DNA of 43,712 bases, taken from positions 1 to 43,712 of the forward strand of contig JAHHIK010000069.1 of the NCBI GenBank assembly GCA_019358935.1. Reading direction: 5' to 3'. The notes under the pieces are model-generated. The model was not told the DNA's origin. It saw nothing but the letters and a program-made list of their open reading frames with translations, and made no database searches. This document shows positions 1 to 43,712 of the stretch, in pieces. Both the position numbers and the translations under genes were made by a program. Position 1 is the stretch's first letter. Each line of letters opens with the position of its first letter. The stretch is from Tolypothrix carrinoi HA7290-LM1. GTDB taxonomy: Bacteria; Cyanobacteriota; Cyanobacteriia; Cyanobacteriales; Nostocaceae.

Positions 1-105
1 ACAAGGCTCCTGCTTTTTTGGCTCCCTCAGTAATGATAAGTGGAATTTCTTCAGATAGTACCCAAGCCCAAAAACCGATTGCCTCGCCTAGAGAATCTAC
101 CACAA
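1..105. repeat. Terminal overlap identical to 43608-43712 (circular contig, unit length 43607 bp)
   Basis: acaaggctcc...aatctaccacaa is present at both ends, and the rep frame continues through it. Confidence 0.97.
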
Positions 106-577
106 TATTTTCTGGCATTGGCACGTTGTAGCGATCTGCTACAAGTTGCCAAACATTTAACGGCACTCTCAAGAAAAATGCCCGTGTCGGTTCACCTTGA
201 GGATGTTCGTACTTGCGGGGTTTTTTCTTATCCCCGTCGCAGTCAATCCAGGGCGAGTCCGCTTTAAAACACCCCCAGCACATTTCTTGCCAATTGTTTT
301 GTGGGTCTAGCCCTCGGCAGATCCACCCGCTGGCATTTCTCACCCAAGAAAGGCGATTTAATTTACCCTCATCTTTAAAGCCCTTGCGATTTATCCAGCG
401 CCCTCGCGCGATGGGAATATTTAGAAATTCGGCTACAGGTAAAGAATATTCTGCACCAACACTAGATAATTCACCCCCGACCGAGCGGACGTTAAGAGTG
501 ATAATTTCTGGGTCTACAGTGGAGGCAAGCCATTCTTGGTAGTGGTTCTGCTCAATGTTGTCGGGCGGAGTTGTCAT
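1..577 (-). CDS. N-terminal part of the CyRepA1-family plasmid replication protein (joins 40675..43710 across the junction)
   Basis: Manual translation from ATG 577: MTTPPDNIEQNHYQEWLASTVDPEIITLNVRS...KYEHPQGEPTRAFFLRVP...NIVVDSLGEAIGFW. No stop; in frame with the 1011-aa ORF, adding 158 aa. Confidence 0.9.
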   Translation of the reverse strand, partial: MTTPPDNIEQNHYQEWLASTVDPEIITLNVRSVGGELSSVGAEYSLPVAEFLNIPIARGRWINRKGFKDEGKLNRLSWVRNASGWICRGLDPQNNWQEMCWGCFKADSPWIDCDGDKKKPRKYEHPQGEPTRAFFLRVPLNVWQLVADRYNVPMPENIVVDSLGEAIGFWAWVLSEEIPLIITEGAKKAGAL

Positions 578-1066
578 TGTGCCACCCCCAGCCGCAATCT
601 TGAATTTCCCGCTGTGGGAAATTTATTTATGAATTTTTTACAATTTTCTAAATGCACGGGCATGGCTAAATCCTCCCAGAACTTTACTGGTGGGGGATTT
701 TAGCCTTTTACCTTTTTACCCTCCGCTCATTAAGTGCTAATGTATCACTAGAAATTAGTAATGACTTAACCTAGGATGTAGAAAGGACTGGCTGGCTAAC
801 AACTGGAACAATCTCAAAGTGTAACTCTCTGCCAAGTTTGTTTCCACTTGAGAATTGTAGTTGGTCGCCGTCCCCCCAATTTCAAAAATCAATATGTTTC
901 TCTTTTTGGCTGACATCTACGCAAGGTAAATTTCAGCTTTGGTTTGGCTGCTTTGTGAGCTATATCTAATAAAGCACAATATCTCGCTGAAAAACCGAAA
1001 TTTGTGTTATCGCCAAAAGCCCTCCACTGTAAGGGTTTGAGTACTACTGACTTGTATGTATACTTG

Positions 1067-1894
1067 TTATGGTAATCGATTTACGTAAGGAAAGCCACCC
1101 AAAATCTCTAATTTTCTGCCCCATTTCTCGGTTTGTTGCAATTCGCATTGCCCTAAGTCACCCAAACAAACATTAGGCTTTTTGTCCCGCTTGCTGCCAA
1201 TCAGGTAAAATTTACCGTTTTCGGTTTTCAAGGTGCGCCAGCGTGGATGCTCCATTTCCTGTATCCAATTCGCATAAGCATCTAAAAACGGGTTCCAGTA
1301 GTTCTTTTTAAATTGGTCTAAGTGTTGGGCTAGTTGACCCGAAAATGCTAGAAGCTTGAACATTTCGGGTACAAAAGATGTTAGGTTTTCGATGTAGAGA
1401 TTTGTTTCAAAAGGATTCTGGTTATTTTTTATTGCCGCTAACTTTCTACGCTCAAGATTAATAATGTTGCGCTTGCTTTCATCGTGAAACTCTATCTCTT
1501 TTTGAGCAATATCTTCCAAAACGGTAAGGTACATTATTTCTCTATATATTTGAGAAAACCAATGGGCGGCAGTAGGGTATTGAGTTAGAGCTATATTACA
1601 AAAACCCGAGATGCTGTGACATCTTTCACACAGCCTCAAATATCGTGAAAGCAATTCTCCCTGCGCTTTTAGTGCGGATTTGACTTGGTAAGGAAGCTTT
1701 ATTTCATGCTTGGAATTCCACTCTAATTTTATTAGCCAATCATATGCGTTGATCCAGGTTAAAGCGCGACCTCTAAGGACTACAGATACGCATTCTAAAG
1801 GAATATCAGGAGGAAGTGATAGTGTACTTCCTTTTTCCCAAAATTCGTAATTCACTATTTGGTATACCTCATTTTGTGATATCATTTTATTCAT
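1067..1894 (-). CDS. Hypothetical protein (275 aa)
   Basis: Long ATG ORF; no motif recognised. Confidence 0.7.
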   Translation of the reverse strand: MNKMISQNEVYQIVNYEFWEKGSTLSLPPDIPLECVSVVLRGRALTWINAYDWLIKLEWNSKHEIKLPYQVKSALKAQGELLSRYLRLCERCHSISGFCNIALTQYPTAAHWFSQIYREIMYLTVLEDIAQKEIEFHDESKRNIINLERRKLAAIKNNQNPFETNLYIENLTSFVPEMFKLLAFSGQLAQHLDQFKKNYWNPFLDAYANWIQEMEHPRWRTLKTENGKFYLIGSKRDKKPNVCLGDLGQCELQQTEKWGRKLEILGGFPYVNRLP

Positions 1895-2037
1895 AAAAGC
1901 TTTAATTCATTTTTAAATTTTACCTCTGTTCGCGCAGGGGTATTTATTTAGCTATTCAATTTTCGAGAATCGAAATTAAAAGTTATTATCGGCGATAAGA
2001 TTCTCAATTTTTTCCCGCAAGCGGGAAAAATCCACTA

Positions 2038-2331
2038 TCAAGTTGCTGCAACTTTATCTGCTTTTGGCTTCTTTTCAAAAACCTGAATATTTGGCTCCAG
2101 CAACACAAAACCATTTTCAGTTGCTTCACCCATCTTGCCTGCGATCGCGCCAACCCATTCCGGAAAGTTGGCTTGTGCGTCAGTAAGCTTCTTCCAGACT
2201 TTTGGCTTAACAGTAACGCTGATAATTCGCCCATCGCAATCAATATCAAAGCGTTGCCAACCGTTTTCGACTGCGGTGGCGTTGGGCAACTCGCTGATTT
2301 TAATGGTAATTTCTAACTTGCCTTGGATCAT
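2038..2331 (-). CDS. Cyanobacterial plasmid protein of the family usually annotated 'fertility inhibition FinO-like'
   Basis: GKLEITIKISELP...NGW..F.IDCDG..ISVTVKPKVWKKL...W.AI.GK.G...GF.L.EP.IQVFEKK pattern. Confidence 0.75.
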   Translation of the reverse strand: MIQGKLEITIKISELPNATAVENGWQRFDIDCDGRIISVTVKPKVWKKLTDAQANFPEWVGAIAGKMGEATENGFVLLEPNIQVFEKKPKADKVAAT

Positions 2332-2350
2332 GTTGACACTCCTGATTCAA

Positions 2351-2659
2351 TTACTGGGTGGGGTATTGCCATTGCCACCTTGTTGCAAAGCACGCGCCCA
2401 GCATATCTTCAACGCCTTCTATACCGTCACCAATTATTCCAACCAAATCAGAAATATTGGTTTCTAGTAGCTGCTGCGATAGCTCAAAACCTTGGTCAAC
2501 TCGTTCTGTCAGTTGGTCGATGCGGTTTGTTAGTTGAGCGATCGCGTCTGTATTTGTCTGTTGTTGTTGGGCAACTTGATCCAGACGTGTTGCAGTTTGT
2601 AGCAGAATTGCTTCGATGCGGTCTAGGCGAGATGGCGTGTCCTGGGGTTGGTCAGTCAT
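2351..2659 (-). CDS. Small coiled-coil protein
   Basis: SRLDRIEAIL...QQQTNTDAIAQL heptads; its start overlaps the upstream gene's stop (ATGA). Confidence 0.7.
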   Translation of the reverse strand: MTDQPQDTPSRLDRIEAILLQTATRLDQVAQQQQTNTDAIAQLTNRIDQLTERVDQGFELSQQLLETNISDLVGIIGDGIEGVEDMLGACFATRWQWQYPTQ

Positions 2660-2817
2660 GATGCTTTTTTATTCTGTTTATCTTCTGCAATCGCTTTTTT
2701 AACCAATATTTTGACAAACTGAGGCAAAGTTACAAAGTTTCGTTCAGCCACCTCCTGAAGATATTCGTACTCTTCAGGAGTCAGCCGTATCGACACTTGC
2801 GGGTTTTTAGATGGCAT
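2656..2817 (-). CDS. Ribbon-helix-helix (CopG-like) regulator, 53 aa, absent from the ORF track
   Basis: MPSKNPQVSIRLTPEEYEYLQEVAERNFVTLPQFVKILVKKAIAEDKQNKKAS; beta-strand VSIRL then two helices; ATGA coupling to the next gene. Confidence 0.8.
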   Translation of the reverse strand: MPSKNPQVSIRLTPEEYEYLQEVAERNFVTLPQFVKILVKKAIAEDKQNKKAS

Positions 2818-2881
2818 TTATAGCAATTAGTCATACTATTTAACCATCTTAAGCTCCTGCCATTTCATCACTCAATATTTC

Positions 2882-2926
2882 AGCAAGTGTTCACAGGTGC
2901 TAGCACTTGCTATATATTAGCAAGTG
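2882..2926. promoter_or_regulatory. Operator-like repeats in a divergent promoter region
   Basis: AGCAAGTG at 2882 and 2919, inverted copy at 2904; perfect IR CACTTGCTA-tatat-TAGCAAGTG (2904-2926). Confidence 0.6.
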
Positions 2927-3122
2927 TGAACCAAAAACAGCAAGCGAAACGTTAACGAATGCCAAGCCGAGCGCAATACATAGTGATAGATGCGAGTTAA
3001 ATAAAGCATACGCGGGTTTTTTAAGCCTTCCCGGTTATCGTCCACTATCTGTGCGTTTATAAAGCGTTCATTACTGTTTGTAGCTGTAAACTCATCGCCC
3101 AACTATTAAGCCAACTCAAAAT

Positions 3123-3521
3123 ATGCAAACCCCCAGACTCTTTAATCTGGGCGAGTCCATCGTTTCCGAATCTCTGATTTCCGATTGCTCATTGTCAAAG
3201 CAAGCGTTAAGTCAGATTCTCCAAACATCTCGCCCGACTGTGTGGCGCTATGACGAACTTGCTTATTGGGAAATCCCAGATTACAAGCAAGAGTACCCAG
3301 AGTTGCCTAAAGAACAATGGCTAATTAAGAAACAAAAACGCGATCGCCAAGTCCCGCTAACTTGTTATCAAATCTGGGTGATTTCTGCAATTCAGATTTG
3401 CTTCAAGCACTATCGCAAAGAAGCCCCAGTGAAGGATTACATCAAAGCAAATGGGTACGTTTTCTCCCGCGCTCGCTACGAATCACGGATACGGCAACTT
3501 GCGGCTATCGCAGCAGCTTAA
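3123..3521 (+). CDS. Hypothetical protein, possible HTH DNA-binding
   Basis: SKQALSQILQTSRPTVWRY HTH-like segment; first gene of the rightward operon. Confidence 0.7.
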   Translation: MQTPRLFNLGESIVSESLISDCSLSKQALSQILQTSRPTVWRYDELAYWEIPDYKQEYPELPKEQWLIKKQKRDRQVPLTCYQIWVISAIQICFKHYRKEAPVKDYIKANGYVFSRARYESRIRQLAAIAAA

Positions 3522-3555
3522 ATGACAATTTATCAACGAATAAGGATCTAAAATC

Positions 3556-4083
3556 ATGCAACTATTGTTTGAAGTCTGCCAGGAACTCGGAATTGCAATT
3601 GACGACGCTCGTATGTGCCTGATGGATATTCGCCCCGATTGGGAAACCACAGATACATGTTCGACTTCTGAAGCTGATTTAATTCGTCAAAGCGTCCGCG
3701 CCGCACTGCCAGAAAGTAATGGTGAAATCACCCCCGTTGCGGACATGGATTTAACCCAGCAAGAGCAATTAATCAATAACGCATCTCAAGTATTAGGCTT
3801 TCCCCTAGTCCTGGCAGCCATGCAAGAAATCAAAGCAATTGATACTTTGCATCAAGTTAAGAATGCGATCGCCCTCAATGTTATTGACCGTCGGCAAGCC
3901 GAATTAGATGCAGCCATAAGAGAGCGATCAATCGGCAGACAGCAAGCTTACGTAACAGCAATTGAAGACCTCGCTTCGCAGATGCAAAAACCTATTGAAG
4001 TAGTGGCGGGAATGAAAGCCGACATTGATGAAACTAATGCCAAGCTGGATGCGCTGCTGGCGACTGTAAAAGCGGGGAAGTAA
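3556..4083 (+). CDS. Hypothetical helical/coiled-coil protein
   Basis: ATG ORF with AAGGA upstream, in operon. Confidence 0.75.
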   Translation: MQLLFEVCQELGIAIDDARMCLMDIRPDWETTDTCSTSEADLIRQSVRAALPESNGEITPVADMDLTQQEQLINNASQVLGFPLVLAAMQEIKAIDTLHQVKNAIALNVIDRRQAELDAAIRERSIGRQQAYVTAIEDLASQMQKPIEVVAGMKADIDETNAKLDALLATVKAGK

Positions 4084-4103
4084 TTTACGTTAGGGACAAA
4101 AAC

Positions 4104-4250
4104 ATGAACCATTTAATCGACATTGCAGGCATCACGACACTCGGCACAGTTGGTGCGATCGCCACAGTTGCTTTCTCTGCGATTAACCCAATTGGTGCTG
4201 CCTTGCTGATAGCGGGCGCGGTGATGTGGGCAAAGAATTCGCACAGTTAA
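4104..4250 (+). CDS. Small hydrophobic membrane peptide (48 aa), absent from the ORF track
   Basis: MNHLIDIAGITTLGTVGAIATVAFSAINPIGAALLIAGAVMWAKNSHS; AGGGA upstream. Confidence 0.65.
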   Translation: MNHLIDIAGITTLGTVGAIATVAFSAINPIGAALLIAGAVMWAKNSHS

Positions 4251-4264
4251 CCACAGAAAAAATT

Positions 4265-4487
4265 ATGGACGAATTAACTGAAGTACTGGTATTTGACGAC
4301 GCGACCGGCGCTCTCCATCGTAAAGAAACTGGATGCCATTCAGCAGCTACTAAACGACTTCAGATCCAAGTATCCTCACACCTATTCTTACCTTTGCAAA
4401 ACGGCAGGAGACACGGGTGAGATGACTTTGGGTGATGGTATTAGCGCATTGGATTGGGCGATGAATCACGTAGCTCTTGATGAGTAA
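4265..4487 (+). CDS. Small hypothetical protein, possibly frameshifted near 4305
   Basis: ATG 4265 gives MDELTEVLVFDDA; the protein-like continuation ALSIVKKLDAIQQLLNDF...HVALDE is in the next frame. Confidence 0.4.
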
Positions 4488-4565
4488 ACAGCATCCCTTA
4501 GGAGCGCGATCGCCCCTCTGCCAAGACAAGCGATCGCCACATCGAACACCTTCAAGTACCCGAAT

Positions 4566-4721
4566 ATGCAGATTTTAGCAGCTTTATTGATTTTGGCAAT
4601 CATTGTACCGCCCCCATCCGAGCCAGAGCCAGAACCGCAACACCGGGGGGGAGGCAGGCGGTTACAAGCCCCTCAAACAATCATCATTTACACCACTACT
4701 AAAGGATTTAACCATGTCTGA
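4566..4721 (+). CDS. PatX/PatS-like small peptide (51 aa) with HRGGGRR
   Basis: MQILAALLILAIIVPPPSEPEPEPQHRGGGRRLQAPQTIIIYTTTKGFNHV: hydrophobic N-terminus, Pro-rich linker, RGxGR motif; stop overlaps the next gene's start region. Confidence 0.6.
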   Translation: MQILAALLILAIIVPPPSEPEPEPQHRGGGRRLQAPQTIIIYTTTKGFNHV

Positions 4722-5037
4722 ATACGTTTTTGAAGAAGAACCAGTTTACCCACCTTTTACCGGGACAGAATATCTCGCAGCCTACGAAACAATTGATCAC
4801 CATCCCTACGCCGTGGCGTTTGGTCAGTTCTTAGGCAATGGCATCCACGAAGACACAGCAAATGAATTAGCTTTTGGGTTGCACAGTGCCATTTCTCAAA
4901 TCAGTGACGATCCATTTAACGAGTTGCGCGTTAAAGCCGTAAACATCTTTGATCGGCTAAACGAGCTTAACTATTGGGAGTTCTCGGCAGAAGAGGATGG
5001 CGATCGCGAACCCGAAAATTTTGTTTTTACTGAATAA
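4714..5037 (+). CDS. Acidic hypothetical protein (probable start MSEYVFEEE)
   Basis: AAGGA RBS before ATG 4714; the upstream extension in the ORF track is better explained by the 4566 peptide gene. Confidence 0.7.
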   Translation: MSEYVFEEEPVYPPFTGTEYLAAYETIDHHPYAVAFGQFLGNGIHEDTANELAFGLHSAISQISDDPFNELRVKAVNIFDRLNELNYWEFSAEEDGDREPENFVFTE

Positions 5038-5076
5038 ACATATGCGGGGGTAGGTGCGCCTGCCCCCACTGAAACC

Positions 5077-5505
5077 ATGTCATCCAGAGCAGACAAATAT
5101 ATCTTTCCTACCGCAGTAGCAGGACTTGGGGGAGCCTTAATCGTCGCTCCACTATTTATCCAAGTCCCTAGTGAATACGCTACCTTCGCAACTAAAAAAC
5201 AGTTGGCAGAAAGTGAAGAAATCCAGCGCGATCGCATCCAGCAGAGAAAGACGACTGCCGAGTTGATTCAAAAAACTGGACTGTTGCCAGAGGGTAAAAC
5301 TCTACGGTTAATTGACTACGACAACAGCACCAAGCGCCCTCGGATGAAGAATCAAACACTTCAACATTATTTAGCGGATGAAGTCGTATTTGTTTATGAC
5401 CGTAGCAACATTTGCGCTGGCAGAATTCAAAATCGCAAGTTCATTTGGAAGGGCGACACATCAACAGCCTGCAAAAACGCACCAGTAATTAACTCAGATC
5501 AATAA
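5077..5505 (+). CDS. Membrane-anchored hypothetical protein
   Basis: N-terminal TM segment IFPTAVAGLGGALIVAPLFI, then a short coiled coil and a soluble domain with two Cys. Confidence 0.75.
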   Translation: MSSRADKYIFPTAVAGLGGALIVAPLFIQVPSEYATFATKKQLAESEEIQRDRIQQRKTTAELIQKTGLLPEGKTLRLIDYDNSTKRPRMKNQTLQHYLADEVVFVYDRSNICAGRIQNRKFIWKGDTSTACKNAPVINSDQ

Positions 5506-5519
5506 CGCTCCTTGAAATT

Positions 5520-6182
5520 ATGGAAAGTAACAAACCACCTTTAACAACTTCAGATGGTCGAACACCTTTAAACAGTCCGCCCGGTAAACAGCAGAAAGAT
5601 AAATCAGATATTTTTCACACTCTCGCCAAATGGCTTGTTGTTTTAATTTCAATTATCCCACGGTTTTTAGCTTCAATTATGGAGCATTTTAGTGAGGCTG
5701 GAAGTGTCGGTGCTGTTGCACTTGGATCGTTAGTCTTTACAGTGGGGGTTTTGTTTACGGCTGATTCATATTGGCAATCATTATTTGAGGGCGCTGCACT
5801 GATGCCTTTCTTTGAACAAACTTGGGCTGGTTGGTCGTGGCTACCCGGTTTTACCTTGTTCCCGCCACGCGCTTGGGCAGGAATTATTTTTAATCCCGCT
5901 TTCGTTTTTGCCGTCGCCCTCAGCTTTGTTATCCAAATTATTCAATCAGCAACGATTCGCAATGCTGCATTTGGAGTAAAAGCTGTTAGCGGGGTATCAC
6001 CAAGGACAGTTGGGTTGATCGCAATCGCTTCGTGGACTTTTGATTTAATTCAAACATTTAGCAGTCGCAACCCCTTACAATTTTCTGACCCAGGTGATAT
6101 TTTCAAATGCCTCATTTATAACTTGTTTTCTATTGTGGCTGCCGAACTTGGCTATGTTGTTTATCGGATGTTAAAGGGCTAA
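5520..6182 (+). CDS. Multi-pass membrane protein
   Basis: Four to five hydrophobic segments. Confidence 0.8.
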   Translation: MESNKPPLTTSDGRTPLNSPPGKQQKDKSDIFHTLAKWLVVLISIIPRFLASIMEHFSEAGSVGAVALGSLVFTVGVLFTADSYWQSLFEGAALMPFFEQTWAGWSWLPGFTLFPPRAWAGIIFNPAFVFAVALSFVIQIIQSATIRNAAFGVKAVSGVSPRTVGLIAIASWTFDLIQTFSSRNPLQFSDPGDIFKCLIYNLFSIVAAELGYVVYRMLKG

Positions 6183-6259
6183 TTAAACGCGAACGCTTTA
6201 AGCGTGATGCTCCTCATCAAATGGGGGCGTTCGCCTGACAATCTCACACGCGCTCTTTT

Positions 6260-8242
6260 ATGGAAGACAAACCACTTTTACCACGACTGGAAACACCACA
6301 GACGGCACATATCCGTGCGTCTTATCCCACGATTGAATATCTTGAAAATGATTATGTGGCTGATTGGCTGAAGGAACGATGTGACCAACTTTTAGAGTTA
6401 GCAAGGGAGGAACGTTCCGGCATCAATGCAAATAAATTAATATCGGGTGCAGTGTTAACCACTGGATTTTTTCTGCACGCATTATCACCACTAGCACCCG
6501 TTGGTGTGGTATTGGGATTGGTGGGATATATTCACGGATGCTTTATTGATGCTAATCGCACCGGTTCATTTTCACCGCTTCCATTTGTGAGGGGGAATAT
6601 TTTGGATCTAGCAGGCACTTTAGGCAATGCGGAGCTAAGAGAATCGCAAAATAATGATGCAAACGAATTTGAGCAGCTGCAACATTATCTTTCTCCAAGA
6701 GAACGGAAAGAGTATGAGTTTTTAAATACGCATTTTGCACTTTTAGCTGATTACTTGACGCAGGTGGAACCTCTCAAAAGGTTTCATGCTTACAGATGGA
6801 TATTTGATAGTTTCCTTCAATTTAAAGGGGCGCTTCCCTCAAAAGAACAAGTGATCAAGCACATGGTTAACGTCGCGCCAGACTTGAGAGTTGATAGCGT
6901 GAGCATTGAGAGAATTGAAAAACACCGCGCATCCCTTACAGTTAAAAAGCCGAAGTTTATTGAACCGAAGTTACCTAAATTTATTACTAACGAGGAATTG
7001 TATGGTGACGCTATTTACAAACCAAATCAACCGATTTCCTTACTTGAATCAAAAGAACCCACTCAGAACGGTAGCTCCTCGTTAGATGTACCTGATGATG
7101 TATCTAAAATGAACCAAAACGCCTGGGATATTTTGCAGGCGCTGGTAACTGATGCCGATAAAAGTAAATTGGGTGGCTGCGTTATTCTCGCTGCACCAGG
7201 CGCGGGTAAAACTACATATCTGGGTACGGCTTGGGGGCGCTTAAAACAAACCTATGGCTCACGCCTTAACTCTTTGGCAATTGTAGTTAAGCGCTCTGAT
7301 GTAAAGAGTTTTCAAGGTGTATCTGATAATTGCTTGTGTGTTGATGCAAGTCCAAGGCAAGCTGCCATCGCAATCTTGCGTTTTATTGAAAACTCCAAAA
7401 ACAAAGACAACTCAATTCGCAGACTGTTCTTGGATGATTTTCTGACTATGAACAAATACTTTGAAACGGCACTAAGAGGGTTATATATAAATCCTACAAC
7501 TTTTGATGTTGTCAGTTCCAAAAAAGAGGACATGGATGCTCAACCATTTATTGAGACGCTACACACGGCACTTAATCAATTGTGGTTGGTGGGGCGGGAA
7601 AATAATGCAGCGTTGTGGGTGTCATCCCATTCCTCTAATGTCGATAATCTTCCTTTTATTGGTGGCAGTCAAGCCCGTTCAGTCGGCGAGATTATCTTTC
7701 TAGCCAAGAACGATAAGCGCGAGTTTATTGAACAAGCTCTTAACAATCCAAGCTTGATAGGAGATAATACAAAGCGACAAGAATTAAAAGCAGAGCTAAA
7801 TAGCGTAAAAGCAGATATTAACGAGCCATTAATACTAGCTAACTTCAACAATTGGACTTTCGGGATTATACCGAATGAAGTACACAGAGAGTACCAGGAA
7901 TTTAGAAAGGATTGGGAAACGGTCGCGCCAGTAGTAAAGCTAGGCGAAAAACTTAGTGACGTTATTCAAGGCTTAGAAAAGTCCCTGGAACTAGCAATCG
8001 AGTCACCGGAAGAAAAAGAGGAAGTTTCGGGTTTTGACTTCAATAAAGCCATTGAAGTTTTACGAACCTTTAAAGGCAAGGATTGGATGAAACTAGGTGA
8101 CGCTAGAGCCAAATCTAAGCCACTTCGTAAAGTTACTCGTGACGCTGATGATATCAGGCTGCTTGTTAGCTTCTTGCAGAAAGATGGAGAAGCTGAGTTG
8201 AGGGAAGGTGATTTATTTTTAATACTTGATAAGTCTTCCTGA
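6260..8242 (+). CDS. Membrane-anchored P-loop ATPase, probably an FtsK/HerA-superfamily DNA translocase or coupling protein
   Basis: TM hairpin at about aa 60-95; Walker A AAPGAGKTT; Walker B RLFLDD; GRE..AALWVSSHS motif; small wHTH-like C-terminal domain. Confidence 0.7.
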   Translation: MEDKPLLPRLETPQTAHIRASYPTIEYLENDYVADWLKERCDQLLELAREERSGINANKLISGAVLTTGFFLHALSPLAPVGVVLGLVGYIHGCFIDANRTGSFSPLPFVRGNILDLAGTLGNAELRESQNNDANEFEQLQHYLSPRERKEYEFLNTHFALLADYLTQVEPLKRFHAYRWIFDSFLQFKGALPSKEQVIKHMVNVAPDLRVDSVSIERIEKHRASLTVKKPKFIEPKLPKFITNEELYGDAIYKPNQPISLLESKEPTQNGSSSLDVPDDVSKMNQNAWDILQALVTDADKSKLGGCVILAAPGAGKTTYLGTAWGRLKQTYGSRLNSLAIVVKRSDVKSFQGVSDNCLCVDASPRQAAIAILRFIENSKNKDNSIRRLFLDDFLTMNKYFETALRGLYINPTTFDVVSSKKEDMDAQPFIETLHTALNQLWLVGRENNAALWVSSHSSNVDNLPFIGGSQARSVGEIIFLAKNDKREFIEQALNNPSLIGDNTKRQELKAELNSVKADINEPLILANFNNWTFGIIPNEVHREYQEFRKDWETVAPVVKLGEKLSDVIQGLEKSLELAIESPEEKEEVSGFDFNKAIEVLRTFKGKDWMKLGDARAKSKPLRKVTRDADDIRLLVSFLQKDGEAELREGDLFLILDKSS

Positions 8243-8459
8243 CCTCTCCTGCCCTGCTTGACCGCAAGGAGTGAAAGTGCCCTTTAAGAGCGGTCAGGAG
8301 GTAAAGGGCAGCGGTCAGGAGACAGCGGTCAGCAACGGACAGATGGCTCAACAGCGCGGGTCAGGGGCGGTCAGCACTTTTTATTTCCTGCCCTGTCGAT
8401 GTGACCTCCTGCCCTACCTTATGACCGTCGCTGCCCAGGTAGCTGACCGTTGCTGACCG
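8238..8459. repeat. Cluster of oriented short repeats (GCGGTCAG / CTG[A/C]CC)
   Basis: GCGGTCAG at 8290, 8311, 8325, 8367 and CGGGTCAG at 8357; inverted TGACC at 8240, 8259, 8402, 8422, 8444, 8454; CTGCCC variants at 8249, 8388, 8409, 8431. Confidence 0.85.
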
Positions 8460-8505
8460 ACTAATTGTATCTCTACAAATACCAATTAAACTACTAATAA
8501 TTGCC

Positions 8506-8811
8506 ATGTACACCATTCCAGAGCTACTCAACAATCTCACCAGCATTCAATACGACCAGCGAATCTTTATTATCGATTCAAACTATCAACAGTGGTATAT
8601 AGAAGTTGAAGAAAGCTACGACGAAGAAACGGAAGAATGTTTTCCAAACGCAAGAGTTCAAAACTGGGACAAGTGCTATTTATTTTCTGATAGCACGGGA
8701 GAAACAGTAGCTCAAGCTGTTTCTCAATGCCTTTACGATGTTGGTTTAATTGATGATGCAACCTACTCACAATTATCTTGGGTAAAACCATGCAACTATT
8801 TAACAGACTAA
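8506..8811 (+). CDS. Acidic hypothetical protein
   Basis: ATG ORF overlapping the next gene. Confidence 0.6.
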   Translation: MYTIPELLNNLTSIQYDQRIFIIDSNYQQWYIEVEESYDEETEECFPNARVQNWDKCYLFSDSTGETVAQAVSQCLYDVGLIDDATYSQLSWVKPCNYLTD

Positions 8812-9299
8812 CCACCACAATTAACCGTTACCTAACCGCAATAAGCGACCAACAAATCATTGATCAACGCCTGACGGAACTATTTGAGATAGAGAAAGAA
8901 GTAGCAGCCAAGCAAGCGCTTCTAGGAGATGCCGAAGGGGATGTTTTACAGGTCTTAACCCACTCTGAACAAGTTAAGTTGTTGAGAGCGCTGGTAATAC
9001 AAAAAGTCGCTAATGGGGAAAGTGCAGAGGAAGCACTTAATGCTTTGGCGATAATAGAAAACACCCCGCCACATCCCATTAAGCGCGACTATCTTTATTC
9101 CATCCCGGTGCTATCAGAAATCGGCGACATTATTCGGTGTGGATTTTGGTTGACGGTATTAACTCCTGCGGTAATTGCGCTAATGCTTTGGCTTAATCCA
9201 GCGATGTGTAAGCCGATTGGAGGTAGTGCGAATAATAGTCAAGTTTGCAGTGCCGCTCGTGCCTTTGACAAGTTGTTCTACAATTACCAAAATAAATAA
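8790..9299 (+). CDS. Membrane protein (N-terminal coiled coil, C-terminal TM, Cys pair)
   Basis: GFWLTVLTPAVIALMLWL TM segment; ATG 8790 preferred. Confidence 0.7.
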   Translation: MQLFNRLTTTINRYLTAISDQQIIDQRLTELFEIEKEVAAKQALLGDAEGDVLQVLTHSEQVKLLRALVIQKVANGESAEEALNALAIIENTPPHPIKRDYLYSIPVLSEIGDIIRCGFWLTVLTPAVIALMLWLNPAMCKPIGGSANNSQVCSAARAFDKLFYNYQNK

Positions 9300-9301
9300 T
9301 T

Positions 9302-9522
9302 ATGTTCACACCCGCACAGCTAGACTTGTTAATTCTTACCCAATGGGGAGAAGATTGGACACCCGAATATTTCCCCTAAGCGGTCACGCTCGGCAGGCAA
9401 ACAATTCGATATATCAAGCGAGCGAACTTGAAACTTTAATGGCGTGGATTGAGACTTTAAATCCTGAGAAAATCCGCTTTCCTGCAAATGGCTCTGATGC
9501 TACGGGCGTGATATTTAATTAA
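9302..9522 (+). pseudogene. Small hypothetical gene, apparently frameshifted near 9375
   Basis: ATG 9302 gives MFTPAQLDLLILTQWGEDWTPEYFP-stop; the continuation YQASELETLMAWIETLNPEK is in another frame. Confidence 0.35.
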
Positions 9523-9776
9523 GTCCGAAATCCCTCATTTCTCCGCATTTCTCGCATCTCTGCTATTTGGCATTCGGTTCCCAAGTTAGCTGTTCAAAGT
9601 CAGGCATATTTTCCTCTCTATCCCGTGAGTAGGCGCTTGGCTCTAGTCCGACGACTTCGGTTTCTGGGCTGAGTTCTGCGACATGGTTCATTTTTATGTC
9701 CGATTTTTGGTCATCTTCTCCTATTATATTTGTGGTGAGTAATGATTCAGGAAACTTATAAAGTTATTCAACATCT

Positions 9777-10388
9777 TTATGTTACTGGGTGATATAGTCC
9801 CGTATGAGAGTTAAATTCCCACCCGATACCAGAAGTATCCTTACGTTTAGACCATCCAACAAAAAGTGGCGGTGGCTGGCAAATACGCTCTTTGCGTACA
9901 GTTTCTACATTCACACCTAATCTTTTAGCTAAATTTTCTTCTGTTAATGGCTGAATCCGAGTAGTTTGTCCTTGATAATATGAATTGTTATAGTATGATT
10001 TATTCCGCTTTGGTTGGTTGTTGAGGTTATTTTGTATCTGGATAATTGCCTCAGCAAATTGTGCCATTCGGGTTGTCATCCCCTCGATTTTTTGTTCTAG
10101 TGAGGCAAGGCGTTTGGTTGAGTCCGTTTCATTGCGAGGCGACCCACCCAACAACTGTGACTCCAAATTATCAAGCCGTTCGTAAATAGCTCCTATCGTT
10201 TGACTTGTAGCATTAGATGTGCTATCACTGCTGCTGTCCAACGCCAATATTAATTCATCCAAACCTTGAAGTACCTCGCTTGTGCGTCCTTGTCGATGCA
10301 ACCGGGATAATTCCCTGACTGCGGGAATTAGGGCAGTGGGGACGCGGATCATTTGGCTTGGTTTATTTTCATCACAGGAAGAAGACAT
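9777..10388 (-). CDS. Putative plasmid DNA-binding protein (N-terminal DNA-binding segment, coiled coil, C-terminal HTH-like)
   Basis: MIRVPTALIPAVRELSRLHR N-terminus; LTEENLAKRLGVNVETVRK HTH-like; GATATC-type repeats upstream (10391-10454). Confidence 0.7.
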   Translation of the reverse strand: MSSSCDENKPSQMIRVPTALIPAVRELSRLHRQGRTSEVLQGLDELILALDSSSDSTSNATSQTIGAIYERLDNLESQLLGGSPRNETDSTKRLASLEQKIEGMTTRMAQFAEAIIQIQNNLNNQPKRNKSYYNNSYYQGQTTRIQPLTEENLAKRLGVNVETVRKERICQPPPLFVGWSKRKDTSGIGWEFNSHTGLYHPVT

Positions 10389-10627
10389 GTTGATATCGCC
10401 ATTGATAGCAACGAAGACCGATATCGAATCTTATTGCATTGATATCACAATATCAGGAATTGGATGCTGAAAGCATTATTTGATTAACCGTTCTGGCTCA
10501 ACACATAAGAAAGTTGGAGTGATTGTGCAGCCCCAACAGCCCAACCTCCAAAGCTCCGCGCTGTCAAAGGGTCTGCTTCCCCCCCCTCTGGGAGTCCCTT
10601 CTGAGACTCAAGTAAACGTGTTAGGCT

Positions 10628-10657
10628 AATTATCGAAAACCTTTCTTTTCGATAGTT
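10628..10657. other. Candidate recombination (res/dif-like) site of the adjacent recombinase
   Basis: aatTATCGAAAA-cctttc-TTTTCGATAgtt: 9-12 bp arms with a 6-bp asymmetric spacer, directly before the ATG. Confidence 0.65.
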
Positions 10658-10658
10658 T

Positions 10659-11624
10659 ATGCCGCCACCAGATGATGATGGTTCTTTAGCACGGGCAAAT
10701 CCCTTTGCGATCGCCCTTGAACGCGATTTGTTGCAAGAGTTGTTGGTGGGCAAGCGCAATAAGAGTACTCGGCACGAGTATGCGAAGGATTTAAAGAACT
10801 TTTTCATGACGGTGTGCGGTCAAGAACCAACTGCGGTGTTGGTGGCGCAATTCCTACAAATGGACAGGTTTTCGGCGGTGACGCTGGTTTTGCGCTATAA
10901 GGCGATGCTGGTTGACCAGGAGTTGAAGGAAGCGACTGTCAACAGGCGGTTGGCGGCAATTAAGGCACTGGTTAATTATGCCTATAAGGTGGGGAAGTGC
11001 GACTGGACGCTTGCAGATATTAAGTGTGAGAAAGTAAAGCCCTACCGGGATACAACGGGGATTGGTCCGGAAGCATTTAAGAAAATGTTAGCAGTACCCG
11101 ATAGAGAAACGTTGAAAGGGAAACGGGATTATGCGCTGCTGCGGCTGTTGTGGGCAAATGCGTTGCGGCGTGAGGAGGTTTCCCACTGCAATATTGAGGA
11201 TTTGGATATGTATGCAAGGACGCTGGCTATCCTGGGAAAAGGGAGGGGAACCCAAAAGGAAAATATCGATTTGCACGCCCTTTCTTGCAATGCGCTACAG
11301 GATTGGTTGTTGGTGCGTAAAGAGTTAGATATCAAGCAACCGTTGTTTATTTCGCTACGACCGCTATATGGGCATCGGCTGACGGGCGATGGCATTCGCA
11401 AGATTGTTGTGGCGATTGCAAAGCGGGCTGGTATTTCTAAAACTATCAGCCCGCACAGAATCAGGCATTCGTCGGTAACGGCGGCGTTGGATGCGAGTAG
11501 TGGAGATGTCAGAAGCGTGCAAAAGTTAAGCCGCCATGCGAGTTTGAATACTTTGATGATTTACGACGACAACCGCACTAAGGCGCAGGGTAAAATCACG
11601 GCGTTATTGGAAGATTTGGTTTGA
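10659..11624 (+). CDS. Tyrosine recombinase (XerC/D-like resolvase/integrase)
   Basis: Catalytic residues R (ALRREE), K (GKG), HxxR (PHRIRH), H (SRHAS), Y (MIYD). Confidence 0.95.
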   Translation: MPPPDDDGSLARANPFAIALERDLLQELLVGKRNKSTRHEYAKDLKNFFMTVCGQEPTAVLVAQFLQMDRFSAVTLVLRYKAMLVDQELKEATVNRRLAAIKALVNYAYKVGKCDWTLADIKCEKVKPYRDTTGIGPEAFKKMLAVPDRETLKGKRDYALLRLLWANALRREEVSHCNIEDLDMYARTLAILGKGRGTQKENIDLHALSCNALQDWLLVRKELDIKQPLFISLRPLYGHRLTGDGIRKIVVAIAKRAGISKTISPHRIRHSSVTAALDASSGDVRSVQKLSRHASLNTLMIYDDNRTKAQGKITALLEDLV

Positions 11625-11665
11625 GATAATCGTTATTATAAGATTGCTGAGGAATAAAGCAATTA

Positions 11666-12552
11666 CTAGGACTCACTGTTATCAATTGATACATTAATTA
11701 CTATCCGATTTTCTGACGGATGTTTGTAATGTGGTTGGTTAATTTGGGGACATAAGTAGTCAAAAGAACTATCGGTATGTTCTAGTTGCATCTGACGGGG
11801 TGCATCCTTCCTCAATAACCGCATCCCCAATTTTTTCGCAGCGCTTGCAATTGCAGGCTGCTGCTCCAGTCGCTAATATTTCTTTGAGGTTATTGGCAAT
11901 ATTGATAAATCCCCTAGTATTTGTATTTTTAGGTAGTTGAGAGGCAATTTCTACTAATCGCTCAATTTCTGAACGATATTGTACTAAAAGAAACTGGTCG
12001 ATTTGACATTGGCTGCGACAAGTTTTTACATCACCAAATTCGTCGGCAAACTGCTTTAATCCCTCGGCTGGATTTTTTAAATCAACGTTAAGCGGTACAA
12101 GAGCACGGGCGCAGGCAGTTGAATCAATATTGGTATTGTTAAACTTTCTTCTTAGAATTAGTTCAAAACGTTTGATATAAATCGCTAAGATAGATAAAGC
12201 TTTTTCTTTATCTTGGTCACTGCTGAAATTAAGTTGGTGCGTACTAAATAATTGAGGTATAAGCTGTAAAATAGCTTTGAGTTCGCTTGCCTTGAATTTA
12301 TTGCTCCATAAAGCGATAGCATCTCCAATGCTGTTGATAGTCGTAAGACGCAGTACAAAGTAGAAGGAAATAAGATTAATAAGATAACTGCGCTTTATTT
12401 CCATCTGAACGTAGTTGGAAATGTTTTGCTGTTGGTCCCCAAATTGAGACTCAAAATACTGCTTGTAGACTTGCGTACCAAGTAACAGAGAACGTAACAC
12501 GCTCGGTGTCTAAAAAGTGTTGAGGGACAGATTTATCCTCCTAGCGCGACAT
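11666..12552 (-). pseudogene. PIN-like nuclease gene disrupted by a stop and two frameshifts
   Basis: ATG 12552 gives MSR*EDKSVPQHFLDT, shift, SVLRSLL (FLDTSV PIN start); KIGDAVI, shift near 11808, DAPRQMQLEHTDSSFDYLCP. Confidence 0.65.
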
Positions 12553-12961
12553 GTACCTCGTCTGAGTCGTTATCCAGGCTATTGTCAAGCTTTACCCCAA
12601 ACGGTAGGGTATCAAAGCCTAAGTTTTCGAGTGTTAAAATAGAGTCTTCGATATCTACATTGGTGATTGTTTCTTGATTCACTAGGGATGTAAGTAAGTC
12701 ATAAACTCCCTGGTACTGACTGGCTTTGTAGTCAATCCAGCGGTTGGAATATGCAAGGGCATCATGCAGCGCCATTACCACTTCTGTATAGGGATTAAAA
12801 GGTAATTTATCGCGCAACGAGCGCATTGTACGCAATAAGTTATCTGCATAAACAGCCGCCATTGGTTGTCCAGAATAAGAGGAGAGCTTTTGTAAATCTA
12901 CCAATATAGCTTTGGTCATTTCTTCCTGTGTTGCTTCTAAGACGGTTTGTTCGGCACTCAT
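12533..12961 (-). CDS. Hypothetical helical protein, likely partner of the PIN-like gene
   Basis: AAGGAG RBS; overlaps the PIN start. Confidence 0.75.
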   Translation of the reverse strand: MSAEQTVLEATQEEMTKAILVDLQKLSSYSGQPMAAVYADNLLRTMRSLRDKLPFNPYTEVVMALHDALAYSNRWIDYKASQYQGVYDLLTSLVNQETITNVDIEDSILTLENLGFDTLPFGVKLDNSLDNDSDEVHVALGG

Positions 12962-13024
12962 TATTTTTCTCCTTAAAAAAGTATGATTTTTTCGGAGCGC
13001 TTTTCTTACGCTTATTAGTTGTTG

Positions 13025-13468
13025 TTACTTGACTACTTTGCGTTCGACTTTTTCGATCTGGCGCGTCAAATTATTAAGTTTGGTTAGGCTGGAGCGAATA
13101 TTTCCTGCCTCCTTCCGGCTTTTTAACCGCTTCTTAGCTTCTTTCGTAACTTGCTTCATCACTGATTCCTTGTCCTTACAAGTTACGTAAAACGCTTCAA
13201 GTAATGTTTCGATTGTGACTTTTTCTCGGTTGCACAACTCGTCGAGTTCGTCTTTAATCGGGGTTTCCAACCGCACGGGTATTCTAGCAGCAATTTCTGG
13301 AAAGTTGGCGAGTAATTCTTCTAATCGCTTGAATTCTGATATTGGTTGCTGTGCTACATCCGTGTTAATTGTATAATATGTGTTTTGTGCTTGTGACTGC
13401 AATACATCAATACGTGGCTCCACGGTAGGTTGGGTTGCGCGATCGCGAATTTCATCTAAAAGGCTCAT
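13025..13468 (-). CDS. ParA partner protein (probable centromere-binding, RHH-like)
   Basis: Directly downstream of parA; RIPVRLETPIKDELDELCNREKVTIETLLEA RHH-like segment; AGGAG RBS. Confidence 0.7.
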   Translation of the reverse strand: MSLLDEIRDRATQPTVEPRIDVLQSQAQNTYYTINTDVAQQPISEFKRLEELLANFPEIAARIPVRLETPIKDELDELCNREKVTIETLLEAFYVTCKDKESVMKQVTKEAKKRLKSRKEAGNIRSSLTKLNNLTRQIEKVERKVVK

Positions 13469-13490
13469 TGGTTGCTCCTGCTACTATAAA

Positions 13491-14348
13491 TTACACTGTT
13501 ACGTAGGGGATTAGTTTTGCGTACTGTTCGGCTAATGCTGGTTTTAGTTTCTGTGCCAATATAGAAATTGGATATTCCAGTCCCGGTTGTCCTAAGTCTG
13601 TTGGGGATACCCGTTGGTTGATAGCATTTTTATATACATCAGATTCAAGCAGGTGAGGCAGCATTAAGTCTTTCCCCACAATTTCACCCATGAGCGTGAT
13701 ACTGCTTTTGGTAGCTTTGGTGGGGTTTACACCCGTCCACTTGGCACGAAAGGGTACTACTCCCAAGAGTGAGCCATAGGGTAATGCGGGCTGAAATTCC
13801 TTTACCAGTCCGAGTGTTCGTACCAACGACTGCACTCCCTTGACGTTGGCTTCTGCGGGGATTATCCACTTGTCACCGGCACCAAGGGAAGTTTGGGCAA
13901 GGTGCGATCGCTCTGGTGGTGGGTCTACAATAATCACCCCAAAGTTGTTGGCAATGGCTTGTAAGCGATTTCTCAGGATAAATAAACTAATCCCGCTGCT
14001 TGCTAGTTTATAGTTGGCGTTCTCTAACCCGTCATCCGAGGGGATTAAAAACAAGTTGGCGTTGCTGATGGTGTATGAGTCAAGTTGGACATCTGGTACT
14101 GGGGCGATGGCATTAACAAGGGGTGTTTTCTCTTCTGTAGTGGTGATTACCTCTAGCAATGTAGGGGTATTTGGTTGCACCTTGACCCCTAAAAAACTAG
14201 TAAGCGATGACTGCGGGTCAGCATCAATGAACAGTACGGGAATTCCCAATCGCCCCAGGTATCGACCTAGCATCAAGGCAACGGTTGACTTGCCCTGACC
14301 CCCTGCCAATCCTAGGGTGACGATTGTGGGAGTTGAGAAAAGTGGCAT
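13491..14348 (-). CDS. parA: ParA-family partition ATPase
   Basis: GLAGGQGKST, VLFIDADPQSSLT, IIVDPPP motifs. Confidence 0.93.
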   Translation of the reverse strand: MPLFSTPTIVTLGLAGGQGKSTVALMLGRYLGRLGIPVLFIDADPQSSLTSFLGVKVQPNTPTLLEVITTTEEKTPLVNAIAPVPDVQLDSYTISNANLFLIPSDDGLENANYKLASSGISLFILRNRLQAIANNFGVIIVDPPPERSHLAQTSLGAGDKWIIPAEANVKGVQSLVRTLGLVKEFQPALPYGSLLGVVPFRAKWTGVNPTKATKSSITLMGEIVGKDLMLPHLLESDVYKNAINQRVSPTDLGQPGLEYPISILAQKLKPALAEQYAKLIPYVTV

Positions 14349-14524
14349 TGTAGTAAAGTATAAAACAATTAGACAATAATTTTATAGTATTTTATTACAA
14401 TTATACATTTGTACAAAAGCAATAATGTACAGATGAAAGCTATATATAACAAGCTTTAAGAGCTTCTATTTCCGCTTGAGAAGGGATTTCGGCTCAATGC
14501 CCTGATATTTCGCCAACGGTATCG

Positions 14525-15145
14525 TTATTTTGGCAAGTCCCCATTTATATTTCCAATTGTTTGCTCAAAGGCTCTTTGAAAATTATGCGGGGGTATGCCA
14601 ACCATTAAAGCCGCGTCATTGCGTAAATGAATCTCTACATTACGTTCACGCTCAAGAAATAAATTGGCTTGCGGCAAATATCTAGGAGACAGAAAATGAA
14701 TTACCTGGTTGGAAGAGCCACGCCAACCCTTGTTGTCGTTAAGCTCTTGTATATATTGCCCATCAATAAGGACATCAATGATATTGAGAACTTTATCGAT
14801 ATTGTGATCGCATTTTGACCGCAGTTGCTCTATAGTAAAACCTGTAAAACAAATGATGGATATATCTCTTTCTTGTCTCAAGAGAGTGAATAGCTCCAAC
14901 AAAGCCTCTGCTTGAAGCATTGGTTCACCTCCTGAAACTGTTATCCCCTCTGTATTTGACGTAGAAAGCACCATATCTGCTAACAGTTTCGGCTCGATTA
15001 AAGTTGCTTTTATCATGGGTATCCAATCCGGAGAAATGCAGTTTCGGCAACGAAAACAGCAACCTTGAACCCAGATTACAAAACGCTGCCCAGGACCGAG
15101 AGTGTGTGTAGCAGGACAAATTTCTGCAATATTTAGGAGAGACAT
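14525..15145 (-). CDS. NrdG-like radical SAM (4Fe-4S single cluster) protein
   Basis: LGPG.RFVIWVQGCCFRCRNC (CxxxCxxC), GITVSGGEPMLQ, FTGF, DVLIDGQY, WRGSSNQ. Confidence 0.92.
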   Translation of the reverse strand: MSLLNIAEICPATHTLGPGQRFVIWVQGCCFRCRNCISPDWIPMIKATLIEPKLLADMVLSTSNTEGITVSGGEPMLQAEALLELFTLLRQERDISIICFTGFTIEQLRSKCDHNIDKVLNIIDVLIDGQYIQELNDNKGWRGSSNQVIHFLSPRYLPQANLFLERERNVEIHLRNDAALMVGIPPHNFQRAFEQTIGNINGDLPK

Positions 15146-15147
15146 AT

Positions 15148-18100
15148 TTAAAAGGTAACAATAGATTTTTTCTGCGCTGTCTCGTGTTGAATCCGAGCAT
15201 CAGAGAGTTCTTTGTCCAGATCAGCTAATAATTGACGAACTGTTTGGATAATCCTATCAACTTTATTTCTGTCCAGGGGTAGAAGATTTTGAGCCAGAAT
15301 ATTATCAGCTTGATAGTGAGCATGGAGATGAGAATATATTTCATCTGTTTCTTCTGCGTATTTGTTGAATTGTTGAATTGCTGTTTGTAGTTTATCCCAT
15401 GTTTGCTGATAATTTTGTCTTTGCTGTGCTAAATCATTAAGAACAACTGCTAAAGGTTCAGATAGTTTTGCACATTCTTCCTGAGTTAGTCTAATTAATT
15501 CTTGTGCAACAGTCTTTATAGTTGATTGATGTGCCAAATTTTTTTGCTGATAATTCTCAATCTGCGCCTCAAACAGCTTTTGCTGCTCTTGCAATTTTTT
15601 CAAATTATCTTCCAGTTGATTATTTTGCTGTGTCAAATTTTTCAGTTCATTTTCTAGGTTAGCTTTTTGTTGTTGTAAATTTTCCTTCAGTTTACTTTCT
15701 ACATCAGTGGATTGTTCTTTAATTTCTTGAATCGGCAATGCTATTTCATTATTACTTGGTTGTTCTCTTGGTAATGTTTCTGATTTACTAGCACCTGATG
15801 TACTAGATTCAGAATTTGGAGAATTAAATTCTTTTTTATGAGATCCACTAAGTTTTTTATGATTATCTAATTGAGCTAAAGCTTTCTGAATCATCACAAC
15901 TTTTTGATGTGAATCACCATATGCACGAGTATTAATTTCTAGAGCCTGACGATATAATTCTCCTGCTTCGTCAAACTTTGCTAGTGATTCATAAACATAA
16001 GCAAGATTACCCATGTTAGTAGCAATGCTGGGGTGATTCTCTTTAAAAATATGCTTTGTAATCTTTAATGCCTCTTCATATAATTTAGCAGCTTCTTGAT
16101 AACACGCTTCTTTACTAGCATCTTTGTCATCAAGAGCTTGATTTGTGAGATGACTTGCCAATTTATTCAGAATATTAACGACATTTGGATGTTCATTACC
16201 AAGTAGTTGTCGGCTTACATCTAATAACCTTTTATATAAAGCAACTACCTCATGATAACGACCTTGAGACTTATAAAGTTCAATCAGTCTCATTAATCCC
16301 TCTGAAAAATCAGGATTAATTGACTTGTCTTGATTATATATACCAATTGCATCAGTATACATAGATTCCGCCTCTGCTTCGCGGCCAAGAGAACGGTTTA
16401 ACTCTGCAATCTCCAGCATATATTCACAAACATTTGGGTTATCTTTCCCAAATACCTGCTTCGCCACTGCTAACGACTTTTGATAGAACTGTTCTGCATC
16501 TTCTTTACGATTTTGGCTAACTAAAAAACCAGCTAAAACAGACAATTTTTCACCTAATTTTGGATGGCTATCTCCTAGGGTTTGTTGAAACACTTCAATC
16601 GCTTCTCTGTATAGACTCTCCGTTTTTTCGTACTCTTTTTGAGAAAAACTAACATCTGCAAGGACACACAGCAATTCACCATACTTCGGGTGACTTGTAC
16701 CAAGTACAGATTTGTACATTTTTTGTGCTTTTGTTAGGTTTGGCTTGGCTTTATCAGCAGATCCTTGTTCCAGATAATTTACCGCCAAACGCAATAGAGA
16801 TTCAGCAACATCTGTATGTTCTTTTCCATAAATCCGTTCTTGTATTTCTAATGCTTCTCTATAAAGTATTTCTGCATCTTCATGACGACCTTGTGCAGTG
16901 TAAATTGAACCAAGGTTCATCAGGTTTATAGCATGAGTAGGATGTCCTGTATTATCTTTAGATTTGTTAATCTCAATGGCTTGTAGGCAAATTTCTTCTG
17001 CTTCTTGATGTCGCCCTTGAGCAAGATATACTTGTGCTAAATTACTCAAATATATGGCATATATGGGATGCTCATCTCCAAAAGTATCCTCTACTATCTT
17101 TTGAGCATCGCTACAAAATTCCTCAGCAGCACCAGTTAAACCTTGTTCTAGATAAAGAGTAGAAAACTTGATCAAAACATCAATAACAATCACAGGATTT
17201 TTCTGTAAGTATTGCTGACGTTCTTCAGATTCAAACTCTCCCAATTCAAATAGTTTTTCATAAAGTTCTCCAGCTTCCTGATATTTTCCTCGAATTCGAC
17301 AGACATCAGCTAAAGCACTCAAACTCGGAATCAAATCGAGACTCAAATTGGGAGTGAGGTTACGGTCTTGTTTAGCAACTATTTCTTCCAGAATTCTCAA
17401 GGATTCTCTGCAATAATTCTCTGCGTTTTCAAAATAACCTTGAGTAGCTAGTAGCTTTCCTAAATCACTCGACACATTCGCTTCAAAAACAGCTTTAGCC
17501 TCTTCTTCATCAAAGGCATTCTTTGCTTGTGGCAGTAGTTCTCTCAGGGATTTTTCTGCTTTTCTGAAGTTACCCTGTCGTGAATATATATGACTTAGTT
17601 CATATCGACTCCAAAGCAAGTTTATGTCTTTTGTTATTCCACGAGATGCCATTTGTGATTGACATTTTTCTCCCCAGTCTGCGGCTTGAGCATATATTCC
17701 TAAATAAGAATATATCAGCAACAGCCACGTATGAGACATGACAATTTCACTACCGTCCATTAAATAAGAGAAGGTTGTTGCTATTTCTTCAATGTGTGTG
17801 ACAACCAGCATAATTGGAGTATTGTCCACAGCATCAGGAGATTCTCCACGTAGCAGTTGATTGACTAAATTCATTATCTCACAACAGAAGCTTTTTTTGA
17901 GATCATCTGTACCATTAGATTGATCACACTTGTTTTTTATGAACTCACGGACTAGATGATGAAATTGATATAAGCTAGTTTCTTGACGTTGTAGGAGACT
18001 GAATTTTAATAGCCAGTCATCTCTCAGTTTTTCTACGTTATTAGGTTTCTGCTCGAACTGTAAATGTTCAACTATCCACCAAGGAATAGGAGCAAGAGCA

Positions 18101-19017
18101 AATAAACTCAACAAATAACTCAGTTGTTTTGCATCCTCACTCAATTCTTGCCAGCTAAGTTCAAAAGCAGCAGTAATACTTCTTCCTTGATGATCATCAT
18201 TAATAGCTTCTTGTGCTAGCTTTTCTTTTTCTAGTCGTTTCTGCATTGCTGACACAGATAAATCCTGTTTTCTATCTAGATACCGACCTACTAACTCTAA
18301 ACCCAAAGGCAAATAATCGAGCCATTCACAAAGCTGCTTTGCATAATCCATTTCTTTATCAATGCGCTTATCCTCTTCTCTCAGAATTGATCTCAGTAGT
18401 TTCAAAGCAACAGACTCATTCAAAACAGAAATCTCTAAAAATTTAATCCCAGGTGGTCCATAGGTTAAACGTGTTGTAATCAATACCTTAAAACGGTCTT
18501 CCGAAGGTAAGTAGTTAAAGATTCTGGCAAAATCGTTTACGTCATCGAAAACAATTAAAACTTTTCCTTCACGCCAATGTGACCAACAAAATCCCAACTG
18601 ATTGCGGATATCTAAGTCTTTTGGAGGGTCAATACCAAGAAACGAACGAGCAAAGTCTAAAATGCTCTTGGCAACATCTGTATCTCTAGCTGAGAGCCAG
18701 CAAATACCACCTCCATAGATTTCTTGGTATTGGCGTGCATATTGAATAGCTAGCTCAGTTTTACCAATGCCACCAGTACCGTAGAGAGCAATTACATAGA
18801 ACTGCATGAAGTCCTCATAGATGTTTTTAACTACCTCTTCACGACCGATAAACTCTGTAGCGTTGGGAAGAGGAACATTCATGGGAAAACCCGTAGGCTG
18901 TGAAGTTACAGGACTTGTCCCCAAAATCTGGTTCAGAATACCAACAGTTGTCGTACCCCCCTGATTCACTAAGCCTGCTTTTTGTGCAGAGATAGAATAA
19001 TTTTCATTACTGGGCAT
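15148..19017 (-). CDS. NLR-like STAND protein: short N-terminal motif, NB-ARC, kinesin-light-chain-type TPRs, C-terminal coiled coil
   Basis: FIGRE, GTGGIGKT, VLIVFDDV, VLITTR, YLPLGL, FHHLV; repeated G..HP..A....NLA..Y..QG TPRs; S-rich linker and about 200-aa coiled-coil tail. Confidence 0.92.
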   Translation of the reverse strand: MPSNENYSISAQKAGLVNQGGTTTVGILNQILGTSPVTSQPTGFPMNVPLPNATEFIGREEVVKNIYEDFMQFYVIALYGTGGIGKTELAIQYARQYQEIYGGGICWLSARDTDVAKSILDFARSFLGIDPPKDLDIRNQLGFCWSHWREGKVLIVFDDVNDFARIFNYLPSEDRFKVLITTRLTYGPPGIKFLEISVLNESVALKLLRSILREEDKRIDKEMDYAKQLCEWLDYLPLGLELVGRYLDRKQDLSVSAMQKRLEKEKLAQEAINDDHQGRSITAAFELSWQELSEDAKQLSYLLSLFALAPIPWWIVEHLQFEQKPNNVEKLRDDWLLKFSLLQRQETSLYQFHHLVREFIKNKCDQSNGTDDLKKSFCCEIMNLVNQLLRGESPDAVDNTPIMLVVTHIEEIATTFSYLMDGSEIVMSHTWLLLIYSYLGIYAQAADWGEKCQSQMASRGITKDINLLWSRYELSHIYSRQGNFRKAEKSLRELLPQAKNAFDEEEAKAVFEANVSSDLGKLLATQGYFENAENYCRESLRILEEIVAKQDRNLTPNLSLDLIPSLSALADVCRIRGKYQEAGELYEKLFELGEFESEERQQYLQKNPVIVIDVLIKFSTLYLEQGLTGAAEEFCSDAQKIVEDTFGDEHPIYAIYLSNLAQVYLAQGRHQEAEEICLQAIEINKSKDNTGHPTHAINLMNLGSIYTAQGRHEDAEILYREALEIQERIYGKEHTDVAESLLRLAVNYLEQGSADKAKPNLTKAQKMYKSVLGTSHPKYGELLCVLADVSFSQKEYEKTESLYREAIEVFQQTLGDSHPKLGEKLSVLAGFLVSQNRKEDAEQFYQKSLAVAKQVFGKDNPNVCEYMLEIAELNRSLGREAEAESMYTDAIGIYNQDKSINPDFSEGLMRLIELYKSQGRYHEVVALYKRLLDVSRQLLGNEHPNVVNILNKLASHLTNQALDDKDASKEACYQEAAKLYEEALKITKHIFKENHPSIATNMGNLAYVYESLAKFDEAGELYRQALEINTRAYGDSHQKVVMIQKALAQLDNHKKLSGSHKKEFNSPNSESSTSGASKSETLPREQPSNNEIALPIQEIKEQSTDVESKLKENLQQQKANLENELKNLTQQNNQLEDNLKKLQEQQKLFEAQIENYQQKNLAHQSTIKTVAQELIRLTQEECAKLSEPLAVVLNDLAQQRQNYQQTWDKLQTAIQQFNKYAEETDEIYSHLHAHYQADNILAQNLLPLDRNKVDRIIQTVRQLLADLDKELSDARIQHETAQKKSIVTF

Positions 19018-19066
19018 AATTTAGCTTCCTTGATTGCTGTATATTCACTTGACAATAAGTAAAACT

Positions 19067-20632
19067 TTACTTGAATCTTGATGTAAGAATATCTGCAAAG
19101 ATTTCCAATTCGCACTCTAAGCTCTGCTGAGCTTTACAGTCTTCAATCACTAAATACAATATATTTGCATGGCTGACTCGCATTCCTACTCGCCAATTGT
19201 TATCGCTAGAATAATTCGGTAATTGTCTACCATCTAACTTGACTTCTTTAAAAATACGCCCTTGTATATTGGCATCTACCCACACAGTTATAGTTAACAG
19301 ATGTTTTGTAAATGCTATTAGTAAAGGTCGGTCGATAAATTTGGTGTTTAGTAAGTCATCTAAATTTGTGCCACTTTGGATAATCGGAATCAACTGTTGT
19401 TCTTTTTCCGCATGAGCATTCAAACTTTCTCCCACAATGCCAAATGTATATGCACATCTTTCAACGGGGTCAATTAAGCTGTTAGCTATGAGACATGCAC
19501 CGTGGGAGATAGCAAAAGAACTGTGAGCATTGTTGAAGTTGGGATCAGAACGGGGGTCGTTTTCTTGAATATCCAGAGTTTGCAGGATAGCATTTTGAGC
19601 TAGGATAAATTGGGATAAATCACCTATAAGAAACAGAAAATCAAACGATTGTTGATGGCTTTGCATCCAGATTTGCAAGCGTTGGCTCATCTCCTGAATT
19701 GTGTTTTGGATAGGTGCAAATGCTTCACTGATGTGTCGGCATTTGACTGCATATCCACCACCAAAGCAATAGAGGTTGTATTCTGACATTGCCTCTGGCA
19801 TTTTCAAATATGTCATCAGTCTGCTAGTACTTTCTGGTTGAGAGTTAAGTTTTTTTAAGTCAAAATCTCTCAGTAAACGCATAAATTCAGGATTTTCTTT
19901 AGTTAAAGAATCCCCATGTTTTTGAGTATAGGCTAATTGTACACATCGGCGATCAAAGGCAAAATCTGCATCTTCTTGTGAGTCTGAATAGATAACCTTG
20001 ACTTTGTTCGTCGTACTGATGGCACACAAACTCAGGTTCAAACTACTACTCCCTAGATGACAAACTAACAGGTTGCCATGTGTTTTTAGGTGCTGGTGTT
20101 GCTTTTGCCAAATCCAGTATGCAGCAGCAGCAACAGAATCACTAATTAATTGAAAATTCTTTTCTGCTATGCCCAGTTCGTTCACAATTAGCTGCTCTAA
20201 ATATCTTTTTTCTGGACTAGTGATATCTCGGTAATAACTTTCTGGTATAGAGATAACTAGGCTGGCAATCTTACCTTTTTGCTGACTAAAACTAGAATTC
20301 TTAACTGTTGAGGAAAACAACAACTCACGTAAAAAATCTGCTGTGACAGTCATGCGTTCGCGCTGCTGTCGCTCCCGATTCCAATACTCTAAGGCATGAA
20401 AAAGCAGTTGCTTCTCAAAGCGCCCATAGCAGTCTATATTTGGGTTACAGATTATCTCAATACGAGCTGCATCACCAATTACTATGCTATTACCATCGTA
20501 TACAATCCAACCGGTAATGTGTTTTTGTTTATTATCAGACTCGTACTCAAAGATATGTAATTCACCGTTCGCTAGGTAAGAAACTACTGAGTTAGCCGTA
20601 CCAAAGTCAAGCCCAACTTGATGTGGAAACAT
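19067..20632 (-). CDS. Divergent Hsp70-family protein with degenerate ATPase motifs
   Basis: VGLDFGTANSVVS intact; SDSVAAA, VCHLGSSSLNLS and LIGDLS where EPTAAA, DLGGGTFDVS and LVGGSS are expected; AISHGACL. Confidence 0.8.
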   Translation of the reverse strand: MFPHQVGLDFGTANSVVSYLANGELHIFEYESDNKQKHITGWIVYDGNSIVIGDAARIEIICNPNIDCYGRFEKQLLFHALEYWNRERQQRERMTVTADFLRELLFSSTVKNSSFSQQKGKIASLVISIPESYYRDITSPEKRYLEQLIVNELGIAEKNFQLISDSVAAAAYWIWQKQHQHLKTHGNLLVCHLGSSSLNLSLCAISTTNKVKVIYSDSQEDADFAFDRRCVQLAYTQKHGDSLTKENPEFMRLLRDFDLKKLNSQPESTSRLMTYLKMPEAMSEYNLYCFGGGYAVKCRHISEAFAPIQNTIQEMSQRLQIWMQSHQQSFDFLFLIGDLSQFILAQNAILQTLDIQENDPRSDPNFNNAHSSFAISHGACLIANSLIDPVERCAYTFGIVGESLNAHAEKEQQLIPIIQSGTNLDDLLNTKFIDRPLLIAFTKHLLTITVWVDANIQGRIFKEVKLDGRQLPNYSSDNNWRVGMRVSHANILYLVIEDCKAQQSLECELEIFADILTSRFK

Positions 20633-20994
20633 AAAATTTAATTTATAAAACTAAACATTAAGCTGCTTGCTGTGTGTTGTTCTGTCGCTAACGCACTAGC
20701 TACAACAAAACCTACCTGACAAATTTAAGATTTACTTTACAAATCAGGTCTAACCATCGCTTTTGAGTATTGTCATAATAGTAGCCAGTGATCAACTGAG
20801 AATATCAGGATATTTTTTTGTTTTGATTTTAACTCAATTTTAGAAAACAATAATGTGCATTGTTTTTATTTTAGTGATAAACTAACCACTAATCCTAGTA
20901 AAAACCTGGATTTTTTTCTGCGTCGAGATAAAAAACTATCATTTTTTAGGTGTAAAAAGTAAAAAAAATTACATTAATAAATGCAATTAAATTT

Positions 20995-21107
20995 TATTAC
21001 TCCCTTCCCGCTCGAAGAATACTTATTTAACGAACCGCGAAGACACGAAGGACACGAAGGAGGAAGAAAAAGAAGATAGGTAATTTTGTAGCGGGAAGGG
21101 GGTAATA
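20995..21107. mobile_element. MITE with TA ends (IS630-like architecture)
   Basis: TATTACTCCCTTCCCGCT ... AGCGGGAAGGGGGTAATA (one mismatch); internal gacacgaag tandem. Confidence 0.75.
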
Positions 21108-21128
21108 GCCAACTTACAGCCTAACAAT

Positions 21129-22013
21129 ATGAGAATTGTGGAGATTGGTCATGAGGGAGTTGGTAAAACAACATTCATGGCATCTATGTACGGTACGTTA
21201 CAAAGAGGCATTGAAGGATTCAGTTTACGGGCAACTTACATCAACGATCACAATAGGCTGATTAAACTTGCCAAAAATATAGAACAGAATAAGTATCCTG
21301 CTCCTACAGACCAAAGGCACGAGTATCAATTTTACTTACAGTATCAAGGTAAAGATATTTTCCCCTTTACATGGGCTGACTATCGGGGGGGAGCTATCCG
21401 AGAAACTCAAGACAGCGAACAGGCTAGATTGTTGCAGAAAGATTTACAGCAGGCAGATGGTGTTTTAATTTTTTGTGATTGTCAGGCTCTTGTACAAAAA
21501 GATAGCCGAAGAAATCAAATTGGTAGAATGACGGCACTGATTACAAATGCGTTAAAAAATATAGAACGCCCGATTGGACTTGCGGTTGTTTTAACTAAAG
21601 CAGATTTAGTCGATGAACTAAATGAAGATGACCTCAAAATCTTTGAGGGATTGTCAAAAGCTATAAAAATCAGTAACTACATTGCAAGTATGATGATTCC
21701 GGTTGCCTGTGGGCCAGAACCGATAAATGTTCAAATACCTTTACTGTTTGTACTCTACATAGGGGTCTTTATCCAAGCCAATTATCTTGCTAAAGAAATA
21801 GAGGAACATCAGCAGATGGCGGAATACTATGAAAAACAAACTCACGGTTTTGGTGGTTTTGTACAGGAGCTGTGGGATATTTTCCAAGGCAATACTACTT
21901 ACAGAGCAATGTCTCAGGATAGTCTAGAAAAAGCGATCGCAAAGTACAAAGAATTAGAACCACTGATTGAACCTGTGGAAGCATTGAAGAAGTATCTCTC
22001 AATTGGCGAGTAA
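21129..22013 (+). CDS. TRAFAC-class GTPase 1
   Basis: G1 GHEGVGKTT, G2 PAPT, G3 DYRGG, G4 TKAD; C-terminal helical/amphipathic tail. Confidence 0.88.
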   Translation: MRIVEIGHEGVGKTTFMASMYGTLQRGIEGFSLRATYINDHNRLIKLAKNIEQNKYPAPTDQRHEYQFYLQYQGKDIFPFTWADYRGGAIRETQDSEQARLLQKDLQQADGVLIFCDCQALVQKDSRRNQIGRMTALITNALKNIERPIGLAVVLTKADLVDELNEDDLKIFEGLSKAIKISNYIASMMIPVACGPEPINVQIPLLFVLYIGVFIQANYLAKEIEEHQQMAEYYEKQTHGFGGFVQELWDIFQGNTTYRAMSQDSLEKAIAKYKELEPLIEPVEALKKYLSIGE

Positions 22014-22050
22014 TAAGACAAGATGAAAAATAAAATAAGGAGATTAACAG

Positions 22051-23187
22051 ATGTCTCGTTGGGCAGTGATCGTCTATGGTCGAACTTATGAAGTTGATTT
22101 TCGCTTCCTAGCTCTTCCTCATGACTTTAATAGGGCAGAACAAGATTGGACGATGGCCCATATCCAAACGATGACTCGTCTTGCAGAAGACTTACCAGGT
22201 AAGCCGCGATGGGCAGTTTTCAAAAATGACAAGCTTTGTGTAGTTGGGGTCGCCTGCATGGCGCGTGACCTTGGTAGTCAAGTCAATACCAACGATGAAG
22301 AAGATATAACACGAGACCAAAGAGGGCGTCCACTTTACACCTTTGTGGGGTATGCTACAAGACTCGGAGAACAAGACGTAGTTGAAATTCCTGACTATTT
22401 GAATAAAAATTTAAGCTTATTTAGCCGTCCCTACTATGAGTATGTATCTGTAAATTGGCGAGTCAAATCATATGATAGCAGAAGCAGTGTCGCTATTCCT
22501 ACAGACTACCAAGATTGTCTCCCGACTGTTGAAATTCCTGCTGACTTAAATAGAAGAGAATTTAGCTTGAATGTAGCAGAAGATGATGCAGTTTACCTAT
22601 GGTGTGATCGGGAAGAAGAAAGGCATTATCTATGGACTGCTGCTGCTGAGCAGATTCGCGCAGGTCACAATGTTTCCTTGTGTTTGGGTCTGGCATTGCG
22701 GAACAATGCTATTAATGGAGCTTTCCTCAACGCCACGGCTGCTGATGTCGCAGCAAAGGAAAAAATAATTAGGATACAGGAAAGAACTCCTGTTTCTTTA
22801 CCAGACTCTGCTTCTAAGTTAAGTGAACCCACACCGAACCTACAAAGTCCTGGGAGTGGAAAGCATAAAATAGTTTTCATATTGCTACAAGTAAGTGCTG
22901 GAATAATTGGAGCGATTTGCGGATTTCTAGTAGCTAGAATACTGAAATTGGGAACTGCTAAAGTTGCGGTCTATACTTTTGTCGGAGGGGTCATTGCTTG
23001 GATTCTACTGCTTCTTGCTTTTGCAGTAAATCTTCTGGTTAAAAATAATTCTTCTGTGAAACCTAGATTTCATCAAAATGATCGTGACTCGAACGTTTCA
23101 TCCTCCAACCAGGATCGAATGCTTGGTTTTAGAGATAAAACCGAGCAGGATAGGACAGAAGAAGATGATTTTATGGGATGGAGATAA
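22051..23187 (+). CDS. GTPase-associated (GAP1-like) protein with two TM helices
   Basis: YGRTYEVDFRF and RDQRGRPLYTFVGY; two TM helices near the C-terminus; paralog of 25357..26850. Confidence 0.7.
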   Translation: MSRWAVIVYGRTYEVDFRFLALPHDFNRAEQDWTMAHIQTMTRLAEDLPGKPRWAVFKNDKLCVVGVACMARDLGSQVNTNDEEDITRDQRGRPLYTFVGYATRLGEQDVVEIPDYLNKNLSLFSRPYYEYVSVNWRVKSYDSRSSVAIPTDYQDCLPTVEIPADLNRREFSLNVAEDDAVYLWCDREEERHYLWTAAAEQIRAGHNVSLCLGLALRNNAINGAFLNATAADVAAKEKIIRIQERTPVSLPDSASKLSEPTPNLQSPGSGKHKIVFILLQVSAGIIGAICGFLVARILKLGTAKVAVYTFVGGVIAWILLLLAFAVNLLVKNNSSVKPRFHQNDRDSNVSSSNQDRMLGFRDKTEQDRTEEDDFMGWR

Positions 23188-23189
23188 GT

Positions 23190-24179
23190 ATGCGAATTAT
23201 TATGCTCGGTCACACAGGAGTAGGTAAAACTACTTATATGGCATCGCTTTACGGGAGTATGCAACAAAGCATAGAAGGATTTAGATTAAAGGCAGTTGAA
23301 CCTGAAAACCACAGGCGATGGGTAGAAATTGCCGAGCAAATTCAGCAGGGTAAATATCCGGCATTGACAGACCAGAGACAAGAATATAATTTCTATTTGC
23401 GGTATCAAGGTAAGAATATCTTGAAGTTTGCTTGGGCTGACTACCGGGGTGGAGCAATTCGGGAAACTCAAGAAAGTGAGCAAGCAAAAGCTTTGCTTCA
23501 AGACTTGAAAACAGCAGATGGCATCATGCTGTTTTGCGATTGTAATGCTCTTGTCCAAAGCGATACGCGCAGCAATCAAATCGGTAGAATGACAACACTT
23601 GCTAGTCAGGCATTGCGAGAGTTAGACCGTCCAATGTCTTTGGCCATTGTCCTCACTAAGACTGACTTGGTAGTAGATTTTCAGGTGGACTTACTGCAAA
23701 GTCTTAATGGTTTGATTTCAGCTATCAACGCTAGTGACTTTGTATTGGGTGCGTTGCTTCCTATAGCCTGCGGTACACAGTTACGTAATGTGCCAATGCC
23801 TTTGCTGTTCGTTCTTCACGCCGCTGTCGTATTTCAAGCAGCGACGACCTATGCAGTGCTTGAGTCTCATGAAGAACGTGCCAAATCCTATGAAGCACAA
23901 AGCCGAGGGTTTGTAGGAGTAGCAGATTGGGTTATTTCCAAAATCAGTAATCAAGAAACTTATCGAGAAATGGCAGCAAAGGAGAAGAAACAAGCAGTGG
24001 AGAAGCAGCAGGAATTTGAGGAAATTATCGAACCAGCAATGTCGTTATATAACTATGTCCAGAAGTTACCCCTGATTAAACCTGACCTTGATTTAAATGA
24101 TTATGCAAGACTGCTCTCAGATAATAAAGGTAGGGTGATCGAAAATTCTGGGAATAATTTGGATATCTGGACAATTTAG
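23190..24179 (+). CDS. TRAFAC-class GTPase 2 (close paralog of GTPase 1)
   Basis: GHTGVGKTT, DYRGGAIRETQ, TKTD; probable start MRIIML at 23190. Confidence 0.88.
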   Translation: MRIIMLGHTGVGKTTYMASLYGSMQQSIEGFRLKAVEPENHRRWVEIAEQIQQGKYPALTDQRQEYNFYLRYQGKNILKFAWADYRGGAIRETQESEQAKALLQDLKTADGIMLFCDCNALVQSDTRSNQIGRMTTLASQALRELDRPMSLAIVLTKTDLVVDFQVDLLQSLNGLISAINASDFVLGALLPIACGTQLRNVPMPLLFVLHAAVVFQAATTYAVLESHEERAKSYEAQSRGFVGVADWVISKISNQETYREMAAKEKKQAVEKQQEFEEIIEPAMSLYNYVQKLPLIKPDLDLNDYARLLSDNKGRVIENSGNNLDIWTI

Positions 24180-24365
24180 ATTTTTTAATTCCCAACTAAT
24201 AGTTCATTTATAAAACAAATCTTAAGCTTGTCTGAAGAAAAGAAATTGGGTTTATTCGTATATCAAGTATAATTATTTATACCAAAAATCTGATTTGTAT
24301 AATTTAAGTTTTTCTTTATAAATCAACTCTCATAGCCGCACTGATGACTAACAAAGGAGATATTT

Positions 24366-25364
24366 ATGGCAGCCGAGGCTAAGATTACGATGTTAGGTGT
24401 TGAGGGAGCAGGAAAAACCTGCTACATGCTGGGACTATACGCGACCATGCAGTTGGGCTTACAAGGATTCACCTTAACAACTACTGACATGGATGAAGAC
24501 TTGAGATTGACTAGTTTATGGGAGAAAATGGTTGATGAAGAAGGAGAAGATCGGTGGCCCCTACCAACAGGTGGCGAGCCGCATCAATACGAGTTTGATT
24601 TCAGTTATGGTATGAGACCACTGATTAGCTTCGATTGGTTAGATTACCGAGGTGGAGCTATGAAGAATTTATCCACACAAGCAGACGTTCAGATACTCAT
24701 GAAGCGACTTTTGGAATCAAGTTGCGTGTTTTTGTGTGTTTCTGGGGAGCACTTGAGGGAAGAAGTAAGCAGTGACATGGAACTAATGTCTGTTGCCAGG
24801 AAAGCAGGAGTTGACAGAATGAATAAATTCCTGATGGATCTATCAAAAAATCTTAAGGACTCCCAAAGACCTTTTCCTATTGTGATTGTAATTACTAAGT
24901 ACGACCAATGTGCCGAACGGGCACAAGATAAGGCATCAAGGGAAAAGTTATTTGATGACATTAAAAAAATGTTCAATGCATTATTCTTGCCAAATAAAGA
25001 TTGGCTAGTGATGCTCTGTCCAGTGACTTTAGGTAAAGGGCTGGAAGAAGATAGTCTTACAGGAAAGATACAGCCTAAAAATTTACATTTACCTCTAGTG
25101 TTTGCACTGTATGCAAAGCTCCGTGAATATGCAATGACTGAACAAGCTAGGGTGAATGAAACAAAAATCAGATTAGATACAATAAAAAGTGGAAAATGGT
25201 TTCAACGATTGTTTACTGGCGACGATCAACGCGCAACTGAGTCGTCTTTAGAGAATTATCAAAATCAGCTGCAAGAGATTCAGAAAAGAATGGCTTTATT
25301 AGCTCAAGAACTAACAAACGCGCAAATGTTCCTTGGCGGGAAGGAGCAACAGGTCGATGTCTGA
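24366..25364 (+). CDS. TRAFAC-class GTPase 3
   Basis: GVEGAGKTC, WPLPT, DYRGG, TKYD; AAGGAG RBS; C-terminal coiled coil. Confidence 0.88.
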   Translation: MAAEAKITMLGVEGAGKTCYMLGLYATMQLGLQGFTLTTTDMDEDLRLTSLWEKMVDEEGEDRWPLPTGGEPHQYEFDFSYGMRPLISFDWLDYRGGAMKNLSTQADVQILMKRLLESSCVFLCVSGEHLREEVSSDMELMSVARKAGVDRMNKFLMDLSKNLKDSQRPFPIVIVITKYDQCAERAQDKASREKLFDDIKKMFNALFLPNKDWLVMLCPVTLGKGLEEDSLTGKIQPKNLHLPLVFALYAKLREYAMTEQARVNETKIRLDTIKSGKWFQRLFTGDDQRATESSLENYQNQLQEIQKRMALLAQELTNAQMFLGGKEQQVDV

Positions 25365-26850
25365 AGAAACTTCCGATATTATTCTCGATACACAAACGCC
25401 TGTATCAAAATGGGCACCCATTATCTATGGGCGAACCTATGCAGTAGATTTCCGTTTTCTTGTTATTCCTCATAACTTTGATGACCAGTTCAAAGATTCG
25501 TTATGGGAATATATTAAAGTGACAACCCGTGGAGCGGAAAATCTCCCAGAAAACCCACGCTGGATATTTATAAGGAGTAAACAACGTTGCGTAGTTGGTG
25601 TAACTTGTATGGTCAGGGATTTAATAGGTTCCCAAGCGGGCAATACTCCAGAGGATTTAACAAGAGATAAACTTGGGCGACCATTGTATGTCTTTGTCGG
25701 TTATGTTTCAGAAGACCCCATGACATCTATCATTCCAGCCATGAATTTGGAACTTTTCGCCGAGCCTTACAAAGAATTTGTCCCACAGAAATGGCAAGAA
25801 GTTTATGCTGACCTTGGCAGCAATCAAGCAGTTCCACAGGAACTGAAATCACAGTATGATAGGGAATTTACTTTGCAAGAATTAGCAACTGAGGACTTAA
25901 ATCAAGAGCGAATTTCAATTGACAAATTTTTTTCAAACAGGCAGAATTCAATTATTTTTTGGAATATATCTAATGCCATAAATATATGGTTTACTACCTC
26001 AAAAAATAATGAGCCTTTATCAATTTGTTTTGGAAATTTAAGTAAGCGAGATTTAATTACTTCTAAGTTTCAAAATGCTGTAATTGATGAGGTGGAATTT
26101 CGAGAAGTAGAGACAAAAGTGCAAGATGTTTCACCCTCACAACCTTCTCCCCAATCTCCGAAACAACAAGTTTCTCGACGGAACACTGATTATTCATCAA
26201 ATCAGCCTGTTGAGCGTAATATTCCTCGTCAAGGTGTTGAACATAGCAGTAACTTGCTGATTGATGCGTTTTCTAGTTTATCTAGTTTATATGTTGGGAC
26301 GGCTACTGGTCTGTCCCAGATGGTGCGAAGTAGTATTGAGTTGATCGGGGGAGAAGATGAGGCTAGAAAGGTCGATAAAATTATGATTACGAACCTAGCT
26401 CCTATAGTTAAGCTACTACTGCCTGATGAAGTTGTCGATGAAATGTGTTCACAAGTAGTGAAGTTAGATGAGTGGAAAAAAAGGTTATTAGCTGCCATAA
26501 GAGAACACAAAGCTCAGTTATATCAACTAGAAGAGGAAAGAGAGGATTTGCTCAGACAGGGTAGGTATGCGGAAGCTGAGGCGATAAAGAGCGAAGAAAA
26601 TCGAATCCGTCAGAAACTAAAGCTTGTAGATGACAAATTGGAAGAACTCACGAATTTAATTCCTCGAAAGCGAAGTCATTCAAAGCAGCTAGGACAGTCT
26701 AGACAGTCAGAGCAGGTAAACAGAGAAGTTCAAACAGATATGAATTTTGGTTTCAAAGAAAAAGAGCAATCTTTCGAAAATGAAGCTAAAGATAGAAGAG
26801 AAAGCACTGAAAATAACCCACCAAAATCGAAAGACCTTTGGGAATTGTAA
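25357..26850 (+). CDS. GTPase-associated (GAP1-like) protein with coiled-coil C-terminus
   Basis: YGRTYAVDFRF and RDKLGRPLYVFVGY; start overlaps the GTPase 3 stop. Confidence 0.7.
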   Translation: MSEETSDIILDTQTPVSKWAPIIYGRTYAVDFRFLVIPHNFDDQFKDSLWEYIKVTTRGAENLPENPRWIFIRSKQRCVVGVTCMVRDLIGSQAGNTPEDLTRDKLGRPLYVFVGYVSEDPMTSIIPAMNLELFAEPYKEFVPQKWQEVYADLGSNQAVPQELKSQYDREFTLQELATEDLNQERISIDKFFSNRQNSIIFWNISNAINIWFTTSKNNEPLSICFGNLSKRDLITSKFQNAVIDEVEFREVETKVQDVSPSQPSPQSPKQQVSRRNTDYSSNQPVERNIPRQGVEHSSNLLIDAFSSLSSLYVGTATGLSQMVRSSIELIGGEDEARKVDKIMITNLAPIVKLLLPDEVVDEMCSQVVKLDEWKKRLLAAIREHKAQLYQLEEEREDLLRQGRYAEAEAIKSEENRIRQKLKLVDDKLEELTNLIPRKRSHSKQLGQSRQSEQVNREVQTDMNFGFKEKEQSFENEAKDRRESTENNPPKSKDLWEL

Positions 26851-26885
26851 GCTAATAATTATACCAGTTTCTTTTACTTCACTGG

Positions 26886-27704
26886 TTATAAATTCCACAT
26901 ATCATTTTTATCTGGCTTTGAGCCTGATAGCCTTTCACGGAGGCGTTCTCGATCTTCATTAGCTTTGTTTAGTTCTGCTTGTACTTCTTGTAACTGTCCT
27001 TGTAGGCGATTACGTTCTTGTTCAACGTTGAGCAATTTTGCCTCAATTTGAGAAAGCTCTGCTTTAAGTTGAATTTGTGAGCAATTCGCCTGATGTTGTA
27101 ACTCTGATTTTTCGTTTTCTAATTTTTTGATATTATCCTGAAGATTATTTTGTTGTTGTTTGAAAGATTCTAAAGTAGCTTGAAACTGCGATCGCTCTTG
27201 TTCATATGTGTTAATTCTCTGTAAGAGACGCTCGTTTTCTTGCGTAAGTTCTGCAACCTGACTTTGCAGGTGCGATCGCTCTTGCTCAACTGTGATTTTC
27301 TCCCTAGTGATAGTCTCTGTTTGCGATTGGAGTTGCGATCGCTCCTGTTGAATTAGCTGTAATTTTGTACTCAAATCGTTTTTCTCGTGATTTAAGGATT
27401 CTATTTGTGATTCTAGGTGCGATCGCTCTTGTGCAAATTGTGATTCGCTCTGGTGTATGACTGTCTCTAACCTAGTTTTTTCTTGTTGTAATTGTGCGAT
27501 TTCTGCGGCTGATAGAGCAGGTAACCGTTGCTGCTTCACCCAAATTTCTTGTGCCCAGTTTAACTTTATCTTTTCTTTAGATATATACGCATCAGGTATC
27601 TGCCCCACAAATGTCAAGGGATAGGGCGTTAAATCCCAGCTACAAATTTGGCAAGTTCCCTCACCTTCTGTGTATTCAGAATTGCAAACAGGACAATTTT
27701 TCAT
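26886..27704 (-). CDS. Zn-knuckle plus long coiled-coil protein
   Basis: CPVC..CQIC N-terminus; repeated QERS heptads. Confidence 0.85.
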   Translation of the reverse strand: MKNCPVCNSEYTEGEGTCQICSWDLTPYPLTFVGQIPDAYISKEKIKLNWAQEIWVKQQRLPALSAAEIAQLQQEKTRLETVIHQSESQFAQERSHLESQIESLNHEKNDLSTKLQLIQQERSQLQSQTETITREKITVEQERSHLQSQVAELTQENERLLQRINTYEQERSQFQATLESFKQQQNNLQDNIKKLENEKSELQHQANCSQIQLKAELSQIEAKLLNVEQERNRLQGQLQEVQAELNKANEDRERLRERLSGSKPDKNDMWNL

Positions 27705-27707
27705 AAT

Positions 27708-30248
27708 TTAGTTCAAACTAGGAATGTCACTAATTGCAAAAGTCAGCATTGCTTCTCCAGTTAAATTCTCCCGCGATATTCTATTCTTCAACTGCCGAAG
27801 CATTTTTTCGTAAAATTTTCGCACATCTCGTCCATTGCCGAAGTTTCTGTGGCGATAATTATACATTCTATGAAAAACCTCCCTCAACTTCTTAACTACG
27901 TTTTCTGGACACTTGATTTGATTTTGCTTGCATAGTCCCATGAAAATCTCAAAAAGTTCTGTGCGGTTATAGTCAGGAAATTCGATCCTGTCACCAATTC
28001 GCGAGACAATTCCCGAATTAGCGTTGAGAAACTCCTCCATTTCCAGGGAATAGCCTGCGAGAATTACTACCAGACGATGGCGTTGATTTTCCATCATTGG
28101 TACTAGGGTATCAATCGCTTCCAGTCCAAAACTCGACCCAGCTAAAGAATATGCCTCATCGATAAACAAAACACCATCTAGAGCAGATTGAATAACTTTT
28201 TTGGTTTTGGGTGCGGTTTGTCCAACATATTCGGCAACAAGGTCGCTGTATCCCACTTCCACAAGATGTCCTTTCTTCAGTAACCCCAAGGCTTTAAAGA
28301 TTTCGCCAACTATCCGAGCCACAGTTGTTTTACCTGTACCGGGATTGCCGAGAAACAACAAATGTCTGGTTTCTAAAGTACTAACTGAATCATAGCCTTC
28401 TGCTTTCAGGCGTTGGTTGGCTCTTTCGGTGTTAACTAATTCATTGACCCTTTGCTTCACATTTTGCAACCCAATCATGTTATCCAGTTTTTGCAAGAGT
28501 TGCCGTAGATGATCTTTGTCTTTGATTCCTTGTTGGCTGATTTCTCGCTCTTCGGGTGGTAAATCCTCTAATTGAAAGGGTTCGCGGAATACATCTAAAT
28601 TTTGTTGTAAAATCCTTTGCGCTCGCCTGGGATACATTGCTTTAAACAGGTTCTCCACAAGTCCGGCGTTGCCAAACTGGGCATCTCGCTCCTCATAGAG
28701 TCGGGTAAATAAATTTCTAAGTGCTGTTTCTAGCTGAGGCGCGATGACTCCTTGTACCTCGGAGACTTTCTGGCGAAAAATTGCCATCAGTTCTTCTGGT
28801 TGATAGTCTTCAAACAGGACTTCCATGGGAAAACGTCTCTTTAGTCCTGGGTTAGAGTTGATAAACTCATTTATATTGTCAGGATAACCTGCAATAATTA
28901 CAGCTAAACGCTTCTTGTCATCCTCCATTCGCTTAAGTAACGTGTTGATAGCTTCTAAACCAAAATTATCGTTTTCTCCTTGGTTAAGATTATAAGCTTC
29001 ATCAATGAAAAGAACCCCATCTAGAGCTCTGTCGATCACACTATCTGTCTTCATCGCCGTTTGCCCTACGTACCCAGCCACCAAATCTTGACGCGCCACT
29101 TCCACAACGTGTCCCTGTTGTAGTAGCCCTAAATCTCGATAAATTTCGCCAATGAGTCTAGCAATTGTAGTTTTACCTGTTCCAGGATTACCCTTAAACA
29201 CTAGATGCAAACGAGGTGGCTCTGTCACCAGACCTTGCTGCTGATATATTTTCTCAATTTTCAACACGTCTGCTTTTTGTCTGACCACTGCTTTTAACGA
29301 CTGCAACCCAATCATTCCCTGGAGACGCTCTAAAGCAGGTTCGGTAGAGACATTGCCTGAAAGCCATTTCTGTTTTCTCGCTTCTACTAAAGAAATTTCC
29401 TGAGCTTCATCGAAGCGAGCGTACCAGTTATTCAAGGTGTAATTTTCTGCGGACATCCATTGCGACAGACGTTGAATCGTCCCCCAGTTAACAGGCTTAG
29501 GTTTCTTTTGATCGAGACGAAAATAGTGGATTAAATGCTCAATCTCATCGGCTCTGGGCGCACCTAAACGGCAAATATTTAATGATTGCCCTGCTTGTTC
29601 TCGATGTAGCAGGAAGTTATGCAGGTAAGTAAAACGATGACGCTCACAAAATTCTGCCAGAACGTTGCGATTATCGCACTGAAATACAAAAATACAACGA
29701 TTACGATTACTAGCTGGCAGACGTGACCATTCAATAATGCGCCCGAATAATTCCTGTTGATTAGTGAAGTAGGCTAGACCTTCAGCATCAGTAAACACGA
29801 TCGCTGATCGTAGCTCTGGCTCTTCCATCGCTGTCTGAAAATGGGGAATTACCGTAATATCCCTCATCAGCGATGGGGCGGAAGTAGAAGCAGTAGGGGT
29901 AGGAGTCACAGGTTCAGACCTATTTGGCAATAGTCTTTTTCTCCGTCCTAATGGCCCTGGTGTGACCATCATTTCATTGCTTGCCAGTGATAATACATTG
30001 GTAGAAGCGCGACGAGGTAGACAGCGATCGCGAGATTCGCCATCTAGAAAATAAAGTTTGCGATGCTGATTAAAGAAGAGGATACGCTGATATCCCTGGG
30101 ACTTGAGATATCGATGTAACACCCATTCAATATCACGCAGCAGCAAATCCGATGTACAAAATTGGTCGCTGGTGTTTGCGCCATAAAGAATGATGAAGCG
30201 ATCGCCTGCTGCTAAGTTCAATCCTGCCGTAACTCTCTCGACAGTCAT
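27708..30248 (-). CDS. Tandem AAA+ ATPase of the SpoVK/CbbX/EccA family
   Basis: Two modules, each with MIGL, GNPGTGKTT, LV..YVGQTA, GVLFIDEAY, AGY, FGN. Confidence 0.93.
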   Translation of the reverse strand: MTVERVTAGLNLAAGDRFIILYGANTSDQFCTSDLLLRDIEWVLHRYLKSQGYQRILFFNQHRKLYFLDGESRDRCLPRRASTNVLSLASNEMMVTPGPLGRRKRLLPNRSEPVTPTPTASTSAPSLMRDITVIPHFQTAMEEPELRSAIVFTDAEGLAYFTNQQELFGRIIEWSRLPASNRNRCIFVFQCDNRNVLAEFCERHRFTYLHNFLLHREQAGQSLNICRLGAPRADEIEHLIHYFRLDQKKPKPVNWGTIQRLSQWMSAENYTLNNWYARFDEAQEISLVEARKQKWLSGNVSTEPALERLQGMIGLQSLKAVVRQKADVLKIEKIYQQQGLVTEPPRLHLVFKGNPGTGKTTIARLIGEIYRDLGLLQQGHVVEVARQDLVAGYVGQTAMKTDSVIDRALDGVLFIDEAYNLNQGENDNFGLEAINTLLKRMEDDKKRLAVIIAGYPDNINEFINSNPGLKRRFPMEVLFEDYQPEELMAIFRQKVSEVQGVIAPQLETALRNLFTRLYEERDAQFGNAGLVENLFKAMYPRRAQRILQQNLDVFREPFQLEDLPPEEREISQQGIKDKDHLRQLLQKLDNMIGLQNVKQRVNELVNTERANQRLKAEGYDSVSTLETRHLLFLGNPGTGKTTVARIVGEIFKALGLLKKGHLVEVGYSDLVAEYVGQTAPKTKKVIQSALDGVLFIDEAYSLAGSSFGLEAIDTLVPMMENQRHRLVVILAGYSLEMEEFLNANSGIVSRIGDRIEFPDYNRTELFEIFMGLCKQNQIKCPENVVKKLREVFHRMYNYRHRNFGNGRDVRKFYEKMLRQLKNRISRENLTGEAMLTFAISDIPSLN

Positions 30249-30261
30249 ATCTATACTACTT

Positions 30262-31755
30262 TTATGATTCTTGTGCAGTCTGATTTACCTGTTCAGTTCT
30301 ACTGACCTGTTGTTGCAAGGCATCCTGAAATAAGGTCTCGATATCGCTTCTTGGCTGCTCTCTGCATACTGTGTCACCTTGAGTTTCTATACCCTGAGAT
30401 TTAAGAGCATCAAAAATTGCCTCAGCGTTCTCTTGTTGGGCAGTTTCATCCCGTAATATTTGACCAAACGAATTAATAGAAACCAAATTCTTACCAAACT
30501 CCTTGTCAGGGCTGATAATAGTGACTACCTCACCCTGGTTGTTATCTCTCAACTTTAAGATATAAGCCTTACGCTCATCATTCCCTTCGTAGATAGAATC
30601 TGCATGAGGATTAATTAAAACATATCCCATGCGACTTAAAACACCCGCTACCTTGTCCGCAATTTCTGCTCTTAACTGCGAACTCAAAATCTCTCGCTGT
30701 GCCTGTTCTACAATCTCAGCTAAACAAGGCTGTAGCTCTTCAATCTGCTGAGCAATTTCGCGGATTTGCTCCGTCGTTAAAGTTGATTCACCTGTTTGCA
30801 GACGGGTTTCAATTTCCTGGAGTTTTTGCTCATATTTTTTGAGGTTACCATTTGTCCAATAATCTACTTCTAAGCGGAACTTTTGCGATTCATCGGCTTG
30901 CCCAATTTCAATTTCATATTCACGATTGGCTTGTACCTCTGCAATTAAGCTTCTTAAATCTTCCAGAGCGGCATTATAGAGGAGCTCCCATTCCTGCTGC
31001 TTTAGCTCTAGCTCCAAACGCAAGTCAGCAAGTTTAAAGTAGGTTTGTTGGCTAATGGCGATCGCTGCTTCTAGTACACCATCTTGAATATTATTCCGAG
31101 CCAGTTTTATCTCCCGTGTGAGGTCATTGAGTTTACCAGGAGCAAAGCGTTGATGTTGGTAGTTGCGATCTATCTGCTCCCAAATCGTCTGTACGTCATC
31201 CAGAATATCCTGAGCTAAAGTAGCTTTATCCTGCTTTTCTTGCTCCAGCCGTTGCTGCAATTGTTCACGTGCTTGACGCTCTTCGTCTATGAGTTCTGTA
31301 AACTTCCGATCGAGATTTTGATTGAGTTCGAGATACTCTTTCCTTTGTTCTGCTGTAATTTCAAGAAATAGGCGGCGCTGCTCATTAAAACCCTCGCGCA
31401 TCGCATCTTCTAGGCGTTCTACCTCAGATTTGAGTGCTTCTTGCTGCTTACTTTCCGAATCACGAATTGCTTTTTGGAATTCTTTGCGTTGTTCCCGCAA
31501 GCGTTGATGAGTTTGCAACTCTAAAATTGCCAAGTTACTTTTGAGTTTCCGAGCTTCCTGCTCCTGTTGTTGCGATCGTTGCTCCAAAGGTGCAAGACGT
31601 TGCTGTAACTCTCGATTTGCCTCTTCTCGGATAGCATTAAGACGCTCCGGGAGGTCTCGCTGTAAAGAGCGCAATCTACTGTCTTGTTCACGTAATCTAC
31701 GCAGTTCCTGCTCTTCAACATTCACATAGCGACGCTTCTCTCCACTCATAGCCAT
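30262..31755 (-). CDS. Long coiled-coil protein with globular C-terminal domain; first gene of the AAA operon
   Basis: E/Q/R-rich heptads; MSGEKRR N-terminus; AGGAG RBS; 13 nt upstream of the AAA gene. Confidence 0.85.
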   Translation of the reverse strand: MAMSGEKRRYVNVEEQELRRLREQDSRLRSLQRDLPERLNAIREEANRELQQRLAPLEQRSQQQEQEARKLKSNLAILELQTHQRLREQRKEFQKAIRDSESKQQEALKSEVERLEDAMREGFNEQRRLFLEITAEQRKEYLELNQNLDRKFTELIDEERQAREQLQQRLEQEKQDKATLAQDILDDVQTIWEQIDRNYQHQRFAPGKLNDLTREIKLARNNIQDGVLEAAIAISQQTYFKLADLRLELELKQQEWELLYNAALEDLRSLIAEVQANREYEIEIGQADESQKFRLEVDYWTNGNLKKYEQKLQEIETRLQTGESTLTTEQIREIAQQIEELQPCLAEIVEQAQREILSSQLRAEIADKVAGVLSRMGYVLINPHADSIYEGNDERKAYILKLRDNNQGEVVTIISPDKEFGKNLVSINSFGQILRDETAQQENAEAIFDALKSQGIETQGDTVCREQPRSDIETLFQDALQQQVSRTEQVNQTAQES

Positions 31756-32044
31756 CTCCTTGCTATCTTCATTGATAGAAGCCTCAAAGTTTCTATTGAG
31801 GACTAATTTTTCAAATAACGTGCAAAAAGCTAGGTTAGAAAATAGATCATGACTTGCAAAGAATTGATTTCTCTGTAGTCATTGAAATGTTTTGAAATCT
31901 TAATAAAGGATTTAACCTAGCACTCCTCAGAGAAGAAAATTAATCTAGGATATTGATATTTATGATGAATGACACAAGTTTTTTAGATACTTGCAAAAAA
32001 ATGTATCACTAATTCGTTAGTATAGCAATAATCTTTACTAAATG

Positions 32045-32502
32045 ACCCCAGGACAAGCGTGCGATTTAGATGGATCTGACCCAATACGGTTCAGTTAAGG
32101 ATTTTTGGGACTGATTTTAGACCTGTAGAGACGCGAAATTTCACGTCTCTACACTCGTATTTTGGGCTTAACTGAACCGTATTGGGATCTGACCAACTAT
32201 TGCCTGAGTTAGTGGCTGACACCGTACTTGCTGACAAAGCATACGATGCGGTGAAGCGAGTGATTGAACCACTCCTGGCTCAAGGCAAGACAGTGCTGAT
32301 TCCGCCTTGATCGTAACCGCACCACAGCGCGTGATTACGATCAAGACTTGTACAAAGCCCGCCAACGGAAGTGAAAACTTTTTTGCCAAGCTCAAGCAGT
32401 ACAGGGCAATCGCCACCCGCTATGACAAACGTGCCAACAACTTTTTTGGTGCGATTTATTTGGCTGCTTCTGTTATCTGGTTGAATTGATGACACGCCCT
32501 AG
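32045..32502 (+). mobile_element. Truncated IS5-family remnant (3' part of transposase plus right end)
   Basis: TPGQACDLDGSDQLL..VLADKAYDA..ENFFAKLKQYRAIATRYDKRANNFFGAIYLA; end aattgatgacacgccctag; frameshifted. Confidence 0.85.
32082..32184. mobile_element. Nezha-like MITE (18-bp TIR, 10-bp TSD) nested in the IS5 remnant
   Basis: TIR CAATACGGTTCAGTTAAG / CTTAACTGAACCGTATTG; TSD GGATCTGACC at 32072 and 32185; internal GTAGAGACG hairpin 32124-32153. Confidence 0.9.
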
Positions 32503-32878
32503 TAAGAGAATCTTTAAAAATTCTTAAATTAAACCTATTGCCTCAACAGTAACCAAATCATTGCAATATACACAAAATTTTGAGATTCTACGAGACAGAG
32601 GGAGTGTGATGGTTGTGTACAATGAGGATTACAGCTAATTGAAAATACCGTGGGCACACGTAAATTAATCACGCCTGTGGAGAAAACGACCTCTGCTTGG
32701 AACTAGAAATAGAAACAACTAAGTCAACTCAAAGAAGCAGGAAATCCTCAAGAGCGATGAGAGCAATCCCCATTCCGTTACGAAGCGTAATGTGGCGAAA
32801 ATGTCAAAAGACAAGTCAAAGTAAATATTTCATTAACGATATCAACCTCTTCATATCCATTGATAAAGGATAGGTTCT

Positions 32879-33352
32879 ATGGCAGCAATGACAATGACGG
32901 CTACGGCAATTGGTACCCTGTTTCTAATGAAAATTGGCGAGGGGGCAGCGACAAAAGTTGGGGAACAATTTGTTGAGAAAATTAGGGAGTTGCTATCACC
33001 ACTAGTGCGTGAAAAAGCTAGTAAATTGCTATCACTGCTTCGTATAAAACTTCCAAATACAGCAAAGGCTATAGAACAAGCCCCCAATTCTCCGTTAAAT
33101 GTGGATACGGCTGAGGTTGAGATAAAACAAGCTATTCAGAACGACGGTGAACTTGCTCAAGCCATCCGGGAAGTAGATGAAGTAGTAAAGGCTGATCCAA
33201 AGCTTACTCAAGCGGTTAAAGAAGTGGTAGACGATTTAAAGTCTAAACCATTAACCAACCAAAGTTTTACAAACATAATCGAAAAAGTAGTGAACTTGGC
33301 TCAGGGAACAGGCTCTAGCATTAAAATTGATAACCAAACCATACACCTTTGA
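32879..33352 (+). CDS. Bell-like helical protein with C-terminal candidate amyloid motif
   Basis: Hydrophobic Gly-rich N-terminal helix TATAIGTLFLMKIGEGAATKVGE, helical core, C-terminal IEKVVNLAQGTGSSIKIDNQTIHL. Confidence 0.65.
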   Translation: MAAMTMTATAIGTLFLMKIGEGAATKVGEQFVEKIRELLSPLVREKASKLLSLLRIKLPNTAKAIEQAPNSPLNVDTAEVEIKQAIQNDGELAQAIREVDEVVKADPKLTQAVKEVVDDLKSKPLTNQSFTNIIEKVVNLAQGTGSSIKIDNQTIHL

Positions 33353-33386
33353 CTAAGTCACCTAAAGAGGTACGGGCAAAGTTAAA

Positions 33387-33436
33387 TGCCAATAGTTTTA
33401 TAGCTATTCTTTGCCAATAGTTTTATAGCTATTCTT
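33387..33436. repeat. 25-bp tandem duplication
   Basis: tgccaatagttttatagctattctt x2. Confidence 0.9.
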
Positions 33437-33561
33437 TTGTCAATAAGCAATTATACTGTAAATGTCGTCAAATCGCGGTTTGGTTTCCAGTAGCGCTATT
33501 CAATCGCGTTCCAATTCTCGGTAGGGGAGCCACTGTACATTTAGGCTTATGGGAAAAGCTA

Positions 33562-35670
33562 TCACAAATCAATCCCAGAGTCAGAACGATTTGGGGAGTG
33601 CGATGCTCCTTCATGAGCAGCTTGAGGCTTACGCTGAAAAGTCTGCTGCTGTCTCCCCAGAATAGGCGTTTGGTTTTTCTCCGTCTTCTGTTGCATTTCC
33701 AATTGTTTCAATTTTTCTTCAAAATCCAAAAATGCCTTCACCTCGTCATTCGTCAGCCCTTTACCTTGAGGTGGCTTATTTGGATCTATCGGTATAATGG
33801 CAATTGTTTCGCCACTAGTCCGCTTGAGAATATAGGTTTCGTTAGAGAGCAGTAGTTCGTGGCGATCGCTCTTATAATGTTTGCGTTTGTAACCTTGTAG
33901 TTCCCAGTACTTGCGGATAACAGACGCAACTTGATTTGCGTACTGCTGCTGTTGGGCTGCATCCGAGGCTTGGGTTGAAAATTGCTGCAATGTAGGGTTT
34001 TCAGCACTTCTAGCCGATATATTGGACTTCTCTGGTGCTACTTCTTGTAAAGTTGGTTCGGGTTGAATGGTAGTATCTGGTGTGATTGCACCTTGTTGCT
34101 TGATAATTTCTCCAATAATGTATATCGCTTTTGCTTCACTACCAGTTTCTTTTACTAGGTTTTGGAATAATGGTTCAGTACGTAGTTTTATCAACCAATG
34201 AATATTATAAGTTTTAGACGAGTTAGCATTTACTTCTGAAGTTTCCCCTCTATCTTCTGCAATCGAATTTCGATACTGTTCGCTCGATTGTTTATCCGGC
34301 TCAATATTTGTGGTGGTAGAATCTGTATCAGTATCCAAGCTGTTGCTCCTGATATTACGCCCGTCATTGCTAGCAGCCCCGCTAGCCCCTTGTAACTGAA
34401 TATCTGCTCCGACAGCATTATCTTGAACGGGTACTTCTTCGGCAACAACTTCTCTAGTTTTTGAATCGCTGCGTTGGTTTTTTCTATTTCCTTTAGTTGG
34501 TTTAACTGAGTTGCTTGGTTGCCCAATATTTGGTTGTTGGTTTTCTGTTGTTGTTCTATCTTCTGAATCGCTTCTGTCAGGTTGGTTATTAATTGGTTCG
34601 GAGTCGATAGTTGATTCGACAAGGTTTGCATCCCCTCCGATAGCTTGGCTATCTCCGACTTTATCAATACTTGTTGATTCTCTATCGACTGAACTTTCTC
34701 CACCCACTGTGTTAAGGATTGCGGCAATTGGTTCAATACTTGCAGTAATTCGTTTAATGCTTGCTGCATCTGTAAGTCGTTTTCTTCTTCGCTTAAAAGT
34801 TGCGACCACTGTGGCTTGTTGTTGTCCTGATTCGCCATATACTACTCCAAAATACTTTTGTAAACCGGGGAACGAATATCCCTTACCAATTTTATATCCA
34901 GCTATTTTGACATCGTTTATCTCATAGGCAATACCCAATATATTGTCCTGATTATCCAACTTGGGATGGACGATTATATTCTTCTCTTTTAGTCGGCTAA
35001 CTAGTTGAGTAAAGGTTGGTTTATCAGAACAGGCTTCATCAACTGCGTCTGCGATTAATTCGACTACGGGTGGTTTACCTGAAGTGTGCTTTAATTGTTT
35101 GATAGTTTGCGGTTTTCTAAGCGTAGAAGTAACACTTGCTTCTATTCCTATTTCTTGGAGCTTTTGGACAACTTTTTCACTACTGCAAGGTGTTGCTTCT
35201 AACCCAAATTCCTTTTCTAACTTGCGTGCTGCAACTTCGGCTCTACTATAGTCCCACGAATCTGAAACTACAGTAGCATCCATCTTAATTCGAGAAGCGA
35301 TAATATGGATATGCTCGTGTTCTCTATCAGTATGTCTGCCCATTACATACTGGCTTTTTTGCAGTCCCTCACCCAAATATTCCATTTCTTCTAGGAAGCG
35401 TTGACCGACAGTGCCATACTGTAAATCATCTAAATGTTCGTGATATTCGCCTTTGAGATGTTCGCTACTGCGGTGGGGTATTGATAGTATTATATGAGCG
35501 CAAGCATTCTTAAATTCTGGGTTCGAGCGTTTTGCAAGCGAGAATTCTCGTGCTAGTTCGTTTGGTGTAGCACTATTCATATTAGTGCCGATAATCAATG
35601 CACCCTCTTTCCCAAGTACATACTTGAGAGTGGGGAGAAAGTTACCATGCTTAAAGATTTTGGGAATCAA
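33562..35670 (-). CDS. MOBP (MobA/VirD2-like) relaxase
   Basis: TLKYVL (catalytic Tyr), HIILS, RHTDREHEHIHIIASRI HUH motif, LEKEFGL; TTG start. Confidence 0.93.
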   Translation of the reverse strand: MIPKIFKHGNFLPTLKYVLGKEGALIIGTNMNSATPNELAREFSLAKRSNPEFKNACAHIILSIPHRSSEHLKGEYHEHLDDLQYGTVGQRFLEEMEYLGEGLQKSQYVMGRHTDREHEHIHIIASRIKMDATVVSDSWDYSRAEVAARKLEKEFGLEATPCSSEKVVQKLQEIGIEASVTSTLRKPQTIKQLKHTSGKPPVVELIADAVDEACSDKPTFTQLVSRLKEKNIIVHPKLDNQDNILGIAYEINDVKIAGYKIGKGYSFPGLQKYFGVVYGESGQQQATVVATFKRRRKRLTDAASIKRITASIEPIAAILNTVGGESSVDRESTSIDKVGDSQAIGGDANLVESTIDSEPINNQPDRSDSEDRTTTENQQPNIGQPSNSVKPTKGNRKNQRSDSKTREVVAEEVPVQDNAVGADIQLQGASGAASNDGRNIRSNSLDTDTDSTTTNIEPDKQSSEQYRNSIAEDRGETSEVNANSSKTYNIHWLIKLRTEPLFQNLVKETGSEAKAIYIIGEIIKQQGAITPDTTIQPEPTLQEVAPEKSNISARSAENPTLQQFSTQASDAAQQQQYANQVASVIRKYWELQGYKRKHYKSDRHELLLSNETYILKRTSGETIAIIPIDPNKPPQGKGLTNDEVKAFLDFEEKLKQLEMQQKTEKNQTPILGRQQQTFQRKPQAAHEGASHSPNRSDSGIDL
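34230..34838 (-). CDS. Overprinted coiled-coil plus TM protein (MobB-like) nested in the relaxase gene
   Basis: 202 aa in an alternative frame with clean heptads and TM GLAGLLAMTGVISGATAWILI; the host frame is low-complexity here. Confidence 0.7.
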   Translation of the reverse strand: MANQDNNKPQWSQLLSEEENDLQMQQALNELLQVLNQLPQSLTQWVEKVQSIENQQVLIKSEIAKLSEGMQTLSNQLSTPNQLITNLTEAIQKIEQQQKTNNQILGNQATQLNQLKEIEKTNAAIQKLEKLLPKKYPFKIMLSEQIFSYKGLAGLLAMTGVISGATAWILIQILPPQILSRINNRANSIEIRLQKIEGKLQK

Positions 35671-35704
35671 GGTTTATCTAGAGCTACCTAACTATAATTC
35701 AATT

Positions 35705-36121
35705 TTATAAAGTTTCAGTTTCATCATCAATATCTCTATCGATATCTAACAACTGCTGTGTAGTTGTCCACATATCCGAGTGCAGTTGTTCGAGTTGTTC
35801 AACAATATTGCCAATATCATTATTGTCTGCTGTTGCTGTTAAACAAAGTTTAAGTTGGCTGGCAATCAATTTCAATTGTGCTAATTGGTTGTAAAATTGC
35901 CACTGTTCTTTTAATAATGGAGTGGTTATTTTTCGTCTCAGTCCTGCACGACGCAGATATTCAGATATCGACAGTTTGCTATTTAAGGCATATTGCTTGA
36001 TTTTTTCGCTTTCAAGTTGCGAAAAACTAACTGGATGACGGATTGTTCTTTTACTTGTAGTAGTTTCGTCGGTTGTAGATAAAGCCTTATTCTTTTTCTT
36101 TTTCTGACTAAAAGTTGCCAT
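35705..36121 (-). CDS. mobC: Mobilization relaxosome accessory protein (RHH)
   Basis: RTIRHPVSFS..E..I..A...LSISEYLRRAGL; directly upstream of the relaxase. Confidence 0.85.
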   Translation of the reverse strand: MATFSQKKKKNKALSTTDETTTSKRTIRHPVSFSQLESEKIKQYALNSKLSISEYLRRAGLRRKITTPLLKEQWQFYNQLAQLKLIASQLKLCLTATADNNDIGNIVEQLEQLHSDMWTTTQQLLDIDRDIDDETETL

Positions 36122-36160
36122 AGCAAGTTGTGGTTACAACCAACCACCGTAGCTAGCTAA
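36121..36160 (-). other. Candidate oriT/nic region
   Basis: Minus-strand CCACAACTTGCTA next to the small IR gtggtt-acaacc-aaccac, just upstream of mobC. Confidence 0.4.
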
Positions 36161-36612
36161 TAATAGTAACGTCCACCTTAGAATTGCGGAATTATGGATG
36201 CAGCAAACATTCCTTGCATCTGTGGGTCAGACAGCCACCAACAACAGACTATCCAGAAGTCTTGCTGAATACGTGGGTGATGCTGAAACGAATGGATGGT
36301 ACTGTGCAACTGCGCGGGTTGCTGCTGACACGGTATGGTACGGGAGCCATGCGATAGTGTTCGCGCTCATGGTTTTTTATAGCGAAGTGCGCTGCCGCAA
36401 CTAATGCGATCGCTCATAGTGCGGGGCATCGTCGGTCGCGCTGCACCTTTATCAACAAGGGAGCAAAGTACGATGTTCCTTCATGGACTTTGTGCGATCG
36501 CTCTCCCTTAAACGAGGTAACATTCCCCTTCGATTGGGGCTTTTTGGTATACACCAAACATTCCTTGCATACTGGAGAGAGTACCACCATTCGTGACAGG
36601 CGTTGTTGCATA

Positions 36613-36913
36613 ATGTTAACGGTGCTAACGCCGAATTCGCCTCACAACTGATTGGACTACCTTGCACTAATGGGTAAACTGTACCGCTCCAAATCGATTC
36701 GACTGTGGATTTTATCCAAGTATGTCATTTGTAGCGTTAACAACGTTAACATCTTTAAGTAAGTTTACTTTTTGCGCTCTGGTAATAGTGCGGGTATGAG
36801 TTGAAACTCGATCTTATTGTAGGTTTTGTTGAAGTAAGCACAGTGATGGAATTACACCCCTTGCTGTTAGATTTTACTCTAACGCAAAGTTCAGGCGTTA
36901 ACACCGTTAACAT
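36613..36913. promoter_or_regulatory. Three copies of the 19-bp motif GCGTTA[A/G]CA[A/C]CGTTAACAT
   Basis: Direct copies at 36734-36752 and 36895-36913, inverted copy at 36613-36631. Confidence 0.75.
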
Positions 36914-36960
36914 TGCGATATTCGCCTCCGCTCCGAAAAGCGATTAGCTAAAAGCTTTTA

Positions 36961-36990
36961 GCTAACTGCTAACTGCTAACTGCTAATTGC
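36961..36990. repeat. 7-bp tandem repeat (GCTAACT), STRR-like
   Basis: gctaact gctaact gctaact gctaatt gc. Confidence 0.8.
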
Positions 36991-37626
36991 TTTTTGGTCA
37001 TTTATATTGCTTGCTAGAGTCGGTTCTTTACCGTTACTGTGAATATCGCCGTTAAGCTCTCGAATAGTTGTAGTAACATTGTTATCCAGAGGTAGCCACC
37101 GCGAGCGTCTTTTGTCAGGGTCTTTTTTGTACCACCCAGTTTTCTCTTTTACGAGTTGGTGAAATGGTATGCCTTTTTCTTTCGCTTCCTTATCGAGTGC
37201 GTGGTACGAAAGCTGGTATTTTTCTAGCAATTCGGTTTGAGTGATACCTCCATACCGTTCACCATCGGAAATCGTCTCCCTCAATTTTTCAACTATTTTT
37301 ATTTCGGGTTTGATATCACCAAGCGCTTGTAATATTGCTTGCATTAACTGGTGTAGTGAGTTAACTTGTTGCGTTAGTTGTTTAAAAGCTGCACAATCAG
37401 CACTATCGTTGGTTTGTTCGCTTTGCAGTAATTCTAATTTATTTTCGATAGTGGTAATTCGGTCAACGACAGTCACCTGACTTTTACTGAAGTATTGTGA
37501 GATGGCTTCGTTAATTATTTCGCTCTTTGTCTTCCCGCTCGATTCTGTTAAGGCTGACAATTCTTGCAATAAATCAACAGGTATTCTTGCACCAATATTT
37601 GACTTTGGTGATGCGGAATTGCTCAT
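36976..37626 (-). CDS. CopG/RHH-domain plasmid protein with coiled coil
   Basis: IGARIPVDLLQELSALTESSGKTKSEIINEAISQYF. Confidence 0.8.
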   Translation of the reverse strand: MSNSASPKSNIGARIPVDLLQELSALTESSGKTKSEIINEAISQYFSKSQVTVVDRITTIENKLELLQSEQTNDSADCAAFKQLTQQVNSLHQLMQAILQALGDIKPEIKIVEKLRETISDGERYGGITQTELLEKYQLSYHALDKEAKEKGIPFHQLVKEKTGWYKKDPDKRRSRWLPLDNNVTTTIRELNGDIHSNGKEPTLASNINDQKAISS

Positions 37627-37740
37627 TGCTCGTTAAATAACTAGTTTTGATTAATTAGTACTCTGTATGATTTTAGACCGGAGCAATCTGACGGGTAATT
37701 ACTCGTCAATTACAAAAGCGATAAACCTGCAAGAAACGCA

Positions 37741-38508
37741 CTAATTAATATCGGTTTTATCCAGCAATGACTGTTGGTTTGCTGTATATTGTTGTGTATC
37801 CAGCACGTTTGAGTTCCCGTTTTGCATGGGTTGATTGCTGCTACCGTTTGCTTGGAGTTGAGAATTATTGTGGGAAGTTTTAGCAGACTTCTGGGATTTA
37901 TCACCCGACGTTGAAGAATTAGCAGCATTTGTCCCGTTTGAAGTGCGGGATTTATTTTTTGTAACAGCGCTAGCTGTACTGTTATTATTTATCGCTGGTG
38001 GGTTGGATTGATTTATTGGTGTCGGTGATTGGGGTGTTGCATTCGATGTCGCTTGGTTTGCTACTGGTGCGGGTGGTTGAGTAGTTGCAGTTTCGGTTGC
38101 TTCATTAGTTGCTGGTGCTTGCATGTTGTCAGATTTATTTGAGTTATAATTGGCAGTGGCTTGATTATTTTTCGCTTGCTGACTACTGCTTCGTTTGCGA
38201 TTGATACCTGGGTTTGATTGAGTTGATGCGGGATTATTATTTGCCGTACTTACGTTTTTTGCTCGCGTTTTCAAGAGATAGGATTTAATTGTTGTGGGTT
38301 GGACGTTAACTCCTTCTGATTTAAGAATTGCTGCAACTTCTTGTAGCGTATAACCCACTGCCAGCATTTTATCGATTTGGGTGGAGAGCGCTTGGATAAA
38401 TTGCTGTAGTGTTAGGTTCTTCGGTTGCTTTGCTTTGGCTTCAAGGATGGCACTAACTTTTTTGAGTTTGTTTTTGGAATCGGATATTAATTGTGCGCTG
38501 CGTGCCAT
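37741..38508 (-). CDS. Putative plasmid DNA-binding protein (StbA/MobC-like HTH) with N/Q/T/A-rich tail
   Basis: IDKMLAVGYTLQEVAAILKSEGVNVQPTTIKSYL followed by about 170 aa of low complexity. Confidence 0.6.
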   Translation of the reverse strand: MARSAQLISDSKNKLKKVSAILEAKAKQPKNLTLQQFIQALSTQIDKMLAVGYTLQEVAAILKSEGVNVQPTTIKSYLLKTRAKNVSTANNNPASTQSNPGINRKRSSSQQAKNNQATANYNSNKSDNMQAPATNEATETATTQPPAPVANQATSNATPQSPTPINQSNPPAINNNSTASAVTKNKSRTSNGTNAANSSTSGDKSQKSAKTSHNNSQLQANGSSNQPMQNGNSNVLDTQQYTANQQSLLDKTDIN

Positions 38509-39256
38509 AGTTATATAAATAGTTAAAATATTCTTTCATGCTATTCAAATTTAAATCGACTGCCTAACGTGGAATTACTAAGTTTGAGGAAAAAGCAGTC
38601 TCGTTAGATGTCGGTGAAGATAACTATAAGTATCAGGCTTTTCGAGATTTTAATGGGCTTACTGTTAGTCTCAGTTAGGCTGATTATATGTATATCTACC
38701 GATTTTAGTGGCGTTGTCTGCGAGCATACGCGCTTGAGAAATGTAGAGATTGCGACGAATACGATGGGTGCATTCGCAAAGTGGCAATTTGGTAGCTATA
38801 CACTTTATATAATAAGTTGTTAGTTACGTTTTTATTGGTAGCTATATTTGGAATTGAGCGTGCGTGCGGAGGATATTTATCAGTTCGGAATGGGAGATTA
38901 TTGTCCGAGTGCTGCGTTGCATTCGCTCTCTTTGAATATTTGCTGTGGTTAAGATTCGGTTATTTTTGGGAATATCTTTGTTATCTCAACGGGAGCGGTT
39001 AAGTTTGTCCAACCGCTTGCCCTTGCGTTATAGCATTGTCAAAAGATATGAATGTGGCTGCAAGGTAAGTTGAAAACCACTCGTTGCTTTCATATTAATC
39101 TCAGCTTTAGCGATTATTAAATGCTGGATTTGGTACGGACATACACAATATTTGCTTTAATGAAAGGCGGCTAAATTGGAGTAATCAGTTGTAAATATTG
39201 TGCTTGATTTTATCGTATATTGAGATGCAGCTGAGTTGAAATAACTATTTACTCGC

Positions 39257-40194
39257 ATGACTAATCCTCCAACTGAGTATGATTCGCCCTGGAAGGATAT
39301 TTTACAACTGTACGCAAGAAGAATTTATGCTTTTCTTTTTCCCACTCGAACACCGGGAAATTGATTGGACAAAACAACCAGAATTTCTGGATAAGGAATT
39401 GCAGGAAGTGATACGAGATGCCGAACTAGGAAGGCGGTTTGCGGACAAATTGGTGAAGATTTATCGCACCGGGGGAGAAGAATCCTGGATACTTGTACAT
39501 GTCGAGGTGCTTTCGTCAAGAAGAATCAGATTTTGCGGCTCGTATGTACACGTACAATTATCGCATTTATGATAGGTATAAAAAGTCGGTTGCATCACTT
39601 GCTGTTCTTGGTGACGATAGCGAATCGTGGAGACCCAACCAATTTGGCTACCAATTGTTTGGGTGTACGGTTGACTTTAGGTTTCCCGTGATAAAACTGC
39701 TAGACTACGAGCAAAGGCAATCCGAACTTGAAGCTAGTAGCAACCCGTTTGCGATCATTGTGATGGCACATCTGGCAGCCTTGGAGACTAGCAGCGATAG
39801 ACCGGAACGCAAGCGGCAAAAGCTTACTTTGGTAAAAAGATTATACGACCTAAAATTCAAGCGGGAAGATATCATTAGCTTATTCAAATTTATCGACTGG
39901 ATGATGACCCTTCCGCTTAATTTAGAGGGCGAGTTTTGGCAAGAATATCGTAACTTTGAGGAGTCTAGACGTATGCAGTATGTAACTTCAGTTGAGCGAT
40001 TGGGTATTCGTCAAGGGCTATTGAAAGGCATAGCGTCGAGTTTGAAACTTAAATTTGGCTCGGAGAGTCAAAATTTATTACCAGAAATTGAGACTATTCA
40101 AGATGTAAGCATATTAGAAGCAATTTTGTCTGCGATAGAAACAGCGAACACAGTGGAGGAGTTGCGCTCAATTTATCAGCCAGCAACCGAGTAA
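39257..40194 (+). pseudogene. Rpn/PD-(D/E)XK-family nuclease gene with two frameshifts
   Basis: MTNPPTEYDSPWKDILQLY, shift, EEFMLFFFP..ADKLVK..ILVHVEV, shift, QEESDFAARMYTYNYRI..NPFA..FIDWMM..MQYVTSVER. Confidence 0.85.
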
Positions 40195-40577
40195 TCAGAT
40201 GCTGTCGTGAACGTAAAAATTTTCGTTTCTTACAATTTCAAATTATTTAAGCGGTGGTAGGAGTTGCCTCCGGCTTGGGTTATGCGTGGCTTTTTCTCTT
40301 CATGTTTGTACGTTGGGTTCTTTCAACACAAAACCATTGCTTCATTTGTCGGGTGAGCGATCGCACTCTCGCTCATAAAGAAGGGCGCACTCTTAGGGAG
40401 AACCATAAAAATAAATAGCCCTACGTTGTTCAAATTCTTCTCCCAAGGGGAGACGCTGCGCGAACGTAGGCAAGTGCGGATCTAGGTTTGACGGCTGGGT
40501 ATTTATTTCTTGGTAAGTGCCTTACTGGGTGGTGCATTCGCTTTACACCGGATGGGCATCAAAAAACGCTTTAATGT

Positions 40578-40619
40578 GTGAAGTCTGCCGGACAGAATCC
40601 TCTGTCCGGCGAGCTTCAC
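40578..40619. repeat. 42-bp palindromic mini-element, copy 1
   Basis: gtgaagtctgccggacagaatcctctgtccggcgagcttcac. Confidence 0.75.
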
Positions 40620-40674
40620 GTGATGATTGCTGGAAATGAATTTTTCGTAGAAATTCCCTTTTAAGAGGAAAAAA

Positions 40675-43600
40675 TTAATCTGTAACCAATTCATTTAAAT
40701 CCCAGCACCACTGTTGCCAGCTACCATCTAGGCATTGCAAGTAAGCCGTTGCCGTTCCCAGTACTTTTATAATCCATTCACCAGTTTTTTGAGTCCACCT
40801 CACCACAGCCCCTTCTTGAAGTTGTTTAGCCCAGGTTTTCTCTACAGGCTGGGGAGAATAAATTTCATTGGTGTCCAGCACTTCATCACTGGTGTCCAGC
40901 ACTTCATCACTGGTGTCCAGCACTTCATCACTGGTGTCCAGCACTTTTTGTATTGTTATATTATTAGAATCTGCTGGACACGGTATCATAATGATACATT
41001 TTTCCGACCAAATAAGGGGATTAGCCGTTTCTTGAGATTTCAGAAGTTCGGCAAGCCATTTTTCTGACCACTTGGGGAAAATCTGGACTCGCTCATCGTT
41101 GAGTAATGTTTCATCCAAAGTGTAAGTTCGTAAACGTTTTTCGCCTCGCTTACCCTTTCTTTGTTCACTCGTATATTTCAATGCAACCAATTCTAGAAGG
41201 CGATTGAGCATCCCAATGGGATCTACCACCGTCTCATCATCATGAGTGGGAACGTGGTTATTTAAGTTGATACCGAATATCTTGTGAATATCTCTTCTGA
41301 AACCCAAAACCCATTCCAGGTAACTTAATAATTCTGGACTATCCTTGGTGACTACGATACCCGGTTTTATCCATTCCTCAATTTTGAGCGCCTTAAATGA
41401 AACAACTTGTAATGTGATATTTTTTAGATCCGGGAGATAAATTTGTTCACCACACTCTTGTTGGTGGGAGACTTGCTTGCGGTCGTAAAGTTTTGAGAAT
41501 TCTGGGTTGTGGGTGCGGAAGAAGTCTAGCTGAATGCGGGTGTGATATTTTTTCTCCTCCGTTTTTTTCACCAACTCTGGTGTTATCGGTACAGCACTCG
41601 CATACATCTGCTCCAAGGTGTATTTTTGTTCTTGACATTTTTCCTTTTGTGTTTTTACAATTTTGCTTGCCAGCTCCTCGTATTCCTCTTCAGTTGGTAA
41701 CGGCACTTTACTTACATTTTTGTATTTTGTTTCTTTACGGTCAAGAGAAGTACTTTTGAGTTCTTGCCGAATTAGTGCATCTTTATTTTGTTCAAGTTTA
41801 AGAATATCGACGATCTTTTGTCTTTCTTCATCAAGTTCTGACATTCGCCAATAATCCTCATCCGAACACTCCCGATTATTCAGCGCCTGTAGCTCACTAC
41901 ATATTTCATCTAGTTTCCGGTTTAACTCATTATCACTCTTTACCTCAACTGTGCAGCCCTCTGCATTTAATCCTTCAAACATGCACTCTCCGTAATGCCA
42001 CATGGAAGCATTAATTTCTGCTGCATTTTTAGCCCAAGTTTTAATGTGTGCCGGGTCAAAATGTCCTTTTAGGAAATCATCAACGTTCTGTGATGGTGGA
42101 GTTAGTTCAGCCCGGATTAAATTGTATTTAGCATTATTTATTAGCAACGACACAATCTGTTTGTAGTTGGTGGAACGGATGGATTTATTCACAAAACCTA
42201 CCCCAAGTTTCGCGCACCAAACATGCCTCTCAATTCCTTCCCTGACTCGTGCTAATGCCTGCCGTGCCTCCCAATCAGGAATTACACCAATAAAAATTCC
42301 AAATACTTTATCAAAGTGTCCTTTAACGTCAATTGAAACTCCACTACCAATTGAGGGGCTACAAATTACCACATCCCAATTAGTAATTTGCTCATTAATC
42401 TTGTCAACAAATCCTACTGCTGGATGCCCTAACGTGCTAGTAGTATTGGCATCCACGCACAATATTCTTAAAGTAGGAAATCGTTTTTGGAGTTTTTGAG
42501 TTAAGCCTGTGGTGCTAAATGTACCATCTCTAGAATCAGCGCAAATATAAAGTTTTTCCCCATCCGCAAGAGATTCTTCGAGTTGACGTACTATTCTGCT
42601 GGGATTACGGTAATCATAGAAAACAACTTTGGTCTTAGTTTCTGGTTTGTATTTATTTTCACAAATCCAAGGTTTTGGTTTTATTTCACCTTCAATTAAT
42701 TCAAGTAAATAATCAATAGAGCGGTCAGATAAGTCAGCATCCAGCCCGATTATCAAACCACCAGTGCTAAGTATTGTATTTATGAATTGCTTTAATTTTT
42801 TGAGAATCTCAGTTCGGCGTTGGCGACAAGTAGTGCTATTTAAAACATGCCAAATTACTTGCTCAATTTCGTCGAGAATGAGAATGGCGTTACGGTAATT
42901 CTCTGGATTTAATTTCCAGAGCGAATCGATGCACAACCCGACAAATCTCCTACCAAGAACTGGGTCTTTATCGCTGATCCACGTAAGTCCTAGTCGGTCG
43001 CAAAGGTGTCTTCCTAGCTGAATGCGATGAGTCAATGAAATAATTGGTCTGCCGATTCCAATCGCTTCGGTGACTAATTTATCTAGGCTTTCAGTTTTGC
43101 CTGAGCCTTTGGGTGCTTTAACAAATGCTAATCCGCTTGATGGAAAGGGTAATTCACGTGAAGCTCGCTCCCACGAATCCTCTGTCCGGCAGACTTCACC
43201 CAAGTAGCGTTGATTTAAAATTAAATTTGGTTCATAAGTAAGTCCAGAAGCTTGATTTGTGATTCGGTAAAGTCTTAAGTGTTGAGCTTCTTGATAAAGT
43301 TCTTCAAACGCCTCGTGACCGTGGGCAACAATCCAATCATCACAGCCCTTCTTTTCACCATTAAGCTGGATAACTCTAACTGTGCTATGGTCAGACTCAA
43401 ACAGTTTCCCTAATCGACAGGTGGCAATAACGACGTTATGCTTTGTCGCCGGCTTTGGATCATTGTCAAAACAGATGAAAATCTCCCTGCCGTCAGCGAA
43501 TGGCTCTAAATCTGGAATTAAGTGATAATTATTTTGCCCACCGGACTCTTGTTTACGATATCCGGAGTTAATTCCAGGTAGTCCTACAGCTGCATAACCC

Positions 43601-43712
43601 GCCGTCAACAAGGCTCCTGCTTTTTTGGCTCCCTCAGTAATGATAAGTGGAATTTCTTCAGATAGTACCCAAGCCCAAAAACCGATTGCCTCGCCTAGAG
43701 AATCTACCACAA
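40675..43712 (-). CDS. Plasmid replication protein, CyRepA1 family (DUF3854 primase-like plus helicase-like), about 1169 aa with the wrapped N-terminus
   Basis: ITEGAKKA and ICFDND..KGCDD toprim-like motifs; KAPKGSGKT Walker A; LILDEIEQV; SPSIGSGVSID; QALARVR. Confidence 0.93.
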   Translation of the reverse strand, partial: VVDSLGEAIGFWAWVLSEEIPLIITEGAKKAGALLTAGYAAVGLPGINSGYRKQESGGQNNYHLIPDLEPFADGREIFICFDNDPKPATKHNVVIATCRLGKLFESDHSTVRVIQLNGEKKGCDDWIVAHGHEAFEELYQEAQHLRLYRITNQASGLTYEPNLILNQRYLGEVCRTEDSWERASRELPFPSSGLAFVKAPKGSGKTESLDKLVTEAIGIGRPIISLTHRIQLGRHLCDRLGLTWISDKDPVLGRRFVGLCIDSLWKLNPENYRNAILILDEIEQVIWHVLNSTTCRQRRTEILKKLKQFINTILSTGGLIIGLDADLSDRSIDYLLELIEGEIKPKPWICENKYKPETKTKVVFYDYRNPSRIVRQLEESLADGEKLYICADSRDGTFSTTGLTQKLQKRFPTLRILCVDANTTSTLGHPAVGFVDKINEQITNWDVVICSPSIGSGVSIDVKGHFDKVFGIFIGVIPDWEARQALARVREGIERHVWCAKLGVGFVNKSIRSTNYKQIVSLLINNAKYNLIRAELTPPSQNVDDFLKGHFDPAHIKTWAKNAAEINASMWHYGECMFEGLNAEGCTVEVKSDNELNRKLDEICSELQALNNRECSDEDYWRMSELDEERQKIVDILKLEQNKDALIRQELKSTSLDRKETKYKNVSKVPLPTEEEYEELASKIVKTQKEKCQEQKYTLEQMYASAVPITPELVKKTEEKKYHTRIQLDFFRTHNPEFSKLYDRKQVSHQQECGEQIYLPDLKNITLQVVSFKALKIEEWIKPGIVVTKDSPELLSYLEWVLGFRRDIHKIFGINLNNHVPTHDDETVVDPIGMLNRLLELVALKYTSEQRKGKRGEKRLRTYTLDETLLNDERVQIFPKWSEKWLAELLKSQETANPLIWSEKCIIMIPCPADSNNITIQKVLDTSDEVLDTSDEVLDTSDEVLDTNEIYSPQPVEKTWAKQLQEGAVVRWTQKTGEWIIKVLGTATAYLQCLDGSWQQWCWDLNELVTD
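40869..40981. repeat. 21-bp tandem repeat (3.7 copies), AT-rich spacer and inverted core, within the rep 3' end
   Basis: tggtgtccagcacttcatcac x3 plus a partial copy (VLDTSDE); inverted tgctggacac at 40972. Confidence 0.9.
43158..43199. repeat. 42-bp palindromic mini-element, copy 2, in-frame insertion in rep
   Basis: gtgaagctcgctcccacgaatcctctgtccggcagacttcac; removing it leaves YLGELPFP. Confidence 0.75.

What the first reader, a model, noticed from the sequence alone, without database searches (positions are those of the whole stretch)
14525..31755. Plasmid-borne 11-gene multi-NTPase system: tandem AAA+, three GTPases with GAP1-like partners, pseudo-Hsp70, NLR and orphan radical SAM enzyme
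Seen: three tightly packed gene runs. These are coiled coil > SpoVK/CbbX double AAA > Zn-knuckle coiled coil (gaps 13 and 3 nt), Hsp70 > NB-ARC-TPR > radical SAM (gaps 49 and 2 nt), and an oppositely oriented GTPase/partner cassette between them. Established: TRAFAC GTPase plus GAP1 modules and divergent Hsp70s occur in the NTP-dependent ternary conflict systems of multicellular bacteria, and STAND/NLR proteins act as immune sensors. Inference: the four NTPase classes, the coiled-coil scaffolds and the NrdG-like enzyme form one signalling or defence machine. I know of no characterised system with this composition. No obvious nuclease or NADase effector is present, which points to a membrane or protein-assembly output.
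Basis: partly seen in the sequence, partly recalled or inferred. Interest (0 to 1): 0.92.

Follow-up and report, generated by a model that had tools for sequence, protein, structure and literature searches.

The report
Conserved Hsp70, AAA+, radical-SAM gene system
A plasmid of a filamentous cyanobacterium carries a conserved, so far unnamed set of genes (a triple AAA+ ATPase, an Hsp70-like protein, coiled-coil proteins, a zinc-ribbon-tagged protein and an orphan radical-SAM enzyme, here with an NLR-type fusion and an added GTPase cassette) that looks like a new kind of regulated conflict or defence machine.

Summary
The eleven genes are real, at the stated coordinates, on a circular ~43.6-kb mobilizable plasmid. 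Two of the three runs belong together. The Hsp70-like, coiled-coil protein X and NrdG-like radical-SAM genes co-occur with the coiled-coil protein "unk497", the AAA+ ATPase and a zinc-ribbon protein. This holds across several cyanobacterial families, and one distant metagenomic contig has them in a single co-directional gene run. That is a six-gene core.

The NB-ARC-TPR "NLR" is a clade-specific fusion onto X. In that clade the Hsp70 ATPase motifs have decayed. The zinc ribbon is a swappable tag on coiled-coil, WD40, TPR, GUN4, FGE-sulfatase or dynamin-like domains. The AAA+ protein has a third, degenerate AAA-like module.

The DO-GTPase cassette is an optional insert that also occurs alone. 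Its partners did not match GAP1 by sequence.

PADLOC, Pfam and six full-text searches found no named system of this composition. Function is untested. I read it as an undescribed NTPase-gated conflict system with the radical-SAM enzyme as the likely output.

The parts
14525..15145 (-). Radical-SAM enzyme of the glycyl-radical-activase type (206 aa), core part
   Evidence: Pfam Fer4_12 at E 9.6e-32. NrdG TIGR02491 scores 100 bits, below the cut-off of 126, followed by PflA. The cluster motif GCCFRCRNC and the SGGEP motif align to PflA 3c8f. The protein is 59-72% identical in 14 cyanobacterial relatives. The own genome has no NrdD or Gly_radical domain.
15148..19017 (-). NB-ARC + TPR fused to the C-terminal coiled-coil half of core protein X (1289 aa)
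   Evidence: NB-ARC at residues 62-288 and TPRs. Walker A is GTGGIGKT at residue 80. Residues ~1098-1289 match free ~350-aa X proteins that lie between Hsp70 and rSAM in other genomes.
19067..20632 (-). Hsp70-like protein with decayed ATPase motifs (521 aa), core part
   Evidence: HSP70 match at E 5.7e-5. It aligns to the DnaK nucleotide-binding domain. Its motifs read SDS and CHLGSSSLN, where 13 relatives have SEP and D[MI]GGGTFD.
20633..21128 (.). 496-nt divergent spacer between the Hsp70 run and the GTPase cassette
   Evidence: ORF coordinates. The consensus promoter and terminator scan gave no excess over shuffles.
21129..22013 (+). DO-GTPase (294 aa), optional module
   Evidence: DO-GTPase2 at 55.2 bits and DO-GTPase1 at 39.4 bits, cut-off 27. 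Walker A is GHEGVGKT.
22051..23187 (+). GTPase partner (378 aa): N-domain of ~240 aa plus two predicted membrane helices (~272-333)
   Evidence: No Pfam family matched. Hydrophobic segments were found. There are weak GAP1-N2 leads only. It is a paralogue of 25333-26850.
23178..24179 (+). DO-GTPase (333 aa), paralogue of 21129-22013
   Evidence: DO-GTPase1 at 54.5 bits and DO-GTPase2 at 52.3 bits. The paralogues are about 50% identical, seen through their cross-matches to the Calothrix copies.
24366..25364 (+). DO-GTPase (332 aa), third type
   Evidence: DO-GTPase2 at 32.8 bits, cut-off 27. This type recurs in G274, G182, L065 and the stand-alone cassettes.
25333..26850 (+). Second GTPase partner (505 aa; TTG start uncertain), with the same N-domain and a helical C-terminal part
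   Evidence: 31-34% identity between the two partner types over ~250-310 residues, seen through cross-matches to the Calothrix copies. No Pfam family matched.
26886..27704 (-). Zinc-ribbon adaptor (~60 aa) + coiled coil (272 aa), the variable core part
   Evidence: CPVC...CQIC followed by WDLTPYP. The same ~60-aa head occurs on 38 proteins with coiled-coil, WD40, TPR, GUN4, FGE-sulfatase or dynamin-like bodies.
27708..30248 (-). Triple AAA+ protein (846 aa): a degenerate AAA-like N-module plus two CbbX/SpoVK-type AAA modules, core part
   Evidence: Two AAA and two AAA_lid_6 matches. SpoVK, EccA and CbbX models matched. Both Walker A (GNPGTGKT) and Walker B (FIDEAY) motifs are intact. The N-terminal 300 aa model (pLDDT 80.4) matches Cdc48, Vps4, FtsH and ORC AAA modules.
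30262..31755 (-). unk497: long coiled coil plus a small alpha/beta C-domain (497 aa), the signature core part
   Evidence: No Pfam or NCBIfam family matched. A profile finds 890 representative clusters. The AAA+ gene lies next to it in 27 of 34 loci. The C-domain model has pLDDT 77.9 and no clear fold match.

Best explanation
**Shown by comparison.** The locus is one copy of a conserved, patchily distributed six-gene system. Its parts are:
- unk497, a coiled coil with a small alpha/beta domain;
- a triple AAA+ ATPase of the CbbX/SpoVK/EccA type;
- one to five proteins that share a ~60-aa zinc-ribbon tag on interchangeable binding domains;
- an Hsp70-like protein;
- a ~350-aa coiled-coil protein X;
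- a glycyl-radical-activase-like radical-SAM enzyme.

In this plasmid's clade, NB-ARC-TPR has replaced the N-domain of X and the Hsp70 ATPase motifs have decayed. A DO-GTPase cassette with a membrane-anchored partner has been inserted between the two halves.

**Inferred.** It is an NTPase-gated conflict (anti-phage or anti-mobile-element) system built on the logic of the 'ternary' systems of multicellular bacteria.
- The zinc-ribbon-tagged proteins bind a signal or target.
- The AAA+ motor, with unk497, remodels or unfolds them. In one distant relative the motor is fused to a trypsin-like protease.
- The Hsp70-like protein (here the NB-ARC) acts with X as a nucleotide switch.
- That switch controls the only constant non-NTPase enzyme, the radical-SAM protein, which is the likely output. 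It would act on a protein backbone or consume SAM.
- The GTPase cassette adds an optional, probably membrane-proximal, input.
For: **Co-occurrence.**
- In one sample of 401 cyanobacterial genomes, Hsp70-like was found in 14, unk497 in 12 and both in 10. The four Hsp70-only genomes are 74-87% complete, and the two unk497-only matches are fragments.
- The modules are adjacent in G092, G274, G246 and G182 at 37-62% protein identity.
- Of the 34 loci found with unk497, 27 have the AAA+ gene, 18 a zinc-ribbon protein and 16 at least one of Hsp70, X or rSAM. Many of these loci are cut by contig ends.
- I tested 5 of the 18 loci that showed none of Hsp70, X or rSAM. In all 5 genomes a system-type rSAM (63-70% identical) lies elsewhere.
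- Contig L088 (GC 57%) carries Hsp70, X, rSAM, unk497, AAA and ZnR-WD40 in one co-directional gene run.
- The Calothrix plasmid keeps all eleven genes but in another order, so the runs move as units yet stay together.

**Coupling of Hsp70 and X.** The ATPase motifs are canonical in 13 relatives. They are degenerate only in the four proteins of the NB-ARC-X fusion clade.

**Conflict-like traits.**
- The system was not found in a genome of the same genus.
- It lies on two mobilizable plasmids.
- The zinc-ribbon tag sits on WD40, TPR, GUN4, FGE-sulfatase, dynamin-like and coiled-coil bodies, with up to five paralogues per locus. Most of these domain types are the repertoire Kaur et al. describe for cyanobacterial ternary systems (passages).
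- CHAT protease genes lie in or beside the cluster in L041 and L059.
- The AAA is fused to Trypsin_2 in L088, beside a type I restriction R subunit.
- 23 of 122 unlabelled ORFs in these loci hit PADLOC models at E<=1e-8.

**The enzyme.** The radical-SAM cluster and SAM motifs are intact. The 99.65%-complete genome has no NrdD or glycyl-radical domain.
Against: - No experiment bears on function. PADLOC has no model for the system.
- No recognised effector (nuclease, TIR, pore-former) is present in the window.
- In eight Laspinema/Oscillatoria-type loci the AAA-unk497 pair sits in conserved chromosomal synteny beside ordinary genes such as ZnuA. Core proteins are 50-60% identical across orders. 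Both would also suit a cell-biological role.
- The PADLOC count on neighbours has no background control. Many of its hits are generic ATPase, kinase or methylase models.
- The link between Hsp70 decay and the NB-ARC fusion rests on one clade, so it is a single evolutionary event.
- No conserved glycine motif of the RVxG[FWY] type was seen in X, unk497, Hsp70 or the tag. The tag's Gly after the second CxxC is Ser in this window.
- No target of the radical-SAM enzyme is known. Its role as the output is inferred only by elimination.
Confidence: 0.45

Rival explanations
1. The DO-GTPase cassette (21129-26850) is a self-contained GTPase-centric system. It has merely lodged between the two halves of the core and is not a working part of it.
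For: - The cassette is absent from 29 of the 34 unk497 loci. It is also absent from G092 and G246, which have the full core.
- A GTPase and partner of the same families stand alone with a Ser/Thr kinase in G101 and G288, which lack Hsp70-like and unk497 matches.
- DO-GTPase systems are described as autonomous units (Kaur 2020, passages).
Against: - 4 of the 6 genomes in the 401-genome sample that hold the partner family have it inside this cluster.
- In the window, L036, G274 and G182 it lies between the two core halves. In L041 and the Calothrix plasmid it abuts the AAA run instead.
- It occurs in one-GTPase and three-GTPase forms in different families, and in the distant L065.
Confidence: 0.35
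2. The system is not a conflict system. It is a specialised protein-remodelling or cytoskeletal apparatus of filamentous bacteria. An Hsp70 plus AAA+ pair, like DnaK-ClpB, acts on coiled-coil and zinc-ribbon-tagged clients for cell shape, septa or differentiation.
For: - Named relatives of unk497 come from filamentous groups: Nostocales, Oscillatoriales, Chloroploca, Viridilinea and Streptomyces.
- Four core or variable parts are long coiled coils.
- The AAA-unk497 pair lies in stable chromosomal synteny in Laspinema-type genomes.
- GUN4 tags hint at a tie to tetrapyrrole status.
Against: - The system is found in only 12-14 of 401 cyanobacterial genomes and not in a same-genus genome.
- It is plasmid-borne twice.
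- It carries variable, multiplied tagged proteins and NB-ARC, CHAT and trypsin links typical of conflict systems.
- It has an embedded DO-GTPase module.
Confidence: 0.2
3. The radical-SAM enzyme is a maturase, not the output. It installs a modification on a system protein, for instance the conserved C-terminal tail of X or the invariant MSGEK start of unk497, as in peptide-modifying radical-SAM systems. The output would then be a protein assembly.
For: - The X and rSAM genes are adjacent and often overlap.
- X ends in a conserved K-x-x-[FILV]-x-[FL] tail.
- unk497 keeps M1, S2, G3 and K5 invariant in 16 distant members.
- The NB-ARC-TPR part scores 288 bits (cut-off 300) on the TPR protein of the FxSxx-COOH radical-SAM peptide system.
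- Kaur 2020 note a radical-SAM enzyme that 'likely modifies a peptide-effector' in FtsH ternary systems (passage).
Against: - The enzyme is of the minimal NrdG/PflA type, and its only domain matches are Fer4_12 and Radical_SAM, with no peptide-maturase family among them.
- No conserved glycine was found in X.
- In three Laspinema/Oscillatoria-type genomes (G401-G403) X and rSAM are separated by inserted genes.
Confidence: 0.25
4. The three runs are unrelated plasmid cargo that are neighbours by chance.
For: - They lie on two strands with a 496-nt spacer.
- Their order differs in the Calothrix plasmid.
Against: - Genome-level and locus-level co-occurrence holds across families.
- A distant contig carries the core in one co-directional gene run.
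Confidence: 0.05

Closest known systems
DO-GTPase/GAP1 GTPase-centric conflict systems (Kaur, Burroughs, Iyer, Aravind, eLife 2020, PMC7159879; passages read)
   Same: - Three proteins match Pfam DO-GTPase1/2 above cut-off.
- Each GTPase or GTPase pair is followed by a partner gene.
- One partner has C-terminal membrane helices.
- A kinase-linked stand-alone form exists.
- Some published GAP1-N2 systems include Hsp70.
   Different: - The partners do not match GAP1-N1, GAP1-N2 or GAP1-M by Pfam or hhalign.
- No GASH or FNIII component is present.
- The published Hsp70 theme uses ordinary Hsp70 with GrpE and DnaJ in actinobacteria and firmicutes.
- Here the cassette is only an optional insert in a different core.
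MoxR-vWA 'ternary' conflict systems (VMAP, iSTAND) of the same paper
   Same: - An AAA+ chaperone-type ATPase sits with a constant partner.
- Variable proteins carry FGS, GUN4, beta-propeller, TPR or STAND domains and are coupled by a small adaptor domain.
- The systems are enriched in filamentous or multicellular bacteria.
   Different: - The ATPase is a triple CbbX/SpoVK-type protein, not MoxR.
- The partner is unk497, not vWA.
- The adaptor is a zinc ribbon, not an EAD.
- An Hsp70-X-radical-SAM trio is added.
Glycyl-radical-enzyme activases NrdG and PflA
   Same: - Same size class.
- N-terminal GPGxR loop.
- CxxxCxxC cluster and GGE SAM motif.
- Best database matches.
   Different: - The scores are below the equivalog cut-offs.
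- It has a conserved ~50-aa C-terminal extension.
- No NrdD, PFL or other glycyl-radical domain was found in the genome.
- The host is an oxygenic phototroph.
STAND/NLR immune sensors (NB-ARC-TPR; antiviral STANDs, named from recall)
   Same: - NB-ARC with an intact Walker A motif.
- A long TPR array.
   Different: - No PADLOC STAND/Avs model matched; the only hit on the repeats was the generic TPR model (E 1.2e-12).
- The effector position is taken by the coiled-coil half of core protein X.
- The fusion is limited to one clade.
CoCoNuT type IV restriction systems (Bell et al., eLife 2024, PMC11090510; passages read)
   Same: - Extensive coiled coils.
- Hsp70-like NBD/SBD units with degenerate ATPase motifs.
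- SpoVK-type ATPase in some extended operons.
   Different: - No McrB GTPase, McrC or HEPN nuclease is present here.
- CoCoNuTs have no radical-SAM enzyme (0 occurrences of 'radical' in that text).
Hsp70-ClpB bi-chaperone and the CbbX, EccA and SpoVK AAA+ proteins
   Same: - An Hsp70-family protein is paired with a multi-ring-type AAA+ protein and coiled-coil elements.
- The AAA modules are closest to SpoVK, EccA and CbbX.
   Different: - There are no DnaJ or GrpE partners.
- It has an extra degenerate AAA module.
- Distribution is patchy and it is carried on plasmids.
Prokaryotic viperins (radical-SAM antiviral effectors)
   Same: A radical-SAM enzyme as a possible immune output.
   Different: - There is only a marginal match, pVip at E 2e-4.
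- It belongs to a different radical-SAM subfamily.

Membership tests
DO-GTPase family (Pfam PF19975/PF19993) | Match to the family profiles above the curated cut-off, with an intact P-loop | tested here: met
   Scores were 55.2, 54.5 and 32.8 bits against a cut-off of 27. All three have GxxGxGKT.
DO-GTPase/GAP1 system (Kaur 2020) | Downstream GAP1 protein with GAP1-N1 or N2, M and C domains | tested here: not met
   No GAP1 family matched at E<=10. PF20013 finds nothing in the genome at E<=10. hhalign of the partner family against a true GAP1-N2 protein gave probability 0.15%. Weak leads only: feature scores of 0.84 and 0.77, and TM 0.42-0.44.
DO-GTPase/GAP1 system (Kaur 2020) | GASH-domain or FNIII-repeat component | tested here: not met
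   No such Pfam match among the eleven proteins at E<=0.01.
Glycyl-radical-enzyme activase (NrdG/PflA) | CxxxCxxC cluster and SAM-binding GGE motif on a minimal radical-SAM fold | tested here: met
   Aligned to PflA 3c8f. The motifs are invariant in 16 family members.
Glycyl-radical-enzyme activase (NrdG/PflA) | Score above the curated equivalog cut-off | tested here: not met
   NrdG scored 100.1 against 126.1, and PflA 67.9 against 231.75.
Glycyl-radical-enzyme activase (NrdG/PflA) | A cognate glycyl-radical enzyme in the genome | tested here: not met
   PF13597 (NrdD) and PF01228 (Gly_radical) found nothing in the 99.65%-complete genome. The controls rang in 6 and 3 of the 14 reference genomes.
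Glycyl-radical-enzyme activase (NrdG/PflA) | Generation of a protein glycyl radical | not testable with these tools
   Needs anaerobic biochemistry and EPR.
STAND NTPase (NB-ARC) | NB-ARC domain with P-loop followed by a repeat sensor | tested here: met
   PF00931 at 56.9 bits (cut-off 23.5) plus TPR arrays. Walker A is present.
Known antiviral STAND (Avs) and other PADLOC systems | Match to the system's marker models across its genes | tested here: not met
   Only partial single-domain hits were seen: IetA on the AAA modules, LmuB and JetC on coiled coils, and pVip at E 2e-4.
Hsp70 family | Actin-like nucleotide-binding domain with catalytic motifs | tested here: inconclusive
   The fold-level match holds. 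The catalytic motifs are degenerate in this protein but canonical in 13 relatives.
CbbX/SpoVK/EccA AAA+ subfamily | AAA module with AAA_lid_6 and matches to the subfamily models | tested here: met
   TIGR02881 scored 491 bits over two modules. EccA and CbbX models also matched. Walker A and B motifs are intact.
MoxR-vWA ternary systems | MoxR-type AAA+ and a vWA partner | tested here: not met
   No MoxR or vWA match among the eleven proteins.

The most novel reading that the evidence does not exclude
This is a new class of immune-type machine of filamentous, multicellular bacteria (Cyanobacteria, with relatives of its signature protein in Chloroflexota and Streptomyces). Its output is radical chemistry on a protein.

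A nucleotide switch (Hsp70-like, or NB-ARC where that has taken over) releases a glycyl-radical-activase-like enzyme. In an oxygen-evolving cell, that enzyme would turn a backbone radical into site-specific cleavage of a host or invader protein, or would burn SAM.

A triple AAA+ unfoldase with swappable zinc-ribbon-tagged sensors sets the threshold.
Probability: 0.12. Interest if true: 0.92.

Novelty: new variant of a known kind. Interest (0 to 1): 0.78.

Why it matters
If the reading holds, this is a widespread multi-NTPase system that no defence catalogue lists. A profile of its signature protein finds 890 representative clusters. It would extend the 'ternary' logic of regulated conflict systems to a new motor, a new adaptor tag and a new enzyme class.

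It gives a concrete case of one nucleotide switch (NB-ARC) replacing another (Hsp70) within the same machine. That bears on how NLR-type sensors were assembled.

It also gives an orphan glycyl-radical-activase-like enzyme, in organisms without any known glycyl-radical enzyme, a testable context.

The parts are few and well delimited, so Walker and cluster mutants, pull-downs and phage challenge are all practical.

Tried and rejected
- **Complex prediction.** rSAM with the X-type C-terminal part of the NLR (residues 1100-1289) gave 'no answer', score 0.00 against a mark of 0.32. I draw nothing from it.
- **Expression.** No RNA holder was listed for 19067-23187, so read laying was not attempted.
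- **Fold of the unk497 C-domain.** Foldseek found no hit at E<=0.001. The best VIA-align score was Z 6.6, a generic alpha/beta arrangement.
- **Promoter and terminator scan.** It found 50 and 12 sites against 46.4 and 13.9 in shuffles, so it is uninformative.
- **The tag's Gly as radical site.** I considered the Gly after the tag's second CxxC (CGW/CGY, like the CGY I recall in NrdD) as the radical site. I rejected it. By my count on the alignment the residue is Gly in about three quarters of the 38 tags. It is Ser or Cys in several single-tag loci, this window among them, and CPxCG is an ordinary zinc-knuckle feature.
- **X as glycyl-radical carrier.** Rejected for lack of any conserved Gly.
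- **GAP1 membership of the partners.** Rejected on sequence. One search used the wrong ORF and is void.
- **Distant relatives in metagenomes.** A 16-sequence alignment was too diverse for the metagenome scan. A 6-sequence one gave only 3 loci.
- **Plasmids.** PLSDB holds only the Calothrix plasmid, both for the DNA and for a Streptomyces relative of unk497.
- **This scan's own notes.** Nothing near the window or by sequence.
- **Literature.** Six full-text searches found no paper that describes this set. The neighbourhood source data of Kaur 2020 are not among the held supplements, which contain only a species table. That dataset could therefore still list the GTPase cassette.

Full report
**1. 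What is there**

The window is a whole contig of a 7.96-Mb, 184-contig, 99.65%-complete genome.
- Its first and last 105 bases are identical, and a DUF3854 ORF stays open across the junction. It is therefore a circular replicon of about 43.6 kb.
- It encodes a ParA-like protein, an integrase, a MobA/VirD2 relaxase, NikA and an RHH protein.

Pfam and NCBIfam give the following.
- 14525-15145: Fer4_12/radical SAM, closest to NrdG and PflA but below their cut-offs.
- 15148-19017: NB-ARC plus TPR.
- 19067-20632: a weak Hsp70 match.
- 21129-22013, 23178-24179 and 24366-25364: DO-GTPases above cut-off.
- 22051-23187 and 25333-26850: no family.
- 26886-27704: coiled coil behind a CxxC...CxxC zinc ribbon.
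- 27708-30248: two SpoVK/CbbX/EccA-type AAA modules.
- 30262-31755: no family.

PADLOC gives only partial single-domain hits.

**2. Do the runs belong together?**

The only PLSDB match is the Calothrix sp. PCC 6303 plasmid pCAL6303.02, at 83.7% identity over 92% of the query. It has all eleven genes but in another order: GTPase cassette, then AAA run, then rSAM-NLR-Hsp70 run. The runs are therefore units that move but stay together. These two plasmids are close kin, so I looked further afield.

Genome-level co-occurrence in one sample of 401 cyanobacterial genomes:
- The Hsp70-like protein matched in 14 genomes and unk497 (30262-31755) in 12. Ten genomes had both.
- The four Hsp70-only genomes are 74-87% complete. 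The two unk497-only matches are fragments.
- A genome of the same genus had neither.

Locus-level co-occurrence:
- In G092, G274, G246 and G182 the two runs lie side by side at 37-62% protein identity.
- In G328 and G364 they lie on different contigs, with Hsp70 at a contig start.
- A scan of one genome per species with an unk497 alignment gave 34 loci. Nearly all are from Nostocales and Oscillatoriales. One is from Prochloron and one from a MAG labelled Crocinitomicaceae.
- Within up to 10 kb either side, often cut by contig ends, 27 of the 34 had the AAA gene. A further 18 had a zinc-ribbon protein, 12 the Hsp70-like protein and 10 the rSAM. For X the count is 13, or 12 once a TPR-CHAT protein mislabelled as NLR in L059 is set aside. 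At least one of the last three was present in 16 loci.
- Eighteen of the 34 loci showed none of Hsp70, X or rSAM. I tested five of them, and in all five genomes a system-type rSAM (63-70% identical) lies elsewhere. X is nearby in three of the five and on the same small contig in a fourth.
- A metagenomic contig of different composition (L088, GC 57%, unk497 32% identical) carries the core in one co-directional gene run. The order is Hsp70, X, an unknown ORF, rSAM, unk497, AAA, then WD40 proteins with the zinc-ribbon head.

I take the six-gene core as established by comparison.

**3. Anatomy learned from the relatives**

(a) *Protein X and the NLR.* In most genomes a free ~350-aa coiled-coil protein X lies between Hsp70 and rSAM. 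The window's NLR matches it only over residues ~1098-1289. X has a ~110-aa N-domain, a coiled coil and a conserved tail. In the window, Calothrix and Anabaena cylindrica, NB-ARC-TPR replaces the N-domain. The Rivularia locus also carries an NB-ARC-TPR match beside Hsp70, but it is cut by the locus end, so its X part is not seen.

(b) *Hsp70 decay.* The Hsp70-like proteins of 13 relatives keep DFGTTNS, SEPxAAA and D[MI]GGGTFD. The four proteins of the fusion clade have lost them. The window reads CHLGSSSLN, Calothrix and Rivularia read CNMGSSSFN, and A. cylindrica reads CDMGSSTFN. This fits NB-ARC taking over the switch, but it is one clade and so one event.

(c) *The zinc-ribbon tag.* The ~60-aa zinc-ribbon head (CPxC...CxxC[GS]WDLTPYP...IP..F..KE...WAK..W) occurs on 38 proteins. 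Their bodies are coiled coil, WD40, TPR, GUN4, FGE-sulfatase or dynamin-like GTPase, with one to five copies per locus. Kaur et al. list FGS, GUN4 and superstructure-forming repeats among the variable domains of cyanobacterial ternary systems (passages).

(d) *The AAA+ protein.* Its N-terminal 300 residues model (pLDDT 80.4) as a third AAA-like module without a P-loop. Foldseek gives 7 hits at E<=0.001 to Cdc48, Vps4, FtsH and ORC/Cdc6. AAA1 and AAA2 keep Walker A and B. In L088 the protein ends in a trypsin-like peptidase domain.

(e) *unk497.* It is a long coiled coil with an invariant MSGEK start, a YxHxxFAPG motif and a small alpha/beta C-domain with no clear fold match. A profile finds 890 representative clusters, 307 of them at E<=1e-30. 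Named members include Chloroploca, Viridilinea, Streptomyces and an Acidobacteriota MAG.

(f) *The radical-SAM enzyme.* It keeps the GPGxR loop, the CxxxCxxC cluster motif, the GGE motif and a conserved C-terminal extension. The genome has no NrdD or glycyl-radical domain. It does have a second NrdG-like gene, 36% identical, in an ordinary chromosomal setting.

**4. The GTPase cassette**

- All three GTPases have intact P-loops.
- The two partners are paralogues. The 378-aa one has two predicted membrane helices.
- The partner family occurs in 6 of the 401 genomes. In four it lies inside this cluster. In two genomes of one genus it stands alone as kinase-GTPase-partner.
- Five of the 34 loci have a GTPase.

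The cassette is therefore a separable module that is recruited repeatedly.

GAP1 membership fails on sequence. There is no Pfam GAP1 hit at E<=10. PF20013 finds nothing in this genome and only 1 of 201 cyanobacterial genomes. hhalign against that one protein gives 0.15%. Language-model and structure neighbours that carry GAP1-N2 are weak leads, with scores of 0.77-0.84 and TM 0.42-0.44.

**5. What it most likely does**

*Shown:* the composition, conservation, patchy spread, plasmid carriage and modular variation.

*Inferred:* it is a conflict system in the manner of Kaur et al.'s NTP-dependent systems.
- The tagged proteins bind something.
- The AAA+ motor with unk497 remodels them.
- The Hsp70-like or NB-ARC switch acts with X.
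- The rSAM enzyme, the only constant non-NTPase enzyme, is the probable output.

Context gives modest support.
- CHAT genes lie in or beside two clusters.
- L088 has the trypsin fusion and a type I R subunit beside it.
- 23 of 122 unlabelled ORFs hit PADLOC models at E<=1e-8. These include a HEC-01A/B pair, MzaA, DrmB, SduA and methylases.
- I sent 122 of 204 such ORFs. I left out six near-duplicate Laspinema-type loci, L067, L069, four ORFs of L046 and seven ORFs over 900 aa. I ran no background control.

Against the conflict reading: there is no known effector and no experiment. The AAA-unk497 pair also sits stably on the chromosome beside housekeeping genes in Laspinema-type genomes.

**6. 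Known or new?**

- Six full-text searches found no description of this set.
- I read passages of Kaur 2020, of Kaur 2021, of a 2026 ParA preprint and of the CoCoNuT paper. None describes it.
- The neighbourhood source data of Kaur 2020 are not held, so the GTPase cassette may be listed there.
It is an AI note and not independent evidence. I saw it only after my own analysis.

**7. Verdict**

It is a new variant of the known kind 'NTPase-gated multi-component conflict systems'. Its core is not in PADLOC or Pfam as a system and was not found in the literature I could search.

Noticed in passing
window 1-105 and 43608-43712: There is an exact 105-bp terminal direct repeat. A DUF3854 ORF (an open frame of 1219 aa in the simple end-to-start join, which keeps both copies of the repeat) runs across the junction. 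The contig is a closed circle of about 43.6 kb.
   Followed up: yes
window 30262-31755 (N-terminus) and alignment A2: unk497 keeps M1, S2, G3 and K5 invariant in 16 distant family members. That is unusual for a protein start. It could be a recognition or modification site, for example for the AAA+ pore or the radical-SAM enzyme.
   Followed up: no
L088:8654-11893: In a distant metagenomic copy of the system the AAA+ protein (1079 aa) ends in a Trypsin_2 peptidase domain. That is the layout of an ATP-dependent protease.
   Followed up: partly
L038:4907-8331, L052:11106-12842, L054:13974-17370, L064:6320-9847: Some loci hold a second, more distant Hsp70-like paralogue (552-587 aa, motif DCGGGTVD). 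In three of the four it is followed by its own 530-594-aa partner, which is coiled-coil by Pfam in two of them.
   Followed up: partly
L037 (Prochloron MAG) and L038 (Rivularia MAG): The AAA gene (and in L037 also Hsp70 and X) match in several broken frames. This may be gene decay or indel errors of these assemblies.
   Followed up: no
L046:4943-6747 (likewise L056): A complete HEC-01A/HEC-01B candidate defence pair (E 2e-181 and 2e-81) is inserted just upstream of the AAA-unk497 pair. This is seen in L046, and the gene sizes in L056 suggest the same.
   Followed up: partly
G000:C12:86279-86809 (L106:8223-8849): A second NrdG-like Fer4_12 gene (36% identical) lies in an ordinary chromosomal setting, in a genome without NrdD or any glycyl-radical domain. 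The same kind of paralogue (32-36% identical) is present in five other genomes.
   Followed up: partly
L082:7683-10693 and L083:9407-12442: A stand-alone triad of Ser/Thr kinase, DO-GTPase and partner occurs in two genomes of one genus. This recalls the kinase theme of the GAP1-N2 systems.
   Followed up: partly
window 3123-9299 (+): A run of eight ORFs of 132-660 aa has no Pfam family at E<=0.001.
   Followed up: no
L002 (NC_019728.1) 22322-25298: The Calothrix plasmid carries a dynamin-family gene and a VWA gene near its ParAB genes. Dynamin-like bodies also occur on the zinc-ribbon tag in L043 and L060.
   Followed up: no

Follow-up and report, generated by a model that had tools for sequence, protein, structure and literature searches.

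The NLR and the Bell-domain protein encoded in the window (the whole stretch of 43,712 nucleotides that was analysed) are likely to be cognate partners in BASS-type amyloid signalling, travelling with a larger cyanobacterial conflict cluster. Together they probably represent a cell-suicide switch of a known kind, joined here to a larger defence-like cluster that is undescribed, with both genes embedded in an NTPase cluster of 11 genes on a complete mobilisable plasmid of 43.6 kb (Table 1). A check of the sequence located both ORFs and both peptides where an earlier, sequence-only reading had placed them. The NLR and Bell genes are divergent with 13,862 bp between their start codons, and a promoter scan gave 3 matches against 4.3 in shuffles, which is shuffle level. 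The transposase-like remnant, presumably IS5-like, contains a 107-bp element with 20-bp inverted repeats at its bounds (32080-32186).

Table 1. Features of the NLR/Bell locus, in positions of the window.
Feature	Coordinates	Strand	Description
NrdG-like radical SAM protein	14525..15145	-	2 bp past the NLR stop
NLR	15148..19017	-	1289 aa; BASS-type N-terminus, NB-ARC, TPR array and C-terminal coiled-coil domain
NLR C-terminal ~200 aa	15151..15750	-	coiled-coil; based on homology to a stand-alone coiled-coil protein
NLR-side amyloid-signalling motif	18922..19002	-	residues 6-32; BASS5-type (inferred)
Hsp70-like ATPase	19067..20632	-	first gene of the Hsp70-NLR-rSAM unit; Pfam HSP70 E 5.7e-5 and synteny
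Optional module	21129..26850	+	three double-GTPases (21129, 23178, 24366)
Partner proteins in the optional module	22051, 25333		two paralogues; predicted longin-like N-terminal fold
Core unit	26886..31755	-	zinc-ribbon coiled coil (26886), SpoVK-like double AAA+ ATPase (27708), 497-aa coiled-coil protein (30262)
Decayed transposase-like remnant	32050..32500	.	separates the Bell gene from the core
Bell-domain protein	32879..33352	+	157 aa; helices across 2-141, the first hydrophobic; start MAAM
Bell-side motif	33263..33349	+	residues 129-157; cluster C07 (BASS5 inferred)

The small ORF beyond the core is, on sequence grounds, a Bell protein. Its orthologue P0002, 68% identical to it, has a tail identical to C07_s023 in the BASS motif sets published in PMC8086366, which bears out the Bell-like identity first proposed for this ORF; cluster C07 is equated here with BASS5, a number deduced from the order and size of the sets. 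Comparison with L071, whose tail resembles C07_s001, gave 99.3% over 142 columns with hhalign. The helices come from a model with a mean pLDDT of 72.8, falling below 50 in the tail (145-157), and the most hydrophobic segment is residues 1-19 (mean 1.43). All six closest homologues start with MEP in place of the window's MAAM. Of 113 homologues, 95 have an acidic residue at position 2 or 3, which the window protein lacks; such a residue (the MEPIS-type start) is described as frequent in Bell but not obligatory. Fold searches with the model, which derives from a shallow alignment (7), returned no clear match that would liken it to Bab, HeLo or MLKL (none at Z >= 5, none at E 0.001), and no meaningful family assignment for the ORF came from Pfam, NCBIfam or PADLOC.

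In the NLR the NB-ARC lies at residues 62-288 (Pfam E 2.4e-15) followed by many TPRs, with a Walker A of GTGGIGKT and a Walker B of VLIVFDD as read from the sequence. No Pfam domain precedes the NB-ARC, in keeping with the original observation that the protein has no N-terminal effector domain, with the upstream part being ~50-60 residues long rather than the ~35 first given and consisting of the motif at about residues 6-32 and then an S/T/P linker. The motif, with a Q/N/G/V/I fraction of 0.58 and no Pro, directly precedes the NB-ARC as it does in the receptors of BASS pairs; in the related P0018 the motif of that protein is present twice. The C-terminal ~200 aa of the NLR are 29-45% identical to the C-terminal half of a stand-alone coiled-coil protein of ~350 aa encoded in related loci, a subunit found in 37 genomes out of a sample of 401 from the order. 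That half of a conserved core subunit forms the end of the NLR had been overlooked by the sequence-only reading. The 12 fused proteins all fall in a single clade (support 99/97), and the NLR arose once, by a motif-NB-ARC-TPR unit taking the place of the N-terminal ~150 aa of the coiled-coil subunit. An Atlas search with the stand-alone subunit as query gave leads all below 0.9, and a search for shorter coiled-coil relatives found 2 proteins and was insensitive, because the known ~350-aa forms were missed. A viral scan found 4 distant NB-ARC/TPR loci and a metagenome scan 2 loci, one of them a duplicate.

The two ends of the pair were compared with the family through a profile built from other Bell tails, with no NLR sequence included and distinct from the authors' BASS HMMs. 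The window NLR ranked first of 5,174 genome N-termini (20.0 bits, the next reaching 10.0) and the window Bell tail came top among 19,570 C-termini (31.2 bits, the next 13.7). A motif of one published family is found on both the NLR and the Bell protein. Of 32 loci with canonical Bell genes, 5 have adjoining ORFs whose N-termini scored 21-26 bits, and one more reached 10.7. Among related NLR N-termini 3 of 10 reached 20 bits, with the rest at 2.3-10.3. When 1,150 locus C-termini were ranked on the Bell-tail profile, the CHAT tail from the related locus G620 was not in the top 15. Three NLR-side words and three identifiers had no match in a part of the PMC8086366 supplement, in which the pair may still be listed.

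In contrast to the family profile, direct comparison of the two peptides is at chance. The ungapped alignment of the motifs reads [QE]K-x5-QG-x4-[VI]-x-I-x-NQ-x-[LI] with 6 identities in 21; the shared pattern noted by eye is present, with the spacing being x5 rather than x4 and the later G out of register. The BLOSUM62 local score is 24 (shuffle p=0.22), such that pairwise peptide similarity was ruled out as proof of pairing, and the similarity originally claimed is real at the level of the family. As many as 75 of 134 other Bell-like tails equal or beat the window Bell tail against the NLR N-terminus, and 252 of 5,174 genome N-termini equal or beat that of the NLR against the Bell tail. A chance match between two Q/N/G-rich low-complexity ends, which the pairwise shuffle value would favour, is nonetheless very improbable and largely refuted by the first rank genome-wide at both ends, by the orthologue tail in the published set and by significant orthologous pairs (shuffle p 0.0005 in Brasilonema and 0.0045 in Calothrix, with 0.074 in G925 and 0.065 in G620, neither significant singly). 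In a 5x5 matrix of NLRs and partners, the cognate pairing came first among 120 permutations under either gapped setting and was in the top 2 ungapped. Common motifs can be read in individual loci, with K[IV]VN...I..Q.NN in the Bell and NLR of G925 and IGV[YF]....V.I in the CHAT and NLR of G620. The second Bell/NLR pair of the genome (C2) is adjacent and has a different motif, scoring 94 with its own partner and 27-29 in cross comparisons.

A candidate partner was found in 5 of 5 readable fused loci (4 Bell, 1 CHAT protease), in agreement with the expectation of Bell-like genes in related loci, and none of 12 unfused loci carries Bell. The first count covers the readable fused loci, leaving out those of P0010, P0012, P0015, P0017, P0018 and P0019, and the second excludes the stretches without the coiled-coil subunit (G116, G338, G045, G182 and G311), in which Bell likewise had no match. 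Because all 12 fused proteins are one clade, 5/5 against 0/12 represents one origin and about two independent contrasts. Also speaking against a cognate pair, the NLR-side motif has been swapped without a matching Bell change between the Calothrix/P0146 type and the window/P0008 type. In G925, which has no double-GTPase gene in 60 kb, Bell, Hsp70-like and NLR genes are collinear within 1.9 kb, with Bell upstream of the NLR by that distance; module shuffling therefore seems to account for the window's 14-kb gap and its apparent bracketing of the core. In NC_019728.1 Bell adjoins the first GTPase. The claim that the pair brackets the GTPase/AAA core describes the gene order of the window only, and these other orders rule out bracketing as a design feature. 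The killer part of the cluster appears exchangeable in that the effector need not be Bell, with G620:C107 carrying instead a CHAT protease with a tail resembling the motif of the NLR in that locus, and the same tail slot in related CHAT proteins being occupied by other adaptors or an NB-ARC. With respect to a 5-kb limit, partner and NLR are 13.9 kb apart in the window, 1.9 kb in G925 and 2.2 kb in G620 (CHAT).

It is improbable that the Bell protein is a loosely coupled defence-island passenger, activated by another sensor or by any motif of the same family, with the NLR motif a relic of a receptor captured by fusion. Such a passenger would account for the orphan Bell in G474 (66% identical to the window's, no NLR within 40 kb), the differently partnered Bell in G936 (58% identical, adjoining a different NLR), the commonness of Bell-like genes (50 of 301 genomes), the single origin of the fusion and the better match of the NLR motif to unrelated Bell tails than to its own Bell (scores up to 52 against 24). 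Against this, no other N-terminus of the genome exceeds 10.0 bits, Bell has been kept through rearrangements, at three different positions across loci, and the motif region is kept in 10 of 10 relatives read, having drifted in parallel in G925 and G620.

It is also unlikely that the pair was ancestrally cognate and is now weakened or decaying on the plasmid, with the NLR acting, if at all, via the core only. The window cognate score is the lowest among the five pairs, the Bell start has changed from MEP to MAA, the NLR motif departs from that of P0008 in its second half and the Bell gene is preceded by mobile-element debris, the Brasilonema locus having no such remnant and a core-Bell gap of 360 bp. 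The reading frames of both genes are nevertheless intact, the NLR motif scores like those of canonical partners, helix 1 of Bell is still hydrophobic and a contig from run X2, with NLR, core and Bell in the window's order, differs from the window in the Bell region at only 28 of about 650 bases.

If the NLR and Bell are a cognate pair, events modelled on NWD2/HET-S and Bab/Agp would begin with the sensing of a trigger, in all likelihood a phage or rival mobile element, by the TPRs or via the core. Oligomerisation of the NB-ARC would cluster the N-terminal motifs, which would nucleate a cross-beta fold and convert the Bell tail, and the converted Bell would free its hydrophobic helix 1 to damage the membrane, such that the infected filament cell dies; we infer membrane damage, fibril formation and cross-seeding from Bab/Agp and HET-S. 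Adjacency would be unnecessary because templating works in trans, with the 14-kb gap probably produced by shuffling of transcription units. The coiled-coil tail might dock the NLR on the Hsp70-like/rSAM/AAA core, which is the least-supported step. More tentatively, the cluster could be an undescribed multi-NTPase machine (Hsp70-like, radical SAM, double AAA+, coiled coils and optional GTPases with longin-like partners) in which an NLR built into a subunit guards or reports on the machine, raising the alarm by amyloid templating of a distant, exchangeable executioner, either a pore-type Bell or a CHAT protease. If true, this would join BASS signalling and NTP-dependent conflict systems, fields so far separate, and distant pairs would escape adjacency-based screens. 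Partners may lie well outside the 5 kb that the published screen covered, and 'orphan' Bell genes and 'headless' NLRs could be read in this light. The locus also points to a possible output for the uncharacterised cluster with the coiled-coil subunit. The five loci, with three motif variants and two effector types, provide natural variants for specificity tests.

Among known systems, the double-GTPase/GAP1 systems (Kaur et al. 2020, PMC7159879) resemble the window in having paralogous DO-GTPases with a partner gene after each one, a zinc ribbon, an Hsp70-like component, variable effectors and a multicellular host. Three window proteins scored above the Pfam cut-off for DO-GTPase1/2, and the Walker B of all three GTPases reads DYRGG, the DO-GTPase/GAP1 criterion being a conserved Glu, taken here independently of the authors' alignment. 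The GAP1 model was absent among Pfam hits for 11 homologues (E up to 1); the GTPase partners lie where a GAP1 would be expected and their predicted fold is longin-like. No Pfam match to GASH or FNIII was found among 33 window proteins (E 0.01). Unlike these systems, the window has three GTPases, an optional GTPase module and a core of SpoVK-like AAA and NrdG-like rSAM proteins; in the main text of PMC7159879 'amyloid' and 'SpoVK' each occur 0 times. As summarised in the Bab/Agp and Bell/NLR preprints, fungal NWD2/HET-S is similar in that an NLR templates an effector via a short motif, and differs in its HeLo domain, HRAM motif and adjacent genes. Bab/Agp, an anti-phage system with BASS11 (bioRxiv 10.1101/2024.11.07.622273) and the basis of the abortive-infection model, shares a small helical effector with a hydrophobic helix 1, an amyloid tail and a TPR-bearing sensor, but its sensor is TPR-GreA/B-PIN, its genes are adjacent in a two-gene system, its motif is another and its domain shorter. 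Fibril or prion tests in the literature compared concern BASS1, BASS3 and BASS11 rather than the cluster C07/BASS5 family. CHAT is a described alternative effector in BASS systems, in which Bell/NLR pairs were screened within 5 kb and found 91.3% collinear (Dyrka et al., bioRxiv 10.1101/2020.01.06.895854). Like such pairs, the window has a Bell with a C-terminal motif, an NB-ARC-TPR receptor with an N-terminal motif and a cyanobacterial host; unlike the published pairs its genes are 13.9 kb apart and divergent, its Bell is without MEP, and its NLR is fused to the core coiled-coil subunit and surrounded by an 11-gene NTPase cluster.

The small ORF of 157 aa that the sequence-only reading had called Bell-like is, by homology, a Bell protein, its 68%-identical Calothrix orthologue having a tail in the training set for bacterial amyloid-signalling motifs (BASS). 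This tail is letter-identical to C07_s023 in the supplement to PMC8086366, where the cluster order and a set size of 50 lead us to infer that cluster C07 is BASS5. Its homologues are mostly 120-160 aa in length; of 301 genomes searched in the order, 50 gave a match. The predicted model is all helices up to residue 141 followed by a low-confidence tail, helix 1 being the most hydrophobic stretch. The N-terminus reads MAAM, the six closest homologues having MEP and 95 of 113 Bell homologues being acidic at residue 2 or 3; mutations in the MEP-start region affect Avast2 defence according to the Bab preprint (bioRxiv 10.1101/2024.11.07.622273).

The N-terminal NLR peptide and the C-terminal Bell peptide lie where the sequence-only reading had placed them and share the pattern it described, albeit with a spacing of x5 rather than x4. 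The direct resemblance it saw between them is by itself not above chance level (score 24, shuffle p=0.22), with 6 of 21 residues common in ungapped register; 75 of 134 other Bell-like tails matched the NLR N-terminus equally well or better, and 252 of 5,174 genome N-termini the Bell tail. A motif profile was built from 86 of the 134 tails, picked by a loose pattern and leaving out the window Bell, its six closest homologues and every NLR sequence. The window NLR ranked first on this profile among the 5,174 mechanically called N-termini of the source genome (G000) with 20.0 bits, the next reaching 10.0. Of 32 short loci with a canonical Bell gene, five have a neighbouring N-terminus that scores 21-26 bits. 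The Bell tail ranked first of 19,570 C-termini, a rank that is partly circular because the profile tails came from Bell homologues. By this profile the NLR N-terminus and the Bell tail are members of one motif family. Among relatives, three of ten NLR N-termini reach 20 bits, the others scoring 2.3-10.3; in one related NLR, P0018, residues 1-60 hold the N-terminal motif as an exact tandem duplicate.

Three further Bell-like matches were found in G000. One lies next to an NLR as a canonical pair, and the motif these two share differs from that of the window (94 against its own partner, 27-29 in cross scores) and resembles cluster C12, inferred to be BASS7. The second, with a tail like Ccya03, precedes a STAND-like frame that the contig end interrupts; the third is truncated to 69 aa. 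Given these motifs and this truncation together with the profile ranks, the window NLR and Bell are each other's only strong candidate found in the 99.65%-complete assembly. Two loci elsewhere count against the cognate-pair reading. Genome G474 has an orphan orthologue of the window Bell, with no NLR within 40 kb; neither of this genome's two NB-ARC matches at E 1e-20 has a scoring N-terminus. In G936 the orthologue adjoins a different NLR whose motif looks like a duplicated Bell 3′ end, which shows both that a neighbouring NLR can bear a tail of this type and that the Bell lineage swaps partners. At this locus (L119) the Bell 3′ half recurs in degenerate form directly after the Bell stop, in frame, and runs on into the NB-ARC-TPR frame, the NLR-side motif apparently having been born by duplication of the effector end.

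The NLR itself is, judged from its homologues, fused to a part of the cluster. Most related loci encode, flanked by the Hsp70-like and radical SAM genes, a coiled-coil protein of ~350 aa, and the last ~200 aa of the NLR match the C-terminal half of this subunit; its N-terminal ~150 aa turned up neither in a fused locus nor elsewhere in G000. Searches for the coiled-coil domain detected it in 11 of the family's 389 genomes, five of them with it in a long frame, and in 37 of the 401 sampled from the order, two of them with it in a long frame; a protein search returned 13 long carriers, 11 of them annotated NB-ARC. Twelve fused proteins form one clade (support 99/97) against 12 stand-alone proteins, a single origin that counts against the cognate-pair reading. 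The radical SAM gene lies 2 bp from the NLR in the window and overlaps or lies within 20 bp of it in most loci. At some loci (L087, L095, L107) there is another Hsp70-like gene, accompanied by a coiled-coil protein that looks GrpE-like at its end, with no Pfam GrpE match to that protein.

Five fused loci were readable, and a candidate partner accompanies the fusion. A Bell gene is present, beyond the window, in Brasilonema (L047; window gene order, with 360 bp between Bell and the 497-aa gene), Calothrix (NC_019728.1; genes shuffled, first GTPase adjoining Bell) and G925 (Bell, Hsp70-like, NLR and radical SAM collinear, Bell-to-NLR 1.9 kb, no double-GTPase in 60 kb), but not on the 43-kb contig G620:C107 (locus of L048). 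There a CHAT protease gene (Pfam E 1.5e-16; the sequence shows HG and CE dyad motifs) stands instead, divergent to the Hsp70-NLR unit and at a distance of 2.2 kb from the NLR, and the protease tail aligns ungapped to that NLR's N-terminus. In relatives of this protease the same tail slot holds an NB-ARC, motifs like BASS3 or an EAD1-like domain. A CHAT family at L123-L132 has a conserved upstream gene of ~310 aa, while its C-terminal slot varies between amyloid-like motifs, adaptor domains and NB-ARC. Unfused loci gave a Bell match in 0 of 12 over 25-40 kb, one flank being under 5 kb in five. One contig of run X2 keeps the window order and the Bell gene; in its NLR, different letters stand in place of the first ~35 codons. 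When the five NLRs were scored against the five partners, the cognate assignment was the best of 120 permutations with gaps and in the top two without, which is suggestive, as only about three lineages are represented. Further points against the cognate-pair reading are that the window pair gave the weakest cognate score, the G925 (p=0.074) and G620 (p=0.065) pairs are not significant singly, and two NLR-side motif variants coexist with near-identical Bell tails.

The window, which is the entire contig G000:C69, has a 105-bp repeat at the contig ends and encodes a CyRepA1-type replication protein, ParA and a relaxase, and is therefore a cyanobacterial plasmid that is circular and mobilisable. 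Pfam gave no match to the GTPase partner proteins; the N-terminal ~160 aa of the model match folds of the longin/DENN type (a Lokiarchaeal longin best, with Z 8.7, rmsd 4.2 and 142 aligned), with 21 rows at Z 5 or more, mostly longin-type GTPase regulators or trafficking proteins. From these predicted folds they are possibly GEF/GAP-like regulators; a literature search listed nothing.

Features of the window and of other loci mentioned in the text
Feature	Location	Strand	Remark
ORF run	window 3123-8242	plus	no family matches; one 660-aa protein with faint P-loop match
Cluster	window 14.5 to 33.4 kb
Radical SAM gene, NLR, Hsp70-like gene		minus	first block
Three double-GTPases, two partner genes		plus	second block
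GTPase partner genes	window 22051-22800, 25333-26850
Zinc-ribbon coiled coil, SpoVK-like double AAA ATPase, 497-aa coiled coil		minus	third block
Mobile-element debris			between third block and Bell
Bell, 157 aa	window 32879-33352	plus	last of cluster
Short element	window 20995-21107		terminal inverted repeats 32 nt, 81%; transcription-unit border
Short element	window 32080-32186		terminal inverted repeats 20 nt, perfect; transcription-unit border
Tandem repeat, 25 nt	window 33387-33436		perfect; between Bell stop and relaxase end
Adjacent Bell/NLR pair	G000:C2:126262-128914
Bell, Ccya03-like tail	G000:C154:492-950
Truncated Bell	G000:C175:127-336
Bell 3′-half copy	L119 (G936:C750) 1300-2134
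Second Hsp70-like gene and coiled-coil protein	L087:10189-13610, L095:2369-5615, L107

Building on the observed motifs, architecture, fusion and co-occurrence, and by analogy with NWD2/HET-S and Bab/Agp, the NLR would oligomerise through its NB-ARC and template amyloid in trans on Bell, whose helix 1 would then be released to damage the membrane and kill the infected cell. More speculatively, the NLR might dock on the core via its coiled coil, as the retained domain and the close coupling to the radical SAM gene hint.

No literature linking BASS signalling to such an NTPase cluster was found in searches that covered few subscription journals; the close pairs of G925 or G620 may be in Table S2 of the Dyrka et al. 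preprint (bioRxiv 10.1101/2020.01.06.895854). The surrounding cluster resembles a GAP1 double-GTPase system (Kaur 2020, PMC7159879) but does not pass as one. The window NLR and Bell are probably a non-adjacent BASS5-type pair linked to an NTPase cluster that is itself undescribed and whose effector is exchangeable: both proteins have most features of their families and would work as known BASS pairs do, differing from them in non-adjacency and in the missing MEP start.
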